Shown here: piece after piece, positions 1 through 17,603 of the stretch
How positions within the stretch are numbered: position 1 is the stretch's first letter
How the letters are laid out: every line of letters starts with the position of its first letter
Source of the DNA: a virus
Lineage: Duplodnaviria; Heunggongvirae; Uroviricota; Caudoviricetes
IMG/VR virus record: IMGVR_UViG_2711768068_000022
Strand: one strand, 5' to 3'
DNA: 17,603 nucleotides
Notes under the pieces: generated by a model
Told to the model about the DNA's origin: nothing
What the model saw: the letters and a program-made list of their open reading frames with translations, nothing else
The model's database searches: none
Program-made: the position numbers and the translations under genes

Positions 1-1461
1 ATGAAAAAATTACTGCGTCTTTTTTTCCCGCTCTCACTGCGGGTACGTTTTCTGTTGGCAACGGCTGCGGTAGTACTGGTGCTTTCGCTTGCCTACGGAA
101 TGGTCGCGCTGATCGGTTATAGCGTCAGTTTCGATAAAACTACGTTTCGGCTGTTACGTGGCGAGAGCAATCTGTTCTATACCCTTGCGAAGTGGGAAAA
201 CAATAAGTTGCATGTCGAGTTACCCGAAAATATCGACAAGCAAAGCCCCACCATGACGCTAATTTATGATGAGAACGGGCAGCTTTTATGGGCGCAACGT
301 GACGTGCCCTGGCTGATGAAGATGATCCAGCCTGACTGGCTGAAATCGAATGGTTTTCATGAAATTGAAGCGGATGTTAACGATACCAGCCTCTTGCTGA
401 GTGGAGATCATTCGATACAGCAACAGTTGCAGGAAGTGCGGGAAGATGATGACGACGCGGAGATGACCCACTCGGTGGCAGTAAACGTCTACCCGGCAAC
501 ATCGCGGATGCCAAAATTAACCTTTGTGGTGGTGGATACCATTCCGGTGGAGCTAAAAAGTTCCTATATGGTCTGGAGCTGGTTTATCTATGTGCTCTCA
601 GCCAATCTGCTGTTAGTGATCCCGCTGCTGTGGGTCGCCGCCTGGTGGAGTTTACGCCCCATCGAAGCCCTGGCAAAAGAAGTCCGCGAACTGGAAGAAC
701 ATAACCGCGAATTGCTCAATCCAGCCACAACGCGAGAACTGACCAGTCTGGTACGAAACCTGAACCGATTGTTAAAAAGTGAACGCGAACGTTACGACAA
801 ATACCGTACGACGCTCACCGACCTGACCCATAGTCTGAAAACGCCACTGGCGGTGCTGCAAAGTACGCTGCGTTCTCTGCGTAGTGAAAAGATGAGCGTC
901 AGTGATGCTGAGCCGGTAATGCTGGAGCAAATCAGCCGCATTTCACAGCAAATTGGCTACTACCTGCATCGTGCCAGTATGCGCGGCGGGACATTGCTCA
1001 GCCGCGAGCTGCATCCGGTCGCCCCACTGCTGGACAATCTCACCTCAGCGCTGAACAAAGTGTATCAACGCAAAGGGGTCAATATCTCTCTCGATATTTC
1101 GCCAGAGATCAGCTTTGTCGGTGAGCAGAACGATTTTGTCGAGGTGATGGGCAACGTGCTGGATAATGCCTGTAAATATTGCCTCGAGTTTGTCGAAATT
1201 TCTGCAAGGCAAACCGACGAGCATCTCTATATTGTGGTCGAGGATGATGGCCCCGGTATTCCATTAAGCAAGCGAGAGGTCATTTTCGACCGTGGTCAAC
1301 GGGTTGATACTTTACGCCCTGGGCAAGGTGTAGGGCTGGCGGTAGCCCGCGAAATCACCGAGCAATATGAGGGTAAAATCGTCGCCGGAGAGAGCATGCT
1401 GGGCGGTGCGCGGATGGAGGTGATTTTTGGTCGCCAGCATTCTGCGCCGAAAGATGAATAA
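1..1461 (+). CDS. phoQ: Sensor histidine kinase PhoQ (PhoP/PhoQ two-component system)
   Basis: 486-aa ORF with ATG start; two N-terminal hydrophobic segments flanking a periplasmic domain, HAMP region, H-box ([11 protein letters not shown]) and HATPase motifs ([15 protein letters not shown]); length and sequence match E. coli PhoQ as recalled. Confidence 0.96.
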
Positions 1462-1978
1462 ATATGTCCTTTTATCACTATACCAGGTCAAGTCATTGAT
1501 TTGATTAAACAATTATCATTGAAAAAGTGCCAAAAATCGCAAATTGACTACACCATTAACTACACCGTTCGGTGCACTGTATGAAACAACGTGGAACAAA
1601 TAGACACAAGAAATATACAGGCGGGTAATCTTTCCAGGGGGAAGCGCACCAATTCATGAGGGGCGTTAATGTCGATATGGGGATCCCCATAACGGGGCTA
1701 CCGGATTTTTTTTCCGGTTAACATTTAATCAGGCTGGTGGGTTTTACATACCCTTGATCACCGTAATGATGATCCAGATGTGCACCTTTTCCACCAATGG
1801 CGGAAAAGCTCCAACCGTAACGATGATCGCTATGGTTGCCTCGATGGTCTGCGTGGTCATTATGACCATTCAGCCAGTGACCTTAATCAGAATTTTTCGC
1901 TAAAAAATGACGTTGGCCACGTCATCCTGATAGCACAAAATCACGTCGACTTTTAATGAACGGTTAAACCGTCTTTTT

Positions 1979-2013
1979 GTCACGGTGTGTCACTGGTTGT
2001 CACTCTCCGTCAC
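1979..2013 (+). repeat. Four GTCAC motifs phased exactly 10 bp apart (starts 1979, 1989, 1999, 2009); candidate recombinase/excisionase or regulator binding array
   Basis: Sequence ttGTCACggtgtGTCACtggttGTCACtctccGTCACgatt read directly; one motif per helical turn. Confidence 0.5.
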
Positions 2014-2127
2014 GATTGAGGTGGTGGTCATTCTGCCCGACCGCGCATTTTTGCGCTATCGGGAATATAAAACAGTTACCGCCGTCAGCTACCCAGCTCA
2101 GAATTGAGCCGCCTTTTAATCAACAAG

Positions 2128-2409
2128 TTACCGCCGTAACCGCTCCGGCTTCTTCCAGTGGTACGTGATTTTCTCCTTCTCCCGATACAGTTCAACGCGG
2201 CGATTGTAGGCCAGCATTTCCAGAACGCGGATCCGTATGTCGCGCATATCCGCATCATTAAGCTGGATACCATCACGGCGCATCACCTCAGCAACAACAC
2301 GCGCATAATTTTCGGCTGTCACGCTGTCCGGCTGCGTGGTCTGTTCGTCAGCCTGCTGGCTGATTCCAGAGACGTGGCGGATTAATCGCAGTATTTCGGC
2401 TTCTGTCAT
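2128..2409 (-). CDS. Hypothetical protein (93 aa), last gene of the packaging operon after TerL
   Basis: ORF with ATG start preceded by GAGG about 9 nt upstream; 14 nt after the TerL stop; no motif recognised. Confidence 0.5.
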   Translation of the reverse strand: MTEAEILRLIRHVSGISQQADEQTTQPDSVTAENYARVVAEVMRRDGIQLNDADMRDIRIRVLEMLAYNRRVELYREKEKITYHWKKPERLRR

Positions 2410-2422
2410 GCTGCTGACCTCA

Positions 2423-4084
2423 TTACACCCCGCTAAATTCTTCCAGTTTCTGGCGGTGGCTGTCGCTTATATCAAAAGCAAAATCCTCATGCTCTGCCTG
2501 GAATGTACCAAACGCCATCAGCGCCGCCACGCTCGGGTCTATCTTGTTCGGTGATTTTTTCTTGTTCGGCTTGATATTGGCGTTCGCGTCACTCTGCATC
2601 ACGACGTTACTCATCGACCAGGACAACACCGGATCGCCACGATGCACAATCACCCTGCGGTTAACAAAAACTTCGAACGATTTCGCCGCCGGACTGAATC
2701 TGAGGTAGGTTTGCGGGAACGGCTCCACCTCAAAGCCTGCCCCCTGTAATTGCGTCCTGAGATGCGTGGCGTTCCACGTATCAAAGCCCACCAGCCTGAT
2801 ATTAAATTTCTCCGCATCCTGCATGATGTCATCTCTGATCCGGTCGTAATCAATGCAGTCACCTGGCGTTGTGCGTATCCAGCCCGCTTTAGCCCACTGG
2901 CGATAGACAGCGCGGTTTTTATTGGCGGGGTTCTGTAGCTGGAACTCCGGCAGATAATGACGGGAAACCAGCATGATATTTTTACCGACCGGAAAGGCAT
3001 AGCACACGCTGGAAATATCGCTGGTTGATGATAAGTCCAGCCCCGCGTAACACTCCTGCCCGTGTAAATCTTCCTCCGTGAACGTTCCGGCACACTCAGC
3101 CCATGCGCCGTTACCCATCCACGGGGTAGCCCCCTGGCACCAGATATTAAATCGCTTTGTCATCATCTCCACCCATTGCGACGGAATACCCCGCGCTTTC
3201 TGGATGGTTGAGGCCAGTTTTTCACGATCCACGGAAACATCGATGTTAGGGTTAGCCTTTATCCACATCGCCGGATCATCAACCTCGTTTTCGTCGTCCA
3301 GTTCGTAAATCAGTACAAAAATTGAATCGTTGACCTCTTCGCCGTCCAGGATCTGGCAGCAATAATCATAGTGCTGCTTACAGGCTGAAACGACGTTACT
3401 GCCCGATGTGGTAATGGCAAATAACAGCCCTTCGGGACGTGCGCCCATCCCCAGCTCAAGCGCGGAATAAACGCCGTTATCGGGGTGTAGGTGGTATTCG
3501 TCCACGATGGAAAGGCTTGGGTTTGTGCCCTCGATGGTTGCCGCTTTTGCTGCCAGCGGCTTTAACAGGCTGTTGCTTTTCGGGTGCATCACCTTGTGGG
3601 CCTGAATATTCACCCGCCTGCGTAACGGTCGGGATAAAAGGCACATCTGACGCGCATCATCAAAAACGATCCGCGCCTGGTCACGGCTCACCGCTGCGGT
3701 GTAAATATCCTGCTGCCCGTTCTCCATAATCAGAAACCAGTTAGCCAGAATCGCGGCGGTCGTGGATTTCGCATTTTTGCGCGGCACTTCGATAAAGGCG
3801 CTCGTGTATTTGCGCCGTCCGGTGGCCTTAACCTTAAAGCCGAGGATGCACGCAAAGGCGAACTGCTGCCACGGCTCCAGCTCAATGGGTCTGCCACGCA
3901 TCGGCCCTTTTACGTGCGGGCACACCCTGGAAAAGGCAATAAACCGCTCCACAACCTCACGATCGAACGTGTAAAGGGGGCTTTCAAGGTCCGAAAAGTA
4001 CCGTTTAACGGCCTGTTTCAGCCGTTTACAGGCCGGAATTTTGCCCGTTTTTACGTCTTCTGCGTACTTATTCCAGGCGGTCAA
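2423..4084 (-). CDS. Terminase large subunit (TerL)
   Basis: 553-aa ORF; N-terminal WNKYAEDV...GK motif typical of terminase ATPase domains, C-terminal nuclease-like region; apparent TTG start at 4082-4084 preceded by GAGGA, overlapping the TerS 3' end by 17 nt. Confidence 0.9.
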   Translation of the reverse strand: MTAWNKYAEDVKTGKIPACKRLKQAVKRYFSDLESPLYTFDREVVERFIAFSRVCPHVKGPMRGRPIELEPWQQFAFACILGFKVKATGRRKYTSAFIEVPRKNAKSTTAAILANWFLIMENGQQDIYTAAVSRDQARIVFDDARQMCLLSRPLRRRVNIQAHKVMHPKSNSLLKPLAAKAATIEGTNPSLSIVDEYHLHPDNGVYSALELGMGARPEGLLFAITTSGSNVVSACKQHYDYCCQILDGEEVNDSIFVLIYELDDENEVDDPAMWIKANPNIDVSVDREKLASTIQKARGIPSQWVEMMTKRFNIWCQGATPWMGNGAWAECAGTFTEEDLHGQECYAGLDLSSTSDISSVCYAFPVGKNIMLVSRHYLPEFQLQNPANKNRAVYRQWAKAGWIRTTPGDCIDYDRIRDDIMQDAEKFNIRLVGFDTWNATHLRTQLQGAGFEVEPFPQTYLRFSPAAKSFEVFVNRRVIVHRGDPVLSWSMSNVVMQSDANANIKPNKKKSPNKIDPSVAALMAFGTFQAEHEDFAFDISDSHRQKLEEFSGV

Positions 4085-4424
4085 GCTCGTCCTCTTCTTC
4101 TGTTTCCGGTGGATTTTTACGGCGGCTTATCGGGTCAAAACCGAGCAAAGAGGCCATTTTTATCATCACTCTTTCAGCGTCGGATTTTGCGCTTAATGCG
4201 GGGTTTCTGCTCTCACCGCCCTGACTGTTAACAATGCTGAACCCGCGCGCCGCAAGGTCTGCAACGGCTTTCCGGTAAATGGAGTAGTTGACACAATACA
4301 GTTCCAGATTGCTCCAGTCGGCGGGGGTCAGGTCTCCCCGTTCCGCAAGCTGCCTAGATTTTTCCCGCCACTGCTTCACGGCGATATCATCCAGGTAGGC
4401 GGGGGCTTTCGGTGGTCTTGACAT
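4068..4424 (-). CDS. Terminase small subunit (P27-family-like)
   Basis: 118-aa ORF immediately upstream of and overlapping TerL; size and W..L/C.NY/NPA pattern recall P27-family TerS; no strong SD seen upstream. Confidence 0.7.
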   Translation of the reverse strand: MSRPPKAPAYLDDIAVKQWREKSRQLAERGDLTPADWSNLELYCVNYSIYRKAVADLAARGFSIVNSQGGESRNPALSAKSDAERVMIKMASLLGFDPISRRKNPPETEEEDELDRLE

Positions 4425-4714
4425 GCTTATTTTTTCGCCAGATTATTTTTCAAAAAATTCCCGTGCATAAAAATTTGAGGAGGCGTTCGGTGCCCGGCGG
4501 GGTCGGGTTTGTCCTGAAAACGCCCCCCCACCCCGTCATACAGCCTCATCAGCGATTGCGGAAACATTCCATAACCTCGCGGTCACGGTCGGTTAATCGC
4601 TTCGCTGTGATGCGTTCTGCGCGTCCTGACGCTTTATCTTTATGCCCTGTTTCCTGTGTCTTCCATGCGTCACGCTGCCTTATAAGTCCACGGATAAGGC
4701 GGTTTTGTTCCCGC

Positions 4715-5155
4715 TCATTCATCAGCGTCATACATCCAGTTATTGCGGTTAGCGGCCCGTTCTTCCTCTTCACGAAATCCACCTGCGGCACGCTTGCTTT
4801 TTGTTGCCGGATCAAGCCATTTCGTTTTCTGGTTATGACACGCCTGGCACAATGGTTGATGGTTCCATTCGGGCCAGAAGAGAACATCATCACCGCCATT
4901 AATCGGGATAATGTGATCCACCACCACGGCGGGCGTATATATCCCCTTCTCAAGGCATCGCACGCATAACGGGTTTTTACTCAGATACATGGCGCGGTAT
5001 TTGTCCCACTGTCTGGAATATCCACGCGCGCGGCGGTGTCCTCGTCTGGCATCCTCTGCACGCCATGCCGCCCGCCTGTGCTCCTCACACTTGCCGGATT
5101 TAACGCGCCTGTTACAGCCTGGTTCTGTGCATCGTCTTAATGGTTGCCACGGCAT
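4715..5155 (-). CDS. HNH endonuclease (packaging-associated)
   Basis: 146-aa ORF with Cys pairs and VDHIIP...NHQPLCQACHNQK HNH motif; sits immediately upstream of terS as in HK97-like cos phages; GGGGG SD; start overlaps the upstream gene stop by 1 nt. Confidence 0.85.
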   Translation of the reverse strand: MPWQPLRRCTEPGCNRRVKSGKCEEHRRAAWRAEDARRGHRRARGYSRQWDKYRAMYLSKNPLCVRCLEKGIYTPAVVVDHIIPINGGDDVLFWPEWNHQPLCQACHNQKTKWLDPATKSKRAAGGFREEEERAANRNNWMYDADE

Positions 5156-5451
5156 CAGTACACCCCCACATCACGGTAAGCCGTCCAGAGTGCGCCAATC
5201 GTCATGGGTACGCGTGTTTTTGCGTTATCCGCGACAATCTGGCGATTCTCATACAGGTGAGCGATAAACATCATGCAGCCAATCTTTATGGCTGGCGTGA
5301 ACTCCAGCCCGTCATCAAAGCGCCTGCCTATGTGTATCTGGCACGCCTCAAGCGATGCGGCAATGTATCCGCTGATTAACTGGTCTTCCTCGTCTCCATC
5401 GATACGGCAATGGAGTTTCACTTCTTCCAGGGTGATAAGTTCTTCTGTCAT
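5155..5451 (-). CDS. Head-tail connector protein (gp6-like)
   Basis: 98-aa ORF; N-terminal LITLEEVKLHCRID.DEEDQLI pattern typical of gp6-like connector proteins; ATGA start/stop overlap with the upstream gene. Confidence 0.7.
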   Translation of the reverse strand: MTEELITLEEVKLHCRIDGDEEDQLISGYIAASLEACQIHIGRRFDDGLEFTPAIKIGCMMFIAHLYENRQIVADNAKTRVPMTIGALWTAYRDVGVY

Positions 5452-5786
5452 TTTTCCGCGCCCTCACGACAAAGAATTTCAAGGCGTGTCCTGGCGACAT
5501 CCGGCAACGGCTGCCCGATGATATTCAGTACACGCCCCGCCAGCGGCCCCGTACTGACCTTTATCCGGCTGGTGGCGTTGATGTCCTTCCGGTACCGTAT
5601 CCAGATCCTTACGGTACCAATCGCCAGCTCTACGCCCGATGAAATGGCCTCCTTGCTGCTGATCATGTTCACGCTTGCCCAGAGTGTGTGACCGTCCTCC
5701 CACGTTTCGAGTATTTCGCCCGTCATGGCTCTGGTCTGTTTCAGGGTCTGAATCGTTATCCTGTCACGCAGTCGCCCTATGTTCAT
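5448..5786 (-). CDS. Head closure / head-tail adaptor protein (HK97 gp7-like)
   Basis: ORF in the track runs to 5828; I place the start at the internal ATG 5784-5786 (MNIGRLRDRITIQ...), which has a GAGGGAG SD and forms an ATGA overlap with the portal stop. Pattern RITIQ...W...VWA...IRYR recalls head closure proteins. Confidence 0.65.
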   Translation of the reverse strand: MNIGRLRDRITIQTLKQTRAMTGEILETWEDGHTLWASVNMISSKEAISSGVELAIGTVRIWIRYRKDINATSRIKVSTGPLAGRVLNIIGQPLPDVARTRLEILCREGAEK

Positions 5787-6994
5787 TCCGGTTTTTCTCC
5801 CTCGCTGATTTTTACTTCCTGTTTCCATGCCTGACTGAACTCATCACCACCATCACGCGGTGACAGTCCTTCACGTTCGCGGGCTTCGTTCGGGCACATA
5901 ACGCCGGATTTGATGCCGCGCTCATAGGTGGCAAAGCGTTCGCCAGGTGTGGCCCGTAACAGGTCCGCGCTGTCAAACTCCACCTGATACCGGATACCAG
6001 GTACAGGCGAGGCCACCAGCAGGGCGTTTTTTATCTGCTGCTCAAAGTTCGCCAGCCACGGGCGCATCGTCATGGTGAGAAATGCGCGGCTTGCCTCGCT
6101 GAAATTGCTGTAGGTGCTGTTGCTGTATTCCTGCAAAAAAATCGGCGAGACGTTGAACATTCGGGCGATGTCTTCAATGGTAAAGCGACGGGAGGCCAGC
6201 CATTCAGCATCCTGATTACTCATGCCCAGCTGCTGATAGCTCATCCCCCCTTCAAGGATGGGCGTTTTTCCGGCGTTTCTGGCCCCTTTGTAGCGTTCCA
6301 GTGCGGCTAATGCCTGTTTGCCCTTCACGCCGTCCAGCCATTCGCCTGACGTGATAACCCCTGCCGCCATCATGCCATCACGCATCACGCTCGCGCCGTG
6401 GCGTTGTTGGGCCAGCCCAAGCCCCAGCGATTCGCGGCAGATGGTTACAGGTGAGCGCCCCATAAAGCCGTCATCCGTGGAGTAACGAAGGTGAAGTACT
6501 TCCCACGGTAAATAGTTGTGGGTGTTTCCGGTGTAGGCGTCAGTGATGCAATAGCGCCAGTTGTGTTCGCCTGTCTGCTCCACGTTCACCGACTGCGGCG
6601 GGTAAGGATGTAAAGCCGCCGGAAAACCATCACGCCCCCACTGAATAACCGCATAAGCATTACCGTTTAACAGGCAGTGGCGGATCATCATTCGCTTAAA
6701 CTGGTAGGGGGTTTGCCATGCGTTCGGGCGCTCGTTGAGGATGTGATCGACCGGATGAGAATCAAGCCACTCGCGGGCCTCCTTCCCCTTCTCATTGCGT
6801 ACCAGGTACAGGTAGCATGGCATAGTAGCCACCGCCTCAGAGATGACCGTAACGGCGTTCATGACGGCAGGCAGTGATTCCGCTGTCCCCGATGATACGT
6901 ACTCACCCGCCCCCGTGTTCGATGTGCCAGCCAGCGCCATAAATTCATCAAGCGTCATGCTGCGCTGCTCTTTTTTTCTTCTGAAAGGCCACAT
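5783..6994 (-). CDS. Portal protein (HK97 family)
   Basis: 403-aa ORF, size and position between protease and adaptors; GGGGGTG SD; ATG start. Confidence 0.88.
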   Translation of the reverse strand: MWPFRRKKEQRSMTLDEFMALAGTSNTGAGEYVSSGTAESLPAVMNAVTVISEAVATMPCYLYLVRNEKGKEAREWLDSHPVDHILNERPNAWQTPYQFKRMMIRHCLLNGNAYAVIQWGRDGFPAALHPYPPQSVNVEQTGEHNWRYCITDAYTGNTHNYLPWEVLHLRYSTDDGFMGRSPVTICRESLGLGLAQQRHGASVMRDGMMAAGVITSGEWLDGVKGKQALAALERYKGARNAGKTPILEGGMSYQQLGMSNQDAEWLASRRFTIEDIARMFNVSPIFLQEYSNSTYSNFSEASRAFLTMTMRPWLANFEQQIKNALLVASPVPGIRYQVEFDSADLLRATPGERFATYERGIKSGVMCPNEAREREGLSPRDGGDEFSQAWKQEVKISEGEKPE

Positions 6995-6995
6995 A

Positions 6996-7568
6996 TCACA
7001 CCCCCGCTAAATCCACCCACCAGCGGCGATTATCCGCACGCGGCATTTTTTCGGGGTGCTGCTCATACAGGGAACGGCGGGCCAGCTCCACGCCGGAATC
7101 GGGGTAAGCCGGTACCGATGTAACGGTAATTTCGTACAGTTCCGCCACCAGCACGGTGCGCACGCATGGATCTGTTGTGGTATCCCATACATCCTTACGG
7201 GAGCGAAAGCCAAAGCTCATGCCGGATATATCACCACGTTTAACCAGTTCGATAACGTCGCGCCCTGTACTGGTATCCGGTGGGGTCAGTTCAAAGCGTA
7301 ACCCTGTTTCATCCTCTTCCAGTTTCAGCGTGCCGGAACGGGTGCGCCCCAGTAACATACTGTGGTCATGCTCATACAGGCCGCGAACGTCATTACCCGC
7401 CGCAAGCCATTCAGTAAACGCCCCCCGCTGGAATTTTTCGTAAAACTCACCCCATAACAGTTCTGAAAGCTTATCCCAGCGAACAACGTAGCCTGTAAGC
7501 GTGTTGCTGCCGCTGGTGGTGATTTCCGATGACCGGATTTCCATACTCTTCATAATTTTTTCACCCAT
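6996..7568 (-). CDS. Prohead maturation protease (HK97 family)
   Basis: 190-aa ORF between major capsid and portal genes; GMSFGF...VTSVPAYP region resembles HK97-type prohead protease; alternative ATG starts at 7553 and 7544. Confidence 0.82.
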   Translation of the reverse strand: MGEKIMKSMEIRSSEITTSGSNTLTGYVVRWDKLSELLWGEFYEKFQRGAFTEWLAAGNDVRGLYEHDHSMLLGRTRSGTLKLEEDETGLRFELTPPDTSTGRDVIELVKRGDISGMSFGFRSRKDVWDTTTDPCVRTVLVAELYEITVTSVPAYPDSGVELARRSLYEQHPEKMPRADNRRWWVDLAGV

Positions 7569-7577
7569 AAAACACTA

Positions 7578-7597
7578 AAGGGGCTTTTAAGCCCCTT
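7578..7597 (-). terminator. Stem-loop between major capsid and protease genes (possible partial terminator/attenuator)
   Basis: Palindrome AAGGGGC-TTTTAA-GCCCCTT in the 39-bp capsid-protease gap, followed on the minus strand by a U-rich stretch. Confidence 0.4.
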
Positions 7598-7607
7598 CTG
7601 TATGCTG

Positions 7608-8765
7608 TTAATCGTCGTCCTGTGGCAGTTCCAGAATCTTGATCGCGTTCGAATCCACCACGCCACCGCCTAAATATTTCTGCGTGAAAATTTTGATGAA
7701 GCCCGGCTCTGTGAGGTTGTCCGGTCTGGTGCGAACACCTGTTTCGTGATCAACAATGTAGTAACCGCGTTTGAAGTCACCCAGGGCAATAACGTTATCA
7801 GGCATAAACTCCAGATATTCGACCGGAAGGCCCAGCAACGTATCAGGATCACCCGCCTGTAAACGGTCACGCCAGATGTAATCACCGTTCGCGTTCTTCA
7901 CCTTCTGGAGTTTTGCCGCCGTCGTGGAGTTAACCACCCAGACCGCGTTTTTGCGGTATTTTTTACGTAATGCAAATTTCAGGTCGATCAGCGGGTCCGC
8001 AGATGTCCACGCCAGAGATTCGGAAGGTTTAATTACCTGCAACGTACCAAAATCACGCTCTTTGTCGTTCTTCTCTGCACGGGGTACGGATAAAAAACCT
8101 TTTGCTTTTTTGTCACCGTCGCCCACAACCAGATCGCTTTCTTCGGTTTCCGTGAAGGTGTCGCCAATCTCACCCGTCAGCCATGAAAGGATGTCCACAT
8201 CGGAAAAATCCACGATTTCCTGTGTGGTGCGCGGGTACGCATAGACCGGATACAGCTTAATGCTCACCTCGTTAATCTGCGGGGTGCTGGTCTGTTCGCG
8301 TGCCTTACCCTCTTCACCGTGGTTAACGGTCGCACCGCCAGCGGAAACAAGCTGCTTAAACTCGTTGCTGCTGATTTTTTTCACGGTACAGATGCGGCGC
8401 ATGGTGGACTCATCCGCCAGCATTCGCATGATTTCGGTGTTCAGTTCGGGGATAACGGTATAACCACCATCAGCGGGAACGCCTGTACTTAATGCGCGGG
8501 TTTCACCTGTCAGAATGTAGCTGCGTAGTTCTGCGGGGTCAGTGGTCTGGCTGCTTTTACCTGGCTTGCTGCGCTCTTCGTCTGCAATGGCTTCAAGGCG
8601 GGAAATGTCTTTATCGAGGGATTCAGCTTTAGCGCGTAATTCGTCAAATTTTGCGCCCTCAGCATCGTTAAGACTGCGGTTTTCTTTTTCCGCGTTCTCC
8701 AGCATGTCGCGCATCTGATTTTTAATGGCGGTTTTCTGCTGGCGTAATTCGATTATTCTCGGCAT
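7608..8765 (-). CDS. Major capsid protein (HK97 fold) with N-terminal scaffold-like delta domain
   Basis: 385-aa ORF; charged coiled-coil-like N-terminus (about 100 aa) followed by a capsid-like body; first gene of the head operon; ATG start. Confidence 0.88.
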   Translation of the reverse strand: MPRIIELRQQKTAIKNQMRDMLENAEKENRSLNDAEGAKFDELRAKAESLDKDISRLEAIADEERSKPGKSSQTTDPAELRSYILTGETRALSTGVPADGGYTVIPELNTEIMRMLADESTMRRICTVKKISSNEFKQLVSAGGATVNHGEEGKAREQTSTPQINEVSIKLYPVYAYPRTTQEIVDFSDVDILSWLTGEIGDTFTETEESDLVVGDGDKKAKGFLSVPRAEKNDKERDFGTLQVIKPSESLAWTSADPLIDLKFALRKKYRKNAVWVVNSTTAAKLQKVKNANGDYIWRDRLQAGDPDTLLGLPVEYLEFMPDNVIALGDFKRGYYIVDHETGVRTRPDNLTEPGFIKIFTQKYLGGGVVDSNAIKILELPQDDD

Positions 8766-9010
8766 AAAAAAAGTCCTGGGGTTAAGTAAGGAACTCCAGG
8801 ACGCGGCAAAAACTCAACCGTTTTTCATAAGGGAATCAGCAATCGCACCGATCGTTTTCCCGCCTGGTAATGAATATTGGCGAGCACATTAACAGGCGGG
8901 AAAGTGGCCCCAGCGTCCTGGCACCACGGGCGAGAATAATCATGATTCAGTTCGGGTAAAATATGCCGATCCGCTCAGTGAACAACGTGGAACAACCACG
9001 AACAAATAAT

Positions 9011-9046
9011 TTACAAAAAATAACAAAAAGCCGGATTGCTCCGGCT
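9011..9046 (-). terminator. Rho-independent terminator (minus strand), copy 1
   Basis: Hairpin AGCCGGA-ttgc-TCCGGCT (9029-9046) followed on the minus strand by UUUUUGUUAUUUUUUG; lies directly downstream of the 9057-9281 gene. Confidence 0.7.
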
Positions 9047-9056
9047 GTATGGGTGC

Positions 9057-9281
9057 TCAGTCCCTGATCCCTTTCAGAAATTCTATCAATGCATCTGTCT
9101 GTTCAGGATTTACCGCCAGCATTTCACCGGATAGCGCGCAACGAACAAAACCATGATGATCCTTTTCAATCAGCGCCCCCGTTTCCAGGAATGCGCGGTA
9201 ATCAGTGATGTTCATCGTCTCCATGTTGTCAGCATGGTATTTATCACGCTGTTTTAATATCTCATCAAATTTCGTCGGCAT
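9057..9281 (-). CDS. Hypothetical protein (74 aa), insulated single-gene cassette
   Basis: Start placed at the internal ATG 9279-9281 with AGAGGAA SD (the track ORF extends to 9359 but would leave no room after the upstream terminator); flanked by two identical terminator hairpins. Confidence 0.55.
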   Translation of the reverse strand: MPTKFDEILKQRDKYHADNMETMNITDYRAFLETGALIEKDHHGFVRCALSGEMLAVNPEQTDALIEFLKGIRD

Positions 9282-9375
9282 TGTTTTTTCCTCTGTTGTG
9301 TCTGTTTGTTTCAGATAGTAACTATGCCGGACCGTGACGAAAAGCCAGTAGTGCGCCATACCATTTCAAATGACG

Positions 9376-9400
9376 CAAAAAAAGCCGGATTGCTCCGGCT
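9376..9400 (-). terminator. Rho-independent terminator (minus strand), copy 2
   Basis: Same hairpin AGCCGGA-ttgc-TCCGGCT (9383-9400) followed on the minus strand by U7; directly downstream of the PerC-like gene stop (9423). Confidence 0.7.
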
Positions 9401-9422
9401 GCGTGGTGTGGTTCTGATATTC

Positions 9423-9671
9423 CTACTCAGCTAATTTGCTCAGCCCCATGTCTGCATAAGTGCGATTTACTGCATTTCTCAGGTCTGCGTAGTTCTCCGT
9501 TGGCGGCTCCGGTGGCCTCTGTGCCTTCCTGGAACATTCCAGCCGTCGCATCGTAACCTGATGCCGTTCCTTGTCTGTCTCCACCAGTTGCATGACTTCA
9601 CCCCATCGCGCCGACGCCCTCCGGTAAAAGCCTTTTGCCTCGAGTTCCTCCGCTATGCGGTCATGTACCAT
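9423..9671 (-). CDS. PerC-family-like transcriptional regulator (82 aa)
   Basis: Start placed at the internal ATG 9669-9671 with GAGGGGG SD, which avoids overlap with the SSB gene; motif AEELEAKGFYRRASARWGEVM resembles the conserved PerC core as recalled. Confidence 0.5.
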   Translation of the reverse strand: MVHDRIAEELEAKGFYRRASARWGEVMQLVETDKERHQVTMRRLECSRKAQRPPEPPTENYADLRNAVNRTYADMGLSKLAE

Positions 9672-9681
9672 CGTCACCCCC

Positions 9682-10092
9682 TCAGAACGGAATACCGTCA
9701 CCGTAAGGGTCATCGCCTCCCGCTGGTGGCTGATTACCCTGTGTGCCTGTGGTTTTGCGTCTGTTCCCGCCTGGACGTGCCGCGCGGGCACTGATTACGC
9801 TGTCTGCAATAACCTGATACCCCTGCCGTGTTTCCCCGTTCTGTCCGGTCCACTGGCTGATCTGCATGTTACCCGCCACGGTCAGGAGTTCACCTTTGCG
9901 GTGCCTTGCCAGTGCTTCGGCCTGTCTGCCAAATGCCAGGACGGATAACCACATCGTCACCGTTCCGTCATCTGCCTGGCTGCACGGAAGGGGGACCGCC
10001 ATACTCGCCATCGTCATTTGTGTGCCCTTGCTGGTGGTCTTTAACTGCGGGTCAGCCACCAGCCGCCCGTAAGCTGCAATTTGTGCTGTCAT
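9682..10092 (-). CDS. Single-stranded DNA-binding protein (SSB-like)
   Basis: 136-aa ORF; OB-fold-like pattern (GRLVADPQL...W..V..FG..AE...KG..L...G.....W) with Gly/Pro-rich tail ending DGIPF, as in the SSB acidic tail; GAGGTGG SD. Confidence 0.7.
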   Translation of the reverse strand: MTAQIAAYGRLVADPQLKTTSKGTQMTMASMAVPLPCSQADDGTVTMWLSVLAFGRQAEALARHRKGELLTVAGNMQISQWTGQNGETRQGYQVIADSVISARAARPGGNRRKTTGTQGNQPPAGGDDPYGDGIPF

Positions 10093-10101
10093 ATTGCCAC
10101 C

Positions 10102-10416
10102 TCAGTGAAGCGATCCGGCGTTGTTCTTTTTCATCTTTTTCATCTCTTCCATCATTTTTTCAGTGAGCATTACGCACTGAAAACCCATTTTTTTGATGTC
10201 TACGGGTTTCATGCCTTTGTCAGTGGATATCACAGGCAGAATATCCTGATACACATCGCGGTCAGGGTAACTAAGCACACAAAGCGCCCATGATGCCACG
10301 GGTGAGGATCCTTCGTCTGTTTCAACCCACCAGCCTGGTGTAGCTGCGCTTATTTGCAGAATCGTGATCCGTCCGTTGTGCTTGTAAAATTTTTCACCAA
10401 ATTTTGGTTCGCTCAT
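10102..10416 (-). CDS. Hypothetical protein (104 aa)
   Basis: ORF with GAGAGGTGG SD and ATGA overlap with the upstream gene; no motif recognised. Confidence 0.55.
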   Translation of the reverse strand: MSEPKFGEKFYKHNGRITILQISAATPGWWVETDEGSSPVASWALCVLSYPDRDVYQDILPVISTDKGMKPVDIKKMGFQCVMLTEKMMEEMKKMKKNNAGSLH

Positions 10417-10664
10417 GATTCCACCTCTCCGGTTTTAACGTTGATGGTTGTTACCTGTTCCGCTTCGGCAATCTCCCGTTCTGTCAGCGTGGCAAAGTTT
10501 GCCGCCGCTGTGGTCATGAATGCGCTTATCAGTTCGGGATGTGCTTTCGCGTATCCTTCCCCCGCGTGGCGGTCTATCGTTCTGATTGCCACCTTTAAGG
10601 CGTGCTCTGTCATGTCTAACGCTTTATATTTTGGCTCTGTTCTGTCTCTGTGTTTTTGAGTCAT
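10413..10664 (-). CDS. Hypothetical protein (83 aa)
   Basis: Start placed at the internal ATG 10662-10664 with GAGGTGG SD; the longer track ORF (to 10796) would translate through the iteron array. Confidence 0.5.
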   Translation of the reverse strand: MTQKHRDRTEPKYKALDMTEHALKVAIRTIDRHAGEGYAKAHPELISAFMTTAAANFATLTEREIAEAEQVTTINVKTGEVES

Positions 10665-10665
10665 T

Positions 10666-10875
10666 TGCCCACCTCTACCCACTTTTTTCGCCCACTTTTT
10701 ACGTTTTCCCACTTCGTCCAACGTGGGAAATTTGGGATTTATATCATCTTGTTTCATAGGTATTTTTTTAGTGCCCACTTTTTGGGATATATGCACGTGG
10801 GAAAGTGGGTAATTTTGTTAAAATTCCGTTAAATCGCCCACCTTTCCCACTTTTAATGCCCACTTTTTACAGTGG
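10666..10875. repeat. Iteron array with central AT-rich segment: putative replication origin
   Basis: About 8 direct copies of CCCAC(T/C)TTT plus inverted copies (ACGTGGGAAA, GTGGGAAAGTGGG) around an AT-rich stretch (about 10735-10770); lies at and just past the 3' end of the replication ATPase gene. Confidence 0.7.
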
Positions 10876-12264
10876 TCCTACATCATCACCGTCAATGTAG
10901 ATCACGTCGTCTTTTTCCAGTTTGGCTAACCATCGTTTAAGGTGTTTTGTGTCATACCCCAGCTTTTTCATATCGTCACGTAACAGCGGGATCGTGCACT
11001 TGTCGCCGTGCTGTGTGCGTGAACGTATGCATCCCCATAGCGCGGTATGGTTTTCCGTCTTGTTGCCTGCCTCCTCGATGCGCTCCAGTTCAACGGGAGG
11101 GCGCGGCTTATCCACCACCACCAGCGACGTGATTAACTCCCCGTCAGCGTCGGTAAAAAGCTCCACCACGCGTAAGTCATATGCGGCTTCTTTGAGTTCC
11201 TCCGCGTCCTTCATTTTGGTGCATGAGATAACCAGCGCTTCGCTTCCTGCGTCCTCCCTGCGTATCCGGTATTCAGCATCCAGCGAAGCACGAAATGCAC
11301 TAGAACCGCGCGCGCCTTTCGTCTCATCCTTGCCGGAATGGTGAACCACCAGCACCGTGGCCCCTGTGCGTCGTTTCAGTTCGTCACAACCACGGATAAA
11401 CGCCCCCATATCACGGGAATCATTTTCATCATTACCACCAAAGCAACGCGCCAGCGTATCCAGAATAATCATGCGAACAGGTTTACCCGTTTCCCTCTCC
11501 ACCTGACGGGCAGCGATAACCATTTCATCAACATCAAGCGGGACCGCCGGAAAGATGGGACGGTTTACCAGATACAGATTTTTCACCTGCTCACCGTGCA
11601 CAACCTCCCAGGCTTTTACACGACGCGGAACGCCGATACCGCCTTCACCAACCACATAGAGAACAGCGCCATGCGCCACCCTGCGGCCTCCCCACTGACG
11701 GCCCGTGGAAACGTGACACGCCCACGAACCCGCAAGGAATGATTTATAGGAACCGCTTGCCCCGTATATGCTGCATAGCGACGATGCCGGAATAATCCCC
11801 TTTACCACGTAATCTAATTGCGTGTCGTATCCGGCAGATCCAACGCTCATCGGTAGCGTGGTTTTTCGCTGGTGGTGTTCTTCCCCTGGCTTTTTCCCCC
11901 GCTCCCGTTCCAGATATTCGCGCCAGTTCTCCCGCTTCTGGCTGTGTATCCCTTCGGGGTAATAATTCGCATCAGTTACGCCCGCCGCCGCCAGCTTGTG
12001 CGCAATGGCATTAATATTTGATGGCCTGATGTGGCCTGCCTTGTACAGCCGGACACAATAGCGCCCCTCGTCGATGATTCTCAGGTCTGCCAGTTCATCC
12101 AGTTGATCATCAGCCAGCACAATGGGAGGCACATTATCGCCAGCCAGTCGCCCGTCCTGTTCCTGCCACTGTTTCGCATGTGCCCACGCATCACTACCCG
12201 CAAAAATGATGACTTCGGTCATCTTGTCGTAAGGCTGTTTTTTTAAGTTCGGTGCGCTTTTCAT
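10867..12264 (-). CDS. Replication protein, RecA-fold ATPase (RepA/DnaB-like helicase/primase-associated)
   Basis: 465-aa ORF; deviant Walker A (YGASGSYKS), Walker B-like MIILDT, and VLVVHHSGKD motif typical of RepA/AAA_25-type replication ATPases; ATGA overlap with the upstream ORF. Confidence 0.78.
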   Translation of the reverse strand: MKSAPNLKKQPYDKMTEVIIFAGSDAWAHAKQWQEQDGRLAGDNVPPIVLADDQLDELADLRIIDEGRYCVRLYKAGHIRPSNINAIAHKLAAAGVTDANYYPEGIHSQKRENWREYLERERGKKPGEEHHQRKTTLPMSVGSAGYDTQLDYVVKGIIPASSLCSIYGASGSYKSFLAGSWACHVSTGRQWGGRRVAHGAVLYVVGEGGIGVPRRVKAWEVVHGEQVKNLYLVNRPIFPAVPLDVDEMVIAARQVERETGKPVRMIILDTLARCFGGNDENDSRDMGAFIRGCDELKRRTGATVLVVHHSGKDETKGARGSSAFRASLDAEYRIRREDAGSEALVISCTKMKDAEELKEAAYDLRVVELFTDADGELITSLVVVDKPRPPVELERIEEAGNKTENHTALWGCIRSRTQHGDKCTIPLLRDDMKKLGYDTKHLKRWLAKLEKDDVIYIDGDDVGPL

Positions 12265-12560
12265 TTCTTGCCCCTGAATCCGTTAATCATGGTTTTCAGC
12301 TTCTGGATGTTTGCCCGTGCCCTGGCGTTGCTGGTGGGCACGTTATGCGGCGCGGTCTGTACCAGAGAAAAATCACGCCGGAACTGATAAACAGGCATCA
12401 CGCAATCATATTCGTAACCTTCACGGCGGTAAGTTACGCACCGTCCCGCCACGCCCTTAATCATTACCGTGCCGCCGTACTGGTCGCGGTAAATATCACC
12501 GCGCATAAATTTAGGGTGAGTGTTGCCACTGGCAGTTAAGCCAGAATATTTAAGTTTCAT
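12261..12560 (-). CDS. Hypothetical protein (99 aa)
   Basis: ORF with GGAGAA SD; translationally coupled to the replication ATPase gene. Confidence 0.55.
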   Translation of the reverse strand: MKLKYSGLTASGNTHPKFMRGDIYRDQYGGTVMIKGVAGRCVTYRREGYEYDCVMPVYQFRRDFSLVQTAPHNVPTSNARARANIQKLKTMINGFRGKK

Positions 12561-12565
12561 TATTT

Positions 12566-12799
12566 TTATTCTCCGGTGTGCTGTTCGTTATATCTGTCGT
12601 GCAATGTCTCTATTTCCTGCAACTCATTTATTACAGGCTCAAGAAGCGTTATTAATGATGTAATAATCCGCGTTTTTTTTGCATTACGTTCATTATCGCC
12701 AAAGGATTCAAGGCACATCCGCAATATTTCGTACATACCTTCAGCGTAAGCAAGGGCACTAAATGCGCGGTCTATTGTTTCAAGATAAATATCACGCAT
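12566..12799 (-). CDS. Hypothetical protein (77 aa)
   Basis: ORF with GAGGA SD; predicted helical; no motif recognised. Confidence 0.5.
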   Translation of the reverse strand: MRDIYLETIDRAFSALAYAEGMYEILRMCLESFGDNERNAKKTRIITSLITLLEPVINELQEIETLHDRYNEQHTGE

Positions 12800-13241
12800 G
12801 GCTTACATCCTCAGGAAATTTTCTTCTGTAACGCGCCTCTGCCACATATTCCGCATAATCGGCGGCGATATTCAGTACATCAAGTCCCGTTGATTTATAT
12901 TCTTTCGTGGAAAGTAAGAAAAAAGCCGCTCTAATAAGTTCTGGCATTGACGAAAGCGCATCAGCCGCATCATCAGGAACGCCGGAAAATTCTTGTTTCA
13001 GGGAATTAAAACGATCATCACGCATAACCCCCCCCCCATTTTCACAATCAGCAACAAGAATATTTTTAGCGTCATTCAGCGACCGCGTTGCGATGTATCG
13101 GATACATTCCAGGGCGAACGTTGTCCGGTCTTTCTGTTCTTCTCCCTGCGCAAGCTCTGCCGTGCATTCAATATCAATAAGCGCGTGCATCAGCGTAGTG
13201 AGCGCGGCGGCGGCTGCGTCCGGTGTGGTTTTATTGCACAT
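12792..13241 (-). CDS. Hypothetical protein (149 aa) containing a G10 homopolymer in-frame
   Basis: Start placed at ATG 13239-13241 with AGGAGG SD (the track gives a TTG start at 13271); the start overlaps the stop of the upstream small paralog. Confidence 0.55.
   Translation of the reverse strand: MCNKTTPDAAAAALTTLMHALIDIECTAELAQGEEQKDRTTFALECIRYIATRSLNDAKNILVADCENGGGVMRDDRFNSLKQEFSGVPDDAADALSSMPELIRAAFFLLSTKEYKSTGLDVLNIAADYAEYVAEARYRRKFPEDVSHA
13028..13037. repeat. Homopolymeric C10/G10 tract inside a coding sequence
   Basis: Ten consecutive C on the plus strand (G10 on the coding strand, encoding NGGGV). Confidence 0.9.
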
Positions 13242-13404
13242 GGCACACCTCCTGACGAATACGGGCGACAAAAATCAGATGTGCGTGCGGCAGCTGTGCA
13301 CGTGCTTCGCGCTCAGTGGCAGCGGTAACGGTGAATATTGCAATACTGTCTGTCAGGCACTGCATAAAGCGCCAGACAAAATAAGGGCGTGTGAATACAG
13401 CCAT
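13231..13404 (-). CDS. Small paralog A (57 aa) of a tandem ORF family; may alternatively be the C-terminus of a longer ORF starting at 13698
   Basis: ATG 13402-13404 with GGAG SD; product shares the motif F(V/L)WRF...TEREAR...ARIRQ with paralog B; the same frame stays open upstream to ATG 13696-13698. Confidence 0.4.
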   Translation of the reverse strand: MAVFTRPYFVWRFMQCLTDSIAIFTVTAATEREARAQLPHAHLIFVARIRQEVCHVQ

Positions 13405-13690
13405 GTGAAAGGCTCCCAGATGAATTTTAAGGAGTCTCGCTACTACGCTGTCAAACATGGTGGCGAGACGTAACAGGGTTGACAGACTGGTCATCTGGAA
13501 ACCAGCGAGCACAAAGGCTCCCCCGTTACGCCCCGCCATAATGCGGGTATGGGTAGGTTTACGGACACAAAAAAACCGCTTATCGGATGTGGGCGGCTGT
13601 CCGCCAGATGTATTCAGGCTGTCAAACCCGGTCGCCATGTGGGCGACGGGGGAAGCATACAGCCCCGTGATAATTTTTTGCAAGCGGTTT

Positions 13691-14248
13691 TTACGCATGA
13701 TGTGACCCCTGACGAATACGGGCGGCGAATACAGCAACACAACCGGACGGGCAACGGCTACGCGCTTCGCGTTCCGTCCAGGCGGTTACGTGGATGATTT
13801 GATGTTCTGACGCGCCAAAGATGATAAAGCGCCAGAGAAAGGCGGTTTGAGAATGTACAAGGGTAGGGATAGTAGCCATGTTGGCAGCCTCCTCAGTGTG
13901 GTTAAGATAACCGCCACCGGAAACGCCAATTTCGCTGGTGGCGGACTGTACAGGGTTGGCGTAACCGGACACTGAAGAAACCGGCGCGGATTGCTCCGCC
14001 CCCGTACAGCCCACCATTGATAAGGTGTGACTATGCGGCACAAAAAAACACGCGGGGCGCGTGTTATGCGCTTCAGTTTTGCCCAGGACGCCAATCCCGG
14101 CACCCGTTTTATGAGGTGCGCGGGAATCATAGCTATTTTCGACACTGGCGATCAACTGGTTTTTTTCTCCGATATTCAGTGCCAGAAAACGCCACACAAA
14201 GGCAGTTTGTGTGTGTACAAGGTGTGGTATATGATTTACAGCAACCAT
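13691..14248 (-). CDS. Hypothetical protein (185 aa) with internal duplication; its C-terminal 62 aa (13691-13879) has its own strong SD and may be translated separately as paralog B
   Basis: ATG 14246-14248 with AGGAG SD and an upstream 5'-UTR hairpin; N-terminus MVAVNHIPHLVHTQTAFVWRF and internal MATIPTLVHSQTAFLWRF (GAGGAG SD) are paralogous. Confidence 0.4.
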   Translation of the reverse strand: MVAVNHIPHLVHTQTAFVWRFLALNIGEKNQLIASVENSYDSRAPHKTGAGIGVLGKTEAHNTRPACFFVPHSHTLSMVGCTGAEQSAPVSSVSGYANPVQSATSEIGVSGGGYLNHTEEAANMATIPTLVHSQTAFLWRFIIFGASEHQIIHVTAWTEREARSRCPSGCVAVFAARIRQGSHHA

Positions 14249-14339
14249 AACGGCTCCTAGTTTACGTTGTTGGTTAGACGCCCTGCATGTGTTGCGAGCA
14301 CTGCGGGGTTTCGTCTTTTCTGTACCTTGCATTAACAAG

Positions 14340-14421
14340 GTGTAAGACACAATGTAAAATAACGGTGTCTTACACGTCAACCCTTCAAAATATTTTTTTT
14401 TCGTGTATATTGTCTTACACC
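14340..14421 (+). promoter_or_regulatory. Operator/promoter region of RHH module 1
   Basis: Perfect 11-bp inverted repeat GTGTAAGACAC (14340-14350) / GTGTCTTACAC (14365-14375), a third half-site TGTCTTACACC (14411-14421), and candidate -35 TTCAAA (14384-14389) / -10 TATATT (14406-14411). Confidence 0.5.
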
Positions 14422-14441
14422 AAAAACATGAGGGGTTAAAC

Positions 14442-14621
14442 ATGGCAACGGGTCCAAAGAATGCAAAATCACAATCTGTAACTGCACGTATTGCCCATGA
14501 AATTATTGAAGGCATGGAGAACGTGAAAGAAGAAGGTGAAAGCACGGGGCAGTTTATAAACGCAGCCATGCGCGGCGAAATCAAACGCCGCCAGCGCCGC
14601 AAGACCAAAGAATCAGAATAA
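14442..14621 (+). CDS. Arc/MetJ-like ribbon-helix-helix DNA-binding protein (59 aa), module 1
   Basis: ATG with GAGGGG SD 6 nt upstream; predicted strand-helix-helix pattern (SVTARIAHEIIEGMENVKEEGESTGQFINAAMRGEI), basic C-terminal tail. Confidence 0.6.
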   Translation: MATGPKNAKSQSVTARIAHEIIEGMENVKEEGESTGQFINAAMRGEIKRRQRRKTKESE

Positions 14622-14625
14622 TCAC

Positions 14626-14670
14626 CATCAGCGCCGTGGCGTGAGGTACTACGGCGCATTGCTTTACAGG
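14626..14670 (+). repeat. Conserved 45-bp intergenic element, copy 1 (hairpin GCGCCG-N15-CGGCGC followed by ATTGCTTTACAGG)
   Basis: Near-identical to 15311-15355 (2 differences) although the flanking coding sequences are diverged. Confidence 0.7.
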
Positions 14671-14678
14671 GCAGTACC

Positions 14679-14906
14679 ATGACCAACAACACACTATCAC
14701 CAATACAAGACACGCAGACGCAAGAAGATGAAATCATTCGGCAAAGGCAGTTAGAAACCTGTGCTCGCCTTGAAGCCGAACTGGCTAATCCTCTGAATAT
14801 CCAACTAATACCGATAGAAATGAAACCTGGACTATTCGCGTTGGAGGCATTTTTAGCAAGCTGCCCACGGCGGCTAAAGTCCCGTAAGAATCGCCCGCCA
14901 GGATGA
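14679..14906 (+). CDS. Hypothetical small protein (75 aa), module 1 second gene
   Basis: ATG 57 nt after the RHH1 stop; weak SD; begins MTN like its counterpart in module 2. Confidence 0.4.
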   Translation: MTNNTLSPIQDTQTQEDEIIRQRQLETCARLEAELANPLNIQLIPIEMKPGLFALEAFLASCPRRLKSRKNRPPG

Positions 14907-15025
14907 GTACACAAAACCGAACTATGAAACGGATTATTCCGTTTCCGGGGCGTTTGTGTGTGTATAAAGAGTAAGCTATGCTCTTTTATAGCCATAATCG
15001 TTACCTCAATTAATGGTTTGGTTAG

Positions 15026-15067
15026 ACGCCCCGTATGTGTTCCCATCACTGCGGGGCGTTGTTTTTT
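15026..15067 (+). terminator. Rho-independent terminator of RHH module 1
   Basis: 8-bp perfect stem ACGCCCCG/CGGGGCGT (15026-15033 / 15052-15059) followed by TTGTTTTTTG. Confidence 0.55.
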
Positions 15068-15083
15068 GTGCTAGTTGTGTGTA

Positions 15084-15099
15084 ATGTGTATATACACAT
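15084..15099 (+). promoter_or_regulatory. 16-bp perfect palindrome ATGTGTATATACACAT overlapping a candidate -10; putative operator of RHH module 2
   Basis: Read directly; sits about 30 bp upstream of the RHH2 start; a second dyad TTGAC-GT-GTCAA follows at 15122-15133. Confidence 0.45.
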
Positions 15100-15126
15100 A
15101 AACACATTATATGGAGTGTAATTGAC

Positions 15127-15306
15127 GTGTCAACACACAAAAATGAAAGGCGTGGTAATCCTCCTTTCCAGTTCCGTTTAGATCCTGACTTACGGGAAAA
15201 GATGGAAAAAGCACAACAACAAGACGGTGATGACTCTTTAGCAGCTTGGATAAAACGAATAATCCGAAAAGAATTACAGCAACGCGGTATTGAACCCAAA
15301 GAATAA
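15127..15306 (+). CDS. Arc-like ribbon-helix-helix DNA-binding protein (59 aa, GTG start), module 2
   Basis: Not in the ORF track (GTG start, under 60 aa); GGAG 10 nt upstream; PPFQFRLDPDLREKMEKAQQQDGDDSLAAWIKRIIRKEL aligns with the P22 Arc strand-helix-helix pattern as recalled. Confidence 0.5.
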   Translation: MSTHKNERRGNPPFQFRLDPDLREKMEKAQQQDGDDSLAAWIKRIIRKELQQRGIEPKE

Positions 15307-15310
15307 AAAA

Positions 15311-15355
15311 CATCAGCGCCGTGGCGTGAGGAACTCCGGCGCATTGCTTTACAGG
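15311..15355 (+). repeat. Conserved 45-bp intergenic element, copy 2
   Basis: Same position (57-nt intergenic gap) and sequence as copy 1. Confidence 0.7.
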
Positions 15356-15363
15356 TACACACA

Positions 15364-15567
15364 ATGACCAATAAAGAATCAACCAATACACCATCGCAAA
15401 AAACGAACAGAGAGCACGAAAATATGGCGCTCGAGCATGAATCAGAAAGATTCGCTCCATGCGCTTTTGTCCTTGATGAGTTTCTAAAAAAATATTCACG
15501 TTCTGAACGGATGAAAATGGCAGCACAATACGGCCCCAACAAGCAAGGTAATTGCCCACCAGCCTGA
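15364..15567 (+). CDS. Hypothetical small protein (67 aa), module 2 second gene
   Basis: ATG 57 nt after the RHH2 stop; weak SD. Confidence 0.4.
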   Translation: MTNKESTNTPSQKTNREHENMALEHESERFAPCAFVLDEFLKKYSRSERMKMAAQYGPNKQGNCPPA

Positions 15568-15641
15568 TAGCGGCTATCATTCCCGTGCTTATGTTTGGGA
15601 TCACATACACATAAGGCGCAGCAGGTTAATTGTTCAGAAAG

Positions 15642-15669
15642 GCGGCTCCATATCGGGGCCGCTTTTTTT
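15642..15669 (+). terminator. Rho-independent terminator of RHH module 2
   Basis: Stem GCGGCTCC/GGGGCCGC (one G-U pair), 5-nt loop, then T7. Confidence 0.65.
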
Positions 15670-15810
15670 ATGCCTGAAAAACCCCAATTTTGTTGTTTTT
15701 CAGTTTCACCAGGGCGAACGAATCCCCGCCCACGTTCGGGCGCATATTCAATCTTCATGGTTATATCTCTGTATTAGTGGATGTGTGGCGACTGTGTGCC
15801 GCCAGTCTTT

Positions 15811-15999
15811 TTAGTGAACTGCCTTGCAGCTATCCTTCCAGGCCAAAACCTCAGATAAAGACCAGCCAACAGAACGCCCACCAAGTTTACGACGTGATGG
15901 GAATTGTCCGGCCTTTTCCAGGCGGTAGCGGCATGAGCGGCTAAGGCCTGTTAGCTTTTCGCATTCTTTTTCACGTATAAACCGATCAGTGCTTAACAC
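15811..15999 (-). CDS. alpA: AlpA-family (phage Xis/MerR-like) transcriptional regulator/excisionase
   Basis: 62-aa ORF, GTG start with AGGGGG SD; motif KLTGLSRSCRYRLEKAGQFP...GGRSVGWSLSEVLAW matches the AlpA family; sits next to the integrase. Confidence 0.8.
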   Translation of the reverse strand: MLSTDRFIREKECEKLTGLSRSCRYRLEKAGQFPSRRKLGGRSVGWSLSEVLAWKDSCKAVH

Positions 16000-16050
16000 T
16001 ATTGCCCCCTTTCGTTTCTTAAAGAGTTATTTCGTGTTCTATTGCGTTGG

Positions 16051-16080
16051 GATGTGTCTGATTGTGTCAGGATGATTCAG
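16051..16080 (+). repeat. Three tandem 10-bp units GATGTGTCTG / ATTGTGTCAG / GATGATTCAG upstream of alpA
   Basis: Read directly; helical-turn phasing; same TGTGTC core as the arrays at 1979-2013 and 16281-16335. Confidence 0.5.
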
Positions 16081-16160
16081 AGTTGGCAAATGTTGGTGTC
16101 GCATGGTTTACAGAAAGAGGAATAATCAGAATAAAATCATTTAAATTCATGTTAATACAA

Positions 16161-16190
16161 AGGCATAAAATCTTGTTTTATGCCTTTTTT
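16161..16190. terminator. Palindromic hairpin terminator between int and alpA (possibly bidirectional)
   Basis: Perfect 10-bp stem AGGCATAAAA/TTTTATGCCT with a 5-nt loop; T5 on the plus side, U-rich on the minus side. Confidence 0.55.
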
Positions 16191-16280
16191 CGCACGCTTT
16201 AACGCGTAATTCACTAATGTATAAAAAACCAGCTGAGCATTAAAAATCAGTAACTTACAAATCTGTATTCTTTTTGGCCT

Positions 16281-16335
16281 CTTGTTCGTGATTGTGTCAC
16301 GTTGTTGCACATTGTTTCACGTTGTATCTGTGCAC
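16281..16335 (+). repeat. Tandem ~20-bp direct repeats (GTTGTTGCACATTGTKTCAC) just 3' of int
   Basis: 15-bp ATTGTGTCACGTTGT (16291-16305) and ATTGTTTCACGTTGT (16311-16325) differ at one position, with a partial third unit. Confidence 0.55.
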
Positions 16336-16373
16336 TTATCCAGTATGCGCATACTGAAAAAACACGAAAAAAA

Positions 16374-17603
16374 TTATTTTATTCTGGTTACTGGTAGCGT
16401 GGTTACGTTTTCATGTGTTCCCGCCAGTATCTCCAACCGCTCCACCCACATATCAAGCGCATTGCGTTTCGCATCAATATAGCGGGAATGGTTGTACACG
16501 CGTTGCATTCCTGGCATCTGGTGGCCTGTAAGCTGCTCCACGACGTGAGGATCAACGCCTAAATCGTTCAGCATGGTTGTAAAGGTGCGCCGGATGTCAT
16601 GCAATGACCATTGAGGGTGTTTTAGCCTCCTGTGCGCTAATCTGCCGTACTGCGATACGCTGGTTTCCTGTTTCACTTCCCCCAGCAATAAGCCCGTGTG
16701 CCTGTTCTGCTCCACCAGCTGCGTGACGAACGGCAGTATCGCTTCCGGTATGGGCCGGAATATGGCTACCTTCGTTTTGCTGTGCTCCTTCGGAACGGTC
16801 CAGAGCATTTCGGTAAAATCCCACTCGCCGATCTCCGATAACCTCAGTTCTACTGTTCGGCATCCGAAAACAATCAGGAGGCGGATTAGTGCGACGTAGT
16901 AAGGGGAAAATATTTTTTTGTCCAGTGCCTGCAATAATTCGCCAAGTTCTTTGTTACTTAAGACACGCTCGCTTATATCCGGTTTTTTCCCAACGTCCGC
17001 CACACTCATATCATCAAGAACGTTGCTGATTGCATAGCGCCGCTTCCTGCAGAACTTAAGCGCCTGCTTGCATGTCTGTAGCAGGAACCCGGCGGAAACA
17101 GGGGCTTTCTTTGCCACCCGATCAAAACAGGCCAGCCAGTGCCGTAGCTCGCATTTATCCAGCGGCATAGGGCCAATGTGCTGTATTACGTGATTATTTA
17201 GCCGCTTTTTCAGTGGGTCATAATCCACACGGTTTTCCTTTGCGTACGACTCAAGCCAGTAGGTGAGCGCATCGCCAACCGTTACCGGCTTTAACGCTTC
17301 CTGTACGGTGTAATTCATTTCATGACGTGGATTTTTCCCCTCTGCCAGCCATGCGCGACACTGGGCGGCTTTTTCCCTGGCTGATTTCAGGCTCAGATCA
17401 GGATAATTTCCCAGCTTAATGCGTTCCGGTGGTGCCCCCCTTCCCGTTCCGGCCCTGTAAGTGAAATACCAGGTTAAAAGGCCACTGGTTGAATGCCTGA
17501 CGCTCAGGTTTCCACCGTCATTAAGAAAGGCTGTTTTTTGGGCGGGTGTGCCGTTGATTTTCCTCAGCTGTGTATCGCTCAGTTTGTTAAGTGCTCTGCT
17601 CAT
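16374..17603 (-). CDS. int: Tyrosine site-specific integrase (P4-type)
   Basis: 409-aa ORF; C-terminal catalytic motifs (HDIRRT, LTGH, Y in RVYNHSRY); ATG start is the last three bases of the window, so the adjacent att site is outside it. Confidence 0.92.
   Translation of the reverse strand: MSRALNKLSDTQLRKINGTPAQKTAFLNDGGNLSVRHSTSGLLTWYFTYRAGTGRGAPPERIKLGNYPDLSLKSAREKAAQCRAWLAEGKNPRHEMNYTVQEALKPVTVGDALTYWLESYAKENRVDYDPLKKRLNNHVIQHIGPMPLDKCELRHWLACFDRVAKKAPVSAGFLLQTCKQALKFCRKRRYAISNVLDDMSVADVGKKPDISERVLSNKELGELLQALDKKIFSPYYVALIRLLIVFGCRTVELRLSEIGEWDFTEMLWTVPKEHSKTKVAIFRPIPEAILPFVTQLVEQNRHTGLLLGEVKQETSVSQYGRLAHRRLKHPQWSLHDIRRTFTTMLNDLGVDPHVVEQLTGHQMPGMQRVYNHSRYIDAKRNALDMWVERLEILAGTHENVTTLPVTRIK

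Follow-up and report, generated by a model that had tools for sequence, protein, structure and literature searches.

A very probable capsid-forming PICI at the 3' end of phoQ, a mosaic variant of EcCIEDL933

The analysed stretch of viral DNA, referred to as the window (17,603 nucleotides), carries an E. coli phage satellite that is very probably an intact capsid-forming PICI (cf-PICI) of approximately 16.3 kb, a mosaic variant of EcCIEDL933 that was integrated at the phoQ 3' end by means of int. The reading as a capsid-forming PICI-like island, made in the original prediction from the letters alone, is correct, yet the element is already known, being a near-twin of the published class prototype EcCIEDL933 from E. 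coli O157:H7 EDL933 (Alqurainy et al., 2022, 10.1101/2022.09.08.507074; He et al., 2025, 10.1101/2025.02.11.637232), to which its packaging half is near-identical. The EcCIEDL933 system has also been solved structurally, with its T=4 capsid deposited as PDB 9GYI. Experiments with the prototype have shown that it is alpA-dependent, relies on helper tails and makes its own small capsids, and that loss of the major capsid protein (MCP), portal or TerL abolishes transfer. Every sequence-level feature by which cf-PICIs are defined in the literature was found in the island.

The left boundary is the attL core AAATATGTCC at 1460–1469, which overlaps the phoQ stop codon and was placed by alignment with the empty phoQ-roxA site of K-12 and with the attL and attR of relatives. 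The element adjoins phoQ as had been proposed, and its left end lies at this core instead of at position 1900, where it had first been set. The exact core occurs twice each in L001, L005, Sakai and EDL933, flanking each element, and in L001, Sakai and EDL933 attR is present 172 bp past int. The end of the window coincides exactly with the integrase ATG and, judging from these relatives, the right end of the island should lie outside the window, approximately 172 bp beyond the int start codon. The end-located integrase and flanking att direct repeats (attR seen in relatives only) correspond to those expected of a cf-PICI. Within the window, the island spans at least 16.1 kb (1460–17603), and the attR position in L001 suggests a full length of approximately 16.3 kb, in line with the 16 kb estimated earlier and within the range of about 10–18 kb used for cf-PICIs (He et al., 2025, Methods). 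Relatives of the island measure 15,461–16,075 bp between att cores; the EDL933 island at phoQ|roxA has 15,461 bp, and 15.4/15.5 kb is given in the papers for EcCIEDL933, which equals Sp7 of strain Sakai. The closest complete genome (98.6% identical) has roxA, pepT and potABCD directly beyond int, and no tail module can therefore lie concealed outside the window; the same host genes follow int in Sakai and EDL933. The original prediction hinged on tail and lysis genes not following just beyond position 17603, and none were found there in these three genomes.

Approximately 100 bp from the att core, a tandem ATT(G/A)ACTACACC repeat (1543–1566) and the motif ACAACGTGGAACAA (1586–1599) are located on the plus strand, both of which may serve as arm-type sites for Int or as binding sites for AlpA. 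At this region (1543–1599), there is also a 75-nt imperfect direct repeat, common to the int-proximal end in L001. A further plus-strand copy of ACAACGTGGAACAA lies upstream of the packaging operon (8982–8995), with a counterpart at the matching position in EcCIEDL933, and three tandem ACAACGTGGAACAA-like motifs with 10-bp spacing on the minus strand of the int-alpA intergenic region (16292–16325) form an array that is kept in EcCIEDL933 and L001.

The head and packaging genes form one operon on the minus strand, in the order MCP, protease, portal, head-closure protein, gp6-like connector, HNH, TerS and TerL. According to the ORF coordinates, this is the order that the authors of the cf-PICI studies state to be conserved in proteobacterial cf-PICIs. 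Every gene named in the original prediction was recovered with a score above the Pfam gathering threshold, and the eight proteins make up the full HK97-type head and cos-type packaging set that had been proposed and that is expected of a cf-PICI. The proteins match HK97-type Pfam families, as anticipated, and all nine head and packaging proteins show 98.4–100% identity to their counterparts in the E. coli EDL933 island at phoQ|roxA. The HK97-fold MCP (7608–8765; PF05065) is 99.2% identical to its EcCIEDL933 counterpart and matches PDB 9GYI chain B over residues 1–385 (E=7e-255). It is followed by the S78 prohead serine protease (6996–7568; PF04586, E=4e-48; 98.4% identity), the portal protein (5783–6994; PF04860, E=2e-90; 99.5%), the head completion/closure protein, a head-tail adaptor (5448–5786; PF05521; 99.1%), the gp6-like head-tail connector (5155–5451; PF05135; 100%), and an HNH endonuclease, the cos-cleavage cofactor (4715–5155; PF01844; 99.3%), whose Sakai homologue carries the erroneous annotation ‘holin protein’. 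Between HNH and TerS lies a hypothetical protein of about 58 aa (4549–4725; phrog_3173, E=7e-37), which is 100% identical to that of EDL933 and is probably the ‘gene 1792’ of the paper, if the numbering is counted from the MCP as gene 1786; mutation of EcCIEDL933 gene 1792 leads to a severe drop in transfer. The cos site is predicted within the intergenic segment upstream of terS (4425–4548, minus strand), because HK97-type HNH-dependent cos phages have cos between hnh and terS. The operon continues with TerS of the P27/Terminase_4 family (4068–4424; PF05119, E=1e-23; 99.2%) and TerL, comprising TerL_ATPase and TerL_nuclease (2423–4084; PF03354, PF20441; 98.4%), and ends with a conserved 93-aa protein annotated without function (2128–2409; phrog_1561, E=2e-55), which is 92% identical to its EDL933 counterpart. 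The head order had been described as the reverse of that in HK97-like phages; it does differ, but as a permutation of the HK97 order, with the capsid-protease-portal block first and the terminase last, and not as a strict reversal.

Upstream of the packaging operon, the replication module and its adjoining small genes are likewise encoded on the minus strand. A RepA-family (AAA_25) replicative helicase/initiator (10867–12264; PF13481, E=3e-44) is related to the DUF927 primase-helicase of EcCIEDL933 over the first 122 aa only (68%), and 586 of 5426 genomes carry the same module. Directly 3' of the rep stop codon lies an iteron cluster, the putative replication origin (10678–10866), which contains all six exact CCCACTTT copies, where 0.6 would be expected across the whole window; further degenerate copies were also listed in the iteron analysis. 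The helicase and the six iterons represent the replicase and origin of a replication module of the island's own, as described in the original prediction, and exchange of replicases between PICI and cf-PICI has been described in the literature. The remaining genes encode a single-stranded-DNA-binding protein (SSB; 9682–10092; PF00436), a PerC-family regulator (9423–9671; PF06069, E=3e-35), the Sakai homologue of which is annotated pchE, a 74-aa hypothetical protein (9057–9281; phrog_1957) with a terminator-like hairpin 3' of its ORF (9046–9029), two small hypothetical proteins (10102–10416 and 10413–10664; phrog_27268 and phrog_1231), a DUF4222 protein (12261–12560; PF13973) and a 77-aa protein (12566–12799; phrog_2196).

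In the int-proximal half, Pfam confirmed both the tyrosine integrase (16374–17603, minus strand; PF00589, PF13356, PF22022) and the AlpA regulator (15811–15999, minus strand; PF05930, E=5e-18), which are 95.4% and 98.4% identical to the EcCIEDL933 proteins, respectively; AlpA represents the regulation module expected of Gram-negative cf-PICIs. In each of two tandem minus-strand cassettes (13231–14132), a leader is followed by a C4 antisense RNA and then by an Icd-like ORF, with isrK at 14119–14043, C4 at 14021–13934 and the ORF at 13879–13691 in the first, and c4-a1b1 at 13660–13611, C4 at 13543–13456 and the ORF at 13404–13231 in the second. The RNAs exceeded the Rfam gathering score, and the ORFs were assigned by NCBIfam NF033153. 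No such cassette was found in EcCIEDL933 even at E≤1, nor any Rfam C4 or isrK match. Two oppositely oriented units on the plus strand (14403–15567) each comprise a YlcI/YnfO or Arc-like ribbon-helix-helix (RHH) gene and a small partner, assigned by NCBIfam NF041551, the PHROG Arc-like repressor and phrog_949/21027. The two copies (14403–14621 with 14679–14906, and 15127–15306 with 15364–15567) are supported by a 75-nt repeat, and their opposite orientation is accompanied by a sign change in the AT skew. The long minus-strand ORFs at 13691–15049 and 15006–15758 look spurious.

As originally noted, tail, tail-fibre, tape-measure, baseplate, holin and endolysin ORFs are absent: searches of Pfam, PHROGs, NCBIfam and PADLOC returned no ORF match to tail, tape-measure, baseplate, holin or lysin families. 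None of the stretches lacking an assigned gene (1470–2127, 8766–9056 and those of small ORFs in 12800–15800) is long enough to accommodate a tail module. In SatelliteFinder, a tail module and lysis genes are forbidden components for cf-PICIs, and the island has neither. A decayed HK97-like prophage, a cryptic remnant left after deletion of the tail and lysis modules, would show the same absence; its head genes would belong to phage families, as they do here, and the homologous element is entered in the Sakai record as ‘prophage Sp7; untypable’. This origin is nevertheless very unlikely, considering that every island gene retains its full length and reading frame when compared with the functional and experimentally mobile prototype EcCIEDL933, and that, of 5426 complete E. 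coli genomes, 407 contain the compact architecture with precise att ends. The same architecture recurs in Citrobacter and Gilliamella at 66–80% protein identity, without tail genes after TerL, and no full-size phage exceeds 40% MCP identity. In the phage collection, the closest entries are likewise elements of 15–16.5 kb. An Erwinia relative keeps the head and packaging order, with no match to the head-closure protein.

It is extremely unlikely that the island is a classical E. coli PICI, forming no capsid of its own and redirecting the capsids and terminase of a helper, even though a classical PICI of EcCICFT073-type organisation in O157:H7 strain 2159 occupies the same phoQ|roxA site and encodes Int, AlpA, Icd-like, DUF4222, RepA helicase, SSB and PerC proteins of matching types as well as the terminal 93-aa gene, with a rep module 95.8% identical over 85% of its length. 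The strain 2159 element differs in its head genes, which are limited to a lambda-type major capsid homologue, a head decoration protein and TerS, while portal, protease, connectors, HNH and TerL are all absent. Moreover, the classical PICI model forbids portal, head-tail connector and adaptor and obtains TerL function from the helper, whereas the island encodes portal, connector, head-closure protein and TerL, along with HNH. A complete miniature phage or GTA-like domesticated particle with tail genes that are unrecognised or elsewhere in the host is exceedingly improbable: the next PDB matches of the MCP after 9GYI are Rhodobacter GTA capsids (E about 1e-46) and some relatives were deposited as ‘phages’ of 15–16.5 kb, but the unassigned stretches cannot hold a tail module, the island, in contrast to GTAs, possesses an int/att system, a replicon and a sequence-specific HNH-cos terminase of its own, and helper tail mutants abolish transfer of the prototype. 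No sequence feature contradicts the cf-PICI explanation.

For the island as a cf-PICI, a mechanism can be proposed from the prototype experiments, carried over to this copy by protein identities of 98–100%. A helper phage would switch on AlpA, which would be needed for induction, and the island would then excise and replicate from its own origin, using the iteron cluster and the RepA-type helicase with SSB. The MCP, protease and portal of its own operon would form a small T=4 HK97-fold capsid of approximately 47 nm, its own TerS/TerL/HNH terminase would cut the island cos and package island DNA only, and the head closure and gp6-like connector proteins would complete the neck. The tail-less filled heads would dock onto helper siphovirus tails. 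HK106-type tails are the predicted partners, because adaptor and connector are 99–100% identical to those of EcCIEDL933, and these two proteins set tail specificity (He et al., 2025). Helper induction, self-made small capsids and transfer by helper tails only are thus expected from near-identity to EcCIEDL933. Since the replicase and regulatory region differ from those of the prototype, inducibility of this mosaic by the prototype's helpers HK106 and HK446 is not guaranteed.

Among other known systems, satellite P4 and the immI region of phages P1/P7 resemble the island in the AlpA-type regulator, the Ash and Icd-like sequences, and the C4/CI-type antisense RNAs, whose targets lie upstream (a1b1/isrK) and downstream (overlapping the RBS). 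However, the island makes its own capsid, whereas P4 resizes that of P2, and the alpha primase and the capsid-size and helper-activation genes Sid, Psu and Delta, which define P4-like satellites, had no match in the Pfam/PHROG results of the ORFs scanned. The HK97-like HNH-cos siphophages (HK97 and the helpers HK106 and HK446) have the same families for all eight head and packaging proteins, and HNH-dependent cos packaging is, by analogy, probably common to both. A temperate HK97-like prophage would have tail, tape-measure and lysis genes in approximately 40 kb, as opposed to an island of approximately 16 kb with permuted gene order and without tail, lysis and lysogeny-repressor modules. The EcCIEDL933 capsid is T=4 with no covalent crosslink, compared to T=7 in HK97. 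EcCIEDL933 itself shares with the island the phoQ-roxA attB located at the phoQ stop codon, the packaging operon in the same order (98.4–100% protein and 96–97.5% DNA identity), the PerC/SSB block (80–82%) and the ACAACGTGGAACAA motif at the same four positions. The island is longer (approximately 16.3 kb versus 15,461 bp), differs in a 248-bp segment downstream of the last gene, and has a 465-aa RepA/AAA_25 helicase with CCCACTTT iterons in place of the 710-aa DUF927 primase-helicase. Its alpA-rep region is replaced by one with two C4-RNA/Icd-like cassettes and two RHH gene pairs, the differences from the prototype being concentrated in the int-proximal half.

The window opens with phoQ (1-1461, plus strand; PhoQ_Sensor, HAMP, HisKA and HATPase_c domains in Pfam), which is 99.8% identical to the K-12 gene and therefore identifies the host as E. 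coli. From just past phoQ to the last base of the window, minus-strand genes are densely packed, and the Pfam hits used to name them all exceeded the gathering score. They encode TerL (2423-4084), TerS (Terminase_4, 4068-4424), HNH (4715-5155), a gp6-like connector (5155-5451), a head completion protein (5448-5786), the portal (5783-6994), an S78 prohead protease (6996-7568), an HK97-family major capsid protein (MCP, 7608-8765), PerC (9423-9671), SSB (9682-10092), an AAA_25/RepA helicase (10867-12264), DUF4222 (12261-12560), AlpA (15811-15999) and a tyrosine integrase with an arm-binding domain (16374-17603), whose ATG is the exact end of the window. Pfam thus confirmed every gene of the original prediction, namely the integrase, AlpA, the replication ATPase and the HK97-type head and packaging genes. 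The predicted iteron origin was borne out as well, as the iteron CCCACTTT occurs six times in the whole window (0.6 expected by chance), always inside 10678-10866 directly 3' of rep, with degenerate copies in both orientations surrounding the six exact ones. As also predicted, no ORF matched tail, tape-measure, baseplate, holin or lysin families in Pfam, PHROGs, NCBIfam or PADLOC, and the parts of the island that lack an assigned gene are far too short to hold a tail module. Defence cargo was considered for 12792-15567, 2128-2409 and 9057-10416 and rejected; the sole PADLOC match, Cas8g-like and sub-threshold (E=6e-4), is regarded as a chance hit.

An ordinary prophage cut by the window edge, with tail and lysis genes beyond position 17603, would be the alternative to a tail-less satellite, and the boundaries decide between the two. 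They were mapped in alignments of the window to the unoccupied phoQ-roxA site of K-12 and to the left and right junctions of related elements. The K-12 homology ends right after the att core AAATATGTCC at 1460-1469, which overlaps the phoQ stop codon, and the island consequently begins about 430 bp further left than the position 1900 proposed earlier. Each related locus contains exactly two copies of this core, one on either side of the element, with a spacing of 16,075 bp in E. coli OkiPb01685, the best complete-genome match (98.6% identity, 97% coverage), and of 15,461 bp in both Sakai and EDL933. In OkiPb01685, 172 bp separate the int ATG from the second core on its outer side, and this gives the window's element a probable length of about 16.3 kb. 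There, as in Sakai and EDL933, the integrase is directly followed by the host genes roxA, pepT and potABCD, so that a prophage truncated at position 17603 is ruled out.

The preferred reading, a capsid-forming phage-inducible chromosomal island (cf-PICI) that makes its own heads and borrows helper tails, is supported by the near-identity of its head and packaging proteins to those of the prototype EcCIEDL933 (10.1101/2022.09.08.507074; 10.1101/2025.02.11.637232; PDB 9GYI). The head and packaging module (2100-8800) is found at a coverage of at least 80% in 407 of 5426 complete E. coli genomes, including O157:H7 Sakai, where it is annotated as "prophage Sp7; untypable" at the same phoQ|roxA site. 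The EDL933 island measures 15,461 bp between its att cores, in agreement with the 15.4/15.5 kb published for EcCIEDL933. In full-length alignments with the proteins of the EDL933 island, the identities are 99.2% for the MCP, 98.4% for the protease, 99.5% for the portal, 99.1% for the head closure protein, 100% for the connector, 99.3% for HNH, 100% for a 58-aa ORF between hnh and terS, 99.2% for TerS and 98.4% for TerL, and outside these 92.5% for the terminal 93-aa protein, 98.4% for AlpA and 95.4% for Int. The MCP matches chain B of PDB 9GYI across all 385 residues (E=7e-255); according to its authors, this structure is the EcCIEDL933 capsid, with T=4, a diameter of 47.5 nm and no crosslinks. 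The gene order of the window (capsid, protease, portal, connectors, hnh, terS, terL) is the one described as conserved in proteobacterial cf-PICIs by the authors of the cf-PICI work. This element belongs to a known system that has been dissected by experiment and whose structure has been solved, and the copy in the window is a further instance of the packaging module of the type element, with no new principle.

In the same PDB search, the next MCP matches after 9GYI were to the Rhodobacter capsulatus gene transfer agent (6TB9, 6TBA; E ~1e-46) and not to HK97, while a search with the gp6-like connector returned nothing meaningful. In the Sakai locus (L002), the HNH gene of Sp7 (ECs_1595, 14596-15036) is annotated as "holin protein", a label that could mislead tools separating prophages from satellites by their holins.

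At the DNA level, the phage collection yielded only fragments or 15-16.5-kb records (vB_KppS-Ant, Pasteurella Pmp8), and these appear to be cf-PICIs submitted as phages. The MCP identity of full-size phages is at most 40%, which agrees with the cf-PICI literature, where identity to phages is mostly below 40%. More distant relatives keep the operon order at 66-80% protein identity, the MCP values being 99% for Shigella flexneri, 74% for Rosenbergiella (a truncated copy), 69% for Citrobacter amalonaticus, 66% for Erwinia psidii (where the search gave no head-closure match) and 66% for Gilliamella. In the loci of Citrobacter and Gilliamella, a few accessory genes separate TerL from host genes such as UDG, rpoD and fabI, and there are no tail genes after TerL.

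A mechanism can be proposed for the window's element from its near-identity to the prototype, in which it has been shown. A helper phage would switch on alpA, whose mutant in EcCIEDL933 shows neither induction nor transfer, and the island would then excise and replicate. Its MCP, protease and portal would assemble T=4 heads, in which a 40-kb helper genome would not fit, and TerS, TerL and HNH would package into them island DNA only; in EcCIEDL933 each packaging-gene mutant loses transfer and the helper is unaffected. The head closure and connector proteins would finish the neck, and the filled tail-less heads would join free helper tails, as transfer of EcCIEDL933 is abolished by helper tape-measure or major-tail mutants. 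Adaptor and connector set the tail fit, and EcCIEDL933 takes HK106 tails but not those of HK022 (10.1101/2025.02.11.637232); since the adaptor is 99.1% and the connector 100% identical to the prototype, the same tail specificity is predicted here. By analogy with HNH-cos phages, a cos site is predicted at 4425-4548 between hnh and terS, and the small ORF at 4549-4725 is probably "gene 1792" of the published work, according to sequential numbering from the MCP (gene 1786). With self-made, DNA-filled heads and the tails of unrelated phages, cf-PICIs spread genes between strains and even genera.

Several smaller features accompany these modules. The 14-nt motif ACAACGTGGAACAA (up to two mismatches) occurs five times in the window, compared to 0.18 expected. 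Its copies are placed some 100 bp inward of both att ends, in front of the capsid operon, and as a tandem triplet with 10-bp spacing between int and alpA (1586-1599, 8982-8995 and 16292-16325 in the window; 25429-25452 in the OkiPb01685 locus, L001). EcCIEDL933 carries it at the same four positions (15241-15264, 16608-16641, 22894 and 30479 in the EDL933 locus, L004), and AlpA or the Int arm domain are candidates for binding it. The terminator-like hairpin AGCCGGAGCAATCCGGCT with a T-run lies twice on the minus strand, at 9029-9046 after a 74-aa ORF and at 9383-9400 after PerC, and as both separate the replication genes from the capsid operon, they suggest that the packaging operon is transcriptionally insulated. 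A scan for promoters and terminators gave counts no higher than in shuffled sequence. At 14403-15567, a duplicated two-gene unit lies on the plus strand, against the direction of the other island genes, and both copies encode a YlcI/YnfO or Arc-like ribbon-helix-helix protein and a small partner; a perfect sigma-70 consensus (TTGACA-16-TATAAT, 15133-15106) faces in the opposite direction to these genes, which suggests a divergent-promoter switch. Two minus-strand ORFs in this area, 13691-15049 (452 aa) and 15006-15758 (250 aa), were dismissed as spurious because they are rich in Cys, Ser and Arg, overlap Rfam RNAs and better-supported plus-strand ORFs, and show a flip in the sign of the AT skew. 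Another such artefact may be the 247-aa "hypothetical protein" annotated in EDL933 downstream of alpA. A strongly hydrophobic 41-aa ORF (1744-1869, minus strand) lies among short direct and inverted repeats in the non-coding stretch from attL to the last island gene. It is identical in OkiPb01685, while EDL933, Sakai and O157:H7 strain 2159 align over 30 residues only (70% identity) and do not keep the ORF, so that this candidate small toxin or holin is probably not a conserved gene. Four GTCAC repeats with 10-bp spacing (TTGTCACGGTGTGTCACTGGTTGTCACTCTCCGTCAC, 1977-2013) lie in a 248-bp segment downstream of the last gene that is unlike Sakai and EDL933.

The sole part of the locus with some novelty is found between alpA and the replication operon, where the minus strand of 13231-14132 carries two tandem cassettes of the P1/P4 antisense-RNA immunity type, both composed of a leader bearing a1/b1 targets, then a C4 antisense RNA and lastly an Icd-like ORF. 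Rfam identified isrK (14119-14043; 66 bits, gathering score 50), a first C4 antisense RNA (14021-13934; 77.6 bits, gathering score 45), a c4-a1b1 target element (13660-13611; 46.8 bits, gathering score 46.7) and a second C4 antisense RNA (13543-13456; 72.6 bits, gathering score 45), all on the minus strand; one Icd-like ORF (NF033153) follows each C4, at 13879-13691 and 13404-13231. The a'/a2 and b'/b2 target pairings were read by eye from the sequence, without a statistical test. In the first copy, pairing is possible between the hairpin loop, CUUCAGUGU, and ACACUGAGG, a stretch overlapping the GAGGAGG ribosome binding site of the first icd-like ORF, and the single-stranded ACGCCAA can pair with UUGGCGU both upstream, in isrK, and downstream. 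At the equivalent places of the second copy, UCCAGAUGA pairs with UCAUCUGGG and CUGUCAA with UUGACAG. These by-eye pairs differ between the cassettes and match within each, which points to two distinct self-matching specificities. The duplexfold z-scores of whole-sequence C4 against its targets are weak (-2.5 to +1.1), because long RNAs pair promiscuously. We suggest tentatively, and with rather low confidence, that the cassettes, if functional, would gate the replication operon by an RNA switch, as the CI RNA of P4 gates its alpha operon. Such a switch would add a level of control that has not been described for cf-PICIs, and it might shift the range of inducing helpers or make co-resident islands heteroimmune to one another. 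Our literature search found no paper linking C4 antisense RNA with PICIs.

The two cassettes share their architecture with immI of P1/P7 and the CI RNA of P4. The OkiPb01685 locus holds the first cassette only, and in EcCIEDL933 no C4 or isrK match was obtained with Rfam even at E<=1; some cf-PICI members therefore carry C4-type antisense-RNA units that are missing from the studied prototype. All differences between EcCIEDL933 and the window lie in the int-proximal half. As its replicase, the window encodes a 465-aa RepA/AAA_25 helicase that comes with iterons of its own, whereas EcCIEDL933 has a 710-aa DUF927 primase-helicase, and their relatedness is limited to the first 122 residues (68%). 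The rep module is common (586 of 5426 genomes) and is also carried by a classical PICI at phoQ|roxA in O157:H7 strain 2159 (L005; NZ_CP017438.1 3117268-3128554), which has int, alpA, RepA, SSB, PerC and terminal 93-aa gene types as in the window, but a lambda-type capsid homologue, a head decoration protein and TerS in place of the cf-PICI packaging operon. The element of the window is thus a mosaic of a classical-PICI half and the packaging half of EcCIEDL933, and its whole configuration is present at a coverage of at least 80% in 54 complete genomes. The classical PICI of strain 2159 further implies that cf-PICIs and classical PICIs alternate at one attB and swap halves, an exchange already described in the literature. 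The modest value of this element accordingly lies in modular exchange, with a cf-PICI packaging half and a classical-PICI half (integrase, regulator, replicon) combined at one and the same chromosomal site.

Follow-up and report, generated by a model that had tools for sequence, protein, structure and literature searches.

The helically phased GTCAC array near the left end of a phage satellite downstream of phoQ is probably (we would put it at about 70%, from sequence comparison) a selected protein-binding array that is unrelated to the attachment site, the integrase or AlpA. Its partner can be named more tentatively. The array may be an accessory site for the replication initiator of a helper phage, carried as a portable iteron-type cassette in the 3' tail of a PICI, an idea that we hold as possible rather than probable.

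Layout of the Island

The window, that is the whole stretch of 17,603 nucleotides that was analyzed (IMG/VR virus record IMGVR_UViG_2711768068_000022), begins with phoQ. The rest of it is a capsid-forming PICI-type phage satellite that is read on the minus strand. The landmarks are:

1-1461, plus strand: phoQ
2128-2409, minus strand: orf93, 93 aa, last gene of the island operon, PICI-specific hypothetical, PHROG 1561
10867-12264, minus strand: RepA-like helicase gene
12261-12560, minus strand: RgdR-type DUF4222 gene, 99 aa
13691-15049, minus strand: Ash-family gene, a 452-aa ORF
15811-15999, minus strand: alpA, with its start at 15999
16374-17603, minus strand: int, P4-like Int with an Arm-DNA-bind_3 domain

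The helicase gene is followed by genes for SSB, PerC, an HK97-type capsid protein, protease, portal, head-completion and connector proteins and an HNH protein, and then by P27-type TerS, TerL (2423-4084) and orf93. A near-identical island (L001) is found in strain OkiPb01697 between phoQ and roxA, and an EcCIEDL933/CP-933C-type element (L006) occupies the same phoQ/roxA site in O157:H7 genomes. Two further features of the operon were observed. Rfam matches at gathering level (13456-14119, minus strand) identify two C4 antisense RNAs, isrK and an a1/b1 C4 target site in the region of the Ash-family ORF, an antisense immunity of the P1/P7/P4 style within a satellite. The 99-aa DUF4222 protein has an RGD at residues 20-22 and belongs, by its sequence, to the RgdR family, whose members regulate type III secretion and motility; RgdR has been described for O-island 51/CP-933C (PMC3378721). 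We had considered orf93 as RgdR and rejected this, since the RGD motif belongs to the 99-aa ORF.

The GTCAC Array Is Phased Beyond Chance and Invariant in Its Cores

1979-1983, 1989-1993, 1999-2003 and 2009-2013, plus strand: four GTCAC cores in exact 10-bp phase
1968-2014, plus strand: 47-bp block ACCGTC-T5-[GTCAC x4]-G, constant across all contexts

The earlier note had reported four GTCAC at exact 10-bp spacing at 1979-2013, and the coordinates are confirmed. The units read TTGTCACGGTG, TGTCACTGGT, TGTCACTCTC and CGTCACGATT. GTCAC itself has an ordinary frequency in the window (29 sites, 29.6 expected); the unusual feature is the phasing and not the abundance of the motif. No other 5-mer of the window is repeated four times at a period of 9-11, 3000 first-order Markov windows yielded none at period 10, and analytically 1.6e-5 chance arrays are expected per window, placing the observed one far beyond chance. 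Both TRF and a separate repeat search reported it.

All 20 core positions and the 10-bp phase are kept in ten copies from different islands, and the four variable positions of the block all lie in the spacers. The 47-bp block is 94-98% identical in L003, L004, L030, L044, L069, L302 and L303, whereas the adjacent orf93 DNA is only 78-82% identical in L004, L044, L069, L302 and L303. In L044, L069 and L303 the left flank is largely unalignable, and these three islands present a second context, in which a fifth in-phase unit is present and the array borders directly on the stop codon of orf93. Across islands the block takes the form ACCGTC-T(4-6)-[GTCAC x4-5]. Among 5,426 complete E. coli genomes, 231 carry it, at 259 places in all, and in 39 of 40 genomes among the matches listed there is no annotated feature under the match. 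A relaxed form of the pattern, searched in genome contigs, gave one enterobacterial match (Shigella flexneri); the others were chance matches in GC-rich genomes.

The Island Boundary Lies 510 bp From the Array

1460-1469, plus strand: island/chromosome junction with the 10-bp core direct repeat AAATATGTCC, overlapping the phoQ stop codon (1459-1461)
1543-1566, plus strand: tandem ATTGACTACACC / ATTAACTACACC (the ACTACACC pair), 74-97 bp from the core
1583-1609, plus strand: GAAACAA / GGAACAA / GACACAA at exact 10-bp spacing, in the att arm

The array had been proposed to mark the attachment region, with the island boundary shortly to the left of 1979. Comparison with an uninterrupted phoQ-downstream locus refutes this placement, as junction and direct repeat map far from 1979, to 1460-1469. 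The alignment comprised the empty phoQ-roxA site of L002 (2962-2971), the window (1460-1469) and the right end of L001 (34805-34814). At the empty site GATGAATAAATATGTCC is followed by ATACTTCACG, at the left junction of the window GATGAATAAATATGTCC is followed by TTTTATCACT, and at the right end of L001 TTGATAAAATATGTCC is followed by ATACTTCACG. The first island base is 1470, and in thousands of empty-site genomes the match ends at 1466-1469. Because the junction is at 1460-1469, the array lies 510 bp inside the island.

The best candidates for integrase arm-type sites are the ACTACACC pair at 1543-1566. The pair is found in the same orientation at both ends of L001, L003-L006 and L303, which are all the completely sampled islands with a P4-like Int (the window and L044 show one end only). 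L302, which has an unrelated Int, is without ACTACACC pairs and carries GTAGCTA repeats at both ends instead; thus, the arm repeats co-vary with the integrase. The end repeats of L302 (at tRNA-Pro), CGTATAGCT(T/A)AACGTGTAGCTAAAAA plus GTAGCTA units at 14430-14470 and 24895-24975, are a second example of arm repeats that follow the integrase type. The ACAA units at 1583-1609 have matching units in the same orientation in the right arm of L001. The GTCAC array shares none of this behavior. It is located outside the arms that flank the core, it has no counterpart at the right end of L001, and in L302 and L303 it is about 700 bp away from the flanking gene. For annotation, the true island junction and the likely arm sites are now fixed, and a conspicuous repeat beside the end of an island may be unconnected with the recombination machinery.

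Two further observations concern this end region. Between the array cassette and the att arm (about 1755-1880, minus strand) there is a hydrophobic 41-codon ORF (MVIMTTQTIEATIAIIVTVGAFPPLVEKVHIWIIITVIKGM), which shows an internal deletion in L003 and another C-terminus in L005/L006 and is probably not a gene. Motifs of the type GTTAACAT occur five or more times in L003 at 16690-16830, the clpS/cspD island end, and once in the window (1715-1724).

Arrays Near int and alpA Have a Different Core

16051-16080, plus strand: two or three 10-bp units of the TGTGTC type, upstream of the alpA start by 52-81 bp
16281-16335, plus strand: five 10-bp units with the core TTGT(T), which reads ACAA on the operon strand; 3' of the int stop by 39-93 bp

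These two arrays had been grouped with the GTCAC array as related TGTCAC-type sites. Upstream of alpA, the units read GGATGTGTCT, GATTGTGTCA and GGATGATTCA; two exact TGTGTC stand 10 bp apart, while one of the three tandem TGTGTC(A) units that had been claimed is degenerate. The tandem repeats 3' of int do exist, with TRF giving period 10 and 3.4 copies and the repeat search a 20-nt pair. When the window was compared with L005, L006 and L044, TTGT was invariant at 16281-16335 and the lone GTCAC at 16296 was not conserved; the units upstream of alpA were partly kept as TTGTGTC / TTGTTCC. Since the conserved core of the int- and alpA-proximal arrays is TTGT(T)/ACAA and not GTCAC, the three arrays do not form one family. 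The units 3' of int (ACAACGTG, ACAATGTG and others on the operon strand) belong to the same family as the att-arm units, and the 10-bp ACAAYGTG-like unit of the internal arrays recurs in both att arms of this island type. The proposal that the internal arrays are putative recombination or regulator sites therefore still stands.

The Array Does Not Follow Integrase, Replication or Packaging Type

Array-bearing islands were found at four insertion sites: phoQ/roxA, clpS/cspD (L003, L004), tRNA-Pro/yejO (L302) and yifB (L303). Identity to the integrase of the window ranges from 100% down to 25% among them, and that to AlpA from 100% down to marginal. The block is present in L302, where Int is 25% identical and an AlpA-like protein marginally similar, and in L003 and L004 (Int 78%, AlpA 59-66% identical). 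It is absent from L005 and L006 at phoQ/roxA, the latter an EcCIEDL933-type cf-PICI, where Int is 95% and AlpA 98% identical. Thus, the array co-varies neither with Int nor with alpA, and it adjoins neither att nor a conserved promoter. By these comparisons, the array does not belong to the attachment site and is not where the Int or AlpA of the island would bind.

The genes for replication and packaging vary as well. Beside the array we found replication genes of the RepA-helicase, primase/DUF5906 or DUF927 type and packaging modules that were HK97-like, lambda-like or of the protease-capsid fusion type. A cos/cosB site was rejected, since the array does not follow the packaging module: all three modules occur with it, and the EcCIEDL933 type has the same terminase without the array. 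No lambda-type cosN was present in the window, and no cos position is given in two cf-PICI papers. Elsewhere, two lambda-type cosN (GGGCGGCGACCT) in inverted orientation were seen in two classical PICIs, in L005 (18408, plus; 19275, minus), where they flank terS, and in L030 (6774, plus; 7513, minus); both pairs agree with the two cos sites reported for EcCICFT073. In the gene-content table, array-bearing islands have no gene of their own, and the two contexts of the array share no conserved promoter to its left or right. An island of the EcCIEDL933 type is reported to be induced, packaged, transferred and fully functional, so the array is dispensable for the basic life cycle. For satellite biology, the array represents a small, mostly unannotated accessory element that moves between PICIs regardless of integrase, replicon and packaging type.

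The island also appears to have an origin of its own elsewhere:

10678-10870, no strand assigned: candidate island origin with at least seven CCCAC(T)TTT / GTGGGAAA repeats, directly 3' of the RepA-like helicase gene

This region overlaps a spurious 127-aa ORF and is common to islands with different helicase and primase types. In position and layout it agrees with the ori published for E. coli PICIs, which is located immediately 3' of rep and has two repeat sets around an AT-rich stretch (PMC6092414; Fillol-Salom et al., 2018), and it is likely the island's own PICI origin. The GTCAC array was rejected for this role, as the CCCAC repeats by the helicase gene would fill it.

A Cassette Slot 3' of orf93

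1877-2043, no strand assigned: present/absent cassette with the array, between the anchors GGTCATTATGACCATTCAG (1856-1876) and GCGCATTTTTGCGCTATCGGGAATAT... (2044-2075)
1902-1928, minus strand: terminator-like hairpin, AGGAUGACGU-GGCCA-ACGUCAU followed by U5-6 on the operon strand

The cassette was defined by alignment of the window, L003 and L302, which have the array, with L005, which does not. Islands without the array hold other modules between the anchors. The array is always found 3' of orf93, at a distance of 15-400 bp. Homologues of orf93 occur in 1,583 E. coli genomes at 2,056 places, and about one in eight of these elements (259 of 2,056 places) has the array; orf93 is equally present in islands without it. 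As a candidate binder of the array, orf93 gained no support from homologue, domain and fold searches and was rejected. The phage collection has no homologue, there is no Pfam match, and PHROG 1561 is without known function. The protein has 965 homologue clusters, of which the 120 listed are unnamed or 'hypothetical/prophage protein' and from E. coli where named. Its AlphaFold model has a pLDDT of 69.5 (low confidence), shows no DNA-binding fold and gave no Foldseek match at E<=0.001.

The hairpin at 1902-1928 has a 10-bp terminal stem in the RNA fold and is absent from the list of the consensus scan. In the second context (L069, L303) a hairpin with U8 also follows the array. With a terminator-like hairpin beyond it, the array would be in the 3' untranslated part of the orf93 transcript. 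No Rfam family was found in window positions 1400-2500 at E<=1.

The slot has other contents that deserve description. It holds tandem modules of about 55 bp (window 2040-2127; L006 16560-17010; L302 15055-15460), each of which combines a palindrome of variable sequence (CCTCAAATTGAGG, GCGCAATTTTGCGC, GCTCAGAATTGAGC and others) with one copy of the region at the 3' end of orf93, GAAWATCAnnnnGTTACCGCC. There are 5-6 copies in L006 and about two in the window (repeat D2, 2067-2098 / 2119-2150). Modules of the CCTCAAATTGAGG type are homologous to a segment of phage Rha-N/KilAC antirepressor genes, and on the operon strand the modules would be antisense to ant mRNA. In addition, about 59 bp at 1884-1942, including the hairpin, are 78-80% identical to DNA 3' of the endolysin gene R, a likeness that was seen in 141 phage records, mostly Stx-converting.

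Phased GTCAC Arrays in Phage Initiator Genes

A scan of viral contigs for GTCAC-N5 x4 returned at least 120 loci, which were reduced to 78 distinct arrays. Among the 78 listed, 58 lie fully within an ORF of 100 aa or more that shares the strand of the GTCAC units. The commonest PHROG families of the array-containing ORFs, nearly all 'replication initiation protein', include 3729 (22), 1408 (15) and 10469 (8). As a 10-bp period cannot be a codon repeat, the constraint is on the DNA, and we infer that the phage arrays are initiator-binding sites. The other 20 of the 78 listed are not fully within a long ORF. A metagenomic HNH/terminase phage family carries 4-6 TGTCACCGTT/TGTCACTGAA units and a T-run between terL and portal (L123, 3822-3856; also L008, L019, L040, L098 and L120), so phased GTCAC is not exclusive to origins.

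The replication gene of the E. coli lambdoid phage Tritos follows cI-cro-rha and contains GATTGTCACGGCGCGTCACGAAATGTCACGCACATGTCACGACGAGTCACGACAG, that is five TGTCACG units, and then the A-rich AGATAAAGATACAGATAAAG. Initiator genes of the Tritos type and of the L007 type are present in 2,078 and 2,186 of 5,426 complete E. coli genomes (about 40%), and cognate initiators are thus common in this host. No protein encoded by the island resembles the phage initiator families, and no similarity of the cassette to a phage origin was found outside the repeats. One variant of the array shares 17 nt with the L007-type gene. Identities of 15-17 nt are about what multiple comparisons would give, and this one was dropped as a signal of homology because it is not significant after counting the comparisons.

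What the Array May Bind

The general idea of the earlier note, that head-to-tail repeats in helical phase form a site for protein binding, still stands as a reading of the sequence. If the partner is a phage initiator, a protein from a lambdoid helper phage or prophage would bind the array via its N-terminal DNA-binding domain, with one monomer per helical turn. Initiators of this class would have their own origin of phased TGTCAC(G) repeats within the initiator gene. With the helper replicating in the cell, the initiator would load onto the satellite, and the outcome would be either a second, helper-driven start site for the satellite or a drain of initiator from the phage. Several lines point to this reading: an array that defies chance, varies only in its spacers and is independent of every island function; an island origin of a different kind (CCCAC), while the phage GTCAC arrays lie mostly in initiator genes; the Tritos layout and the abundance of the initiator genes in E. 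coli; and the reported interference of ectopic origin repeats with lambda. The reading is weakened by the lack of likeness beyond the repeats, by an A/T tract on the opposite side, by units that run against transcription, by the 20 of 78 listed arrays that are not fully within a long ORF and by the dispensability of the array in the EcCIEDL933 type. A new contact between satellite and helper, at replication initiation, would follow if a helper-phage initiator binds the array. In a more far-reaching version, which we regard as speculative and less likely than not, the cassette would be a 'landing pad' that satellites can exchange and that imitates the origin repeats found in one of the commonest E. 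coli prophage replication modules, such that the initiator of the helper replicates the satellite or is sensed by it, or the helper is starved of it; the neighboring antirepressor-like cassettes would be further helper-directed tags. Landing-pad effects, if true, would be independent of the satellite's own replicon.

It is unlikely that the array is an inert relic, leftover or hitch-hiking phage DNA that was moved between PICIs by recombination in the cassette slot. The alternative contents between the anchors (1856-1876 and 2044-2075), the phage-like neighboring pieces (antirepressor segments and the Stx-phage endolysin 3' stretch), the occurrence in about an eighth of orf93-bearing elements and the dispensability in the EcCIEDL933 type would all be consistent with such an origin. 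However, a relic is expected to decay at least as fast as its surroundings, and the block is far better preserved than the adjacent gene. Furthermore, no variable position falls among the 20 of the cores and every copy keeps the phase, a pattern that recent horizontal spread could mimic in part, and the block is kept in two unrelated flanking contexts. Another DNA-binding protein, be it a host factor, orf93, a helper Cox/Xis-type protein or an integrase arm-domain, might use the array to govern read-through where the operon ends, or to detect the helper in the way of P2 Cox on P4. A phased head-to-tail arrangement suits many proteins of the winged-helix and Xis-like kinds, the array always sits after orf93 and before a terminator-like hairpin, and the arm-type consensus of lambda Int (C/AAGTCACTAT) contains GTCAC(T), which we count for such a protein. 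We nevertheless give this explanation a low probability: orf93 is found as often without the array and its model has no DNA-binding fold, there is no promoter conserved beside the array in the two contexts, and no specific candidate emerged.

An action at the RNA level appears quite improbable. GUGAC repeats in the 3' UTR of orf93 would then target the iteron region of phage initiator mRNAs, as an antisense RNA or a decoy. This would fit the position of the array between the orf93 stop and the terminator-like hairpin in both contexts, its antisense orientation to the coding-strand GTCAC of phage initiator genes, the 17 nt shared between one variant and the common L007-type gene, and neighboring modules that would be antisense to phage antirepressor genes. 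Pairing would need spacers that match the target, however, and invariance is confined to the 5-nt cores; the 17-nt identity is near the multiple-comparison expectation, the array region is weakly structured, and it has no Rfam family at E<=1. The original reading of the array, which took it for a mark of the attachment region made of Int arm-type or AlpA/Xis sites, is now very improbable. Such proteins do bind phased direct repeats, the Int has an arm-binding domain, AlpA is encoded, and the array lies in an end region of the island. Against this, the junction is 510 bp away and arm-type repeats that track Int are found elsewhere, the array accompanies a 25%-identical Int with a marginal AlpA-like protein and is missing beside a 95%/98% pair, and the int-proximal arrays have a different conserved core.

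Comparison With Known Systems

The origin of E. coli PICIs (PMC6092414) resembles the GTCAC array in that repeats occur in the same kind of element, where they are bound by the replication protein; the array, in contrast, is about 8.7 kb away from it and does not track the rep type. Like attP arm-type and Xis/AlpA sites, the array consists of short direct repeats with a spacing of about one helical turn and is close to the end of an island, but it lies 510 bp from the core and shows no co-variation with Int or AlpA. A parallel in organization is the Cox-box array of satellite P4, phased repeats in a satellite that are reportedly bound by the Cox protein of the helper P2. P2 Cox activates P4 through this phased array. 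The motif differs, though, and the GTCAC array has no conserved promoter beside it. MatP/matS and PhoB boxes were dropped from the comparison, since matS is an inverted repeat and PhoB boxes have an 11-bp period.

The lambdoid origins inside an initiator gene (ori-lambda in O; Tritos) have 4-6 helically phased repeats in transcribed DNA, as does the island array. The Tritos layout is that of lambda, with the origin inside O. The repeats of lambda's own origin are 19-bp palindromes, while the Tritos-type and L007-type genes have the same unit as the island array, TGTCAC(G/T). Like the iterons of phage origins, the island array has at least four phased direct repeats with an invariant core and variable spacers, and its core motif is shared with arrays in initiator genes of phages of the same host. 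Unlike them, it is not in or next to a cognate initiator gene. Compared with the phage arrays, it has a short A/T stretch only, on the opposite side relative to the orientation of the units, and the units themselves are oriented against operon transcription.

Origin repeats that act outside a phage genome offer a last comparison. Lactococcal Per is an ectopic copy of an origin that blocks phage. For lambda, two reports describe ectopic origin repeats that interfere with the phage, the 'inhibition phenotype' (PMC3349717; PMC4488673). The likeness to the GTCAC array consists in initiator-type repeats outside the phage genome. These ectopic origins are engineered or plasmid-borne, whereas the GTCAC array occurs naturally, as an accessory cassette that a satellite carries. 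If the initiator reading is true, the array would parallel, in a natural setting, the engineered 'origin decoy' effect.

Follow-up and report, generated by a model that had tools for sequence, protein, structure and literature searches.

The window, by which we mean the entire stretch of 17,603 nt analysed here, contains a capsid-forming PICI (cf-PICI) of E. coli located beside phoQ (Table 1). Pfam searches of its open reading frames gave the minus-strand order capsid, protease, portal, connectors, HNH endonuclease, gap, terS and terL, and none of the frames scanned had a tail or lysis domain. The same gene order is given for the Proteobacterial cf-PICIs (bioRxiv 10.1101/2022.09.08.507074). 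A cf-PICI is characterised by its induction by a helper phage and by small capsids of its own, with only the tails supplied by the helper. The island begins at approximately 2.1 kb and continues past 17.6 kb; the window stops at the start codon of the integrase and attL lies outside it. The size criterion for a cf-PICI is about 10–18 kb between the att sites, and the relative Ant, described below, measures 16,548 + 69 nt. A segment of 551 bp around the gap was matched in 500 of 5,426 complete E. coli genomes, in every case in the chromosome, and 334 of these 500 matches were at least 95% identical.

The interval of interest, 4425–4714, is flanked by the HNH gene and terS, as the first-pass annotation had stated and the Pfam assignments bear out. 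Its description there as a 290-bp non-coding gap is wrong. More than half of the interval is occupied by a gene for a protein of 57 amino acids, and the true intergenic sequence (4548–4425) is 124 nt long. The small gene overlaps the HNH stop by 8 nt, and its product matches the family phrog_3173 end to end (E = 6e-37). The same frame carries a CDS annotation in vB_KppS-Ant (LR881103.1), and the RefSeq features under the E. coli genome matches include a "hypothetical protein". An indel of 21 nt between clades leaves the frame intact, and a C-terminal motif, RDRE..ECFRNR, is conserved with third-position changes. The variable columns number 24, 19 and 15 at codon positions 3, 2 and 1, respectively; because this third-position bias is weak, the frame seems to be loosely constrained outside its C-terminus. 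That the frame is a real gene is indicated mainly by the phrog_3173 match, together with the annotation and the maintained reading frame. The phrog_3173 protein is small and basic, and in many cf-PICIs its gene abuts a run of G residues; in the window the stop codon lies 14 nt upstream of this G-run.

Table 1. Coordinates of the island genes and of the elements between the small gene and terS. Positions are those of the window; identity is the mean pairwise value among 61 loci.
Feature	Position	Strand	Basis or remark
phoQ	1–1461		flanks the island
terL, HK97-type	2423–4084	minus	Pfam TerL_ATPase and TerL_nuclease domains
terS, P27/Terminase_4 family	4068–4424	minus	Pfam Terminase_4, E = 1.3e-23
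terS leader/ribosome-binding region	4425–4441	minus	variable; identity 0.52
Continuation of conserved block, AAAAATAAT	4442–4450	minus	identity 0.86
Predicted TerS site, CACGGGAATTTTTTG	4451–4465	minus	G beside T/A-tract; positional match to HK97; identity 0.85
Conserved segment +1 to +14, CTCAAATTTTTATG	4466–4479	minus	identity 0.88
C-rich decamer, predicted 10-nt 3' cohesive end, CGAACGCCTC	4480–4489	minus	projected anchors; identity 0.75
Conserved CAC	4490–4492	minus	directly before the predicted cohesive end
GC-rich spacer	4493–4507	minus	fixed length, free sequence; identity 0.52
TTTTCAGGAC-AAA box	4508–4520	minus	ATCAAAAATGAC-AAA in other genera; identity 0.73
G-run, GGGGTGGGGGGG	4523–4534	minus	identity 0.79
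Small gene, 57 aa, phrog_3173	4549–4722	minus	ATG at 4722, stop at 4551–4549
HNH endonuclease, HK97 gp74 homologue	4715–5155	minus	Pfam HNH, E = 1.8e-8; phrog_144, E = 8e-45
gp6-like connector	5155–5451	minus	Pfam
Head completion protein	5448–5828	minus	Pfam
Portal	5783–6994	minus	Pfam
Prohead protease	6996–7568	minus	Pfam
Major capsid	7608–8765	minus	Pfam
DUF4222 protein and Ash-domain protein			Pfam; beyond the capsid genes, in the direction of the integrase
AAA_25 replicase-like protein	10867–12264	minus	Pfam
Tyrosine integrase	16374–17603	minus	Pfam

The intergenic element is best read on the minus strand, which is the coding strand of the packaging genes. The G-run lies approximately 41 nt upstream of the predicted nick, and equivalent G-runs are found at the same distance in the phages HK97, SfV, ST64B and EPP-1. 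The G-run, which a spacer of fixed length and free sequence separates from the cut, is conserved in these four phages and in cf-PICIs of several bacterial families. The decamer CGAACGCCTC, whose plus-strand letters at 4480–4489 read gaggcgttcg, deviates from the C-rich consensus CGCCCGCCCC. In packaged DNA, the left end would be formed by the segment that follows it, CTCAAATTTTTATG, which aligns with GTTTGAATTTAACG of HK97 and CCCCAATTTTTATG of EPP-1. The first-pass annotation had singled out a GC-rich segment followed by a C-rich run. Both are real and compositionally exceptional: the GC-rich 20-mer cggtgcccggcggggtcggg (4488–4507) has 18 of 20 GC, a level reached at three places in the window (7 of the 17,584 start positions for a 20-mer), and the C-rich run at approximately 4520–4536 of the plus strand is the sole such run in the window. 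The importance given to the GC-rich segment did not hold, as it is the least conserved part of the element (spacer identity 0.52). Because the genes are on the minus strand, the C-rich run is properly the G-run of the coding strand.

Approximately 160 close relatives were gathered from IMG/VR, and 80 further loci were obtained by TerS alignment from bacterial contigs with one genome per species. The collected loci represent Enterobacterales, Aeromonas, Pasteurellaceae and Orbales, with TerS proteins 65–100% identical, and almost all of them, those of Pasteurellaceae and Orbales included, present one collinear architecture upstream of terS. The identity figures are mean pairwise values for the 61 loci in which the terS start could be placed, all of them from Enterobacterales or Aeromonas. 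Within this set, the identity was 0.85–0.88 for the segment +1 to +38 and 0.86 for CACC, compared to 0.86 for the first codon position of terS and 0.56 for its third codon position, which served as a neutral proxy. The non-coding core is thus constrained as strongly as protein-coding first positions. The spacer is at the level of the neutral proxies, and within the E. coli clade 53% of its columns are variable; no variation in its length was seen in the alignments. From 68 intergenic sequences we built an nhmmer profile, which matched the window once, at 4537–4426, with a score of 79.7 bits, the runner-up being at 4.9 bits.

Among the packaging proteins, HNH and TerL are of the HK97 type. The HNH protein is 39% identical to gp74 of HK97 (E = 2e-19) and 37% identical to Orf53 of SfV. 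The sole sequence match of TerL in the PDB is the TerL of HK97 (6Z6D, E = 6e-42). TerS is 36% identical to the TerS of SfV (E = 5e-21) and 65–88% identical among cf-PICIs of many genera; it has no sequence similarity to HK97 gp1 by BLASTP (E = 2.5), and a phmmer search of the PDB with it gave no match. Since TerS resembles neither gp1 nor a PDB chain, the transfer of the HK97 model for the TerS site to this element is positional.

When the interval from HNH to terS was compared by DNA BLAST with 50,697 phage records, only three were returned, none of them with mapped ends, and we therefore turned to profile searches. The cf-PICI profile was run on both strands of circularised genomes of phages in which an HNH gene lies beside a P27-type or HK97 terminase. 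In all five phages the single best match was the gap between HNH and terS. The match was significant on its own in two of them, EPP-1 (E = 6.8e-5) and ST64B (E = 7e-4). Those in HK97 (E = 0.018 alone and 0.085 in the pooled search; 9.6 bits), AbIPP1 (E = 0.44) and SfV (E = 0.65) are weak, and their weight is in their place within the cos region. The HK97 match, the best in the whole circularised genome on either strand, spans the mapped cos junction in the same orientation, and the joined ends of the HK97 record have the same layout, with GGGCAGGGGGGGGGATCAAATC and then ATGACCGCCGCCAAA before the junction and GTTTGAATTTAACGCTAACCCGATTTTTTTAG directly after it, followed by the ATG.

The ends of HK97 DNA are 3' overhangs of 10 nt. 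The cleavage position is numbered −1/+1, and the HK97 record has its boundary at this mapped cos site (PMC11331095, PMC9410871). The minimal TerS site of HK97, delineated by EMSA and cryoEM, is +15 to +29, in which a G and the A-tract next to it are read (PMC11331095). For the phage SfI, run-off sequencing of virion DNA compared to the prophage revealed a gap of 10 nt, TGCCCGCCCC, and the cos of SfI differs from that of SfV by a single base (PMC3636060). Projected through the profile, the SfI decamer TGCCCGCCCC falls on window 4489–4480, the boundary of the linear EPP-1 record on 4480/4479, and the HK97 boundary on 4479/4478, the last with a 1-nt indel ambiguity. The three anchors (HK97 ends, SfI cohesive end and EPP-1 record ends) agree within 1 nt. 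The TerS site of HK97, of which +15 to +29 reads CTAACCCGATTTTTT, projects to start at window 4465. The boundary of the deposited SfV record was rejected as a precise end, as it lies 7 nt upstream of the cohesive end mapped in SfI.

Particle DNA of a related cf-PICI is represented by vB_KppS-Ant, a 16.5-kb "induced prophage" of K. pneumoniae DSM 30104 that was sequenced from a phage preparation using Nextera XT, with assembly by SPAdes (PMC8006926). The paper gives >99% identity to the DSM 30104 genome, leaves contig reordering and termini unmentioned, and misdescribes Ant as a filamentous ssDNA phage (PMC8006926). DSM 30104 hosts KpCIDSM30104, the island studied in bioRxiv 10.1101/2025.02.11.637232, where cf-PICI particle DNA is reported to form concatemers via cohesive cos ends. 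Ant (LR881103.1) carries the cf-PICI gene set, and the linear contig begins 22 nt ahead of terS and runs to 37 nt beyond the small frame. The locus L165 is from K. pneumoniae ATCC 13883; we regard this strain and DSM 30104 as one and the same, and L165 is then presumably the integrated copy of Ant. Comparison of the two showed 0 mismatches in 4.9 kb of flanks, with exactly 69 nt missing from Ant. The ends of the Ant contig correspond to window 4441 (left) and 4511 (right); one of them lies 31 nt from the predicted nick, the other 38 nt. The ends of the Ant record were rejected as exact termini, as the integrated copy has 69 nt between them. The simplest reading is that packaged Ant DNA is linear with its ends at the cos site, and we assume that the terminal 31 and 38 nt were lost by tagmentation or in assembly. 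The contig supports placement of the ends to within about 35 nt. Its orientation also supports the expectation of the first-pass annotation that packaged DNA would run from terS on the left to HNH on the right.

Other contig ends were less informative. No pile-up of contig ends at the site, as marked by the block-B motif, was seen among metagenome contigs (52 loci) or in IMG/VR (at least 120 loci). The block-B matches were internal, and most of these contigs are integrated copies or circularly permuted assemblies, which are uninformative on termini. The contig ends of two isolate drafts (L110 and L117) were judged not interpretable as termini, as was the chimeric 106-kb P12620-1, which ends in the small frame 10 nt before its stop.

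We consider it very probable that window 4534–4442 (minus strand) is the cos site of this cf-PICI and a homologue of the HK97/SfV-type cos. The proposal of an HK97-like cos between HNH and terS, made at the outset from gene arrangement, has gained the support of four lines of evidence: collinearity with experimentally mapped cos ends, strong conservation of the non-coding core across genera, TerL and HNH proteins of the HK97 type, and a virion-derived contig of a relative that lacks only 69 nt, around the predicted cut. A different placement of the cut, within the GC-rich segment (4488–4507), would give the island its own GC-rich cohesive ends between conserved protein-binding blocks. The exceptional composition of this segment, its position about halfway from the G-run to the C-rich stretch farther downstream (4489–4479), and its strict length with free sequence, which would fit a cut set by distance, are all in keeping with such a placement, and the boundary of the deposited SfV record falls in the equivalent of the spacer. 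The SfV cos mechanism, however, is only "postulated" in the words of the SfI paper (PMC3636060). The mapped SfI gap and HK97 ends, together with the EPP-1 record ends, project to 4489–4478, which is outside the spacer, and the mapped decamer has only 2 nt in common with the GC-rich segment. Cleavage within the GC-rich segment thus appears unlikely to us.

The position of the conserved block directly upstream of terS, its richness in A/T-tracts, and the 124-nt break that it makes in an otherwise tightly packed operon could also be understood if the block mainly controlled transcription or translation of terS-terL (through a late promoter, an RNA leader, or a site for an activator or for IHF), with the packaging signal elsewhere or packaging by headful. 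We regard this as highly unlikely. A search of the coding strand gave neither a sigma-70-like promoter nor an intrinsic terminator; the sole promoter-like site was antisense and at chance frequency. Rfam returned no match at E ≤ 1, and the predicted RNA fold of the 124-nt gap was no better than that of shuffled sequences (z = −0.68). In this fold the pairing of the G-run with the C-rich stretches downstream of it is loose, and a hairpin or terminator is unsupported. The block is, moreover, homologous to mapped cos sites, the TerL is of the HK97 type, the HNH partner is present, cohesive-end concatemers are reported for cf-PICI DNA, and the Ant contig has its ends in the region. The block could conceivably have a dual role, in cos and in control. 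Decay is a further consideration, as degenerate copies of the site exist; in Shigella flexneri a deletion of 98 nt takes out the cos core and terS codons 1–7. We give very little credence to the notion that the site in this genome is such a non-functional relic, considering that all packaging and capsid frames in the window are intact and of full length, that the match to the cos profile is nearly full length, and that near-identical copies are found in hundreds of complete E. coli genomes.

A cos site at 4534–4442 suggests the following course of events. By homology, excision of the island would be followed by its replication into concatemers. A nonamer of the island's own TerS would then bind the G and A/T-tract site approximately 15–29 bp past the cut (4465–4451), a prediction based on the tract itself, its position and its conservation. 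TerL, with the help of the island HNH protein, would make two nicks 10 nt apart, at 4480/4479 on the coding strand and at 4490/4489 on the other strand, to generate 10-nt 3' overhangs with the sequence CGAACGCCTC. The predicted nick derives from homology and carries an uncertainty of about ±2 nt, and the polarity of the overhangs is presumed from HK97 and from the logic of the SfI gap. Packaging would start on the terS side and stop at the next cos, such that the linear genome would begin approximately 55 nt before terS and end just after the small frame that follows HNH. The G-run may be a cosQ-like element or a docking element for TerL/HNH; with its fixed-length spacer, it might position the nuclease or act in termination. 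It is possible, if doubtful, that the HK97-type cos has more parts than are recognised, with the G-run as an essential element (cosQ-like, or a dock for TerL/HNH that sets the cut by distance) and the phrog_3173 protein as a cos accessory factor. If true, the accessory factor could contribute to the exclusive packaging of the satellites.

Of the known systems, SfI and SfV (and with them ST64B and EPP-1), which have a P27-family TerS, share with the island the order HNH, cos, terS and terL on one strand. The sites are also collinear, with the G-run, an interval of about 41 nt, AC(T/C)GCCCGCC(C/T)C, (C)AATTTTTA, a CCCG/CACGG box and an A/T tract, and the mapped 10-nt end of SfI, TGCCCGCCCC, is aligned to window 4489–4480. 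In contrast to these complete phages, the element here is a tail-less satellite, it has the phrog_3173 gene between HNH and cos, and its decamer is CGAACGCCTC. Past the nick, the island has CACGG-NN-ATTTTTTT-GAAAATA, whereas the SfI/SfV-type phages have CCCGCG-AAAAATGAAATTTAA. This difference in the downstream segment suggests a TerS specificity distinct from that of the phages, and such a specificity would be in keeping with the reported exclusive packaging by cf-PICIs. With HK97 the island shares a homologous TerL, an HNH protein related to gp74, which stimulates HK97 cleavage, a G-run (approximately 42 nt upstream of the HK97 cut), and a "C/G box + T7 tract" where the mapped TerS site sits. 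It differs from HK97 in the distance of the terS start from the end (50 nt in HK97, about 55 nt here), in a TerS with no detectable sequence similarity, and in the weakness of the DNA similarity.

The module order is also that of EcCIEDL933 and KpCIDSM30104, islands of the Penades laboratory, and the intergenic core is nearly identical to those of the EDL933-like locus (L002) and of L165/Ant. The present island is nonetheless a separate allele: the EDL933-like clone has 70% DNA identity to the window from HNH to terS, the TerS of KpCIDSM30104 (Ant) is 82% identical, and the chromosomal context beside phoQ distinguishes the present island from both. The cos of lambda (cosQ-cosN-cosB) is comparable in having a nicking site, a downstream TerS-binding region by terS, and an upstream element, here a possible one, for termination. 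It differs in its 12-nt 5' overhangs, the absence of an HNH partner, an unrelated TerS (Nu1), and multiple R sites with IHF, and it has no sequence similarity to the site described here. The site would be an HK97/SfV-type cos by function and descent, and lambda-like in its general logic only.

A cos of the known HK97/SfV kind is what a specialist would expect at such a position. In the literature that we searched, packaging by cf-PICIs is stated and the cos site itself is unmapped. These satellites are recently described and widespread, and their exclusive self-packaging is central to their spread between species. The analysis offers a testable map at the nucleotide level, with a predicted cohesive end at 4489–4480, a TerS site at approximately 4465–4451 and a G-run at 4534–4523, which could guide terminus mapping, cos-plasmid transduction, TerS-DNA binding, and the engineering of cf-PICI-based DNA delivery. 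The analysis also shows one cos architecture common to HK97, the SfV-like phages and the cf-PICIs from Enterobacterales to Pasteurellaceae, and this is useful for annotation and for predicting possible cross-packaging among them.

The small phrog_3173 gene that precedes the predicted cos site recurs in capsid-forming PICIs (cf-PICIs) of the Enterobacteriaceae and of the Proteus/Providencia type, and its product ends in a conserved basic C-terminus, RDRE(V/L)(M/R)ECFRNR. The Xenorhabdus and Photorhabdus copies of the island seem to carry other sequence in its place. Further features of the window are listed with this gene in the table below. No Pfam match was found for several ORFs neighbouring the regulatory and replication module (15006-15758, 12792-13271, 10413-10796 and 9057-9359), nor for a 93-aa ORF (2128-2409) between terL and the phoQ side. 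The integrase occupies 16374-17603 and its start codon coincides exactly with the end of the window; therefore, attL and the full length of the island cannot be read within it.

Features of the island and its flank in the window
Feature	Coordinates	Strand	Remarks
phoQ, complete 486-aa sensor kinase	1-1461	+	Adjoins the island
phrog_3173 gene, 57 aa, conserved	4549-4722	-	Between HNH and cos; 8-nt overlap with the HNH stop
AAA_25 protein, RepA/primase-helicase-like	10867-12264	-	Regulatory/replication module
DUF4222 protein	12261-12560	-	Regulatory/replication module
Ash-domain protein, 452 aa	13691-15049	-	Regulatory/replication module

In its source paper (PMC8006926), the record vB_KppS-Ant (LR881103.1) was presented as representing a novel genus of filamentous ssDNA phages, and the strain from which it came, K. 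pneumoniae DSM 30104, is the host of KpCIDSM30104. Its gene set is that of a cf-PICI, namely capsid, protease, portal, connectors, HNH, terS, terL, integrase and primase. A 2.3-kb CDS annotated as "tail length tape measure protein" lies immediately after terL in this record, whereas the island in the window lacks it. The Pasteurella phages Pmp7 and Pmp8 (OR544138.1 and OR544139.1; source Pasteurella multocida) are short records of 10.7 and 15.3 kb, the TerS proteins of which share 66% identity with that of the window. They are probably cf-PICIs submitted under a phage label, and their record ends fall elsewhere than at terS. The 106.5-kb Klebsiella phage P12620-1 (PQ569648.1) looks like a chimeric assembly. 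Its right end is a cf-PICI segment with an HNH homologue at 105,920-106,364, and its terS is located about 15 kb upstream, at 90,644-90,958. The record terminates inside the small ORF, 10 nt short of its stop codon; the predicted cos would follow a few tens of nucleotides beyond the record end.

In the Shigella flexneri SFBU1023 cf-PICI (L164, CP182556.1; about 2470-2510), 98 nt are deleted between two CCCCGCC direct repeats, one within the spacer and the other within terS codons 7-8. With these 98 nt the island has lost its predicted cohesive end and TerS site as well as the terS start; it is decayed, and packaging is no longer possible for it. Upstream of terS in the Xenorhabdus hominickii island, the G-run has expanded into tandem GGGGTA units (GGTAGGGGTAGGGGTAGGGGTAGGGGTAT), and this element can thus differ in copy number in some islands.

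Follow-up and report, generated by a model that had tools for sequence, protein, structure and literature searches.

A small-gene cassette between duplicated terminator hairpins at the early/packaging junction of a capsid-forming PICI

The DNA analyzed here, called the window below, is a stretch of 17,603 nt (IMG/VR record IMGVR_UViG_2711768068_000022). It is a capsid-forming PICI (cf-PICI), a phage satellite of E. coli and close kin of EcCIEDL933, the prototype of these elements (bioRxiv 10.1101/2022.09.08.507074; 10.1101/2025.02.11.637232). The island is inserted between roxA and phoQ, the site that EcCIEDL933 also occupies. Its genes all lie on the minus strand. The early ones encode an integrase, AlpA, Ash/Icd-like proteins, a DUF4222 protein, a RepA helicase, two small ORFs, SSB and PerC, and on the 3′ side of the cassette described here follow an HK97-type capsid protein, a prohead protease, a portal, head closure and connector proteins, an HNH protein, TerS and TerL. 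These assignments are based on Pfam and on the PGAP annotation of locus L001, which is 100% identical over a 1-kb query (window positions 8800–9800); by the same annotation, the island contains no tail or lysis genes. The element therefore has the composition of a cf-PICI: int, alpA and replicase genes together with packaging genes, neither tail nor lysis functions, a length of about 15 kb, and its own att site. Such satellites were described recently and are widespread, and little is known about their biology in the resident state.

Between the perC/ssb/repA genes and the capsid gene lies a cassette made of a single 74-codon ORF flanked by two copies of one hairpin (Table 1). A sequence-only reading had placed this cassette between the replication and head operons, and had described one 74-aa ORF with its own Shine-Dalgarno sequence between identical 18-bp hairpins, each followed by a U-run on the minus strand. 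All of this holds on direct reading of the sequence, on translation and by a terminator scan.

Table 1. Features of the early/packaging junction in the window (promoters, starts and terminators are predictions for this strain).
Feature	Position	Strand	Basis
perC-family gene, last of the early (alpA to perC) operon	9423..9671	minus	Pfam PerC E = 3e-35; PGAP of L001
28-nt direct repeat, upstream copy (23 nt exact)	9379..9406	minus	repeat search, pattern count
Terminator A: hairpin 9400-9383 and U-run, 22 nt after perC stop, closing the early operon	9377..9400	minus	scan, fold
Cassette promoter: -35 TTTTCG (9343-9338), 17-nt spacer, -10 TACTAT (9320-9315)	9315..9343	minus	EDL933 TSS homology
Cassette transcription start (A), 26-nt 5′ UTR	9307	minus	homology to EDL933
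Shine-Dalgarno AGAGG, 8 nt before ATG	9290..9294	minus	sequence
74-aa ORF (WP_001142405.1), small acidic protein, phrog_1957	9057..9281	minus	translation, PHROGs profile
28-nt direct repeat, downstream copy	9025..9052	minus	repeat search
Terminator B: hairpin 9046-9029 and U-rich tail, 10 nt after ORF stop	9014..9046	minus	scan, fold
Capsid-operon promoter region: box TGTAAATTATTTGTTC (9015-9000), -35 TTGTTC 9005-9000, -10 TTCACT 8982-8977	8977..9015	minus	homology, TSS
Structured 205-nt leader of the capsid operon	8766..8970	minus	folds z = -4.68; TSS homology
HK97-type major capsid gene, first of the packaging operon	7608..8765	minus	Pfam Phage_capsid E = 2e-61

On the plus strand, AGCCGGATTGCTCCGGCT is found at 9029–9046 and again at 9383–9400. 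Both copies read AGCCGGA-GCAA-TCCGGCT on the minus strand and are followed there by TTTTGTTATTTTTTG in copy B and by TTTTTTGCG in copy A. The terminator scan flags both hairpins (7 pairs, 5 of them G-C, with a 4-nt loop), and each folds with -12.6 kcal/mol (z = -3.0 and -4.8 vs shuffles). The two copies have the properties of rho-independent terminators, that is, a G+C-rich stem, a short loop, a U-run, and a position just after a stop codon in the orientation of the genes, and they are predicted to terminate efficiently. The 18-bp extent given by the sequence-only reading is correct for the hairpin itself but underestimates the identity, since the repeat continues past the hairpin over 23 nt without mismatch, or 28 nt with 2 mismatches, at a spacing of 354 nt. 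A 22-nt pattern drawn on this repeat matches twice in the window and in none of 200 shuffles. Elsewhere in the island, a partial third copy of the hairpin core within a C4 RNA (13987–14005) is a 12-nt match, no more than chance would give over all pairs in 17.6 kb. No Rfam family matches positions 8600–9500 of the window, nor the alternative 200-nt piece found in locus L074, a diverged relative.

The 74-codon ORF can be regarded as a real gene, because it is under purifying selection (dN/dS 0.17–0.31) and belongs to a family of about 80 clusters across Enterobacterales. A longer reading of 100 aa, starting at 9359, is mechanically possible; it was rejected because all homologues begin at the MP.. 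start and because the mapped transcription start (see below) excludes the longer ORF. The base composition of the cassette (43–46% G+C) differs from that of perC/ssb upstream (59–61%) and of the capsid gene (about 50–54%).

Transcript mapping, which had been suggested as a check on the independence of this gene, has been published for EDL933 grown without induction. In the Cappable-seq atlas of this strain (PMC10469882, Table S5), the cassette gene RS08695 has its own primary (5′-triphosphate) start at 1687581(+), listed for 8/8 uninduced conditions, which comprise LB, M9, acid and salt, exponential and stationary phase, and no inducer. This start corresponds to position 19581 of locus L225, where an A stands 7 nt downstream of TACTAT, with the ATG of the 74-aa ORF 26 nt further on. 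Judging from other rows of the table, it is apparently filed among the starts that lie downstream of an annotated start codon (PMC10469882). This agrees with the older 100-aa annotation and is evidence against the longer ORF. In the same atlas, starts are given for the capsid gene RS08700 (1687918, 7/8 conditions), for the island int gene (1680288, 7/8 conditions) and for alpA (1681879–1681896, up to 7/8 conditions), and the gTSS sheet passes from alpA (RS08635) to RS08700 with no entry for RS08640–RS08690, the early genes including perC (PMC10469882).

The start at 1687581 was measured in EDL933 and not in the window strain, the two cassettes being about 93% identical. From the -10 element to the ATG the sequences are identical, the -35 elements match, and a single base differs in the spacer. 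The start in the window is placed at 9307 on the basis of the match from -10 to ATG, and the promoter there would be expected to fire as it does in EDL933. It is a weak, sigma-70 promoter in which only 7/12 positions agree with the consensus, which explains why a promoter scan at the 9/12 level missed it.

These data bear on the possibility that the small gene is no more than the terminal gene of the early operon, expressed only through leakage of terminator A, and that the duplication of the hairpin is accidental. Such a view draws on the absence of any promoter reaching 9/12 in the scan, on the Klebsiella/Enterobacter-type homologues, which lie 10–20 nt after ori iterons or an ORF with no terminator in between, and on L074, whose upstream hairpin is degenerate. 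It is hard to reconcile with a primary start that is correctly spaced from a -10 element and listed for all eight EcCIEDL933 conditions, or with a gTSS sheet that gives no start for the genes between alpA and the small gene. Dependence on read-through with no promoter at all is overturned by the EDL933 data, and we consider expression by leakage alone improbable. Transcripts from perC probably do read through to some extent and could add to expression, and in L074, where the upstream hairpin is degenerate and the -10 element is TACTGT, the small gene may be co-transcribed with perC. The evidence thus supports the view that the cassette is an autonomous, moron-like unit of promoter, gene and terminator.

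Immediately downstream, the box TGTAAATTATTTGTTC opens the capsid leader in all the cf-PICIs examined and forms the left boundary of the packaging module. The EDL933 capsid start at 1687918 maps to window position 8970, behind TTGTTC-17-TTCACT, so that the box contains the -35 element. The tail of hairpin B runs into this promoter, which begins within 10 nt of the tail. The junction could accordingly be read as three consecutive units. The early operon (alpA, rep, ssb, perC) would end at hairpin A. A monocistronic RNA of about 285 nt would then run from the weak promoter, with its start at 9307, through a 26-nt leader carrying the Shine-Dalgarno sequence and the 74 codons to hairpin B, and would be made from this promoter in the resident, uninduced island. 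The capsid operon would follow from its own promoter, abutting the tail of hairpin B.

The hairpin is not restricted to this cassette. A scan of IMG/VR with the exact 23-mer returned 48 loci, and in 44 of them the hairpin stands directly 3′ of the perC stop codon; in the remaining four another gene precedes it, the perC homologue being distant in the contig or not detected. Altogether, at least three different upstream ends lead into it, and at least four kinds of sequence come after it: (i) the cf-PICI capsid leader, (ii) a second terminator leading into a lambda E/D-type capsid module, (iii) a G+C-rich non-coding piece of about 200 nt, and (iv) the leader of the 74-aa gene. Judging from its placement in these loci, the hairpin would terminate the early alpA-to-perC operon of many E. 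coli PICIs and serve them as a common module junction. Across the loci the stem is invariant and the loop is only GCAA or GAAA, both of the GNRA type, and in a 73%-diverged relative the gene is followed by another hairpin with a U-run. This pattern fits an RNA-level terminator, which may double as a short patch of homology for the exchange of modules.

Identical inverted repeats around a single gene, with precise presence and absence alleles, could also be the mark of DNA-level recombination sites, such as attC-like sites or transposon ends of a mobile cassette. We find this very improbable. The island encodes neither an integron integrase nor a transposase, but only a tyrosine integrase at its far end, and the 18-nt hairpin is co-oriented with the genes, lies 10–22 nt after their stop codons, and is always accompanied by a U-run. 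Moreover, the variation of the loop stays within GNRA, the cassette is never found outside the perC/capsid junction, and empty sites keep one full copy of the hairpin, which is what homologous recombination between direct repeats would leave. A separate idea, that AlpA acts as an antiterminator reading through both hairpins in the manner of P. aeruginosa AlpA, was rejected because the latter is a larger, 21Q-like protein (PMC9371919), whereas the 62-aa AlpA of the island matches PDB 8c3t only and not the chains of the P. aeruginosa protein.

Presence of the cassette is polymorphic in E. coli. The 336 nt between the hairpins are found in 539 of 5426 complete genomes, at 592 places, with completeness of 98% or more and identity of 90% or more in every copy. 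By comparison, islands H51 to H56 match the flanks and lack about 354 nt, and in locus L003 flanks that are 99% identical surround a single hairpin. In two further loci (L017 and L027), the left flank of copy A is joined to the right tail of copy B, which is the expected product of a crossover inside the repeat. All combinations of loops occur in the two copies (GCAA/GCAA in the window, GAAA/GCAA in O157, GAAA/GAAA elsewhere), which suggests repeated exchange between them. The hairpins of two-hairpin loci are 354–364 nt apart, the single exception (L189) having a spacing of 3055 nt and an unrelated sequence context. It had been suggested that homologous islands might carry different cargo between the same hairpins; in the IMG/VR sample the content between paired hairpins is the 74-aa gene, and no other cargo was found in a PICI context. 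Nor was the cassette found anywhere but at the perC/capsid junction among the E. coli genomes and IMG/VR loci sampled.

Because the terminator is present twice as a direct repeat, the cassette can be deleted. Loss would occur by recombination or slippage between the 23–28-nt repeats lying 354 nt apart, and regain by homologous exchange with a cassette-bearing island; together, these two routes would produce the presence/absence polymorphism seen in E. coli. We give a probability of roughly 0.8 to this explanation as a whole, namely a cf-PICI in which an autonomous transcription unit is gained and lost through the repeated terminator. The small gene is not strictly conserved with the replication operon in all relatives, being cleanly absent from near-identical islands, and in the published EDL933 table it has a start of its own.

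Outside E. coli-type sequences, to which its close relatives are confined, the 74-aa protein has more distant homologues. An exhaustive HMMER and profile search recovered about 80 clusters at 32–49% identity, all of them unnamed and none with a Pfam domain; one further hit, a 1383-aa repeat-rich protein (P0024, leucine-rich by eye), was judged to be a repeat artefact. The hosts include Klebsiella, Enterobacter, Citrobacter, Salmonella, Serratia, Pectobacterium and Xenorhabdus, among others. The context is constant: the gene belongs to a PICI, with the replicase and ori iterons ahead of it and the capsid module behind it, and the islands span three different capsid types. A link to the type of replicase was considered and rejected, as the gene occurs with both RepA-helicase and primase-type replicases. 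The frequency of the gene was estimated on 80 Klebsiella/Enterobacter-type cf-PICI loci picked by their capsid gene alone, 77 of which had enough upstream sequence. A family member is present in 59 of these 77 and missing from 18 (about 23%), which hold other ORFs at this place, mostly a small ORF of 60 aa or one of 111–114 aa; in the other family-less loci, a 281-aa ORF, a gene on the opposite strand, or an apparent IS5/IS1182-type transposase insertion lies next to the leader.

The arrangement around the homologue differs between lineages. In other genera it lies 10–20 nt behind the ori iterons or another ORF and has no upstream terminator, so that the insulated form is specific to the E. 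coli lineage. A terminator usually follows the homologue, and variable accessory genes are inserted between this terminator and the capsid leader. The small gene is not random cargo, since the same family is found in the same slot in the cf-PICIs of other genera; frequent and fixed in position, yet dispensable, it resembles an ancestral satellite gene more than foreign cargo. Since all the sampled loci with the hairpin also have a capsid gene, of one of three types, the association of the gene with capsids comes with no negative control.

The protein itself is acidic (pI 5.0, net charge -5) with a mass of 8.5 kDa. Its AlphaFold2 model (pLDDT 82) consists of three helices, three strands and a final helix, and conserved positions include Y28, R47, S51, E53, E60, Q61 and D63. 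The homology and structure searches called for by the sequence-only reading were productive with respect to homologues only. The profile of phrog_1957, annotated as "unknown function", matches residues 1–74 (E = 1.5e-39), while Pfam and NCBIfam give no match, PADLOC gives none at E ≤ 1, and Foldseek against PDB and BFVD gives nothing below E = 0.8. The PDB profile search yielded one marginal match, to N.BspD6I (E = 0.0015). A tblastn search with the protein found no match in 50,697 phage records, among which the Tai-carrying phage phi80 is presumably included. No mention of the locus tags or protein accessions of the cassette gene was found in the literature.

Given where the gene lies, its product might regulate the adjacent capsid operon, in which case the cassette would be part of an early-to-late switch and not an accessory. 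The gene always lies upstream of the capsid-promoter box, and no more than about 236 nt separate it from the capsid ATG in half of the Klebsiella-type islands; perC, which belongs to a family of transcription factors, holds the equivalent position as last early gene. The family of the 74-aa protein has also been found only in capsid-encoding PICIs, with three capsid types, but this is the association that has no negative control. Further points speak against such a role: the protein is acidic and shows no DNA-binding motif or fold match, functional-looking cf-PICIs exist without the gene (the 23% of the Klebsiella type mentioned above and many E. coli islands), and in the gene-bearing island of EDL933 the capsid start is listed as active in 7/8 uninduced conditions. 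Regulation of the capsid operon is an unlikely function, and the 74-aa protein is unlikely to be a DNA-binding regulator.

Inhibitors that work through binding are often small acidic proteins. On these general grounds, and considering its own constitutive promoter in the resident state and its variable presence among islands, the 74-aa protein could be a constitutive anti-phage, exclusion or anti-defence factor lodged in a mid-island accessory hotspot. The position is that of the accessory or immune region described as "adjacent to the pri gene", where the single-gene system Tai is expressed constitutively (PMC11364771). However, PADLOC finds no defence match, and the protein is not Tai (8.5 kDa vs about 26 kDa for TaiEcA). 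In addition, the variable accessory genes sit downstream, past the terminator of the small gene, so that the gene seems to mark the edge of the hotspot instead of being part of what it contains. This proposal is doubtful, although less so than a regulatory role.

For the function of the gene within the autonomous cassette, we tentatively suggest that the protein acts in the carrier state by binding another protein, such as a component of a helper or competing phage. An anti-helper or host-benefit function, for which the sequence-only reading had named the cassette a candidate site, is neither favored nor contradicted by the present results. Slightly more speculative is the extension of this idea to the whole family, which would then be a dedicated, constitutively expressed factor of capsid satellites, with a fold lacking known relatives, that binds a protein of the helper or of a competing phage, for instance in exclusion or helper sensing. 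If the protein does act on helper or competing phages, it would be a new player in the conflict between satellites and phages.

Several aspects of this locus are of more general relevance. An uncharacterized family is transcribed from a resident island, and it is present in about three quarters of the Klebsiella/Enterobacter-type cf-PICIs sampled. The early/late junction is resolved into three units, for which two promoters and two terminators are given coordinates, and the duplicated terminator accounts for a common indel polymorphism. Even if the protein had no measurable effect, the junction would offer a compact example of the coupling of terminator and promoter and of terminators serving as recombination junctions. 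The cassette arrangement is real and of an ordinary accessory kind; accessory transcription units, terminator duplication and recombination at short repeats are all known, and what is uncharacterized is the protein family.

One of the closest known systems is EcCIEDL933, which shares the integration site, the gene order and a cassette (EDL933_RS08695) with two hairpins. Unlike the window, it has a GAAA loop in the upstream hairpin and a replicase of another type (DUF927). The text of the cf-PICI paper that was searched describes mutants of the packaging module only and does not mention the cassette gene (bioRxiv 10.1101/2022.09.08.507074).

The sequence-only reading had called the cassette a phage moron, and the resemblance is substantial. 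Morons were reportedly defined by Juhala and colleagues in 2000 for lambdoid phages of the HK97/HK022 type. As in these phages, one extra gene has its own promoter and its own, here predicted, factor-independent terminator, occupies its junction in some relatives but not in others, differs in base composition from its neighbors, and is transcribed in a quiescent element. The architecture of an independently transcribed accessory gene thus stands, on the evidence of the EDL933 start, the indel alleles and the G+C content. What has to be amended is the element, which is a satellite, and the status of the gene, which is not arbitrary cargo. Unlike morons, it lies between the early and late operons and not inside a late operon, has the same terminator on both sides, and belongs to a family that is conserved in position across genera and looks ancestral to the slot.

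The cassette also resembles the mid-island accessory or immune region of PICIs, which lies between the replication and packaging modules, varies in content, and carries cargo described as constitutive (PMC11364771). The Tai proteins found there, at about 23–26 kDa, are unrelated in size to the 74-aa protein, and the cassette gene occupies the upstream border of this region, the variable genes of other genera being downstream of its terminator. Integron cassettes differ in having an attC site and an IntI integrase, neither of which is found here, the hairpin being an 18-nt terminator. Finally, mosaic lambdoid phages have conserved boundary sequences at the junctions of their modules. The hairpin is comparable to these in that a short sequence is shared by otherwise different modules, with the difference that the shared stretch is itself a functional-looking terminator and only 23–28 nt long.

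In the capsid operon, the 205-nt leader (8766-8970, minus strand) folds far better than shuffled versions of itself (z = -4.68). One of its two strong hairpins is followed by U7, which ends right at the capsid ATG, and holds within its 3' arm the sole Shine-Dalgarno sequence (AGGA) of the leader; together, these two features make it a terminator-like, SD-sequestering element. Further downstream, a strong terminator-like hairpin separates the capsid gene from the protease gene and could keep expression of the packaging genes beyond it below that of the capsid protein. Over the capsid promoter mapped by homology to EDL933 (8977-9015, minus strand), the motif TTGTTC occurs three times in a 10-nt phase, at the -35, the spacer, and the -10. 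In addition, a 15-mer of this promoter region, TTGTTCCACGTTGTT, has a second copy at the island end by phoQ (1585-1599, minus strand), a repeat that by itself is only weakly above chance. The TTGTTC and TTGTTCCACGTTGTT repeats could be binding sites of an island regulator, e.g., AlpA or Int.

In uninduced EDL933 cultures, the resident island EcCIEDL933 (L225, 1680288-1692589) shows primary transcription starts at three promoters, those of int, alpA, and the capsid operon, each under most conditions. [quoted passage not shown]

The Rfam RNA elements of the window lie inside or adjoin a tandemly duplicated segment, and an Ash-family ORF stands beside them; in L001, a related locus, Icd-like genes accompany the C4 region. 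The combination of C4 RNAs, their target, and Ash/Icd-like genes corresponds to a P1/P7-style c4-icd-ant immunity module, here within a cf-PICI.

The exact 22-mer hairpin with its GAAA loop is also present in unrelated A+T-rich viral contigs of IMG/VR (e.g., L161, L163, and L203). Chance predicts about this many occurrences for a 7-bp palindrome plus T-run in so large a collection, and so the hairpin by itself is not diagnostic of PICIs. In some PICIs, the terminator hairpin is followed by an alternative, G+C-rich, non-coding piece of ~200 nt (GGTxCTCCTGG..CCACGGGGCGG..GCGCGGAAAAAGGCGCATTTTT), with a bidirectional-looking terminator (AAAAAAGCCCGATAAG..CTTATCGGGCTTTT) on its 3' side. Searches of this piece gave no Rfam match and no convincing ORF; further carriers are L009, L010, L013, L035, and 12 loci of the IMG/VR scan with the 22-mer. 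In several Klebsiella/Enterobacter/Kluyvera PICIs, a 170-aa ORF (MxFDFxxMAYPDIFLISG..), for which no Pfam match was found in L059-L064, lies directly past the terminator of the orf74 homologue, in the mid-island accessory slot. In O157-type islands, PGAP calls a frameshifted 'trigger factor' pseudogene across the perC 3' end and hairpin A, the terminator copy preceding orf74; this call is almost certainly an annotation artefact.

Coordinates of features in the window and in related loci
Feature	Position	Strand	Detail
Three repeat copies	10683-10868		spacing 83-85 nt
C4 RNA region	13456-14119	minus	Rfam: two C4 antisense RNAs, isrK-like RNA, c4 a1/b1 target element
Tandemly duplicated segment	14270-14322/15018-15070; 14615-14689/15300-15374		within-window repeat search
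SD-containing leader hairpin	8802-8773	minus	GTCCTGG..CCAGGAC
Second strong leader hairpin	8856-8903
Capsid/protease intergenic hairpin	7577-7598	minus	9 pairs, -15.4 kcal/mol
'Trigger factor' pseudogene call	L002 3523-3638; L225 19451-19566		PGAP; EDL933_RS35125 in L225
Alternative ~200-nt piece	L074 700-930
Alternative ~200-nt piece	L005 about 2700-2900	minus
170-aa ORF	L059-L064, about 6294-6806	opposite	convergent

Directly after repA, the window carries three copies of TTTTAxTGCCCACTTTTT, which are probably ori iterons. Klebsiella-type islands have GTGCGGCA iterons at the equivalent place instead.

Follow-up and report, generated by a model that had tools for sequence, protein, structure and literature searches.

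Introduction

What a PerC-like gene does on a phage satellite is the question raised by an 82-codon reading frame at positions 9423–9671 of a viral DNA stretch of 17,603 nucleotides (IMG/VR record IMGVR_UViG_2711768068_000022), the whole of which is called the window here. From a short motif, the original prediction assigned the product to the PerC family, named a Pfam HMM search as the check, and proposed that a satellite-borne copy could couple island carriage to host gene regulation or act as the island's own late activator.

PerC-family genes are common in Gram-negative PICIs (PMC11773190), and PerC alleles are encoded by E. coli PICIs, some of the homologues coded by PICIs activating LEE (PMC6092414). 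EcCIMP1_025, in turn, represses LEE1, for which its authors proposed binding to regulators rather than to DNA; they give it about 40% identity to the PerC-like proteins of EcCIEDL933 and EcCICFT073 (PMC11773190), and for the latter two PMC11773190 cites Porter 2005 as having seen no effect on LEE1. PMC6265319 and PMC11773190, which cite Iyoda and Watanabe (2004) and Porter (2005), describe PchE of O157:H7 as having little or no LEE effect. Its over-expression represses csgD, csgA, curli, biofilm formation and HEp-2 adhesion independently of Ler, deletion of pchE slightly increases Congo-red binding, and the gene is expressed basally in uninduced cells and drops on SOS induction (PMC6265319). 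Furthermore, PchE raises flagellar operons and motility, and 5′ RACE in O157:H7 has revealed a polycistronic ECs1586–ssb–pchE RNA (PMC7369912). PchA, which has no homology to DNA-binding proteins, activates LEE1 via relief of silencing by H-NS, StpA, Hha and YdgT (PMC4764244).

The carrier island and its insertion site

The window extends from phoQ (1–1461, plus strand) at one end to the start of the integrase gene at the other, with all genes between them on the minus strand. In the direction of transcription the order is int, alpA, small ORFs together with an Ash-family ORF, a DUF4222 protein, a RepA-type helicase (10867–12264, minus), iterons, orf83, orf104, ssb and perC, followed by a terminator, orf74, a second terminator, a 260-nt leader and the head/terminase genes, namely capsid, protease, portal, head closure, connector, HNH, TerS, TerL and orf93. 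The tyrosine integrase (16374–17603, minus; Pfam and PHROG), at the island end adjoining roxA, is 95% identical to Sakai ECs_1574. The alpA gene (15811–15999, minus; Pfam Phage_AlpA, PF05930, 65.2 bits) corresponds to the master activator of the island cycle in related PICIs, and induction of EcCIEDL933 needs alpA (bioRxiv 10.1101/2022.09.08.507074). Downstream of perC, the packaging operon opens with an HK97-type major capsid gene (7608–8765, minus; Pfam Phage_capsid, E = 1.6e-61).

The island occupies the roxA (ycfD)/phoQ site, the same as Sp7 of O157:H7 Sakai. Sp7 is CP-933C, or O-island 51 (PMC3378721), which was discussed as a PICI by Fillol-Salom et al. (PMC6092414), and the EDL933 island with such a packaging module is EcCIEDL933, the prototype cf-PICI (bioRxiv 10.1101/2022.09.08.507074), which has HK106 and HK446 among its published helper phages. 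The equivalence of the Sp7-site island to EcCIEDL933 is taken from these three sources, and the sequence aligned here is that of Sakai. By the published description (bioRxiv 10.1101/2022.09.08.507074), a cf-PICI is an element of about 10–15 kb at a dedicated att site. One of its ends carries int and alpA; besides a replication module it has a full head and terminase module (HNH, TerS, TerL, portal, protease, capsid, connectors), and genes for tail and lysis are missing. The window island, judged by its genes and site, has the traits of the EcCIEDL933 type, and Pfam/PHROG annotation found no tail or lysis genes within it. That perC is carried by a satellite is thus borne out: it lies on an int–alpA–replication–head/terminase island at the Sp7/CP-933C site.

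Several further features of the island were recorded. Iteron-like direct repeats (CCCACTTTTT and variants), spaced about 83–85 nt apart at 10678–10870, immediately follow the RepA-helicase gene on its 3′ side and probably serve as the origin of replication of the island; at this position Sakai Sp7 has another replicon, with a P4-alpha-type primase and other iterons (AACCCGC). The DUF4222 protein (12261–12560, minus) is 79% identical to Sakai ECs1581 (RgdR), a published LEE1 activator and motility modulator, so that the island has two small host-directed regulators. From the replication genes to int (about 13200–16370), the window differs from the otherwise near-identical sequence of E. coli strain JNE132847, with about 1.4 kb extra; a 452-aa ORF with an Ash-family domain (13691–15049) lies in this differing region, and a 250-aa ORF at 15006–15758 had no Pfam or PHROG match.

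The gene and its start codon

On the minus strand, the reading frame runs from an ATG at 9671–9669 to a TAG at 9425–9423 and encodes the 82-aa product MVHDRIAEELEAKGFYRRASARWGEVMQLVETDKERHQVTMRRLECSRKAQRPPEPPTENYADLRNAVNRTYADMGLSKLAE, in which the motif of the prediction, EELEAKGFYRRASARW, occupies residues 8–23. A mechanical ORF list gives the same frame a longer form of 122 aa from an upstream GTG; this start was rejected, as the added stretch would run into ssb, the Pfam model begins at the ATG, and it is the ATG that a Shine-Dalgarno sequence precedes. The latter, GAGGGGG, was read off the sequence at 9677–9683 (minus) and overlaps the ssb stop codon (9682–9684). With the PerC model aligning from residue 1, this ribosome-binding site, the nearby ssb stop and an identical 249-nt CDS called by RefSeq/PGAP, the ATG is the real start. 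Nor is the frame a chance ORF, given its Pfam and PHROG matches (E = 1e-35, and E = 1.6e-38 for phrog_994) and hundreds of homologues.

The DNA is that of E. coli. Strain JNE132847 has positions 9000–10200 at 100% identity, with the identical protein named 'PerC family transcriptional regulator' by PGAP, and the segment is matched in 1505 of 5426 complete E. coli genomes. The 82-aa allele itself occurs at 99–100% identity in 15 complete E. coli genomes and several IMG/VR contigs. Its carriers include O104:H21 and O113:H21 strains, which are, to our knowledge, LEE-negative serotypes.

PerC family membership and orthology with PchE

The Pfam search was run and returned a significant match, so the assignment made from the motif was confirmed: PF06069 (PerC) scored 122.3 bits against a gathering score of 22.6, with residues 1–78 on model positions 1–77 of 90. 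In PHROG, several families labelled 'transcriptional activator' matched in addition to phrog_994. We used as the family criterion a conserved N-terminal core in a protein of about 80–105 aa, and in alignments of 8 and 30 sequences the window protein has every invariant column of that core, LE-x-KG-x-YRRA-x-x-RW together with R36, R43, C46 and K49. The type PerC (BfpW) of EPEC E2348/69, founder of PF06069 and encoded on the EAF plasmid pMAR2, carries this motif of the prediction as YLEEKGFYRRAADRW; it is 41% identical to the window protein (31/76), belongs to the same size class and shares the core, in the form LE-x-KGFYRRA-x-x-RW, and the four single residues. EPEC PerC is a plasmid-borne LEE1 activator in a perABC operon, whereas the PchE type is satellite-borne and reportedly does not activate LEE1 (PMC6265319, PMC11773190).

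The closest characterized relative is PchE (ECs_1588 of Sakai Sp7), to which the window protein is 80% identical (66/82), with 54 of the first 57 residues the same. Sakai Sp7 and the window island also share the order ssb–pchE–terminator–orf74–terminator–leader–capsid and the roxA/phoQ site, and this combination of identity, flanking genes and insertion site identifies a PchE, or Pch group 3, orthologue. On Pfam, PchE identity and synteny, and the PGAP name, we annotate 9423–9671 (minus) as a perC/pchE-like CDS of the Pch group 3 type with a short C-terminal allele; that it is a genuine PerC-family member and a pchE allele is nearly certain from its sequence. The two islands differ in that the window has a RepA-helicase replicon, different iterons and an extra orf104, and in that the O157 pchE promoter is not conserved.

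The proteins diverge at their C-terminal ends. PchE has 90 aa and an IWRNY motif, whereas the window allele has 82 aa and another tail, ending MGLSKLAE*, in which the (W/F)R(N/R)Y motif was not found. Homologues conserve this motif to at least 90%; it is a family-typical trait and no formal membership criterion. The TAG stop stands at the position of a glutamine codon in a longer related protein (P0010), which runs on as ...LAEQEYQNATTEPE.

Other relatives mark the limits of the family. PchA/B/C (group 1, 104 aa, from EHEC lambdoid prophages) are likewise small and have no recognisable DNA-binding domain; the group 1 pch genes activate LEE and respond to SOS induction by a rise in expression, whereas pchE responds by a fall (PMC6265319). 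EcCIMP1_025, satellite-borne like the window gene and repressive on host or virulence genes, lies on a classical PICI, EcCIMP1, without capsid genes (PMC11773190). On an E. coli plasmid, beside phage lysis genes, a 104-aa PerC-family protein (L003) is 44% identical to the window protein and has a longer basic C-terminal tail. We take this plasmid protein to be PchABC-type. Against the ANR family (NCBIfam NF033650; Aar, for example), the window protein stayed below threshold at 17.7 bits (cutoff 32 bits; E = 0.0024), with residues 7–52, the three-helix core, on profile positions 9–54; it is longer than ANR proteins, has a Pro-rich linker and a fourth helix, and is not a member. Remote PerC-profile matches such as P0245 (33.8 bits) do pass the ANR cutoff, so that the PerC family grades into ANR, and natural ANR-like relatives of 60–75 aa comprise scarcely more than the core. 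ANR proteins act by binding regulators (AraC-type activators, H-NS) and not DNA.

Transcription unit and head-operon leader

The perC gene is the last of a replication-module unit, orf83–orf104–ssb–perC, that is closed by an intrinsic terminator. The orf83 gene (10413–10664, minus), homologous to ECs1586, and orf104 (10102–10416, minus), which is extra relative to Sakai in the alignment, both belong to PHROGs of unknown function and have PGAP coordinates; ssb (9682–10092, minus; Pfam SSB, E = 1.4e-15) lies directly upstream of perC. The ssb–perC gap of 10 nt, kept at the same junction in Sakai Sp7, suggests coupled expression, and the two genes are presumably co-transcribed. A terminator scan detected, 22 nt past the perC stop, a terminator-like hairpin, AGCCGGAGCAATCCGGCT, followed by U7 (9376–9400, minus; RNA fold −15.7 kcal/mol, z = −4.06); the hairpin is conserved behind pchE of Sakai and also in a third island, L004. 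As perC closes this unit, one or two terminators separate it from the head operon. The transcription start of O157 pchE cannot be carried over to the window, because the upstream replicon/ori segment is non-homologous and no sigma-70 consensus promoter was detected in 8600–10900, head-operon leader included; with the O157 promoter segment not conserved, basal expression of the window allele may differ.

A second terminator hairpin with a U-tract (9025–9046, stem 9029–9046, minus; −12.8 kcal/mol, z = −3.2), near-identical to the first, follows orf74 (9057–9281, minus; phrog_1957, function unknown in PHROG), which lies between perC and the head operon. Both hairpins are carried by a 28-nt direct repeat, 93% identical between 9025–9052 and 9379–9406 (minus), that brackets orf74, and in L004 and many IMG/VR relatives orf74 is missing and a single hairpin is present. 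This arrangement suggests loss or gain of orf74 by recombination between the terminator repeats. A simple inserted moron was considered for orf74 and this view was revised, because divergent PerC-less cf-PICIs retain a homologue ahead of their capsid gene; deletion between duplicated terminators more likely accounts for its presence or absence.

The head-operon leader (8766–9024, minus), of about 260 nt, holds a conserved TTTGTAAATTAT box, a phased TTGTTC repeat and a 17-nt inverted repeat. The phased repeat, TTGTTC-N4-TTGTTC-N4-TTGTTC at 8980–9005 (minus), stands at the leader start in exact 10-bp phase, is unique in the window and arose in none of 200 shuffles, which makes it a candidate site for the binding of a regulator. 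The inverted repeat (8856–8903, minus) is 94% complementary around a 14-nt loop (RNA fold −28.2 kcal/mol, z = −3.1, no U-tract), its arms are kept with a different loop in the divergent relative L075, and it may serve as an operator, act at the RNA level or have to do with packaging. From perC to capsid, close islands share about 99% of the leader sequence, which is hence uninformative for covariation.

Distribution among satellites, plasmids and phages

A scan with one genome per species gave 23 PerC loci, in Escherichia, Atlantibacter, Enterobacter, Kluyvera, Shimwellia, Pantoea, Lonsdalea, Chimaeribacter, Erwinia, Raoultella and Citrobacter. An integrase gene is present 8–9.5 kb upstream on the same strand in at least 10, nine have ssb directly upstream of PerC, and none has a capsid module of the window type. 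The ssb–perC pair is thus kept in nine non-E. coli Enterobacterales loci, as it is in most sampled E. coli capsid-forming islands, and the linkage to integrase and ssb across genera ties PerC to the satellite replication module, plant-associated genera included. A terminator after PerC was not found in 15 non-E. coli loci, and was therefore rejected as a general trait of PerC-bearing satellites. Homologues occur on 217 plasmids and in 5 of 50,697 phage records, for which reason a phage origin of perC was also discarded.

In six of these satellites (L016, L017, L019, L020, L022 and L009, from Pantoea, Lonsdalea, Erwinia, Chimaeribacter and Enterobacter), the genes downstream of PerC are a lipoprotein-like ORF, a 108-aa ORF and one of about 580–1140 aa, with a small basic ORF (MPDS.KEQ...) also downstream in four of the six. 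This set appears to be a recurring module.

Within the capsid-forming group, IMG/VR contigs whose capsid protein is at least 98% identical to that of the window have a PerC match just 5′ of the capsid gene in 38 of 38 cases with enough upstream sequence, one being a remnant and one partial. PerC identity in this set spans 61–100% while capsid identity spans 98–100%, and PerC is partly deleted in two otherwise intact islands (L031, L035). Seven further capsid-forming relatives (L070–L074, L076, L077), with capsid proteins 66–70% identical, have no PerC at all; in the region about 250–1000 nt upstream of capsid, the TTTGTAAATTAT leader box is present in all seven within two mismatches, and most have an 86–91-aa orf74 homologue. 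Since PerC-less relatives mostly keep orf74, its tie to the capsid module is closer than that of PerC. PerC is present in another divergent relative, L075, whose capsid protein is 69% identical.

Predicted structure and a model of action

The structure model has a confident core, a three-helix unit at residues 1–50 that may be TPR-like, and a fourth helix; core and fourth helix are intact and almost identical to those of PchE, and the final residues are modelled at a pLDDT of about 49. The matches that this 50-residue helical unit gives to helical-repeat folds count as weak evidence, and Pfam shows no TPR sequence signal. A sequence search for a relative with a solved structure found none. As modelled, the fold is not a DNA-binding one, which, together with a putatively TPR-like core that grades into ANR, makes a protein–protein adaptor the most likely kind of protein.

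We therefore favour, with a probability of about 0.6, the reading that the window gene, as the allele of pchE found at the orthologous position on a cf-PICI, encodes an adaptor that would shift host surface and motility programmes, with no LEE activation. The functional data behind this reading come from the 90-aa O157 orthologue, mostly under plasmid over-expression. By analogy with that orthologue, an uninduced lysogen would make little transcript of the gene, as part of a polycistronic ssb–pchE RNA, and less still on SOS induction. The protein would not activate LEE1; it would repress csgD, curli and other adhesins, and raise flhDC/fliC and motility. Such an adaptor may remodel complexes of regulators or nucleoid proteins, either of the H-NS/StpA/Hha type, as PchA does, or with partner regulators, as ANR proteins do, and this remodelling would shift surface-structure and motility programmes of the host while the satellite is resident. 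Relief of H-NS/StpA/Hha silencing in the manner of PchA offers the best available model, by analogy, for PerC-family action. Lacking the near-invariant (W/F)RNY motif, the window allele could be impaired in activity. The original prediction that island carriage could couple to host regulation finds support in what has been reported for the orthologue PchE, which represses csgD and curli and activates flagella (PMC6265319, PMC7369912); the LEE virulence regulon, to which the name PerC points, is not the target (PMC6265319, PMC11773190).

Alternative readings

The other role foreseen for the gene, that of the satellite's own late regulator, is one we consider unlikely. PerC, made from the replication-module transcript after AlpA-driven induction, would here turn on the head/terminase operon, or permit read-through into it, by acting at the TTGTTC repeats. 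The place of perC as last gene before a terminator and a leader without a sigma-70 consensus promoter fits such a switch, as do the uniquely phased repeat, the constant position of PerC just 5′ of the capsid gene in the close relatives, and its place at the boundary between the replication and downstream modules in satellites of many Enterobacterales. Among IMG/VR relatives, repeat and PerC occur together in 38, neither occurs in 13, a PerC remnant accompanies the repeat in one, and PerC without the repeat is found in none; this co-occurrence is, however, fully confounded by linkage, the two lying 100–450 nt apart, and comes down to about 2 versus 3 independent lineages. L075 has both PerC and repeat despite a capsid protein as divergent as those of PerC-less lineages. 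On the other hand, the seven capsid-forming relatives with the same leader box and no PerC indicate that the head operon is not generally PerC-dependent, by which the late-activator idea is partly disfavoured. In classical PICIs, PerC occurs in the absence of a capsid operon, of a terminator behind it and of TTGTTC repeats, the predicted fold is non-DNA-binding, PerC homologues are nearly absent from sequenced phages, and pchE is on in uninduced cells, where no capsid production has been reported, and goes down on SOS induction (PMC6265319). A broader version, which we hold to be quite unlikely, would make the whole family originally one of satellite life-cycle factors, TPR-like adaptors whose genes, next to ssb, close the PICI replication operon across Enterobacterales and which would switch on the head operon at the phased TTGTTC repeats in cf-PICIs, the effects on LEE, curli and flagella being secondary or exapted.

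That the gene is in decay or has lost its function, and travels with the island as passenger DNA, is very unlikely in our judgement. The early TAG with its loss of the C-terminal motif, the low-confidence last residues of the model and the partial PerC deletions in L031 and L035 would agree with decay; the helical core and fourth helix are nevertheless intact, translation signals are in place, the 82-aa allele recurs across complete genomes and contigs, and the short natural ANR-like relatives manage with little beyond the core. Least probable of all, to the point of being nearly dismissed, is a virulence activator of the LEE type that, like EPEC PerC and EHEC PchA/B/C, would switch on ler (LEE1) in LEE-carrying strains. 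The common Pfam family and N-terminal core motif speak for it, but identity to active PerC and to presumed PchABC-type proteins is only 41–44%, the allele sits in the O104:H21 and O113:H21 backgrounds mentioned above, and homologues extend to Pantoea, Erwinia and Lonsdalea, in which we know of no LEE. LEE activation by some PICI-coded homologues (PMC6092414) has to be set against the LEE1 repression by another (PMC11773190) and the little or no LEE effect of the 80%-identical PchE, as earlier studies are cited in PMC6265319 and PMC11773190. We thus retain the PchE-like, host-directed adaptor as the preferred reading.

Implications

The window PerC gene is already known and stands in its usual place on a capsid-forming satellite. 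Its discovery value is small, for the literature covers the gene and its family, reports PerC alleles on E. coli PICIs and describes what the orthologue does, and RefSeq names the identical protein. What the present analysis adds is the end of the ssb–perC unit with an intrinsic terminator, the model of a putatively TPR-like core, the grading into ANR, the missing (W/F)RNY motif and the co-occurrence of PerC with TTGTTC. For annotation, caution is needed, as the label 'PerC' on the window gene does not imply LEE activation. The ssb–perC pair is kept across genera; this strict linkage in satellites of many genera, which lies outside the host-directed reading, may point to a part for PerC in the life of the satellite itself.

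Follow-up and report, generated by a model that had tools for sequence, protein, structure and literature searches.

A putative replication origin with short, partly opposed iterons directly 3' of rep in an EcCIEDL933-like capsid-forming PICI, and a Rep residue that covaries with one iteron base

The intergenic gap between rep and the 83-aa gene that follows it (positions 10,665..10,866; 40% GC) is very probably the vegetative replication origin of the EcCIEDL933-like capsid-forming PICI (cf-PICI) carried by the 17,603-nt stretch of DNA analysed here (the window), where we infer that replication fires. The gap holds a dense cluster of short repeats, and its layout is kept in homologues. The repeats change in concert with the C-terminal domain (CTD) of Rep, a domain for which a winged-helix fold is predicted. 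What is new here is that one Rep residue predicts one iteron base across ~120 related islands.

Comparison with annotated genomes identifies the window as an EcCIEDL933-like cf-PICI situated between phoQ and roxA. A locus in E. coli JNE132847 is 99.9% identical to the window, and the element annotated there by RefSeq is ~14 kb long with phoQ/roxA flanks. Its gene order is integrase, HTH regulator (AlpA-like), Icd-like, Ash-like, DUF4222, 'helicase RepA family protein', the gap, the 83-aa gene, a 104-aa gene, SSB, PerC, major capsid, prohead protease, portal, head closure, connector, HNH, TerS and TerL. All island genes are co-directional on the minus strand. The RefSeq annotation of this 99.9% identical locus contains the gene set that defines capsid-forming PICIs (bioRxiv 10.1101/2025.02.11.637232) and lists no tail or lysis genes; HNH, TerS, TerL, portal, protease and capsid genes, together with the lack of tail and lysis genes, are common to the island and the cf-PICIs. 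The EDL933 element is described in the supplement of PMC6092414 as 15.5 kb long with a 409-aa integrase, HNH and terL, and the island resembles this EcCIEDL933 prototype in gene set, size class and 409-aa integrase. Origin and Rep are without description in the cf-PICI papers.

Two further genes belong to the surroundings of the putative origin. The island-encoded SSB of the replication module lies at 9,682..10,092 (minus strand; Pfam SSB, E=1.4e-15; RefSeq), and the DUF4222 gene at 12,261..12,560 (minus strand; Pfam, RefSeq) overlaps the start of rep. Because a DUF4222 gene is found upstream of rep in every locus examined, whichever the Rep class, its product is a possible replication accessory. 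Elsewhere on the minus strand (13,456-14,119), Rfam reports two copies of C4 antisense RNA (13,934-14,021 and 13,456-13,543), isrK (14,043-14,119) and the c4-a1b1 target element (13,611-13,660), all above gathering score. These matches lie inside or beside a 452-aa ORF (13,691-15,049) that RefSeq splits into the Icd-like and Ash-like genes, and we take the region to resemble a P1/P7 immI-type antisense immunity module inside a cf-PICI.

An earlier note on this DNA had counted at least eight direct CCCAC(T/C)TTT repeats in the gap. The strict 9-mer CCCACYTTT matches only six times in the 17.6-kb window, always on the plus strand and always within 10,678-10,867; 0.34 matches would be expected by chance, and none of 200 shuffles gave six or more. 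The count of eight holds at the level of the core, with direct CCCAC copies at 10,668, 10,678, 10,691, 10,708, 10,774, 10,837, 10,846 and 10,859. The copies at 10,668 (CCCACCTCT) and 10,708 (CCCACTTCG) share only CCCAC(C/T)T with the strict pattern. Inverted GTGGG cores are present at three positions (10,723, 10,797 and 10,805), so that 11 of the 45 GTGGG/CCCAC cores in the window fall within 205 bp (Poisson P ~7e-13). The background is 0.40 cores per 205 bp, and the maximum in any other 205-bp stretch is 3. Neither the strict-pattern scan nor the core scan found a second iteron cluster elsewhere in the window. All 11 copies share the same register, A-N-GTGGG, with the consensus AAAA(A/G)GTGGG(C/A)A; the iterons are 9-10 bp long and irregularly spaced, at 9-17 bp.

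Followed in the direction of transcription, the gap opens with iteron set 1 (10,837..10,867, minus strand; core scan), three direct copies with GTGGG cores at 10,863-10,859, 10,850-10,846 and 10,841-10,837. The first of them abuts the rep stop codon, and in the alignment the junction TAA-AAAGTGxG is kept in most homologues. The stop had been placed inside the last iteron. In fact the A-run of the first iteron takes its initial A from the TAA (10,869-10,867, minus strand), and repeat unit D2 reaches 10,870, so the stop codon overlaps the flank of an iteron and not its GTGGG core; in the direction of transcription this iteron is the first and not the last. Next come AT-rich tract 1 (10,810..10,836; 22% GC by GC count, against 51% for the window) and a pair of inverted iterons (10,797..10,809; GTGGGAAAGTGGG on the plus strand; core scan), a position at which all aligned homologues have an inverted copy.

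The inverted pair is followed by an element that is not an iteron, TG(T/C)ATATA (10,788..10,795, minus strand). It was recognised in an alignment of 17 origins from E. coli, Salmonella, Enterobacter, Kosakonia, Pantoea, Xenorhabdus, Serratia and Morganella, where it is constant in every iteron class and genus examined and always lies between the inverted and central iterons. A melting nucleus and a host-factor site are possibilities for its role. A one-base difference between the window and JNE132847 falls exactly in this element (TGCATATA in the window, TGTATATA in JNE132847). Beyond it lie the central direct iteron (10,774..10,782, minus strand; strict-pattern scan and alignment) and AT-rich tract 2 (10,728..10,773; 24% GC by GC count), the likeliest DNA-unwinding element. 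A single inverted iteron (10,716..10,732, plus strand; core GTGGG at 10,723-10,727; core scan) and iteron set 2 (10,668..10,716, minus strand; core scan) complete the array, the latter with four direct copies whose cores are at 10,712-10,708, 10,695-10,691, 10,682-10,678 and 10,672-10,668. Each AT-rich tract is bounded by opposed copies, but the outer sets 1 and 2 have the same orientation. Where a single AT-rich core with inverted copies had been described, there are three inverted GTGGG copies and two tracts.

The last iteron of set 2, GAGGTGGG, doubles as the Shine-Dalgarno sequence of the 83-aa gene (10,413..10,664, minus strand), which begins directly after the origin. A longer ORF of 127 aa (10,413-10,796, start at 10,796) was considered for this gene and rejected. 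The family profile phrog_1231 covers the 83-aa form from end to end (83/83) and gains nothing from the 127-aa ORF, RefSeq annotates the 83-aa form, and the ATG at 10,664, directly after the last iteron, is conserved in aligned homologues; the proposed start at 10,664 is supported by all three.

We compared three sets of loci, namely 80 from one genome per species, 13 chosen alleles of E. coli, Salmonella and Enterobacter, and 80 from IMG/VR. Absence of the repeats from homologous islands had been named as an outcome that would speak against an origin. Among the 89 non-redundant Enterobacterales loci of the first two sets (one per species and chosen alleles), 81 have some 6-mer at least five times (median 7) in the 240 nt that follow the rep stop, and only 25 of 1,963 control windows from the same loci reach five copies of a 6-mer. 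The remaining eight loci were rejected as counter-examples, being truncated, frameshifted or decaying islands. In one of them, from E. coli EH01-18-02 (L004, 2400-2800), Rep is frameshifted and truncated inside the CTD and the iterons are gone; unrelated GTCAC-type repeats, GTCACTGTGTGTCACTCTCCGTCACGGTATGTCACC, follow the truncated Rep.

In homologues, too, the iterons lie directly 3' of rep, and from E. coli to Xenorhabdus, Serratia and Morganella the elements follow one and the same order: three direct copies at the stop codon, an AT-rich spacer, an inverted copy, the class-independent TGTATATA, one direct copy, an AT-rich tract and about four direct copies. A CCCAC in the last rep codons (CCC ACT G), found in many homologues, was considered as a further inverted iteron and rejected, because it stays CCCAC in islands of the GTGAG class, which points to coding constraint.

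Several loci depart from this arrangement or extend it. An IMG/VR locus (L136) has an origin deletion in which set 1 runs straight into the end of set 2, the outcome that recombination between direct iterons would give. Three others (L140, L144 and L146) combine an N441 Rep with GTGAG next to rep and a distal set in which GTGGG and GTGAG are mixed, a pattern suggestive of recombination within the origin. The same architecture, with a K-S Rep and GTGCGGCA iterons, is present in the 16,971-bp Klebsiella pneumoniae pKp_Goe_795-4 (CP018459.1; L099), deposited as a closed circle and plasmid. This molecule is a cf-PICI-like element and encodes an integrase, a Rep homologue, capsid, adaptor and terminase, as well as a 3.4-kb gene annotated as tail tape measure protein. 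No typed plasmid replicon was found in it, and it may be an excised, replicating satellite.

An island of E. coli 2013C-3342 (L098, 2264-2550) has in the same slot, between DUF4222 and a small gene plus SSB, a 605-aa P4-alpha-like Rep of SF3 type (D5_N, DUF5906, Pox_D5). The gap 3' of this rep contains about ten CTGTTCACC/GGTGAACAG repeats around AT-rich DNA, with TGTTCACC as the iteron, which is presumably the P4 type I iteron; a full-text literature search for the P4 iteron sequence returned nothing relevant. A different Rep with its own iterons in the same slot shows that rep-ori cassettes move as a unit and are exchangeable.

The iteron core differs between lineages, and all copies within an origin change together. 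A relative island in O157:H7, 91% identical over rep plus ori, has CTCAC where the window has CCCAC, and with it N441/GTGAG specificity as opposed to the H441/GTGGG of the window island. The initial hint was that the motif tracked the sequence just before the invariant RW of the CTD. Class predictions for nine alleles were written down before look-up, with eight named and one left open. The named class was correct in 8/8 cases (K-H alleles with GTGGG, K-N alleles with GTGAG), and the open ninth case, a K-G Enterobacter allele, has GTGCG.

A scan of alignment columns, over the last 75 residues in 91 loci and then over the whole of Rep in 59 loci with clear iterons, identified exactly one column, residue 441, that separates GTGGG from GTGAG. 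Among the 59 clear-iteron loci, 28 combine H or K with GTGGG, 25 combine N with GTGAG, and 6 combine S or G with GTGCG; such locus counts overstate the number of independent events because the loci are phylogenetically related, a problem that the mosaic E. coli alleles lessen. In the independent IMG/VR set, counted as distinct CTD-ori combinations, H441 goes with GTGGG in 31/32 and N441 with GTGAG in 26/27 (57/59 together). The CTDs of two loci (L003 and L089) differ only by one V/A exchange and H441N, yet every one of their iterons differs, G against A.

Rep is a mosaic protein. One homologue (L085) is 39% identical to the window Rep in the N-terminal domain (NTD), 67% in the ATPase and 91% in the CTD, and its origin is 84% identical; another (L002) shows 94%, 96% and 86%, with an origin identity of 66%. 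Across all pairs, origin identity rises with CTD identity (Spearman rho 0.67) and not with NTD identity (rho -0.08), values that are given without P values because the pairs are not independent. These patterns support the view that the winged helix of Rep recognises the repeats sequence-specifically. The co-variation itself speaks for Rep-iteron recognition and is compatible with either initiation or regulation by bound Rep.

The gene for this 465-aa putative initiator-helicase occupies 10,867..12,264 on the minus strand (Pfam AAA_25, phrog_2850, RefSeq and structure models), and phrog_2850 matches the protein over its full length. It consists of an N-terminal alpha/beta domain (~1-125), a RecA-fold RepA-type ATPase (~146-383) and a C-terminal winged-helix domain (395-465). 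Pfam AAA_25 matches residues 146-314 (E=2.8e-44), and a PDB sequence match to RSF1010 RepA (1g8y; E=0.004) aligns across Walker A and B, both present in this AAA_25/RepA core. Walker A is atypical (GASGSYKS, residues 168-175, window 11,740-11,763) in that Tyr replaces the usual Gly before Lys, and it is invariant in 47/47 aligned homologues. Pfam found no Rep_3 match in Rep, and neither Pfam nor PHROGs found a primase catalytic domain; Pfam searches with the CTD alone or the NTD alone gave no match. A megablast of rep-ori against the phage collection was also without match, and tblastn in phages returned only distant relatives of the ATPase domain, with no information on CTD or ori.

The full-length model of Rep is only moderately confident (pLDDT 67.5, pTM 0.47). 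Its top Foldseek matches are mostly meaningless because of the pTM of 0.47, and only those of the core, to RadA/Rad51-type RecA folds, are usable. An AlphaFold model of the CTD alone (the last 71 residues; coding region for residues 395-465 at 10,870..11,082, minus strand) has a pLDDT of 88.8 and an H-H-H-beta-beta topology. It matches DtxR/IdeR, MarR/MepR, Fur, LexA and MCM C-terminal winged-helix domains in Foldseek (probability 0.97-0.99, query TM ~0.65, rmsd 2.3-2.9 A), and a winged-helix fold is predicted with confidence for the CTD. Residue 441 (His; codon at 10,942-10,944) is directly before the third helix of the CTD model (442-451), and the invariant K440, R444 and K448 would share a single face of that helix. 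The NTD (residues 1-125, window 11,890-12,264) is a shared module that recombines independently of motor and CTD; SF3-type PICI and plasmid primases (DUF5906/D5, 'DNA primase family protein') carry it at their N-terminus with 52-75% identity.

Published PICI origins consist of iteron sets that flank an AT-rich region directly 3' of rep (PMC6092414, PMC9371898). The rep-ori of EcCICFT073 drives plasmid replication, for which both rep and ori are required (PMC6092414). SaPI Reps use a C-terminal WHD to bind iterons, need no ATP to melt the origin and load themselves, and SaPI origins have opposed iterons on either side of an AT-rich region, with at least two per side (PMC9371898). The gap in the window has the corresponding position, with its first iteron abutting the rep stop (10,867-10,869), and the corresponding parts, with three direct copies, four direct copies, a central copy and tracts of 22-24% GC. 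It is also like the origins of SaPI1, SaPIbov1, SaPI5 and EcCICFT073 in being 3' of rep with short iterons (5-9 bp in those origins), some of them opposed, and it shares with PICI origins the lack of DnaA boxes, none of which was found by a search of the origin region. As modelled, the window Rep would resemble PICI Reps as an initiator that is also a helicase and recognises iterons through a C-terminal winged helix. SaPI Rep1 and PriRep5 are SF3 and Rep2 is SF6 (AAA+), whereas the window Rep is of the RecA-fold RSF1010-RepA type (AAA_25) and, unlike the characterised PICI Reps, has no fused or adjacent primase. The cis element is of a known kind, and it differs from the characterised cases in the motor. 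The iteron sequence AAAAGTGGG was not found in full-text literature searches, and a literature search found no experimental work on this origin or on others served by Reps of this class; the supplements of PMC6092414 contain no iteron list.

Other replicons are similar in part. P4 is likewise a satellite with a multidomain initiator-helicase and a C-terminal winged-helix iteron binder, but P4 alpha is a primase with an SF3 helicase and requires a second cis site, crr, whereas the window is without a second cluster. Identity with P4 ori/crr was rejected, as the TGTTCACC iterons differ, the Rep family differs and there is no second site. With RSF1010 and IncQ plasmids the island shares a helicase core homologous to RSF1010 RepA and iterons beside an AT-rich region. 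In RSF1010 a separate RepC binds iterons of ~20 bp, and ssi hairpins recruit a dedicated primase (RepB'); in the window, by contrast, iteron binder and helicase are predicted to form one fused protein, and the iterons measure 9-10 bp. RSF1010 RepA moves 5'-3', and by analogy the same direction is expected of the window Rep. Plasmids of the Rep_3/WH1-WH2 type (pPS10, F, R6K, RK2) also use winged-helix recognition of repeats beside an AT-rich DUE. They have 17-22-bp iterons at a regular spacing of ~22 bp, DnaA boxes and host DnaB loading, whereas the window has 9-17 bp spacing, neither a DnaA box nor, in a search of the origin, an IHF consensus, and an initiator with its own helicase. An iteron-plasmid oriV of Rep_3 type was rejected on account of the short irregular iterons, the absence of a DnaA box and the absence of a Rep_3 initiator.

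The alternative that comes closest accepts the repeats as Rep sites and gives them a mainly transcriptional function, in autoregulation or as a roadblock to read-through, with the true origin elsewhere. With every island gene pointing the same way, transcription must cross the region; the Shine-Dalgarno sequence of the 83-aa gene is overlapped by the last iteron, and the co-variation speaks for recognition only. We nevertheless consider a purely transcriptional role unlikely: the promoter/terminator scan found no promoter-like or terminator-like site in the region, a true origin elsewhere would be left without an iteron cluster of its own in the window, and partly opposed iterons with AT-rich tracts match experimentally defined PICI origins. 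A dual origin and regulatory role is compatible with the origin reading and, given that the site is transcribed through and that its last iteron overlaps the ribosome-binding site, is plausible. It is far less probable that the iterons are sites for another protein, such as the AlpA-like or Ash-like regulator or the terminase (pac/cos). Short repeats can be operators or terminase sites, and the island does encode HTH regulators and TerS, but the iteron class tracks the Rep CTD even in mosaic islands that differ in other Rep domains and neighbours, the P4-alpha-like Rep allele comes with iterons of its own, and HNH, TerS and TerL are ~6 kb away.

An equally slim chance is left to an RNA or single-strand element in which set 1 pairs with the inverted pair and which would act, for instance, as mRNA stabiliser, attenuator or priming hairpin. 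The transcript of the region folds better than shuffled sequences (z = -2.9; 1 of 200 shuffles as good) and contains a long predicted stem in which GUGGGAAAGGUGGG pairs with CCCACUUUCCCAC. Such a stem, however, follows automatically from inverted copies of one motif, and the pairing leaves both the four-copy direct set and the link to a protein residue unexplained; no Rfam family matches the origin, and the 17-origin alignment revealed no compensatory changes that keep the pairing while breaking the iteron consensus. That the repeats are chance low-complexity sequence, or the coding sequence of the 127-aa ORF, which has a GTG start and covers part of the region, is refuted by the shuffles and the cluster statistics, by the use of the 83-aa form in both family profile and RefSeq, and by homologue substitutions that follow the iteron pattern and not the reading frame. 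The reading as a replication origin is the best of these because of the PICI-origin position, the design of partly opposed iterons with AT-rich DNA and the absence of another cluster in the window, taken together. Position, architecture and context fit published PICI origins and support the earlier note's reading as a likely origin.

In the mechanism that we propose, physical binding, melting, helicase self-loading and origin firing are steps that we infer. Induction would lead to transcription of rep, and the winged helix of the Rep CTD would bind the eleven AAAAGTGGG iterons, with residue 441, positioned where the recognition helix begins, reading the fourth base of GTG-N-G. Because the iterons are opposed around two AT-rich tracts, Rep may assemble on both sides and melt the AT-rich DNA, and it would then load its own hexameric helicase of RecA fold (RSF1010-RepA-type, SF4-like) without a separate loader. 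Host primase and polymerase, together with the island SSB, would finish replication, and the replicated DNA would pass to the island's own terminase and capsids.

The putative origin would give the replication module of cf-PICIs the cis element that it has lacked, since papers on this widespread satellite family cover packaging and not the origin. It also opens to study how an SF4-type helicase, presumably opposite in polarity to the SaPI Reps of SF3 and SF6 type, loads itself at an origin of like design. The part most worth experiment is the residue-441 rule. The natural series H441/N441/S441 provides a testable rule of protein-DNA recognition and presumably orthogonal rep-ori cassettes, which could serve in studies of satellite incompatibility and as compatible replicons. 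We see about an even chance that Enterobacterales PICIs have a third class of self-loading initiator-helicase, with a RecA-fold SF4 motor of RSF1010-RepA type fused to a winged helix, governed by a one-residue code for the fourth base of GTG-N-G (H/K reads G, N reads A, S/G goes with C) in which H-to-N changes give orthogonal replicons. If this is true, a single H-to-N change, with about eleven iterons converted in concert, would give rise to a new orthogonal replicon, and several related islands could share one cell without cross-activation.

What the first reader, a model, noticed from the sequence alone, without database searches (positions are those of the whole stretch)
13231..14995. Tandem family of small paralogous ORFs on the minus strand, including a truncated fourth copy
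Three full copies share an N-terminal M-A...LVH(T/S)QTAF(V/L)WRF motif and TEREAR...ARIRQ tail (starts at 13404, 13879, 14248), each with a strong SD. Two are fused in-frame into one 185-aa ORF. A fourth truncated copy (start 14995, MAIKEHSLLFIHTQT) with the same upstream 5'-UTR hairpin lies antisense to module 1 of the RHH region. In-frame indels between copies argue that these are coding. The function is unknown; repeated small genes in a satellite regulatory region could be helper-interference or anti-repressor-like factors.
Basis: seen in the sequence. Interest (0 to 1): 0.6.

Follow-up and report, generated by a model that had tools for sequence, protein, structure and literature searches.

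The report
Tandem P4-type RNA immunity cassettes
The repeated small genes are the Icd/Kil-type leader genes of two back-to-back antisense-RNA "immunity" switches, of the kind known from phages P4 and P1, that guard the replication genes of a phage satellite; two further copies are leftovers of past recombination.

Summary
The repeat family is real, but it has two intact genes, not three. ORFs 13404-13231 and 13879-13691 (minus strand) are Icd/Kil-like (NCBIfam NF033153). The "copy" at 14248 is a 26-codon 5' remnant of an icd gene that is intact in relatives. The copy at 14995 is a 15-codon remnant.

Each intact gene follows a C4/CI antisense RNA (14021-13934; 13543-13456). Each C4 follows a seqA-type target element (isrK 14119-14043; c4-a1b1 13660-13611). 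Each C4 loop is complementary to the Shine-Dalgarno region of its own icd gene. Across 147 related loci the loop and its target co-vary.

This is the P4/P1 immunity design, present twice with different specificities, upstream of the replication operon of a capsid-forming PICI. The 185-aa "fusion" matches P4 Eta (Pfam Phage_ASH), with Icd2 nested in it as Kil is. That frame stays open in all 17 sequence clusters, yet it shows no codon-position bias over the RNA genes.

The system is a known kind. The serial two-specificity arrangement recurs in 17 loci.

Unexpectedly, open frames on this strand also cross the oppositely oriented repressor genes, from alpA to the helicase gene.

The parts
13231..13404 (-). 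Icd1: intact Icd/Kil-like gene (57 aa), the first gene gated by C4#2. Its stop overlaps the ATG of the next ORF (ATGTGCAATAA, 13241-13231).
   Evidence: NCBIfam NF033153, 53.6 bits; BLASTP to Icd2 E = 2e-10; coordinates checked.
13413..13455 (-). Downstream targets of C4#2: a2 TTTGACAG (13455-13448) and b2 TCATCTGGGAG (13423-13413), which covers the Shine-Dalgarno sequence of Icd1.
   Evidence: Complementary to the C4#2 linker CTGTCAA and loop TTTCCAGATGA. Own-target duplex -28 against -24 kcal/mol for the other cassette's target.
13456..13543 (-). C4#2 antisense RNA gene (P4 CI / P1 c4 type). Loop b' at 13501-13491, linker a' at 13485-13479.
   Evidence: Rfam RF01695, 72.6 bits (gathering 45); fold -47.0 kcal/mol.
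13568..13660 (-). Upstream target element of cassette 2 (c4-a1b1, seqA-like): a1 at 13626-13619, b1 at 13610-13604, followed by a T-run at 13579-13568.
   Evidence: Rfam RF03163, 46.8 bits, only just above the gathering score of 46.7; motifs located; b1 is hypervariable among relatives.
13654..13683 (-). Predicted promoter of cassette 2 (TTGCAA, 18 nt, TATGCT), inside the 3' end of Icd2.
   Evidence: Sequence located. The hexamers are conserved, or replaced by TTGATC/TATGAT, across divergent cassettes. This is a consensus match only.
13231..13698 (-). Second Eta-like open frame (155 aa). Its ATG overlaps the Icd2 stop (ATGCGTAA, 13698-13691). It runs through a1b1 and C4#2 and ends as Icd1.
   Evidence: The same 8-nt overlap occurs in 37 of 42 such cassettes. 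PGAP calls the L001 equivalent a 155-aa Icd-like protein.
13691..13879 (-). Icd2: intact Icd/Kil-like gene (62 aa), the first gene gated by C4#1.
   Evidence: NCBIfam NF033153, 57.2 bits; 32% identical to the P4 kil region; 49% identical to the Icd of phage D6.
13888..13929 (-). Downstream targets of C4#1: a2 TTGGCGT (13929-13923) and b2 ACACTGAGGAGG (13899-13888), which covers the Shine-Dalgarno sequence of Icd2.
   Evidence: Complementary to the C4#1 linker ACGCCAA and loop TTTCTTCAGTGT. Own-target duplex -40 against -20 kcal/mol for the other cassette's target.
13934..14021 (-). C4#1 antisense RNA gene. Loop b' at 13980-13969, linker a' at 13962-13956.
   Evidence: Rfam RF01695, 77.6 bits; fold -46.9 kcal/mol.
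14043..14119 (-). isrK / P4 seqA-like element with an intrinsic terminator (14065-14047). It carries a1 (14094-14088) and b1 (14078-14071).
   Evidence: Rfam RF01394, 66 bits (gathering 50); terminator scan; motifs located.
14126..14155 (-). Predicted PLE-like promoter (TTGATC, 18 nt, TATGAT). Its start site would fall at the isrK 5' end. It lies inside the 185-aa ORF.
   Evidence: Promoter scan, 9 of 12 matches. P4 has the same geometry, with PLE directly upstream of its isrK-like element. This is a consensus match only.
14170..14248 (-). Copy 3: a 26-codon 5' remnant of an icd gene (MVAVNHIPHLVHTQTAFVWRFLAL...). It now serves as the N-terminus and start codon of the Eta-like ORF.
   Evidence: Nearly identical to the intact 65-aa icd genes of L008, L010, L011 and L012 up to about 14170. 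From residue 28 onward it matches P4-type cassettes. Twenty loci share this fusion.
13691..14248 (-). Eta-like nested ORF (185 aa): copy 3, promoter, isrK, C4#1 and Icd2 in one frame.
   Evidence: Pfam Phage_ASH, 63.3 bits, against 82.4 bits for P4 Eta. The frame is open in 17 of 17 cassette clusters. No codon-position bias over the RNA part.
14270..14380 (-). Upstream promoter candidate (14380-14351) and 5' hairpin (14322-14270) that precede copy 3.
   Evidence: Promoter scan, 9 of 12 matches; repeat D2; fold; a compensatory stem change in relatives, read by eye in the alignment.
14948..15133 (-). Copy 4 unit: consensus promoter (15133-15106, 12 of 12 matches), 5' hairpin (15070-15018), Shine-Dalgarno sequence and ATG 14995, then a 15-codon icd remnant ending at about 14948.
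   Evidence: Matches intact icd genes at 72-79% identity only up to about 14948. The stop of the upstream ORF (TGA 15008-15006) lies in its Shine-Dalgarno sequence.
13691..14995 (-). 434-codon open frame from the copy 4 ATG. It runs antisense through RHH module 1 (14403-14906, plus strand), then through copy 3, isrK and C4#1, and ends at the Icd2 stop.
   Evidence: No internal stops. Equivalent giant frames of 350-560 codons occur in many relatives.
12792..13241 (-). First downstream ORF (149 aa, phrog_2512, unknown function), translationally coupled to Icd1. It leads into DUF4222 and the RepA-type helicase gene (10867-12264).

Best explanation
The region holds two P4/P1-type antisense-RNA immunity cassettes in series on the minus strand. 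They lie in front of the replication operon of a capsid-forming PICI-like satellite.

Each cassette has, in order: a promoter; a seqA-type decoy/target element (isrK or a1b1); a C4/CI RNA; a second target that covers the ribosome-binding site; and a small Icd/Kil-like gene.

Inferred mechanism, by analogy with P4 and P1:
- In the quiescent island, the internal promoters make short transcripts that are processed to C4 RNA.
- Each C4 pairs through its loop (b') and linker (a') with the sites next to it.
- This blocks translation of its own icd gene, so the untranslated transcript is terminated before the replication genes.
- The two C4 RNAs have different loop and linker sequences, so they form two independent locks.

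Each icd gene is also the C-terminal end of a longer in-frame ORF that runs across its RNA genes (185 aa and 155 aa). This matches P4, where kil is nested in eta. Ribosomes that start upstream (ATG 14248, or further up at 14995) translate straight through both locks. That would make transcripts from upstream promoters insensitive to immunity.

Copies 3 and 4 are 5' stubs of icd genes, left when regulatory cassettes were exchanged by recombination within the conserved icd 5' end. Their start codons have been kept as entry points into that open frame.

Shown here: the RNA genes, the family memberships, the complementarity and its covariation, the open frames and the stop-start overlaps. Inferred: RNA processing, termination and the bypass by translation.
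For: RNA genes and protein families:
- Rfam C4 twice, isrK and c4-a1b1, all above their gathering scores.
- NCBIfam Icd-like for both intact ORFs.
- P4 itself shows the same order: isrK-like element, C4 and a 65-aa kil that aligns with Icd2.
- P4 Eta (197 aa) and the window's 185-aa ORF both match Pfam Phage_ASH.

Complementarity:
- Exact complementary sites are listed.
- Across 18 C4 genes compared (16 cluster representatives plus the window's two), own-target duplexes average -30.5 kcal/mol against -21.2 for cross pairs. The own target ranks first for 12 of 18.
- The loop and Shine-Dalgarno sequences visibly co-vary, for example UUUCCUGUAACG with CGUUACAGGAGG and UAUCCUGUGAAG with UUCACAGGAGG.
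- 104 C4 genes carry 26 different loops and 36 loop-linker combinations. All 17 double loci carry two different specificities.

Reading frames:
- The frame in phase with icd is open across seqA, C4 and the spacer in 17 of 17 clusters. The +1 frame is open in 5 of 17 and the +2 frame in 0 of 17.
- That stretch shows no codon-position bias (105/102/104), whereas icd genes do (47/50/69).
- Stop-start overlaps link the ORFs.

Literature:
- PMC10111431 summarises P4: PLE lies inside eta, Kil is a truncated Eta, Eta translation prevents termination, and C4/isrK hits occur in Gram-negative PICIs.
- PMC4825925 and PMC3632133 equate isrK with seqA and C4 with CI.
Against: - There are no expression data for this island. 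The promoters are consensus matches only: 9 of 12 for two of them, and 8 of 12 by my count for the cassette 2 promoter, which is why the scan did not list it.
- The c4-a1b1 hit is only 0.1 bit above its gathering score.
- RNAduplex energies discriminate weakly. Unrelated 25-nt windows elsewhere in the window reach -29 kcal/mol.
- In Gifsy-1, the homologous isrK RNA activates rather than represses translation of the downstream ORF (PMC4825925).
- Many related islands (57 loci) have an icd gene but no C4 within the DNA held, about 1.5-2.5 kb on each side of icd. The RNA lock is therefore dispensable in this family.
- Open frames prove the absence of stop codons, not translation.
Confidence: 0.82

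Rival explanations
1. The small ORFs are independent effector proteins, such as helper-interference, anti-repressor or toxic factors. They were amplified as a gene family because of what the proteins do, not as translational gates.
For: - Icd genes show third-position excess, and ten columns are invariant across a divergent set that includes P4 Kil. The peptides are therefore under protein-level selection.
- From established knowledge: P4 Kil kills cells when over-expressed and P1 Icd blocks cell division.
- 57 loci carry an icd gene without any C4.
Against: - Every intact copy in the window sits exactly behind a C4 RNA whose loop is complementary to its Shine-Dalgarno sequence, and the pair co-varies across loci.
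- The copies are translationally coupled to the next ORF.
- There is no similarity to antirepressor families.
- Copies 3 and 4 are too short to encode the conserved C-terminal half.
Confidence: 0.12
2. Copies 3 and 4 and the long in-frame ORFs are neutral scars. Recombination between islands left icd 5' stubs, and the frames are open by chance or by descent. Only the two short icd genes and the RNAs are functional.
For: - All 20 loci with the copy 3 fusion fall into one sequence cluster, which is consistent with a single event.
- In L001 and L012 the frame upstream of the copy 3-type ATG is open for only 78 nt, so the 434-codon frame of this window is not conserved as such.
- Long antisense ORFs also occur opposite the 149-aa ORF.
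Against: - The frame through seqA and C4 is open in 17 of 17 clusters despite more than one change per site.
- P4 eta is, according to the literature, experimentally functional (PMC10111431, citing Forti 1999).
- One fixed antisense phase is open in 25 of 27 lineages of the opposite-strand genes, against about 11 expected from synonymous resampling.
- 95% of the stretch from alpA to the Icd stop is covered by same-strand ORFs, against 57% in a control.
Confidence: 0.3
3. The cassettes work as in Gifsy-1. The short isrK RNA acts in trans to open an inhibitory mRNA structure and activate translation of the downstream ORF. The module would then be an inducer rather than an immunity lock.
For: - The isrK match is full length and includes its terminator (66 bits).
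- PMC4825925 shows this mechanism for a homologous isrK-orf45-anrP locus and notes a processed C4-like RNA (STnc1160) downstream of isrK.
Against: - The downstream genes here are replication genes, as in P4, and not an antirepressor.
- The gene order and the nested eta/kil layout match P4.
- The second cassette has the P1-type a1b1 element, not isrK.
Confidence: 0.12

Closest known systems
Satellite phage P4 immunity region (PLE, seqA, CI RNA, seqC, nested kil/eta, upstream PLL and vis)
   Same: - Same order of elements on one strand. Rfam isrK and C4 both hit P4.
- The 65-aa P4 kil aligns with Icd2.
- P4 Eta (197 aa) and the window's 185-aa ORF both match Pfam Phage_ASH and both contain the RNA genes in frame.
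- The promoter lies directly upstream of the seqA-like element.
- Replication genes lie downstream.
   Different: - There are two cassettes in series with different specificities. P4 has one.
- The N-terminus of the Eta-like ORF is a recycled icd 5' end rather than a sequence coupled to vis.
- One or two divergent RHH (YlcI/YnfO-type) gene modules sit between alpA and the cassette, and the open frame crosses them in antisense.
- The host element is a capsid-forming PICI-like island, not a P4-like satellite.
Phage P1/P7 immI operon (a1b1, c4 RNA, a2b2, icd, ant)
   Same: - The second cassette carries the Rfam c4-a1b1 element and a C4 RNA.
- The target covers the ribosome-binding site of an Icd-like gene that is coupled to the next gene.
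- Icd2 is 49% identical to the Icd of P1-like phage D6.
   Different: - The gene coupled to icd is not an antirepressor. It is a 149-aa protein of unknown function, followed by replication genes.
- The cassette is embedded in an Eta-like open frame.
Gifsy-1 isrK-orf45-anrP locus of Salmonella
   Same: An isrK RNA with its terminator, a downstream processed C4-like RNA, and a small ORF coupled to the next gene (PMC4825925).
   Different: There, isrK activates an antirepressor operon in a lambdoid prophage. Here the layout and the downstream genes follow P4.
Bro-zone immunity RNAs of Gram-negative PICIs (Mageeney et al. 2023, PMC10111431)
   Same: That paper reports C4 and isrK hits inside Phage_ASH/Bro-network genes of PICIs and proposes that they provide immunity.
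   Different: In the text I read, it does not describe tandem cassettes of different specificity, icd-stub fusions, or open frames crossing opposite-strand repressor genes.

Membership tests
P4/P1-type C4 (CI) antisense-RNA immunity cassette | A C4/CI RNA gene with the family's sequence and structure. | tested here: met
   Rfam RF01695: 77.6 and 72.6 bits, gathering score 45, full-length matches.
P4/P1-type C4 (CI) antisense-RNA immunity cassette | An upstream target element (seqA/isrK or a1b1) complementary to C4. | tested here: met
   isrK 66 bits (gathering 50). c4-a1b1 46.8 bits (gathering 46.7, borderline). The a1 and b1 motifs are complementary to a' and b'.
P4/P1-type C4 (CI) antisense-RNA immunity cassette | A downstream target (seqC/a2b2) that covers the ribosome-binding site of the first translated gene. 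| tested here: met
   b2 sites at 13899-13888 and 13423-13413 include the Shine-Dalgarno sequences. Loop and Shine-Dalgarno sequences co-vary among 17 clusters.
P4/P1-type C4 (CI) antisense-RNA immunity cassette | C4 is released by processing, and pairing causes premature (Rho-dependent) termination. | not testable with these tools
   Needs RNA and transcription experiments.
P4/P1-type C4 (CI) antisense-RNA immunity cassette | A constitutive promoter directly upstream of the seqA-type element. | tested here: inconclusive
   Consensus matches at 14155-14126 (9 of 12) and 13683-13654 (8 of 12 by my count, so not listed by the scan). The hexamers are conserved among relatives. There are no transcription data.
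NCBIfam NF033153 phage_ICD_like (Icd/Kil-like protein) | Score above the curated cut-off of 25 bits. | tested here: met
   Icd1 53.6 bits and Icd2 57.2 bits. Copy 3 alone (123 aa) has no hit. Copy 4 (32 aa) was scanned only against Pfam, with no hit. Neither is a member in its own right.
P4 eta/kil nested-gene arrangement (Pfam PF10554 Phage_ASH) | A long ORF that starts upstream of the internal promoter, contains seqA and CI in frame, and ends at the kil stop codon. | tested here: met
   The 185-aa ORF scores 63.3 bits and P4 Eta 82.4 bits (cut-off 26). The frame is open in 17 of 17 clusters. A second 155-aa frame has the same layout but no Pfam hit.
P4 eta/kil nested-gene arrangement (Pfam PF10554 Phage_ASH) | Translation of the long ORF from an upstream regulated promoter makes transcription insensitive to immunity. 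| not testable with these tools
   Reported for P4 only, as summarised in PMC10111431.
Capsid-forming PICI (cfPICI) | An island with int, alpA and replication genes plus its own capsid, protease, portal and large terminase, but no tail genes. | tested here: met
   Pfam finds integrase, AAA_25 helicase, capsid, S78 protease, portal and TerL. The alpA ORF is at 15811-15999. No tail gene was found among the ORFs scanned, but the small ORFs at 4068-5828 and 9057-10796 were not scanned. Helper dependence is not testable here.
Gifsy-1 IsrK activator module | isrK followed by a small ORF coupled to an antirepressor gene (anrP). | tested here: not met
   isrK is present. The coupled genes are a 149-aa protein of unknown function and replication genes. 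No antirepressor family was hit.

The most novel reading that the evidence does not exclude
The in-frame chain of copy 4, copy 3 and Icd2 may be part of a selected, nearly gap-free translation track. The track would run from just after alpA (ORF 15758-15006), through ATG 14995, then in antisense across the RHH repressor genes, through both RNA locks, and on to the helicase gene (10867).

This would be a much extended form of P4 eta. Transcripts from the helper-induced alpA promoter would be kept covered with ribosomes. They could then cross convergent repressor genes and two immunity locks without Rho-dependent termination. The icd stubs would be retained as re-initiation points.
Probability: 0.4. 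Interest if true: 0.65.

Novelty: new variant of a known kind. Interest (0 to 1): 0.42.

Why it matters
Fillol-Salom et al. 2018 (PMC6092414) state that it is unclear whether Gram-negative PICIs have a global repressor. This locus shows a complete P4/P1-type RNA immunity system in such an island, present twice with different specificities.

Related islands carry at least 36 loop-linker combinations. This suggests diversifying selection for immunity specificity among competing satellites.

If ribosome traffic along the conserved open frames is what lets alpA-driven transcripts pass the locks and the opposite-strand repressor genes, that would explain how AlpA induction reaches the replication genes. 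It would also be a clear case of reading frames kept open for the act of translation and not for the protein made.

There is a practical point too. PGAP labels such as "ash family protein, pseudogene" and long "Icd-like" proteins in these islands mostly describe translated RNA genes.

Tried and rejected
- **Phage_ASH as a spurious family.** I first took the 185-aa ORF and the Pfam family to be artefacts of translating isrK and C4. I gave this up as a full explanation when the frame proved open in 17 of 17 clusters and P4 Eta matched the same family. It remains true that the amino-acid sequence over the RNA genes shows no coding signature.
- **A third C4#1 target inside copy 3.** The site at 14194-14169 gave -29.3 kcal/mol, the best on the transcript. 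A scan of the whole window gave unrelated sites at -28.9 and -28.8, so the site is not distinguishable from background.
- **Genome collection scan.** A scan with the 123-aa copy 3 ORF returned only 5 loci. Viral and metagenome scans with an Icd alignment were far more productive.
- **Greedy ORF-chain algorithm.** With tight start windows it failed on the 52-nt gap after alpA. I replaced it with a coverage measure.
- **A closer intact parent of copy 4.** None was found in complete E. coli genomes. The best intact icd genes are only 72-79% identical.
- **Forti et al. 1999 (PMC94026).** The paper could not be read. Its content is cited through PMC10111431 and from memory.
- **No Pfam or PHROG family** matches the parts of the long ORFs that lie antisense to the RHH genes.


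Full report
**1. What is in the sequence**

On the minus strand of 13231-15050 there are four Shine-Dalgarno-preceded starts, at 13404, 13879, 14248 and 14995. Their products share an N-terminal (L/I)(V/I)H(T/S)QT motif, which runs on as AF(V/L)WRF in the copies at 13879 and 14248. The copy at 13404 keeps only the FVWRF part.

Two of them are complete small genes:
- Icd1 (13404-13231, 57 aa).
- Icd2 (13879-13691, 62 aa).

They are 43% identical (BLASTP E = 2e-10). Both match NCBIfam NF033153 "host cell division inhibitor Icd-like protein" (53.6 and 57.2 bits, cut-off 25).

The start at 14248 opens a 185-aa frame that ends at the Icd2 stop. Its own Icd-like part covers only the first 26 or so codons. 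The start at 14995 has 15 Icd-like codons.

**2.

Rfam places four RNA elements on the same strand:
- C4 antisense RNA at 14021-13934 (77.6 bits).
- C4 antisense RNA at 13543-13456 (72.6 bits).
- isrK at 14119-14043 (66 bits).
- c4-a1b1 at 13660-13611 (46.8 bits, only just above threshold).

Each intact icd gene is thus preceded by a target element and a C4 RNA.

Phage P4 has the same order: an isrK-like element (P4 seqA), C4 (P4 CI RNA), and a 65-aa ORF that aligns with Icd2. Icd2 is also 49% identical to the Icd of P1-like phage D6. PMC3632133 and PMC4825925 state that isrK and C4 are the structural homologues of P4 seqA and CI.

**3. Context**

The window is an island next to phoQ. It carries an integrase (16374-17603), alpA (15811-15999), a RepA-type helicase (10867-12264), a capsid gene, a prohead protease, a portal and a large terminase. 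This is the gene set of a capsid-forming PICI.

Between alpA and the cassettes, two plus-strand modules encode small RHH-type proteins. The first gene of module 1 is YlcI/YnfO family and that of module 2 is Arc-like.

The cassettes sit directly upstream of the replication operon. The Icd1 stop overlaps the next ATG, and the following ORFs overlap or abut down to the helicase gene.

**4. Evidence that the RNAs act on these ORFs**

| Cassette | C4 loop (b') | Target over the Shine-Dalgarno sequence | C4 linker (a') | Linker targets |
|---|---|---|---|---|
| 1 (Icd2) | UUUCUUCAGUGU, 13980-13969 | ACACUGAGGAGG, 13899-13888 | ACGCCAA | UUGGCGU in isrK (14094-14088) and after C4 (13929-13923) |
| 2 (Icd1) | UUUCCAGAUGA | UCAUCUGGGAG, 13423-13413 | CUGUCAA | UUUGACAG at 13626-13619 and 13455-13448 |

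Each C4 prefers its own target: -40 against -20 kcal/mol, and -28 against -24.

I assembled 147 related loci. In them I found 104 C4 genes with 26 different loops, 13 linkers and 36 combinations. Loop and Shine-Dalgarno sequences change together. Own-target duplexes average -30.5 against -21.2 kcal/mol for cross pairs, and the own target ranks first for 12 of 18 C4 genes compared.

The energy scan on its own is weak evidence, because unrelated sites in the window reach -29 kcal/mol. The covariation is the stronger argument.

**5. Coding or not**

Icd genes show an excess of third-position change: 47/50/69, 42/44/68 and 31/34/67. Several residues are invariant as far out as P4 Kil. They are therefore protein-coding.

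The stretch of the long ORFs that overlaps seqA, C4 and the spacer shows no codon-position bias: 105/102/104 and 88/93/80. Its sequence is shaped by the RNAs.

Even so, the frame in phase with icd is free of stop codons across that stretch in 17 of 17 sequence clusters (101 cassettes). The other two frames are open in 5 and 0 clusters.

This matches what is reported for P4. There, kil is nested in the 197-codon eta, PLE lies inside eta, and translation of eta from the upstream late promoter prevents termination (PMC10111431, citing Forti 1999). I confirmed that the 197-aa frame is open in P4. P4 Eta and the window's 185-aa ORF both match Pfam Phage_ASH (82.4 and 63.3 bits).

The "in-frame fusion" is therefore the eta/kil design. 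A second one follows: ATG 13698 overlaps the Icd2 stop (ATGCGTAA) and opens a 155-aa frame through a1b1 and C4#2 into Icd1. The same 8-nt overlap is present in 37 of 42 comparable cassettes.

**6. Origin of copies 3 and 4**

In relatives L008, L010, L011 and L012, the hairpin, the Shine-Dalgarno sequence and the first 26 or so codons of copy 3 are nearly identical. There they belong to an intact 65-aa icd gene (MVAVNHIPHLVHTQTAFVWRFLALSAGESQIIHVTAWTEREAR...). That gene directly follows the promoter. L008, L010 and L012 have no C4 at all, and L011 has none upstream of this gene.

In the window, homology switches at about 14170 to a P4-type promoter-isrK-C4 cassette. Copy 3 is therefore a recombination junction. 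Twenty loci share it.

Copy 4 matches intact icd genes only to about 14948. In L008 the same RHH module 2 is followed by an intact icd gene. Copy 4 is therefore the stub left when module 1 and its icd start were inserted.

Architectures among the 147 loci:

| Architecture | Loci |
|---|---|
| icd alone | 57 |
| icd-C4-icd | 38 |
| C4-icd | 29 |
| icd-C4-icd-C4-icd (this window's type) | 9 |
| C4-icd-C4-icd | 8 |
| other (C4 alone 4, icd-C4 1, icd-icd 1) | 6 |

In all 17 double loci the order is isrK-type cassette and then a1b1-type cassette, with different specificities. The pair is thus a stable combination of two old lineages, not a recent duplication.

**7. Most likely mechanism**

Internal promoters are predicted at 14155-14126 and 13683-13654. 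By inference, they produce the seqA-type RNAs and C4 in the resting island. Each C4 then blocks its own icd ribosome-binding site, and untranslated transcripts terminate before the replication genes. This gives two locks in series.

Transcripts that start upstream carry ribosomes from ATG 14248 (or 14995) straight through both locks, as P4 late-promoter transcripts do through eta.

Shown here: the elements, their complementarity and covariation, the open frames and the overlaps. Inferred: RNA processing, termination and the bypass. The Gifsy-1 alternative, in which isrK activates translation, cannot be excluded without experiments.

**8. An unexpected extension**

The copy 4 ATG opens a 434-codon frame that runs antisense through RHH module 1 to the Icd2 stop. 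Upstream of it, a 250-aa ORF (15758-15006) lies antisense to module 2. That ORF starts 52 nt after alpA, and its stop lies inside the Shine-Dalgarno sequence of ATG 14995.

In relatives:
- One same-strand frame is open across the whole opposite-strand module in 118 of 126 loci.
- In 62 loci that frame runs on to an Icd stop, giving frames of 350-560 codons that begin at the alpA stop.
- The RHH genes are themselves coding: 102/95/142 and 56/35/82.
- One fixed antisense phase is stop-free in 25 of 27 lineages below 80% identity. About 11 are expected from synonymous resampling. The summed log10 P is -10.7 if lineages are treated as independent.
- The stretch from the alpA stop to the Icd stop is 95% covered by same-strand ORFs, against 57% for a control strand.
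- These parts match no protein family.

The exact 434-codon frame is not conserved as such. It is not open in L001 or L012. The track is kept in different ways in different islands.

Helper phages induce alpA, and AlpA activates its own promoter and island replication (PMC6092414). A ribosome-covered transcript from alpA to the replication genes is an attractive reading, but it is unproven.

**9. Verdict**

The finding is real. Its core is a known system: P4/P1 C4-RNA immunity with Icd/Kil and Eta-like nested genes, already noted in PICIs by PMC10111431.

Three things appear not to have been described:
- the serial arrangement of two specificities;
- the re-use of icd stubs as starts of the Eta-like frame;
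- the conserved open frames across opposite-strand repressor genes.

Interest is moderate.

Noticed in passing
window 10867-15758, minus strand; related loci such as L019:364-1689, L033:64-1689 and L053:487-1677: ORFs on the icd strand form a nearly gap-free chain from just after alpA to the helicase gene. The chain includes long frames antisense to the RHH repressor genes. One frame is open across the opposite-strand module in 118 of 126 loci. One fixed phase is stop-free in 25 of 27 lineages, against about 11 expected.
   Followed up: partly
window 13883-14131, minus strand; Pfam PF10554: The Pfam Phage_ASH match (PGAP: 'ash family protein', often flagged as a pseudogene) coincides with isrK plus C4. 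This stretch shows no codon-position bias (105/102/104). The family's conservation therefore reflects RNA genes, with only the openness of the frame retained.
   Followed up: yes
related loci L015-L146 (C4 genes): Immunity specificities are very diverse: 26 loop sequences, 13 linkers and 36 combinations among 104 C4 genes. The b1 site is hypervariable in otherwise near-identical cassettes, which suggests diversifying selection.
   Followed up: partly
window 14270-14322 and 15018-15070: Read on the plus strand, the repeated '5' UTR hairpins' are stem-loops followed by T-rich runs. They could be intrinsic terminators for plus-strand transcription entering each divergent promoter region. By eye, the alignment shows a compensatory stem change in relatives (ACGCCCCG/CGGGGCGT against AAGCCCCG/CGGGGCTT).
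   Followed up: no
window 14615-14689 and 15300-15374: A 75-nt repeat, 84% identical, lies between the first and second gene of each RHH module. It contains a GCGCCGT...ACGGCGC hairpin just before the ATG of the second gene.
   Followed up: no
window 14169-14194, minus strand: Inside copy 3, UGGCGU...CACUGAA resembles the a1/b1 sites of isrK and gives the best C4#1 duplex on the transcript (-29.3 kcal/mol). Unrelated sites elsewhere in the window score almost as well.
   Followed up: yes
L008, L010, L012, L013 and 53 other loci: Many related islands have the promoter, the hairpin and an intact icd gene, but no C4 or isrK within the DNA held, about 1.5-2.5 kb on each side of icd. They must control the same operon differently, presumably through the divergent RHH proteins.
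   Followed up: partly
GenBank LR881103.1 (Escherichia phage vB_KppS-Ant, 16,548 bp): A 16.5-kb record deposited as an induced prophage encodes an Icd-like protein 50% identical to Icd2. Its size is typical of a capsid-forming PICI, not of a phage.
   Followed up: no
phage P4, NC_001609, 8168-8584 (L004): The RefSeq record still annotates a 137-aa 'cI gene product / transcriptional repressor' CDS. That CDS spans the CI RNA gene and kil.
   Followed up: partly

Follow-up and report, generated by a model that had tools for sequence, protein, structure and literature searches.

The window analyzed here, a stretch of 17,603 nucleotides, is a piece of Escherichia coli chromosome in which phoQ (positions 1-1461) is followed by a satellite with all of its genes on the minus strand. 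Listed from the integrase end, the features of the island are:

2128-17603, minus strand: capsid-forming PICI-type satellite adjoining phoQ (Pfam, PHROGs and the RefSeq annotation of a relative)
16374-17603, minus strand: integrase
between the integrase and DUF4222, minus strand: Ash/Icd-like ORFs, then small overlapping ORFs
12261-12560, minus strand: DUF4222
10867-12264, minus strand: RepA-type helicase
9682-10092, minus strand: SSB
7608-8765, minus strand: major head protein
6996-7568, minus strand: protease
5783-6994, minus strand: portal, followed by connectors
4715-5155, minus strand: HNH
4068-4424, minus strand: TerS
2423-4084, minus strand: TerL

An integrase and replication module thus stand beside the island's own capsid, protease, portal, connector, HNH, TerS and TerL genes, and tail genes are absent, which is the gene content by which capsid-forming PICIs (cf-PICIs) are recognized. 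Both the gene set and its order, an integrase–regulator–replication module followed by the capsid-to-TerL genes, agree with the published description of cf-PICIs, of which EcCIEDL933 is the prototype (bioRxiv 10.1101/2022.09.08.507074). A RefSeq-annotated island in strain OkiPb01685 is 98.6% identical to the satellite in the window. The candidate for an AlpA-type activator beside the integrase is a 62-aa ORF (15811-15999), which occupies the position annotated in relatives as a helix-turn-helix transcriptional regulator and is without an NCBIfam match. The 452-aa ORF at 13691-15049 (minus strand) combines, in a single frame, an Ash domain (residues 307-400) with an Icd-like domain (residues 404-447), parts that appear as partial pseudogenes in the annotation of relatives; beside it, a 250-aa ORF (15006-15758, minus strand) has no match in Pfam, PHROGs, NCBIfam or PADLOC.

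The early operon of the satellite contains a run of ten G residues within a small ORF. The first-pass annotation had placed this run at 13028-13037 on the coding strand of a 149-aa ORF, and the sequence and ORF coordinates confirm the placement. The features surrounding it are:

13231-13740, minus strand: preceding ORF, from a putative start, with an Icd-like domain in its last ~50 residues (NF033153, residues 121-163)
12792-13241, minus strand: 149-aa ORF, an in-frame fusion of two small genes (ATG 13241-13239, stop 12792-12794)
13038-13241, minus strand: main part of the upstream gene, residues 1-68; in G8 relatives a protein of its own, 73 aa, with the C terminus ...CENGGGYA
13028-13037, minus strand: G10 homopolymer, encoding Gly-Gly-Gly and the first base of a Val codon, with an internal ATG 2 nt downstream
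12792-13025, minus strand: downstream gene, 77 aa (MRDDRFNSL...), with its own ATG at 13025-13023; annotated separately in relatives
12792-12799, minus strand: stop/start overlap ATGCGTGA of 8 nt, read from the sequence, joining the fused ORF to the next small ORF
12566-12799, minus strand: next small ORF of the operon, 77 aa, phrog_2196 (unknown function), from the ORF call and PHROGs

The run reads as C10 on the plus strand at 13028-13037 and therefore as G10 on the minus, coding strand, where the codons across it (AAT GGG GGG GGG GTT ATG CGT) specify N-G-G-G-V-M-R. The preceding ORF (13231-13740) extends at its 3′ end 11 nt into the fused ORF. Apart from the tract, no G/C run in the whole window reaches 8. 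E. coli ORFs contain fewer long mononucleotide runs than expected, above all of G/C (PMC1378130). In dinucleotide shuffles of the window a run of this length arose in 10 of 200 replicates, a marginal result from a test that is inflated because shuffling preserves the CC dinucleotides of the tract itself. Chance is nevertheless irrelevant here, because a run of G7 or longer is kept at the orthologous position in 86 of 95 related loci. The remainder of these loci, 934 kb in all, contains 23 G/C runs of 7 or more and four of 9 or more.

The 95 loci were collected by a pattern scan of IMG/VR and a few complete genomes, using exact anchors of 12 and 14 nt beside the tract, a procedure that favors close relatives and makes the junction look more conserved than it is. 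A one-genome-per-species contig collection yielded a single locus, from Shigella flexneri, and added little to this census. The module that carries the tract is not limited to cf-PICIs; it also lies beside a P4-type primase in the Nissle/CFT073 lineage and in an O157:H7 island that encodes capsid, decoration protein and TerS. The latter, the phoQ island of O157:H7 strain 493/89, has the integration site and left-hand module of the window, and its right-hand module holds only a major capsid protein, a head decoration protein and TerS, without portal, protease or TerL. The shared left-hand module and differing right-hand module indicate that different satellite types share the tract-bearing regulatory module. 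We had considered the published EcCIEDL933 experiments as grounds for arguing that a fusion allele is functional; that argument was dropped, as the O157:H7 island with the G7 fusion is a different, smaller satellite.

The 149-aa ORF is a fusion allele of two small genes rather than a single ancestral gene, and several observations point to separate genes as the original arrangement. First, the two halves are annotated as separate genes in most relatives. Second, among the homologues those that have diverged most, at 38-65% identity, exist as free-standing proteins of 72-77 aa, each with its start or end exactly at the junction, and distant homologues of the downstream half start exactly at the internal Met. 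Third, two distant loci have an 8-nt overlap at a junction without a homopolymer; one of them (L097) reads AGGAGGTGGGGCATGCATAA, with an ordinary Shine-Dalgarno (SD) sequence ahead of the overlap, and the other (L098) is similar. Fourth, the overlap that joins the fused ORF to the next ORF at 12792-12799 has the sequence ATGCGTGA, as at the G8 junction. Fifth, of the nine interrupted tracts, six keep the two genes in separate frames. Finally, PHROGs holds one fused family and two split families for these proteins, and the ORF in the window matches both the fused family (phrog_2512) and the families of the separate halves (phrog_5146 and phrog_24341). G8, which is also the commonest allele, probably represents the ancestral frame.

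Both halves are under purifying selection, with dN/dS of ~0.24 for the upstream and ~0.39 for the downstream half. Neither half has a match beyond noise in Pfam, NCBIfam, PADLOC or PDB sequences, and their PHROGs matches are restricted to families of "unknown function." By BLASTP the halves have no similarity to each other, nor does either half to the next ORF, and so the tandem small ORFs do not appear as paralogues. A low-confidence AlphaFold2 model of the fusion (mean pLDDT 60.8, pTM 0.40) predicts two helical halves separated by a disordered stretch at residues 70-89, around the glycines. The upstream gene also carries other small in-frame repeat polymorphisms between strains (window ~13185-13215, minus strand; homologues P0164, P0165 and P0168), namely an Ala run of GCN repeats that varies from DAAAA to DAAAAA and a 9-nt repeat difference that distinguishes EEREE from EEREEREE.

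Tract length varies widely at this site, which reads GAAAAT-G(n)-TTATGCGTGATGAT in close relatives with n variable. Among the 95 loci, 23 have G7, 37 G8, 20 G9, four G10 and two G11, and nine are interrupted; a G13 allele is present in the protein database, and the closest whole-island relative of the window is G11. All three frames and at least six tract lengths therefore occur among close relatives, and the comparison across isolates that had been suggested earlier returns lengths from G7 to G13. Slippage, also proposed in the first-pass annotation, is borne out by loci that differ in little else. More than one tract length is found in six of ten groups of loci with identical 500-nt flanks. 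Among pairs whose 441-nt flanks are identical, 34% have tracts of unequal length, and in pairs with one or two flank substitutions the length difference is already at random expectation (0.76). Lengths were spread in much the same way in a systematic sample of ~900 matching complete E. coli genomes, where G10 appeared in one of ~44 informative rows. G10 also accounts for 14 of 134 records with near-identical flanks. Contigs with the N-terminal haplotype of the window number 330 for the G8 form and 70 for the G9 form, and 7-11 carry the exact fused G10 protein. As a free-standing protein, the exact 77-aa downstream product is called on 991 contigs.

The rarity of G10 (4 of 95 loci, 1 of ~44 rows, 14 of 134 records) raises the question of whether the window carries a true allele. 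If its tract were in truth G9 or G11, the 149-aa ORF would be absent from the organism. Two cases of assembly disagreement are consistent with such an error. The two complete assemblies of strain 97-3250 differ over 1.5 kb solely in G10 versus G9 at this tract, and in the EcN_Sk assembly of Nissle 1917 the tract itself (C8) and a T8 run 225 nt away each come out one base short (L103 positions 793 and 1017, relative to L004). Some 20 further Nissle assemblies are in mutual agreement, unlike EcN_Sk, and its shortfall is likely a homopolymer under-calling error that creates a spurious fused ORF and a "frameshifted" Icd-like pseudogene. The exact fused protein of the window, which requires G10, nevertheless recurs on 11 contigs from at least eight independent samples, including NCBI drafts and Logan assemblies of separate runs, and other G10 fusion proteins are found on 152, 212, 237 and 261 contigs. 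Because the exact protein recurs in independent assemblies, the G10 of the window is probably real, and the sequencing error that the first-pass annotation had offered as an alternative is improbable. The two same-strain discordances, in 97-3250 and Nissle, look at least partly technical, and since some apparent variation has this origin, isolated length differences should not be read as switching. The length differences between clones are real.

What each length does to the reading frames can be read from the junction. G8 and G11 close the upstream gene with ...GGGYA-TGA, a stop that shares bases with the downstream ATG in ATGCGTGA or ATGCTTGA. In RefSeq the G8 form is annotated as two genes with an 8-nt overlap, the upstream 3′ end being GGG GGG GGT TAT GCG TGA; the overlap at 12792-12799, between the fused ORF of the window and the next small ORF, is the identical 8-nt sequence. 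With G9 the upstream frame is extended by nine codons (...GGGLCVMIVLIP) to give an 80-aa product, and the PGAP annotation is either a "frameshifted" pseudogene or two overlapping ORFs. With G7, G10 or G13 the halves share one frame, and the called product is a fusion of 144-156 aa; in the window the overlap is lost and G10 reads through as a single ORF. The upstream gene keeps residues 1-72 at all lengths, with its tail alone altered. The downstream ATG is retained in every tract-length allele, and the downstream ORF is intact at similar rates across all three frames, so that the start codon and both gene bodies survive every length.

These outcomes bear on the earlier claim that a one-base change would truncate the protein after about 70 residues. 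That claim is correct for the upstream frame, which ends after 80 aa with G9 and ~74 aa with G11, but it does not hold for the remaining 77 residues, which have their own ATG and a predicted ribosome-binding site. The on/off contingency switch that had been proposed on this basis, in which slippage would truncate a 149-aa protein, is not supported, as the ORF is a fusion of two genes and no tract length removes either gene body or the downstream start.

A contingency function could still take another form. The satellite might be selected to keep a hypermutable G-run that switches lineages between separate and fused or tail-extended proteins, and switching would then change a property of the satellite, such as its response to, or interference with, the helper phage. 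The abundance of all three frames in natural isolates, the 34% of identical-flank pairs that differ in length and the randomization of length after one or two flank substitutions would fit such selection. The behavior of the tract within clones is divided. In the O26 and O111 STEC clones, G9 alleles are found side by side with G10 alleles, a point in favor of a switch. Against this, G8 is found in ~58 of 59 assemblies of the Nissle 1917/ATCC 25922/ST73 group, where the Nissle outlier bears the under-calling signature described above, and the sampled O157:H7 genomes have one common shorter length, verified as G7 in one genome; the tract of O55:H7 DEC5B is one base longer than the O157:H7 tracts. 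The consensus length, as judged from assemblies, is thus stable within these clones, and the fixation of the G7 and G8 alleles argues against a contingency switch. E. coli is proficient in mismatch repair, and slippage at G7-G10 is expected to be far below the rates of classical contingency loci.

The distribution of lengths and the composition of the run can be weighed in the same way. Over the 95 loci the lengths follow a smooth curve with a single peak; the fusion frames are not depleted and frame periodicity is absent, which speaks against a switch. Interrupted tracts had been named beforehand as an observation that would count against a switch, and they occur: six of the nine (GGGGGTGG, GGGGTGGG and GGGGGGGGTGG) keep the split frame and leave both genes whole. 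In favor of selection on the run, it is pure in 86 of the 95 loci and its bases are more conserved than neighboring synonymous sites, heterozygosity being 0-0.10 in the run and 0.29-0.36 at flanking third codon positions, a comparison that is biased by the anchored retrieval of the loci. The run is conserved beyond the needs of a 5-6-nt SD, which leaves room for selection on the run itself. Since neither gene is abolished at any length and the two halves match nothing in Pfam, NCBIfam, PADLOC or PDB, we regard a selected contingency function as unlikely. The tract is probably an ordinary mutational hotspot, and an adaptive phase switch is not supported.

Two further length-variable homopolymers in the same operon of related islands belong among the points in favor of a contingency function. 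The first is an A7/A8 run at the preceding junction, absent from the window and lying just upstream of the SD of a gene beginning MCNKTT (L003 ~1950-1960 and L004 ~1915-1925, minus strand). A7 fuses this gene to the preceding MSQEIT ORF, giving 145 aa, or 221 aa if the G-run fuses its two genes as well; A8 leaves two ORFs. The second, likewise absent from the window, is a run of G5-G9 in the next small ORF (MNEIPFDVL...EQGGD...), found in L031, L034, L046 (~6201-6208), L058, L064, L065 and L074, where two of the seven copies are out of frame through either variation or assembly error. Taken with the G-run, these tracts prompt the speculation that the early operon holds a set of homopolymer switches that the satellite exploits to change how small regulatory or interference proteins are linked, or their stoichiometry, through slippage on DNA, slippage of the ribosome, or both. 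We consider this reading unlikely.

The predicted pairing of the G-run with the 3′ end of 16S rRNA reaches -11.6 kcal/mol from G7 upward, compared with -13.0 kcal/mol for a consensus SD, and it ends 2 nt before the downstream ATG, which places the predicted SD within the 3′ end of the upstream gene. From the annotation, the starts of homologues and this pairing energy, we infer that the G-run serves as the Shine-Dalgarno sequence of the downstream gene and that the internal ATG (13025-13023) is used as its start.

An SD-like run of glycine codons could also act during decoding. If the ribosome, through re-pairing of tRNA-Gly, or RNA polymerase slipped on the run, any genotype would yield both fused and separate products, and the length of the DNA tract would merely tune their ratio. 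Re-pairing on GGG codons is perfect whichever the frame, the fusion sequences of the G7 and G10 alleles would result from slips of +1 in G8 or -1 in G9, and internal SD-like elements, which the run itself resembles, stimulate frameshifting in prfB and dnaX. Such recoding would naturally account for the tolerance of all three frames. A fixed out-of-frame arrangement is nonetheless absent, and all frames and many lengths are found among close relatives; the documented cases of transcriptional slippage in E. coli involve, as far as is known, A/T runs. We therefore hold recoding to be very improbable. A prfB-like +1 site, composed of the G-rich SD, UAU, a codon and UGA, was considered as a candidate and rejected, as the GCG before TGA cannot re-pair in the +1 frame, which counts against recoding.

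We favor the reading that the tract is a slippage-prone homopolymer at the boundary of two small, translationally coupled genes of PICI-type satellites, where it generates a fusion/fission polymorphism, and we assign this reading a probability of about 0.7. According to this model, the G-run would have a double role, encoding the glycine tail of the upstream gene and providing the Shine-Dalgarno sequence of the downstream gene, and replication slippage would alter its length by one base per event. With n = 8 or 11 the upstream TGA would overlap the downstream ATG in the coupled arrangement; with n = 9 or 12 the upstream gene would gain nine codons; and with n = 7, 10 or 13 a single protein would be made, its halves joined by a Gly-Gly(-Gly)-Val linker. 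The window has the rare n = 10 state, in which ribosomes would pass from the upstream into the downstream gene to produce the 149-aa fusion, and independent initiation at the internal ATG may also provide the free 77-aa protein. Because both gene bodies and the downstream start survive every length, and as the allele frequencies suggest, length changes would be nearly neutral, and near-neutrality would in turn explain how a long G-run can survive here with all three frames widespread among natural isolates.

This arrangement can be compared with several known systems. Like the contingency loci of Neisseria, Haemophilus, Campylobacter and Bordetella, of which the poly-G tract of gonococcal pgtA (PMC2193922) and the tracts of B. 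pertussis (PMC1891110) are examples, the site has a coding G/C run of 7-13 that varies between isolates by slipped-strand mispairing and samples three frames. Unlike those loci, a change of frame leaves the product on, the downstream part having its own start and predicted ribosome-binding site, and the satellite alleles are clonally stable in a host, E. coli, that is proficient in mismatch repair. The majority G8 allele, with its ATGCGTGA overlap and G-rich predicted SD, resembles the coupled overlapping genes of phages and satellites (ATGA or ATGnnTGA, with the SD inside the upstream gene), a layout that recurs at the next junction of the window and at the junctions of distant relatives. It differs from the usual coupled pair in that the predicted SD is a pure, slip-prone homopolymer and in that the allele of the window lacks the overlap. 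Fusion/fission polymorphisms at gene boundaries, where adjacent genes are fused in some genomes and separate in others, are a further parallel; unlike rare and ancient fusions or fissions, the present one depends on a homopolymer, is recurrent and reversible, and segregates within one species. Searching the literature for this tract, or for switching by homopolymers in satellites of E. coli, brought up nothing relevant.

The coupled-gene reading has practical consequences for how these satellites are annotated. PGAP renders G9 as a "frameshifted" pseudogene, G7 and G10 as one protein of 144-154 aa and G8 as two genes, so that thousands of E. coli genomes, and PHROGs, present a single locus in three different forms. 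Treating the site as two coupled genes with a slippery SD provides one consistent annotation. Length differences at the site that lack read support are poor evidence of phase variation and poor SNP-like markers. Should the switch reading prove true, the tract would be a rare case of SSR-mediated switching in a mobile element of a mismatch-repair-proficient enterobacterium, and these uncharacterized small proteins would be marked out as functionally important for interactions between satellites and their helpers.

What the first reader, a model, noticed from the sequence alone, without database searches (positions are those of the whole stretch)
14262..15700. Tandemly duplicated Arc-like RHH two-gene modules with a near-identical 45-bp intergenic element
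Two plus-strand modules (14340-14906 and 15084-15567) each have an operator-like palindrome, a roughly 59-aa Arc-like RHH protein, an intergenic gap of exactly 57 nt, and a 67-75-aa second protein starting MTN. The proteins are strongly diverged, yet the 45-bp intergenic element is about 96 percent identical between copies. That points to selection or gene conversion on a non-coding RNA structure or a binding site. The module is on the opposite strand to the rest of the island and sits between alpA and the replication genes, where a satellite's helper-sensing switch would be expected; an RHH antitoxin plus toxin is an alternative.
Basis: partly seen in the sequence, partly recalled or inferred. 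Interest (0 to 1): 0.7.

Follow-up and report, generated by a model that had tools for sequence, protein, structure and literature searches.

The report
Phage-satellite repressor modules, conserved linker hairpin
In the control region of an E. coli phage satellite lie two side-by-side switch modules, each a small DNA-binding repressor gene, a conserved 45-base hairpin and a tiny cargo gene; the repressors look like the satellite's so far undescribed off-switch, while the job of the hairpin remains unproven.

Summary
Two plus-strand modules each hold an operator region, a 59-aa ribbon-helix-helix (RHH) gene, an exactly 57-nt gap and an MTN… small gene. The gaps share a 45-nt core that is 43/45 identical.

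The window is a capsid-forming PICI satellite of E. coli. The modules lie between alpA and the icd-like/replication operon.

They are not a recent duplication. The coding parts are no more alike than shuffled sequence. Only two non-coding blocks are shared.

The RHH proteins are very probably allele-specific repressors. The predicted fold matches RHH proteins, and the operator repeats co-vary with the DNA-reading strand. The operators overlap a conserved strong leftward promoter and the RHH gene's own promoter.

"Gene 2" is an E. coli-only orphan, mostly disordered, occupying a variable cargo slot.

The 45-nt element is a plus-strand intercistronic hairpin plus ribosome-binding block. It sits 4 nt after the upstream stop and 8 nt before the next ATG. 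It is found in about 31% of complete E. coli genomes and in no phage record. It marks recombination joints. Its covariation is not significant, so its function is unresolved.

Rejected: toxin-antitoxin pair, stop-codon readthrough, sar-like antisense RNA, minus-strand coding.

By-products: a well-supported antisense small RNA against the icd-like gene, and strong Chi enrichment.

The parts
14218..14334 (+). Candidate small RNA 'as-icd', copy 1. It has a -10-like TATGAT (14230-14235), the complement of the ash/icd-like start codon and SD, two small helices, and a terminator hairpin (about 14277-14312) with a T-run.
   Evidence: Covariance model R1 scores 77 bits, E 4e-17. The family shows strong covariation. 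This is repeat D2.
14340..14420 (.). Module-1 control region. Operator repeats GTGTAAGACAC at 14340-14350 (+), 14365-14375 (-) and 14410-14420 (-, 1 mismatch). Leftward promoter TTGACG(14380..14375)-18-TACATT(14356..14351). Rightward promoter TTCAAA-16-TATATT (14384-14411).
14442..14621 (+). RHH1, a 59-aa YlcI/YnfO-family ribbon-helix-helix protein and putative repressor.
14626..14670 (+). 45-nt intercistronic element, copy 1. Hairpin 14631-14657 (9-bp stem, loop CGUGAGGUA), then AUUGCUUUACAGG carrying the weak SD of gene 2.
14679..14906 (+). gene2-1, 75 aa (type ending ...FALEAFL...PRRLKSRKNRPPG). It is not annotated in the near-identical RefSeq record.
14913..14990 (-). Truncated ash/icd-like start (25 codons, MAIKEHSLLFIHTQT...). 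A recombination scar between the modules.
   Evidence: (repeat D6), read directly from the sequence.
14965..15082 (+). Candidate small RNA 'as-icd', copy 2. It has a -10-like TATGCT (14977-14982) and a terminator hairpin (about 15025-15059) with a T-run. In this arrangement it also serves as the terminator of the module-1 operon.
   Evidence: R1 scores 101.6 bits, E 1.9e-23.
15082..15133 (.). Module-2 control region. Inverted repeat TAATGTGT(15082-15089)/ACACATTA(15102-15109) around the palindrome 15084-15099. Perfect leftward sigma-70 promoter TTGACA(15133..15128)-16-TATAAT(15111..15106), whose -35 lies in the first codons of RHH2.
15127..15306 (+). RHH2, a 59-aa Arc-like ribbon-helix-helix protein (GTG start) and putative repressor.
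   Evidence: phrog_228 'Arc-like repressor' at 1.5e-6. A weak in-register match to YlcI_YnfO_N and to the RHH1 profile. pN/pS is 0.09.
15311..15355 (+). 45-nt intercistronic element, copy 2 (hairpin 15316-15342).
15364..15567 (+). gene2-2, 67 aa (...ERFAPCAFVLDEFLKKY...NCPPA). Its last codons contain a Chi complement.
   Evidence: phrog_21027 at 2.2e-12.. The AF2 model is mostly disordered with one helix at residues 36-55.
15640..15675 (+). Hairpin GGCGGCTCC...GGGGCCGC followed by T7, the terminator of the module-2 operon. It faces the 3' end of alpA.
   Evidence: Read directly from the sequence.

Best explanation
Each module is the quiescent-state regulatory operon of a PICI-type phage satellite.

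**RHH repressor (inferred).** The RHH protein is an allele-specific repressor. It binds three GGTG-N5-CAC-type repeats, or the TGTAATGTGT/ACACATTACA inverted repeat for the Arc-like type. These repeats lie in the spacer and at +1 of a strong leftward promoter, and at the -10/+1 of the RHH gene's own rightward promoter. The leftward promoter drives the icd-like/ash, C4/isrK and repA operon. The RHH therefore shuts off the satellite's replication operon and autoregulates. This makes it the counterpart of SaPI Stl or P22 Arc/Mnt.

**Cargo slot.** The position behind the RHH gene is a cargo slot. In E. coli it usually holds 'gene 2', a small, mostly disordered protein with one conserved amphipathic helix. 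Gene 2 is probably a protein-binding effector expressed with the repressor.

**45-nt element.** This is the intercistronic adaptor of the operon. It is a plus-strand mRNA hairpin that starts 9 nt after the RHH stop codon and displays a conserved GAGG-containing loop. It is followed by the weak ribosome-binding region of the cargo gene. The most likely role (inferred, not shown) is post-transcriptional uncoupling of repressor and cargo expression. This could work through mRNA 3'-end protection or processing after the hairpin, and/or control of ribosome loading on the cargo cistron. The element also serves as the homology patch at which RHH alleles and cargo alleles are reshuffled.

**Tandem arrangement.** The tandem arrangement in this window arose when a second complete module recombined in. 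It left a truncated icd/ash start, and a leftward promoter that now fires antisense into module 1.
For: **Context.** The near-identical RefSeq locus is a satellite with int, an alpA-type HTH, RepA helicase, SSB, and capsid, portal, protease and terminase genes, lying between phoQ and roxA. C4, isrK and c4-a1b1 RNAs lie on the minus strand next to the modules.

**RHH.**
- Family hits are given.
- The AF2 model has the topology extended strand, helix 19-28, helix 35-58.

**Operators co-vary with the beta-strand.**
- KSQSVTARIAHE goes with GTGTAAGACAC.
- KSQALKARVPHE goes with GTGTGGCCCAC.
- KSKKLEARVPHA goes with GTGTCAGCCAC.
- KSQMTTVRIPHE goes with GTGTATTTCAC.
- KSQKLQARAPHE goes with TGGATTCCA.
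- KSTQLASRVPHD goes with GTGCTTAGCAC.

**Promoters and neighbouring gene.**
- A leftward promoter (TTGACG/A, 16-18 nt, T[AG]nnnT) is present in 41 of 54 distinct upstream regions of the YlcI type and 48 of 51 of the Arc type. It is a perfect 12/12 match in module 2.
- The first leftward gene is icd-like in about half of the 20 representative relatives.

**Coding status.** The + frames have the lowest pN/pS. The minus-strand ORFs show no 3-periodicity where they are not overlapped by + genes.

**Element.**
- There are 207 instances, all on the + strand and all with fixed 4-nt and 8-nt spacing.
- It is present in all 106 loci found through gene 2.
- It is found at 2776 places in 1690 of 5426 E. 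coli genomes and in none of 50,697 phage records.
- The hairpin is the only consensus structure.
- 92.5% of cells are paired, with many G-U pairs.
- The + strand folds better than the minus strand in almost all of the 38 variants, with mean z -1.81 against -1.05.
- The loop GUGAGG(A/U)A is about 90% conserved.

**Shuffling.**
- The same gene 2 sits behind different RHH types.
- Element divergence is uncoupled from gene 2 pS.

**Cargo slot.** It holds gene 2, small lipoprotein-like ORFs, RelB, DUF3800, or nothing.
Against: - No experiment links the RHH proteins to repression. Published work credits AlpA as the activator of E. coli PICIs and calls the existence of a repressor 'unclear' (PMC6092414).
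- Covariation in the 45-nt hairpin is not significant. It has 2 double changes, both from one sequence, and 64 of 500 shuffles reach the observed covariation score.
- About a third of the loci carry a variant with only a 5-bp stem.
- Single-sequence z-scores are modest.
- Relatives outside E. coli lack the hairpin, and there the cargo follows 3 nt after the RHH stop. The hairpin is therefore not needed for RHH function.
- The element is confined to one species, so part of its conservation may reflect youth and spread by recombination.
- No processing site, protein partner or phenotype can be derived from the sequence.
Confidence: 0.55

Rival explanations
1. The 45-nt block has no biochemical function of its own. 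It is a conserved linker, a homology patch that persists because recombination and gene conversion among co-resident satellites keep homogenising it. Recombinants that join RHH alleles to cargo alleles can only arise there.
For: There is clear mosaicism. Identical gene 2 sits behind YlcI-type, Arc-type and other upstream genes. Element distance is uncoupled from gene 2 pS, at 0.077 for pS<0.05 and 0.088 for pS>0.4. Genomes carry up to 7 copies. The element is confined to E. coli/Shigella. Chi is highly enriched in these islands. Covariation is not significant.
Against: The element is more conserved than the adjacent codons, including their synonymous sites. The spacing is fixed with no indels in 207 copies. 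The bias to G-U pairs and the better fold are both specific to the + strand. When a different cargo follows, the hairpin half is kept and the 3' half is replaced. This suggests a unit with a function.
Confidence: 0.25
2. The hairpin loop and the downstream AGG are a sequence-specific binding site on the mRNA, acting as a translational operator for the cargo cistron. The binding partner could be the 30S subunit through the SD-like GAGG, a CsrA-type GGA reader, or the gene 2 or RHH protein itself.
For: Loop positions G20, T21, G22, A23, G25 and A27 are at least 90% conserved, as strongly as the stem. GAGG is displayed in a 5-9-nt loop. The cargo SD is weak, only AGG. The geometry relative to the stop codon and the ATG is fixed.
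Against: The loop is GGA in only about half of the variants and GGU in the rest, so CsrA does not fit all of them. Cargo genes of unrelated families share the hairpin, which argues against autoregulation by gene 2. There is no covariation between the loop and the spacer before the ATG (read).
Confidence: 0.15
3. The hairpin is a leaky intrinsic terminator (attenuator) that lowers cargo expression relative to the repressor. It might be overridden by a helper-phage antiterminator.
For: A GC-rich stem of 9-11 bp is followed by AUUGCUUUAC, with 5-6 U in 10 nt, in the commonest variants. The position between a regulator gene and a distal gene is typical for such elements.
Against: The terminator scan did not call it. 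The U-richness of the tail is not conserved: variants include ACUGGGUUAC, ACAGGGUUAC and GCAACCAUAGG. The stem is weak in the CCATAG...GCAGG variants.
Confidence: 0.08
4. RHH plus gene 2 is a type II toxin-antitoxin pair.
For: The gene order is a small RHH gene first and a small second gene after it. There is a faint VapB-like hit for RHH2 at E 0.012. A genuine RelB antitoxin sits in the same slot in some relatives.
Against: Gene 2 matches no toxin family in Pfam, NCBIfam or PADLOC. It is predicted mostly disordered. The RHH proteins have no C-terminal toxin-binding extension. Partners are freely shuffled and many islands carry the RHH gene alone. Gene 2 evolves under relaxed constraint, with pN/pS 0.44.
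Confidence: 0.04
5. The element encodes a P22 sar-like antisense RNA on the minus strand, or the region is really a minus-strand protein gene.
For: The P22 arc-sar-ant layout is analogous. Very long minus-strand ORFs (452 and 250 aa) cover the modules, and PGAP annotates their counterparts in some genomes.
Against: No conserved minus-strand promoter lies in the 5' end of gene 2. Rfam gives no hit. The minus strand folds worse, and the G-U pairs become C-A mismatches on that strand. The minus-strand ORFs show no codon periodicity of substitutions where they are free of + genes: [17,18,16], [11,13,12] and [34,32,36], against [17,15,34] for the icd control.
Confidence: 0.03

Closest known systems
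Phage P22 immI region (Mnt / Arc ribbon-helix-helix repressors, Pant, sar RNA, ant)
   Same: Small RHH repressors act on operators at closely spaced, opposed promoters. An RHH gene is followed in the same operon by an effector gene. There is RNA-level control next to it.
   Different: Sequence similarity is limited to the weak Arc-like PHROG hit for RHH2. The second gene is 57-75 aa rather than the much larger Ant (size from own knowledge). No sar-like promoter or Rfam match was found in the intercistronic region. The antisense RNA found here targets the divergent icd-like gene, not the cargo gene.
SaPI / Gram-positive PICI master repressor Stl (Rpr), divergent from the xis-rep operon
   Same: The position and logic match. 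A repressor gene is transcribed divergently from the replication operon of a satellite. The alleles are highly polymorphic, each with its own specificity.
   Different: Stl proteins are not RHH proteins (own knowledge). For E. coli PICIs the literature describes only the activator AlpA and calls a repressor 'unclear' (PMC6092414). Helper-protein binding by the RHH is entirely untested.
P4 / P1 immunity RNAs (P4 CI RNA = Rfam C4, seqA = isrK; P1 c4-icd-ant) in the 'dynamic zone' of Gram-negative PICIs (PMC10111431)
   Same: The same island zone and the same leftward operon (icd-like, C4, isrK). Both have an RNA layer of control over it.
   Different: The RHH modules, the 45-nt element and the as-icd RNA lie on the opposite strand. 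None of the papers read here mentions them as regulators, and they match no Rfam family. Only 1 of 20 related loci had a C4 hit within 2.5 kb of the RHH gene.
Repressor-operon 'morons' such as lambda cI-rexA-rexB
   Same: A variable accessory gene is co-transcribed with the maintenance repressor in the quiescent element. The slot holds different cargo in different relatives.
   Different: The cargo here is tiny and of unknown function. It is joined to the repressor gene by a conserved hairpin adaptor.
Type II toxin-antitoxin operons with RHH antitoxins (CopG/RelB/ParD types)
   Same: Gene order, gene size, the RHH fold and probable autoregulation.
   Different: The defining features tested here are not met (see membership test).

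Membership tests
Ribbon-helix-helix (Arc/MetJ/CopG) DNA-binding superfamily | Fold: an N-terminal beta-strand followed by two helices | tested here: met
Ribbon-helix-helix (Arc/MetJ/CopG) DNA-binding superfamily | Binds repeated operator half-sites read by the beta-strand | tested here: met
   The test is indirect. The repeat sequence changes together with the beta-strand residues across 8 or more allele groups, while the promoter backbone stays the same. Binding itself was not tested.
Ribbon-helix-helix (Arc/MetJ/CopG) DNA-binding superfamily | Obligate dimer forming a two-stranded sheet | not testable with these tools
   Only monomer prediction was available.
YlcI/YnfO family (NCBIfam NF041551) | Score at or above the curated cut-off of 30 bits | tested here: met
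   RHH1 scores 64.7 bits. RHH2 scores only 20 bits, below the cut-off, so RHH2 is not a member by this rule.
Type II toxin-antitoxin system | The second gene belongs to a recognisable toxin family or fold | tested here: not met
   There are no significant hits in Pfam, NCBIfam or PADLOC. The model is mostly disordered. All 66 homolog clusters are named 'hypothetical'.
Type II toxin-antitoxin system | Cognate pair kept together, and antitoxin with a toxin-binding extension | tested here: not met
   RHH and gene 2 types are freely recombined, and the RHH gene often stands alone. The RHH proteins end right after helix 2 with a short basic tail.
Type II toxin-antitoxin system | Toxicity of the second gene, neutralised by the first | not testable with these tools
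   Needs an experiment.
P22 sar-type cis-antisense RNA in the intercistronic region | Own promoter in the 5' end of the downstream gene, and a terminator on the opposite strand | tested here: not met
   No positionally conserved -35/-10 on the minus strand in 74 variants. No Rfam sar hit at E<=1. The minus strand folds more weakly.
Structured cis-regulatory RNA (the 45-nt element) | Base pairs supported by compensatory changes beyond controls | tested here: inconclusive
   92.5% of cells are paired (0 of 500 shuffles reach this). Only 2 cells show a double change, and 64 of 500 shuffles reach the observed covariation score. The alifold covariation term is -0.25.
Intrinsic terminator | GC-rich hairpin immediately followed by a conserved U-tract | tested here: not met
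   Not called by the scan. The tail composition varies among variants.
Programmed stop-codon readthrough giving an RHH-gene 2 fusion | Open frame between the stop codon and the downstream ATG, and a leaky stop codon | tested here: not met
   The 57 nt keep the frame, but 17 of 55 variants have in-frame stops, and the stop codon is UAA in 47 of 55.
Capsid-forming PICI satellite (context) | int, alpA and a replication gene plus its own capsid, portal, protease and terminase genes, with no tail genes, in about 15 kb | tested here: met
   Taken from the annotation of the 99.7%-identical locus NZ_CP027584. It matches the description in bioRxiv 10.1101/2022.09.08.507074.

The most novel reading that the evidence does not exclude
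The polymorphic RHH proteins are the missing master repressors of Gram-negative PICIs. Each allele holds the strong leftward icd/replication promoter shut through its own operators, and each is inactivated by a particular helper-phage signal. This signal could act directly or through AlpA-driven convergent transcription. On this reading the allele diversity maps helper specificity, as Stl does in SaPIs. The conserved hairpin would be a host- or helper-read RNA switch that sets expression of a fast-evolving, disordered effector (gene 2) aimed at phage or host proteins.
Probability: 0.2. Interest if true: 0.8.

Novelty: new variant of a known kind. Interest (0 to 1): 0.58.

Why it matters
How E. 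coli phage satellites (PICIs and cf-PICIs) are kept silent is still open. The founding paper found only an activator, AlpA, and stated that a global repressor is 'unclear' (PMC6092414).

A repressor-operator pair with clear allele-specific co-variation, sitting on the promoter of the replication operon, makes that question directly testable with a few reporter and gel-shift experiments.

The work also shows that current annotation hides these parts. Gene 2 of module 1 is unannotated, and in other genomes a spurious antisense ORF is annotated instead.

The 45-nt element is present in about a third of complete E. coli genomes and in no phage record. This makes it a handy marker for this class of satellites and for the joints at which their control regions are reshuffled.

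The antisense RNA against the icd-like gene adds a further, well-supported RNA layer to satellite control.

Tried and rejected
1. **Minus-strand coding.** The 452-aa and 250-aa antisense ORFs share third codon positions with the + genes, so simple periodicity could not separate the strands. pN/pS and the periodicity of the parts not overlapped by + genes reject them.
2. **Stop-codon readthrough fusion.** The frame is kept and the hairpin starts 9 nt after the stop, but in-frame stops occur in 17 of 55 variants.
3. **sar-like antisense RNA.** There is no conserved promoter.
4. **Pairing with the island's C4 or isrK RNAs.** Duplex energies are mostly within shuffles. The one outlier comes from both RNAs sharing a GCGCCGG palindromic stem, and most relatives lack C4 nearby.
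5. **Pseudoknot between the loop and the spacer before the ATG.** GGUACU/AGUACC pair in copy 1 only, with no co-variation across variants (read).
6. **Kissing between the as-icd terminator loop and the element loop.** A 5-nt GGAAC/GUUCC match occurs in module 2 only.
7. **boxA/boxB (nut-like), IHF, CsrA and RNase E consensus resemblances.** All are partial and not conserved across variants, by inspection only.
8. **Mini-ORF from the TTG in the element.** The start is not conserved.
9. **Searches that gave nothing.** Pfam gave nothing for the four proteins. Foldseek against the PDB gave nothing. A PDB sequence search gave only a marginal ArtA hit. The phage collection gave no match.
10. **Not done.** A genome-contig scan was not used. 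Gene 2 proved restricted to E. coli/Shigella, and the IMG/VR loci already gave enough diversity.
Full report
**What the window is**

A 2-kb query around the finding matches 1575 complete E. coli genomes. The best hit is 99.7% identical (NZ_CP027584).

In that record the island lies between phoQ and roxA. It encodes an integrase, an AlpA-type HTH protein, RepA helicase, SSB, PerC, major capsid protein, prohead protease, portal, head-tail connectors, HNH and terminase subunits. That is the gene set described for capsid-forming PICIs (bioRxiv 10.1101/2022.09.08.507074).

All of these genes are on the minus strand. On the minus strand next to the finding, Rfam finds:
- two C4 RNAs (13456-13543 and 13934-14021);
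- isrK (14043-14119);
- a c4-a1b1 target (13611-13660).

Icd-like ORFs and an ash-family pseudogene accompany them. Tommasini et al. already noted C4/isrK (relatives of P4 CI/seqA) in the 'dynamic zone' of Gram-negative PICIs (PMC10111431).

Coordinates, strand, the 57-nt gaps and the MTN starts are as stated. The 45-nt core is 43/45 identical.

GTGTAAGACAC occurs three times in the module-1 control region and nowhere else in the window (expected 0.17). Module 2 has a perfect 16-bp palindrome nested in an 8-bp inverted repeat.

**The small ORFs are genes; the long antisense ORFs are not**

PGAP annotates long minus-strand ORFs over this region in some genomes. The window itself has 452-aa and 250-aa antisense ORFs. 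These share third codon positions with the plus-strand genes, so raw periodicity cannot decide between strands.

Two other tests do decide:
- pN/pS is lowest in the plus frames: RHH1 0.26, RHH2 0.09, gene 2 0.44. The antisense frame gives 0.37, 0.28 and 0.53.
- Where the antisense ORFs are not overlapped by plus-strand genes, substitutions have no periodicity: [17,18,16], [11,13,12] and [34,32,36]. The icd-like control shows [17,15,34].

**The first genes are RHH repressors with cognate operators**

RHH1 is a YlcI/YnfO-family protein (64.7 bits against a cut-off of 30). RHH2 hits the PHROG 'Arc-like repressor' and aligns in register with the RHH1 profile.

The strongest evidence is comparative. 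In 160 loci found through the two proteins, the YlcI-type upstream regions keep the same backbone but carry three repeats of the form GGTG-N5-CAC. The centre of these repeats changes together with the residues of the predicted DNA-reading strand. Eight or more allele groups show this.

The backbone contains a leftward promoter, TTGACG-17/18-TAnnnT. One repeat lies in its spacer and one at its start site. A rightward -10 (TATAYT) abuts the third repeat.

The Arc-like type has TTGACA-16/18-T(A/G)TAAT/TAATGT overlapping its inverted repeat. In the window this is a perfect 12/12 consensus promoter.

In about half of the 20 representative relatives examined, the first gene served by the leftward promoter is recognisably icd-like. 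In this island that operon continues to repA.

The inference is that the RHH proteins repress the satellite's replication operon and their own promoter, with immunity-like allele specificity. None of the papers I could search assigns such a role. YlcI/YnfO appears only as a 'prophage-associated protein' (PMC13612085). The PICI founding paper says a repressor in Gram-negative elements is 'unclear' (PMC6092414).

**Not a tandem duplication**

Outside two non-coding blocks the modules are no more alike than shuffled sequence. A 25-codon remnant of an icd/ash start lies between them (14913-14990).

Relatives carry one module, two modules in other allele combinations, or the RHH gene alone. The arrangement is best read as a second module recombined in. 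Its strong leftward promoter now points into module 1.

**Gene 2 and the cargo slot**

Gene 2 proteins form one family built around a short motif ((R/K)FA..F.LE.F(L/V).KY...). Their N- and C-terminal parts are mosaic.

A profile search of 5.8 billion proteins finds only 66 clusters. Every one with a source name is from E. coli or Shigella and is called 'hypothetical', and none has a Pfam domain. The model is disordered apart from one helix over the motif.

In other relatives the same position holds different cargo:
- a 47-53-aa lipoprotein-like ORF;
- a RelB antitoxin;
- a DUF3800 protein;
- another DUF3950 protein;
- nothing.

Free shuffling of partners, RHH genes standing alone and the lack of any toxin signature argue against a toxin-antitoxin pair.

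**The 45-nt element**

An HMM of the element finds 207 copies in 270 loci, all on the plus strand. Every copy starts 4 nt after the stop codon of the upstream gene and ends 8 nt before the ATG of the next gene. This holds whatever those genes are, including gene 2 itself as the upstream gene.

All 106 loci retrieved through gene 2, which were not selected for the element, have it. About 31% of complete E. coli genomes carry it (2776 places). No phage record does.

The only consensus structure is one hairpin, at window positions 14631-14657 and 15316-15342. Across 33 variants:
- 92.5% of pair cells are standard pairs, many of them G-U. These would be C-A mismatches on the other strand.
- Only one sequence carries true double changes, so covariation is not significant.

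Across 38 distinct 45-mers the plus strand folds better than the minus strand in almost all of them. Mean z is -1.81 against -1.05.

The loop (GUGAGG(A/U)A) is as conserved as the stem. When a different cargo follows, the hairpin half is kept and the 3' half, which carries the weak AGG Shine-Dalgarno of gene 2, is replaced. Where the RHH gene is the last gene, the hairpin is absent.

Element divergence is uncoupled from the synonymous divergence of the adjacent gene 2. Identical cargo follows different RHH types. The element therefore marks recombination joints.

I conclude that it is an intercistronic mRNA hairpin plus ribosome-binding block. Its most likely role is to set cargo expression relative to the repressor, by protecting or processing the upstream message and/or controlling ribosome loading. 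That step is inferred, not shown. A 'linker only' reading cannot be excluded.

Rejected alternatives:
- readthrough fusion;
- sar-like antisense RNA;
- terminator;
- pairing with C4/isrK.

**By-products**

*The second shared block is a small RNA gene.* It lies at 14270-14322 and 15018-15070. In 32 diverse variants an invariant TAnnnT -10 is followed by the complement of the icd-like start codon and Shine-Dalgarno sequence, three helices and a T-run.

The supporting numbers are:
- 97.2% of pair cells are paired, against 86.4% for shuffles;
- 12 pairs and 64 cells carry double changes;
- no shuffle out of 500 reaches any of the measures;
- slid controls pair only 39-47%.

A covariance model hits exactly two places in the window (14218-14334 and 14965-15082, plus strand). 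It also hits one or two places upstream of the RHH promoter in 19 of the 20 related loci searched; the RHH-less array L003 had none. Rfam has no match.

This is a candidate cis-antisense RNA of about 80 nt against the translation start of the icd-like gene. Its terminator also ends the module-1 operon in this window.

*The island is very rich in Chi.* There are 18 sites in 17.6 kb against 0.58 expected. Density is 1.08 per kb in the island against 0.10 per kb in its flanks, and 0.78 per kb over 1.23 Mb of related loci. One site forms the last codons of gene2-2, and Chi complements follow the RHH stop in relatives that lack cargo.

**Verdict**

It points to an undescribed repressor layer in E. 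coli satellites. The 'duplication' and 'toxin-antitoxin' readings are wrong.

The 45-nt element is a genuine conserved feature specific to this class of satellites, and its function remains open.

Overall this is a new variant of known kinds, namely an RHH immunity-type switch and an intercistronic mRNA element. It is of moderate-to-good interest because it makes the question of how Gram-negative PICIs are repressed directly testable.

Noticed in passing
window 14218-14334 and 14965-15082 (+): A conserved, strongly covarying small-RNA candidate of about 80 nt ('as-icd'). It has an invariant TAnnnT -10, the complement of the icd-like/ash start codon and SD, three helices and a T-run terminator. 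Rfam has no match. It is antisense to the 5'UTR and translation start of the leftward icd-like gene.
   Followed up: yes
whole window (18 sites, e.g. 13934-13941 +, 15556-15563 -); L001: Chi (GCTGGTGG) is about 10-fold enriched in the island on both strands. There are 18 sites against 0.58 expected, and 1.08 per kb against 0.10 per kb in the flanks. Related loci have 0.78 per kb. No paper on Chi in PICIs was found. Possible roles are RecBCD protection of the linear satellite DNA and/or recombination hot spots.
   Followed up: partly
window 13231-14250 (-): Two tandem immunity-RNA units lie on the minus strand: C4 at 13456-13543 and 13934-14021, and isrK at 14043-14119 with a weak copy at 13569-13647. 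A c4-a1b1 target lies at 13611-13660. Icd-like ORFs and an ash pseudogene accompany them. The P4/P1-type RNA immunity cassette is thus itself duplicated.
   Followed up: partly
window 13691-15049 (-), 15006-15758 (-); L002 2357-2950; L004 2294-2857: Very long antisense ORFs run across the modules and share third codon positions with the + genes. PGAP annotates them in some genomes as an 'Icd-like' pseudogene or a hypothetical protein. The real gene2-1 (14679-14906) is unannotated in NZ_CP027584.
   Followed up: yes
loci L100, L104, L110, L059, L151, L135, L164 (just after the RHH stop): The position behind the RHH gene is a variable cargo slot. It holds 47-53-aa lipoprotein-like ORFs, a RelB antitoxin, DUF3800, a second DUF3950 protein, or nothing. 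Cargo-less relatives have CCACCAGC (the Chi complement) directly after the stop, often twice.
   Followed up: partly
L003 (NZ_CP122727) 2224-2990: A degenerate array of element plus gene-2-like ORFs with no RHH gene, next to a transposase fragment. One of these element copies carries the only fully compensatory stem changes seen.
   Followed up: partly
window 16040-16330 (read on the minus strand): Repeats of GACACAATCA / CAACGTGA(A/C)ACAAT flank the alpA promoter-like site (16155..16128). A perfect hairpin at 16159-16187 follows int. These are possible AlpA or Int binding sites.
   Followed up: no
E. coli genomes H14-H16 (e.g. NZ_CP104472): Some genomes appear to carry a third module. Two YlcI/YnfO genes and three hypothetical genes lie under a match stretched to 2.7-3.6 kb. 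Up to 7 element copies occur per genome.
   Followed up: no
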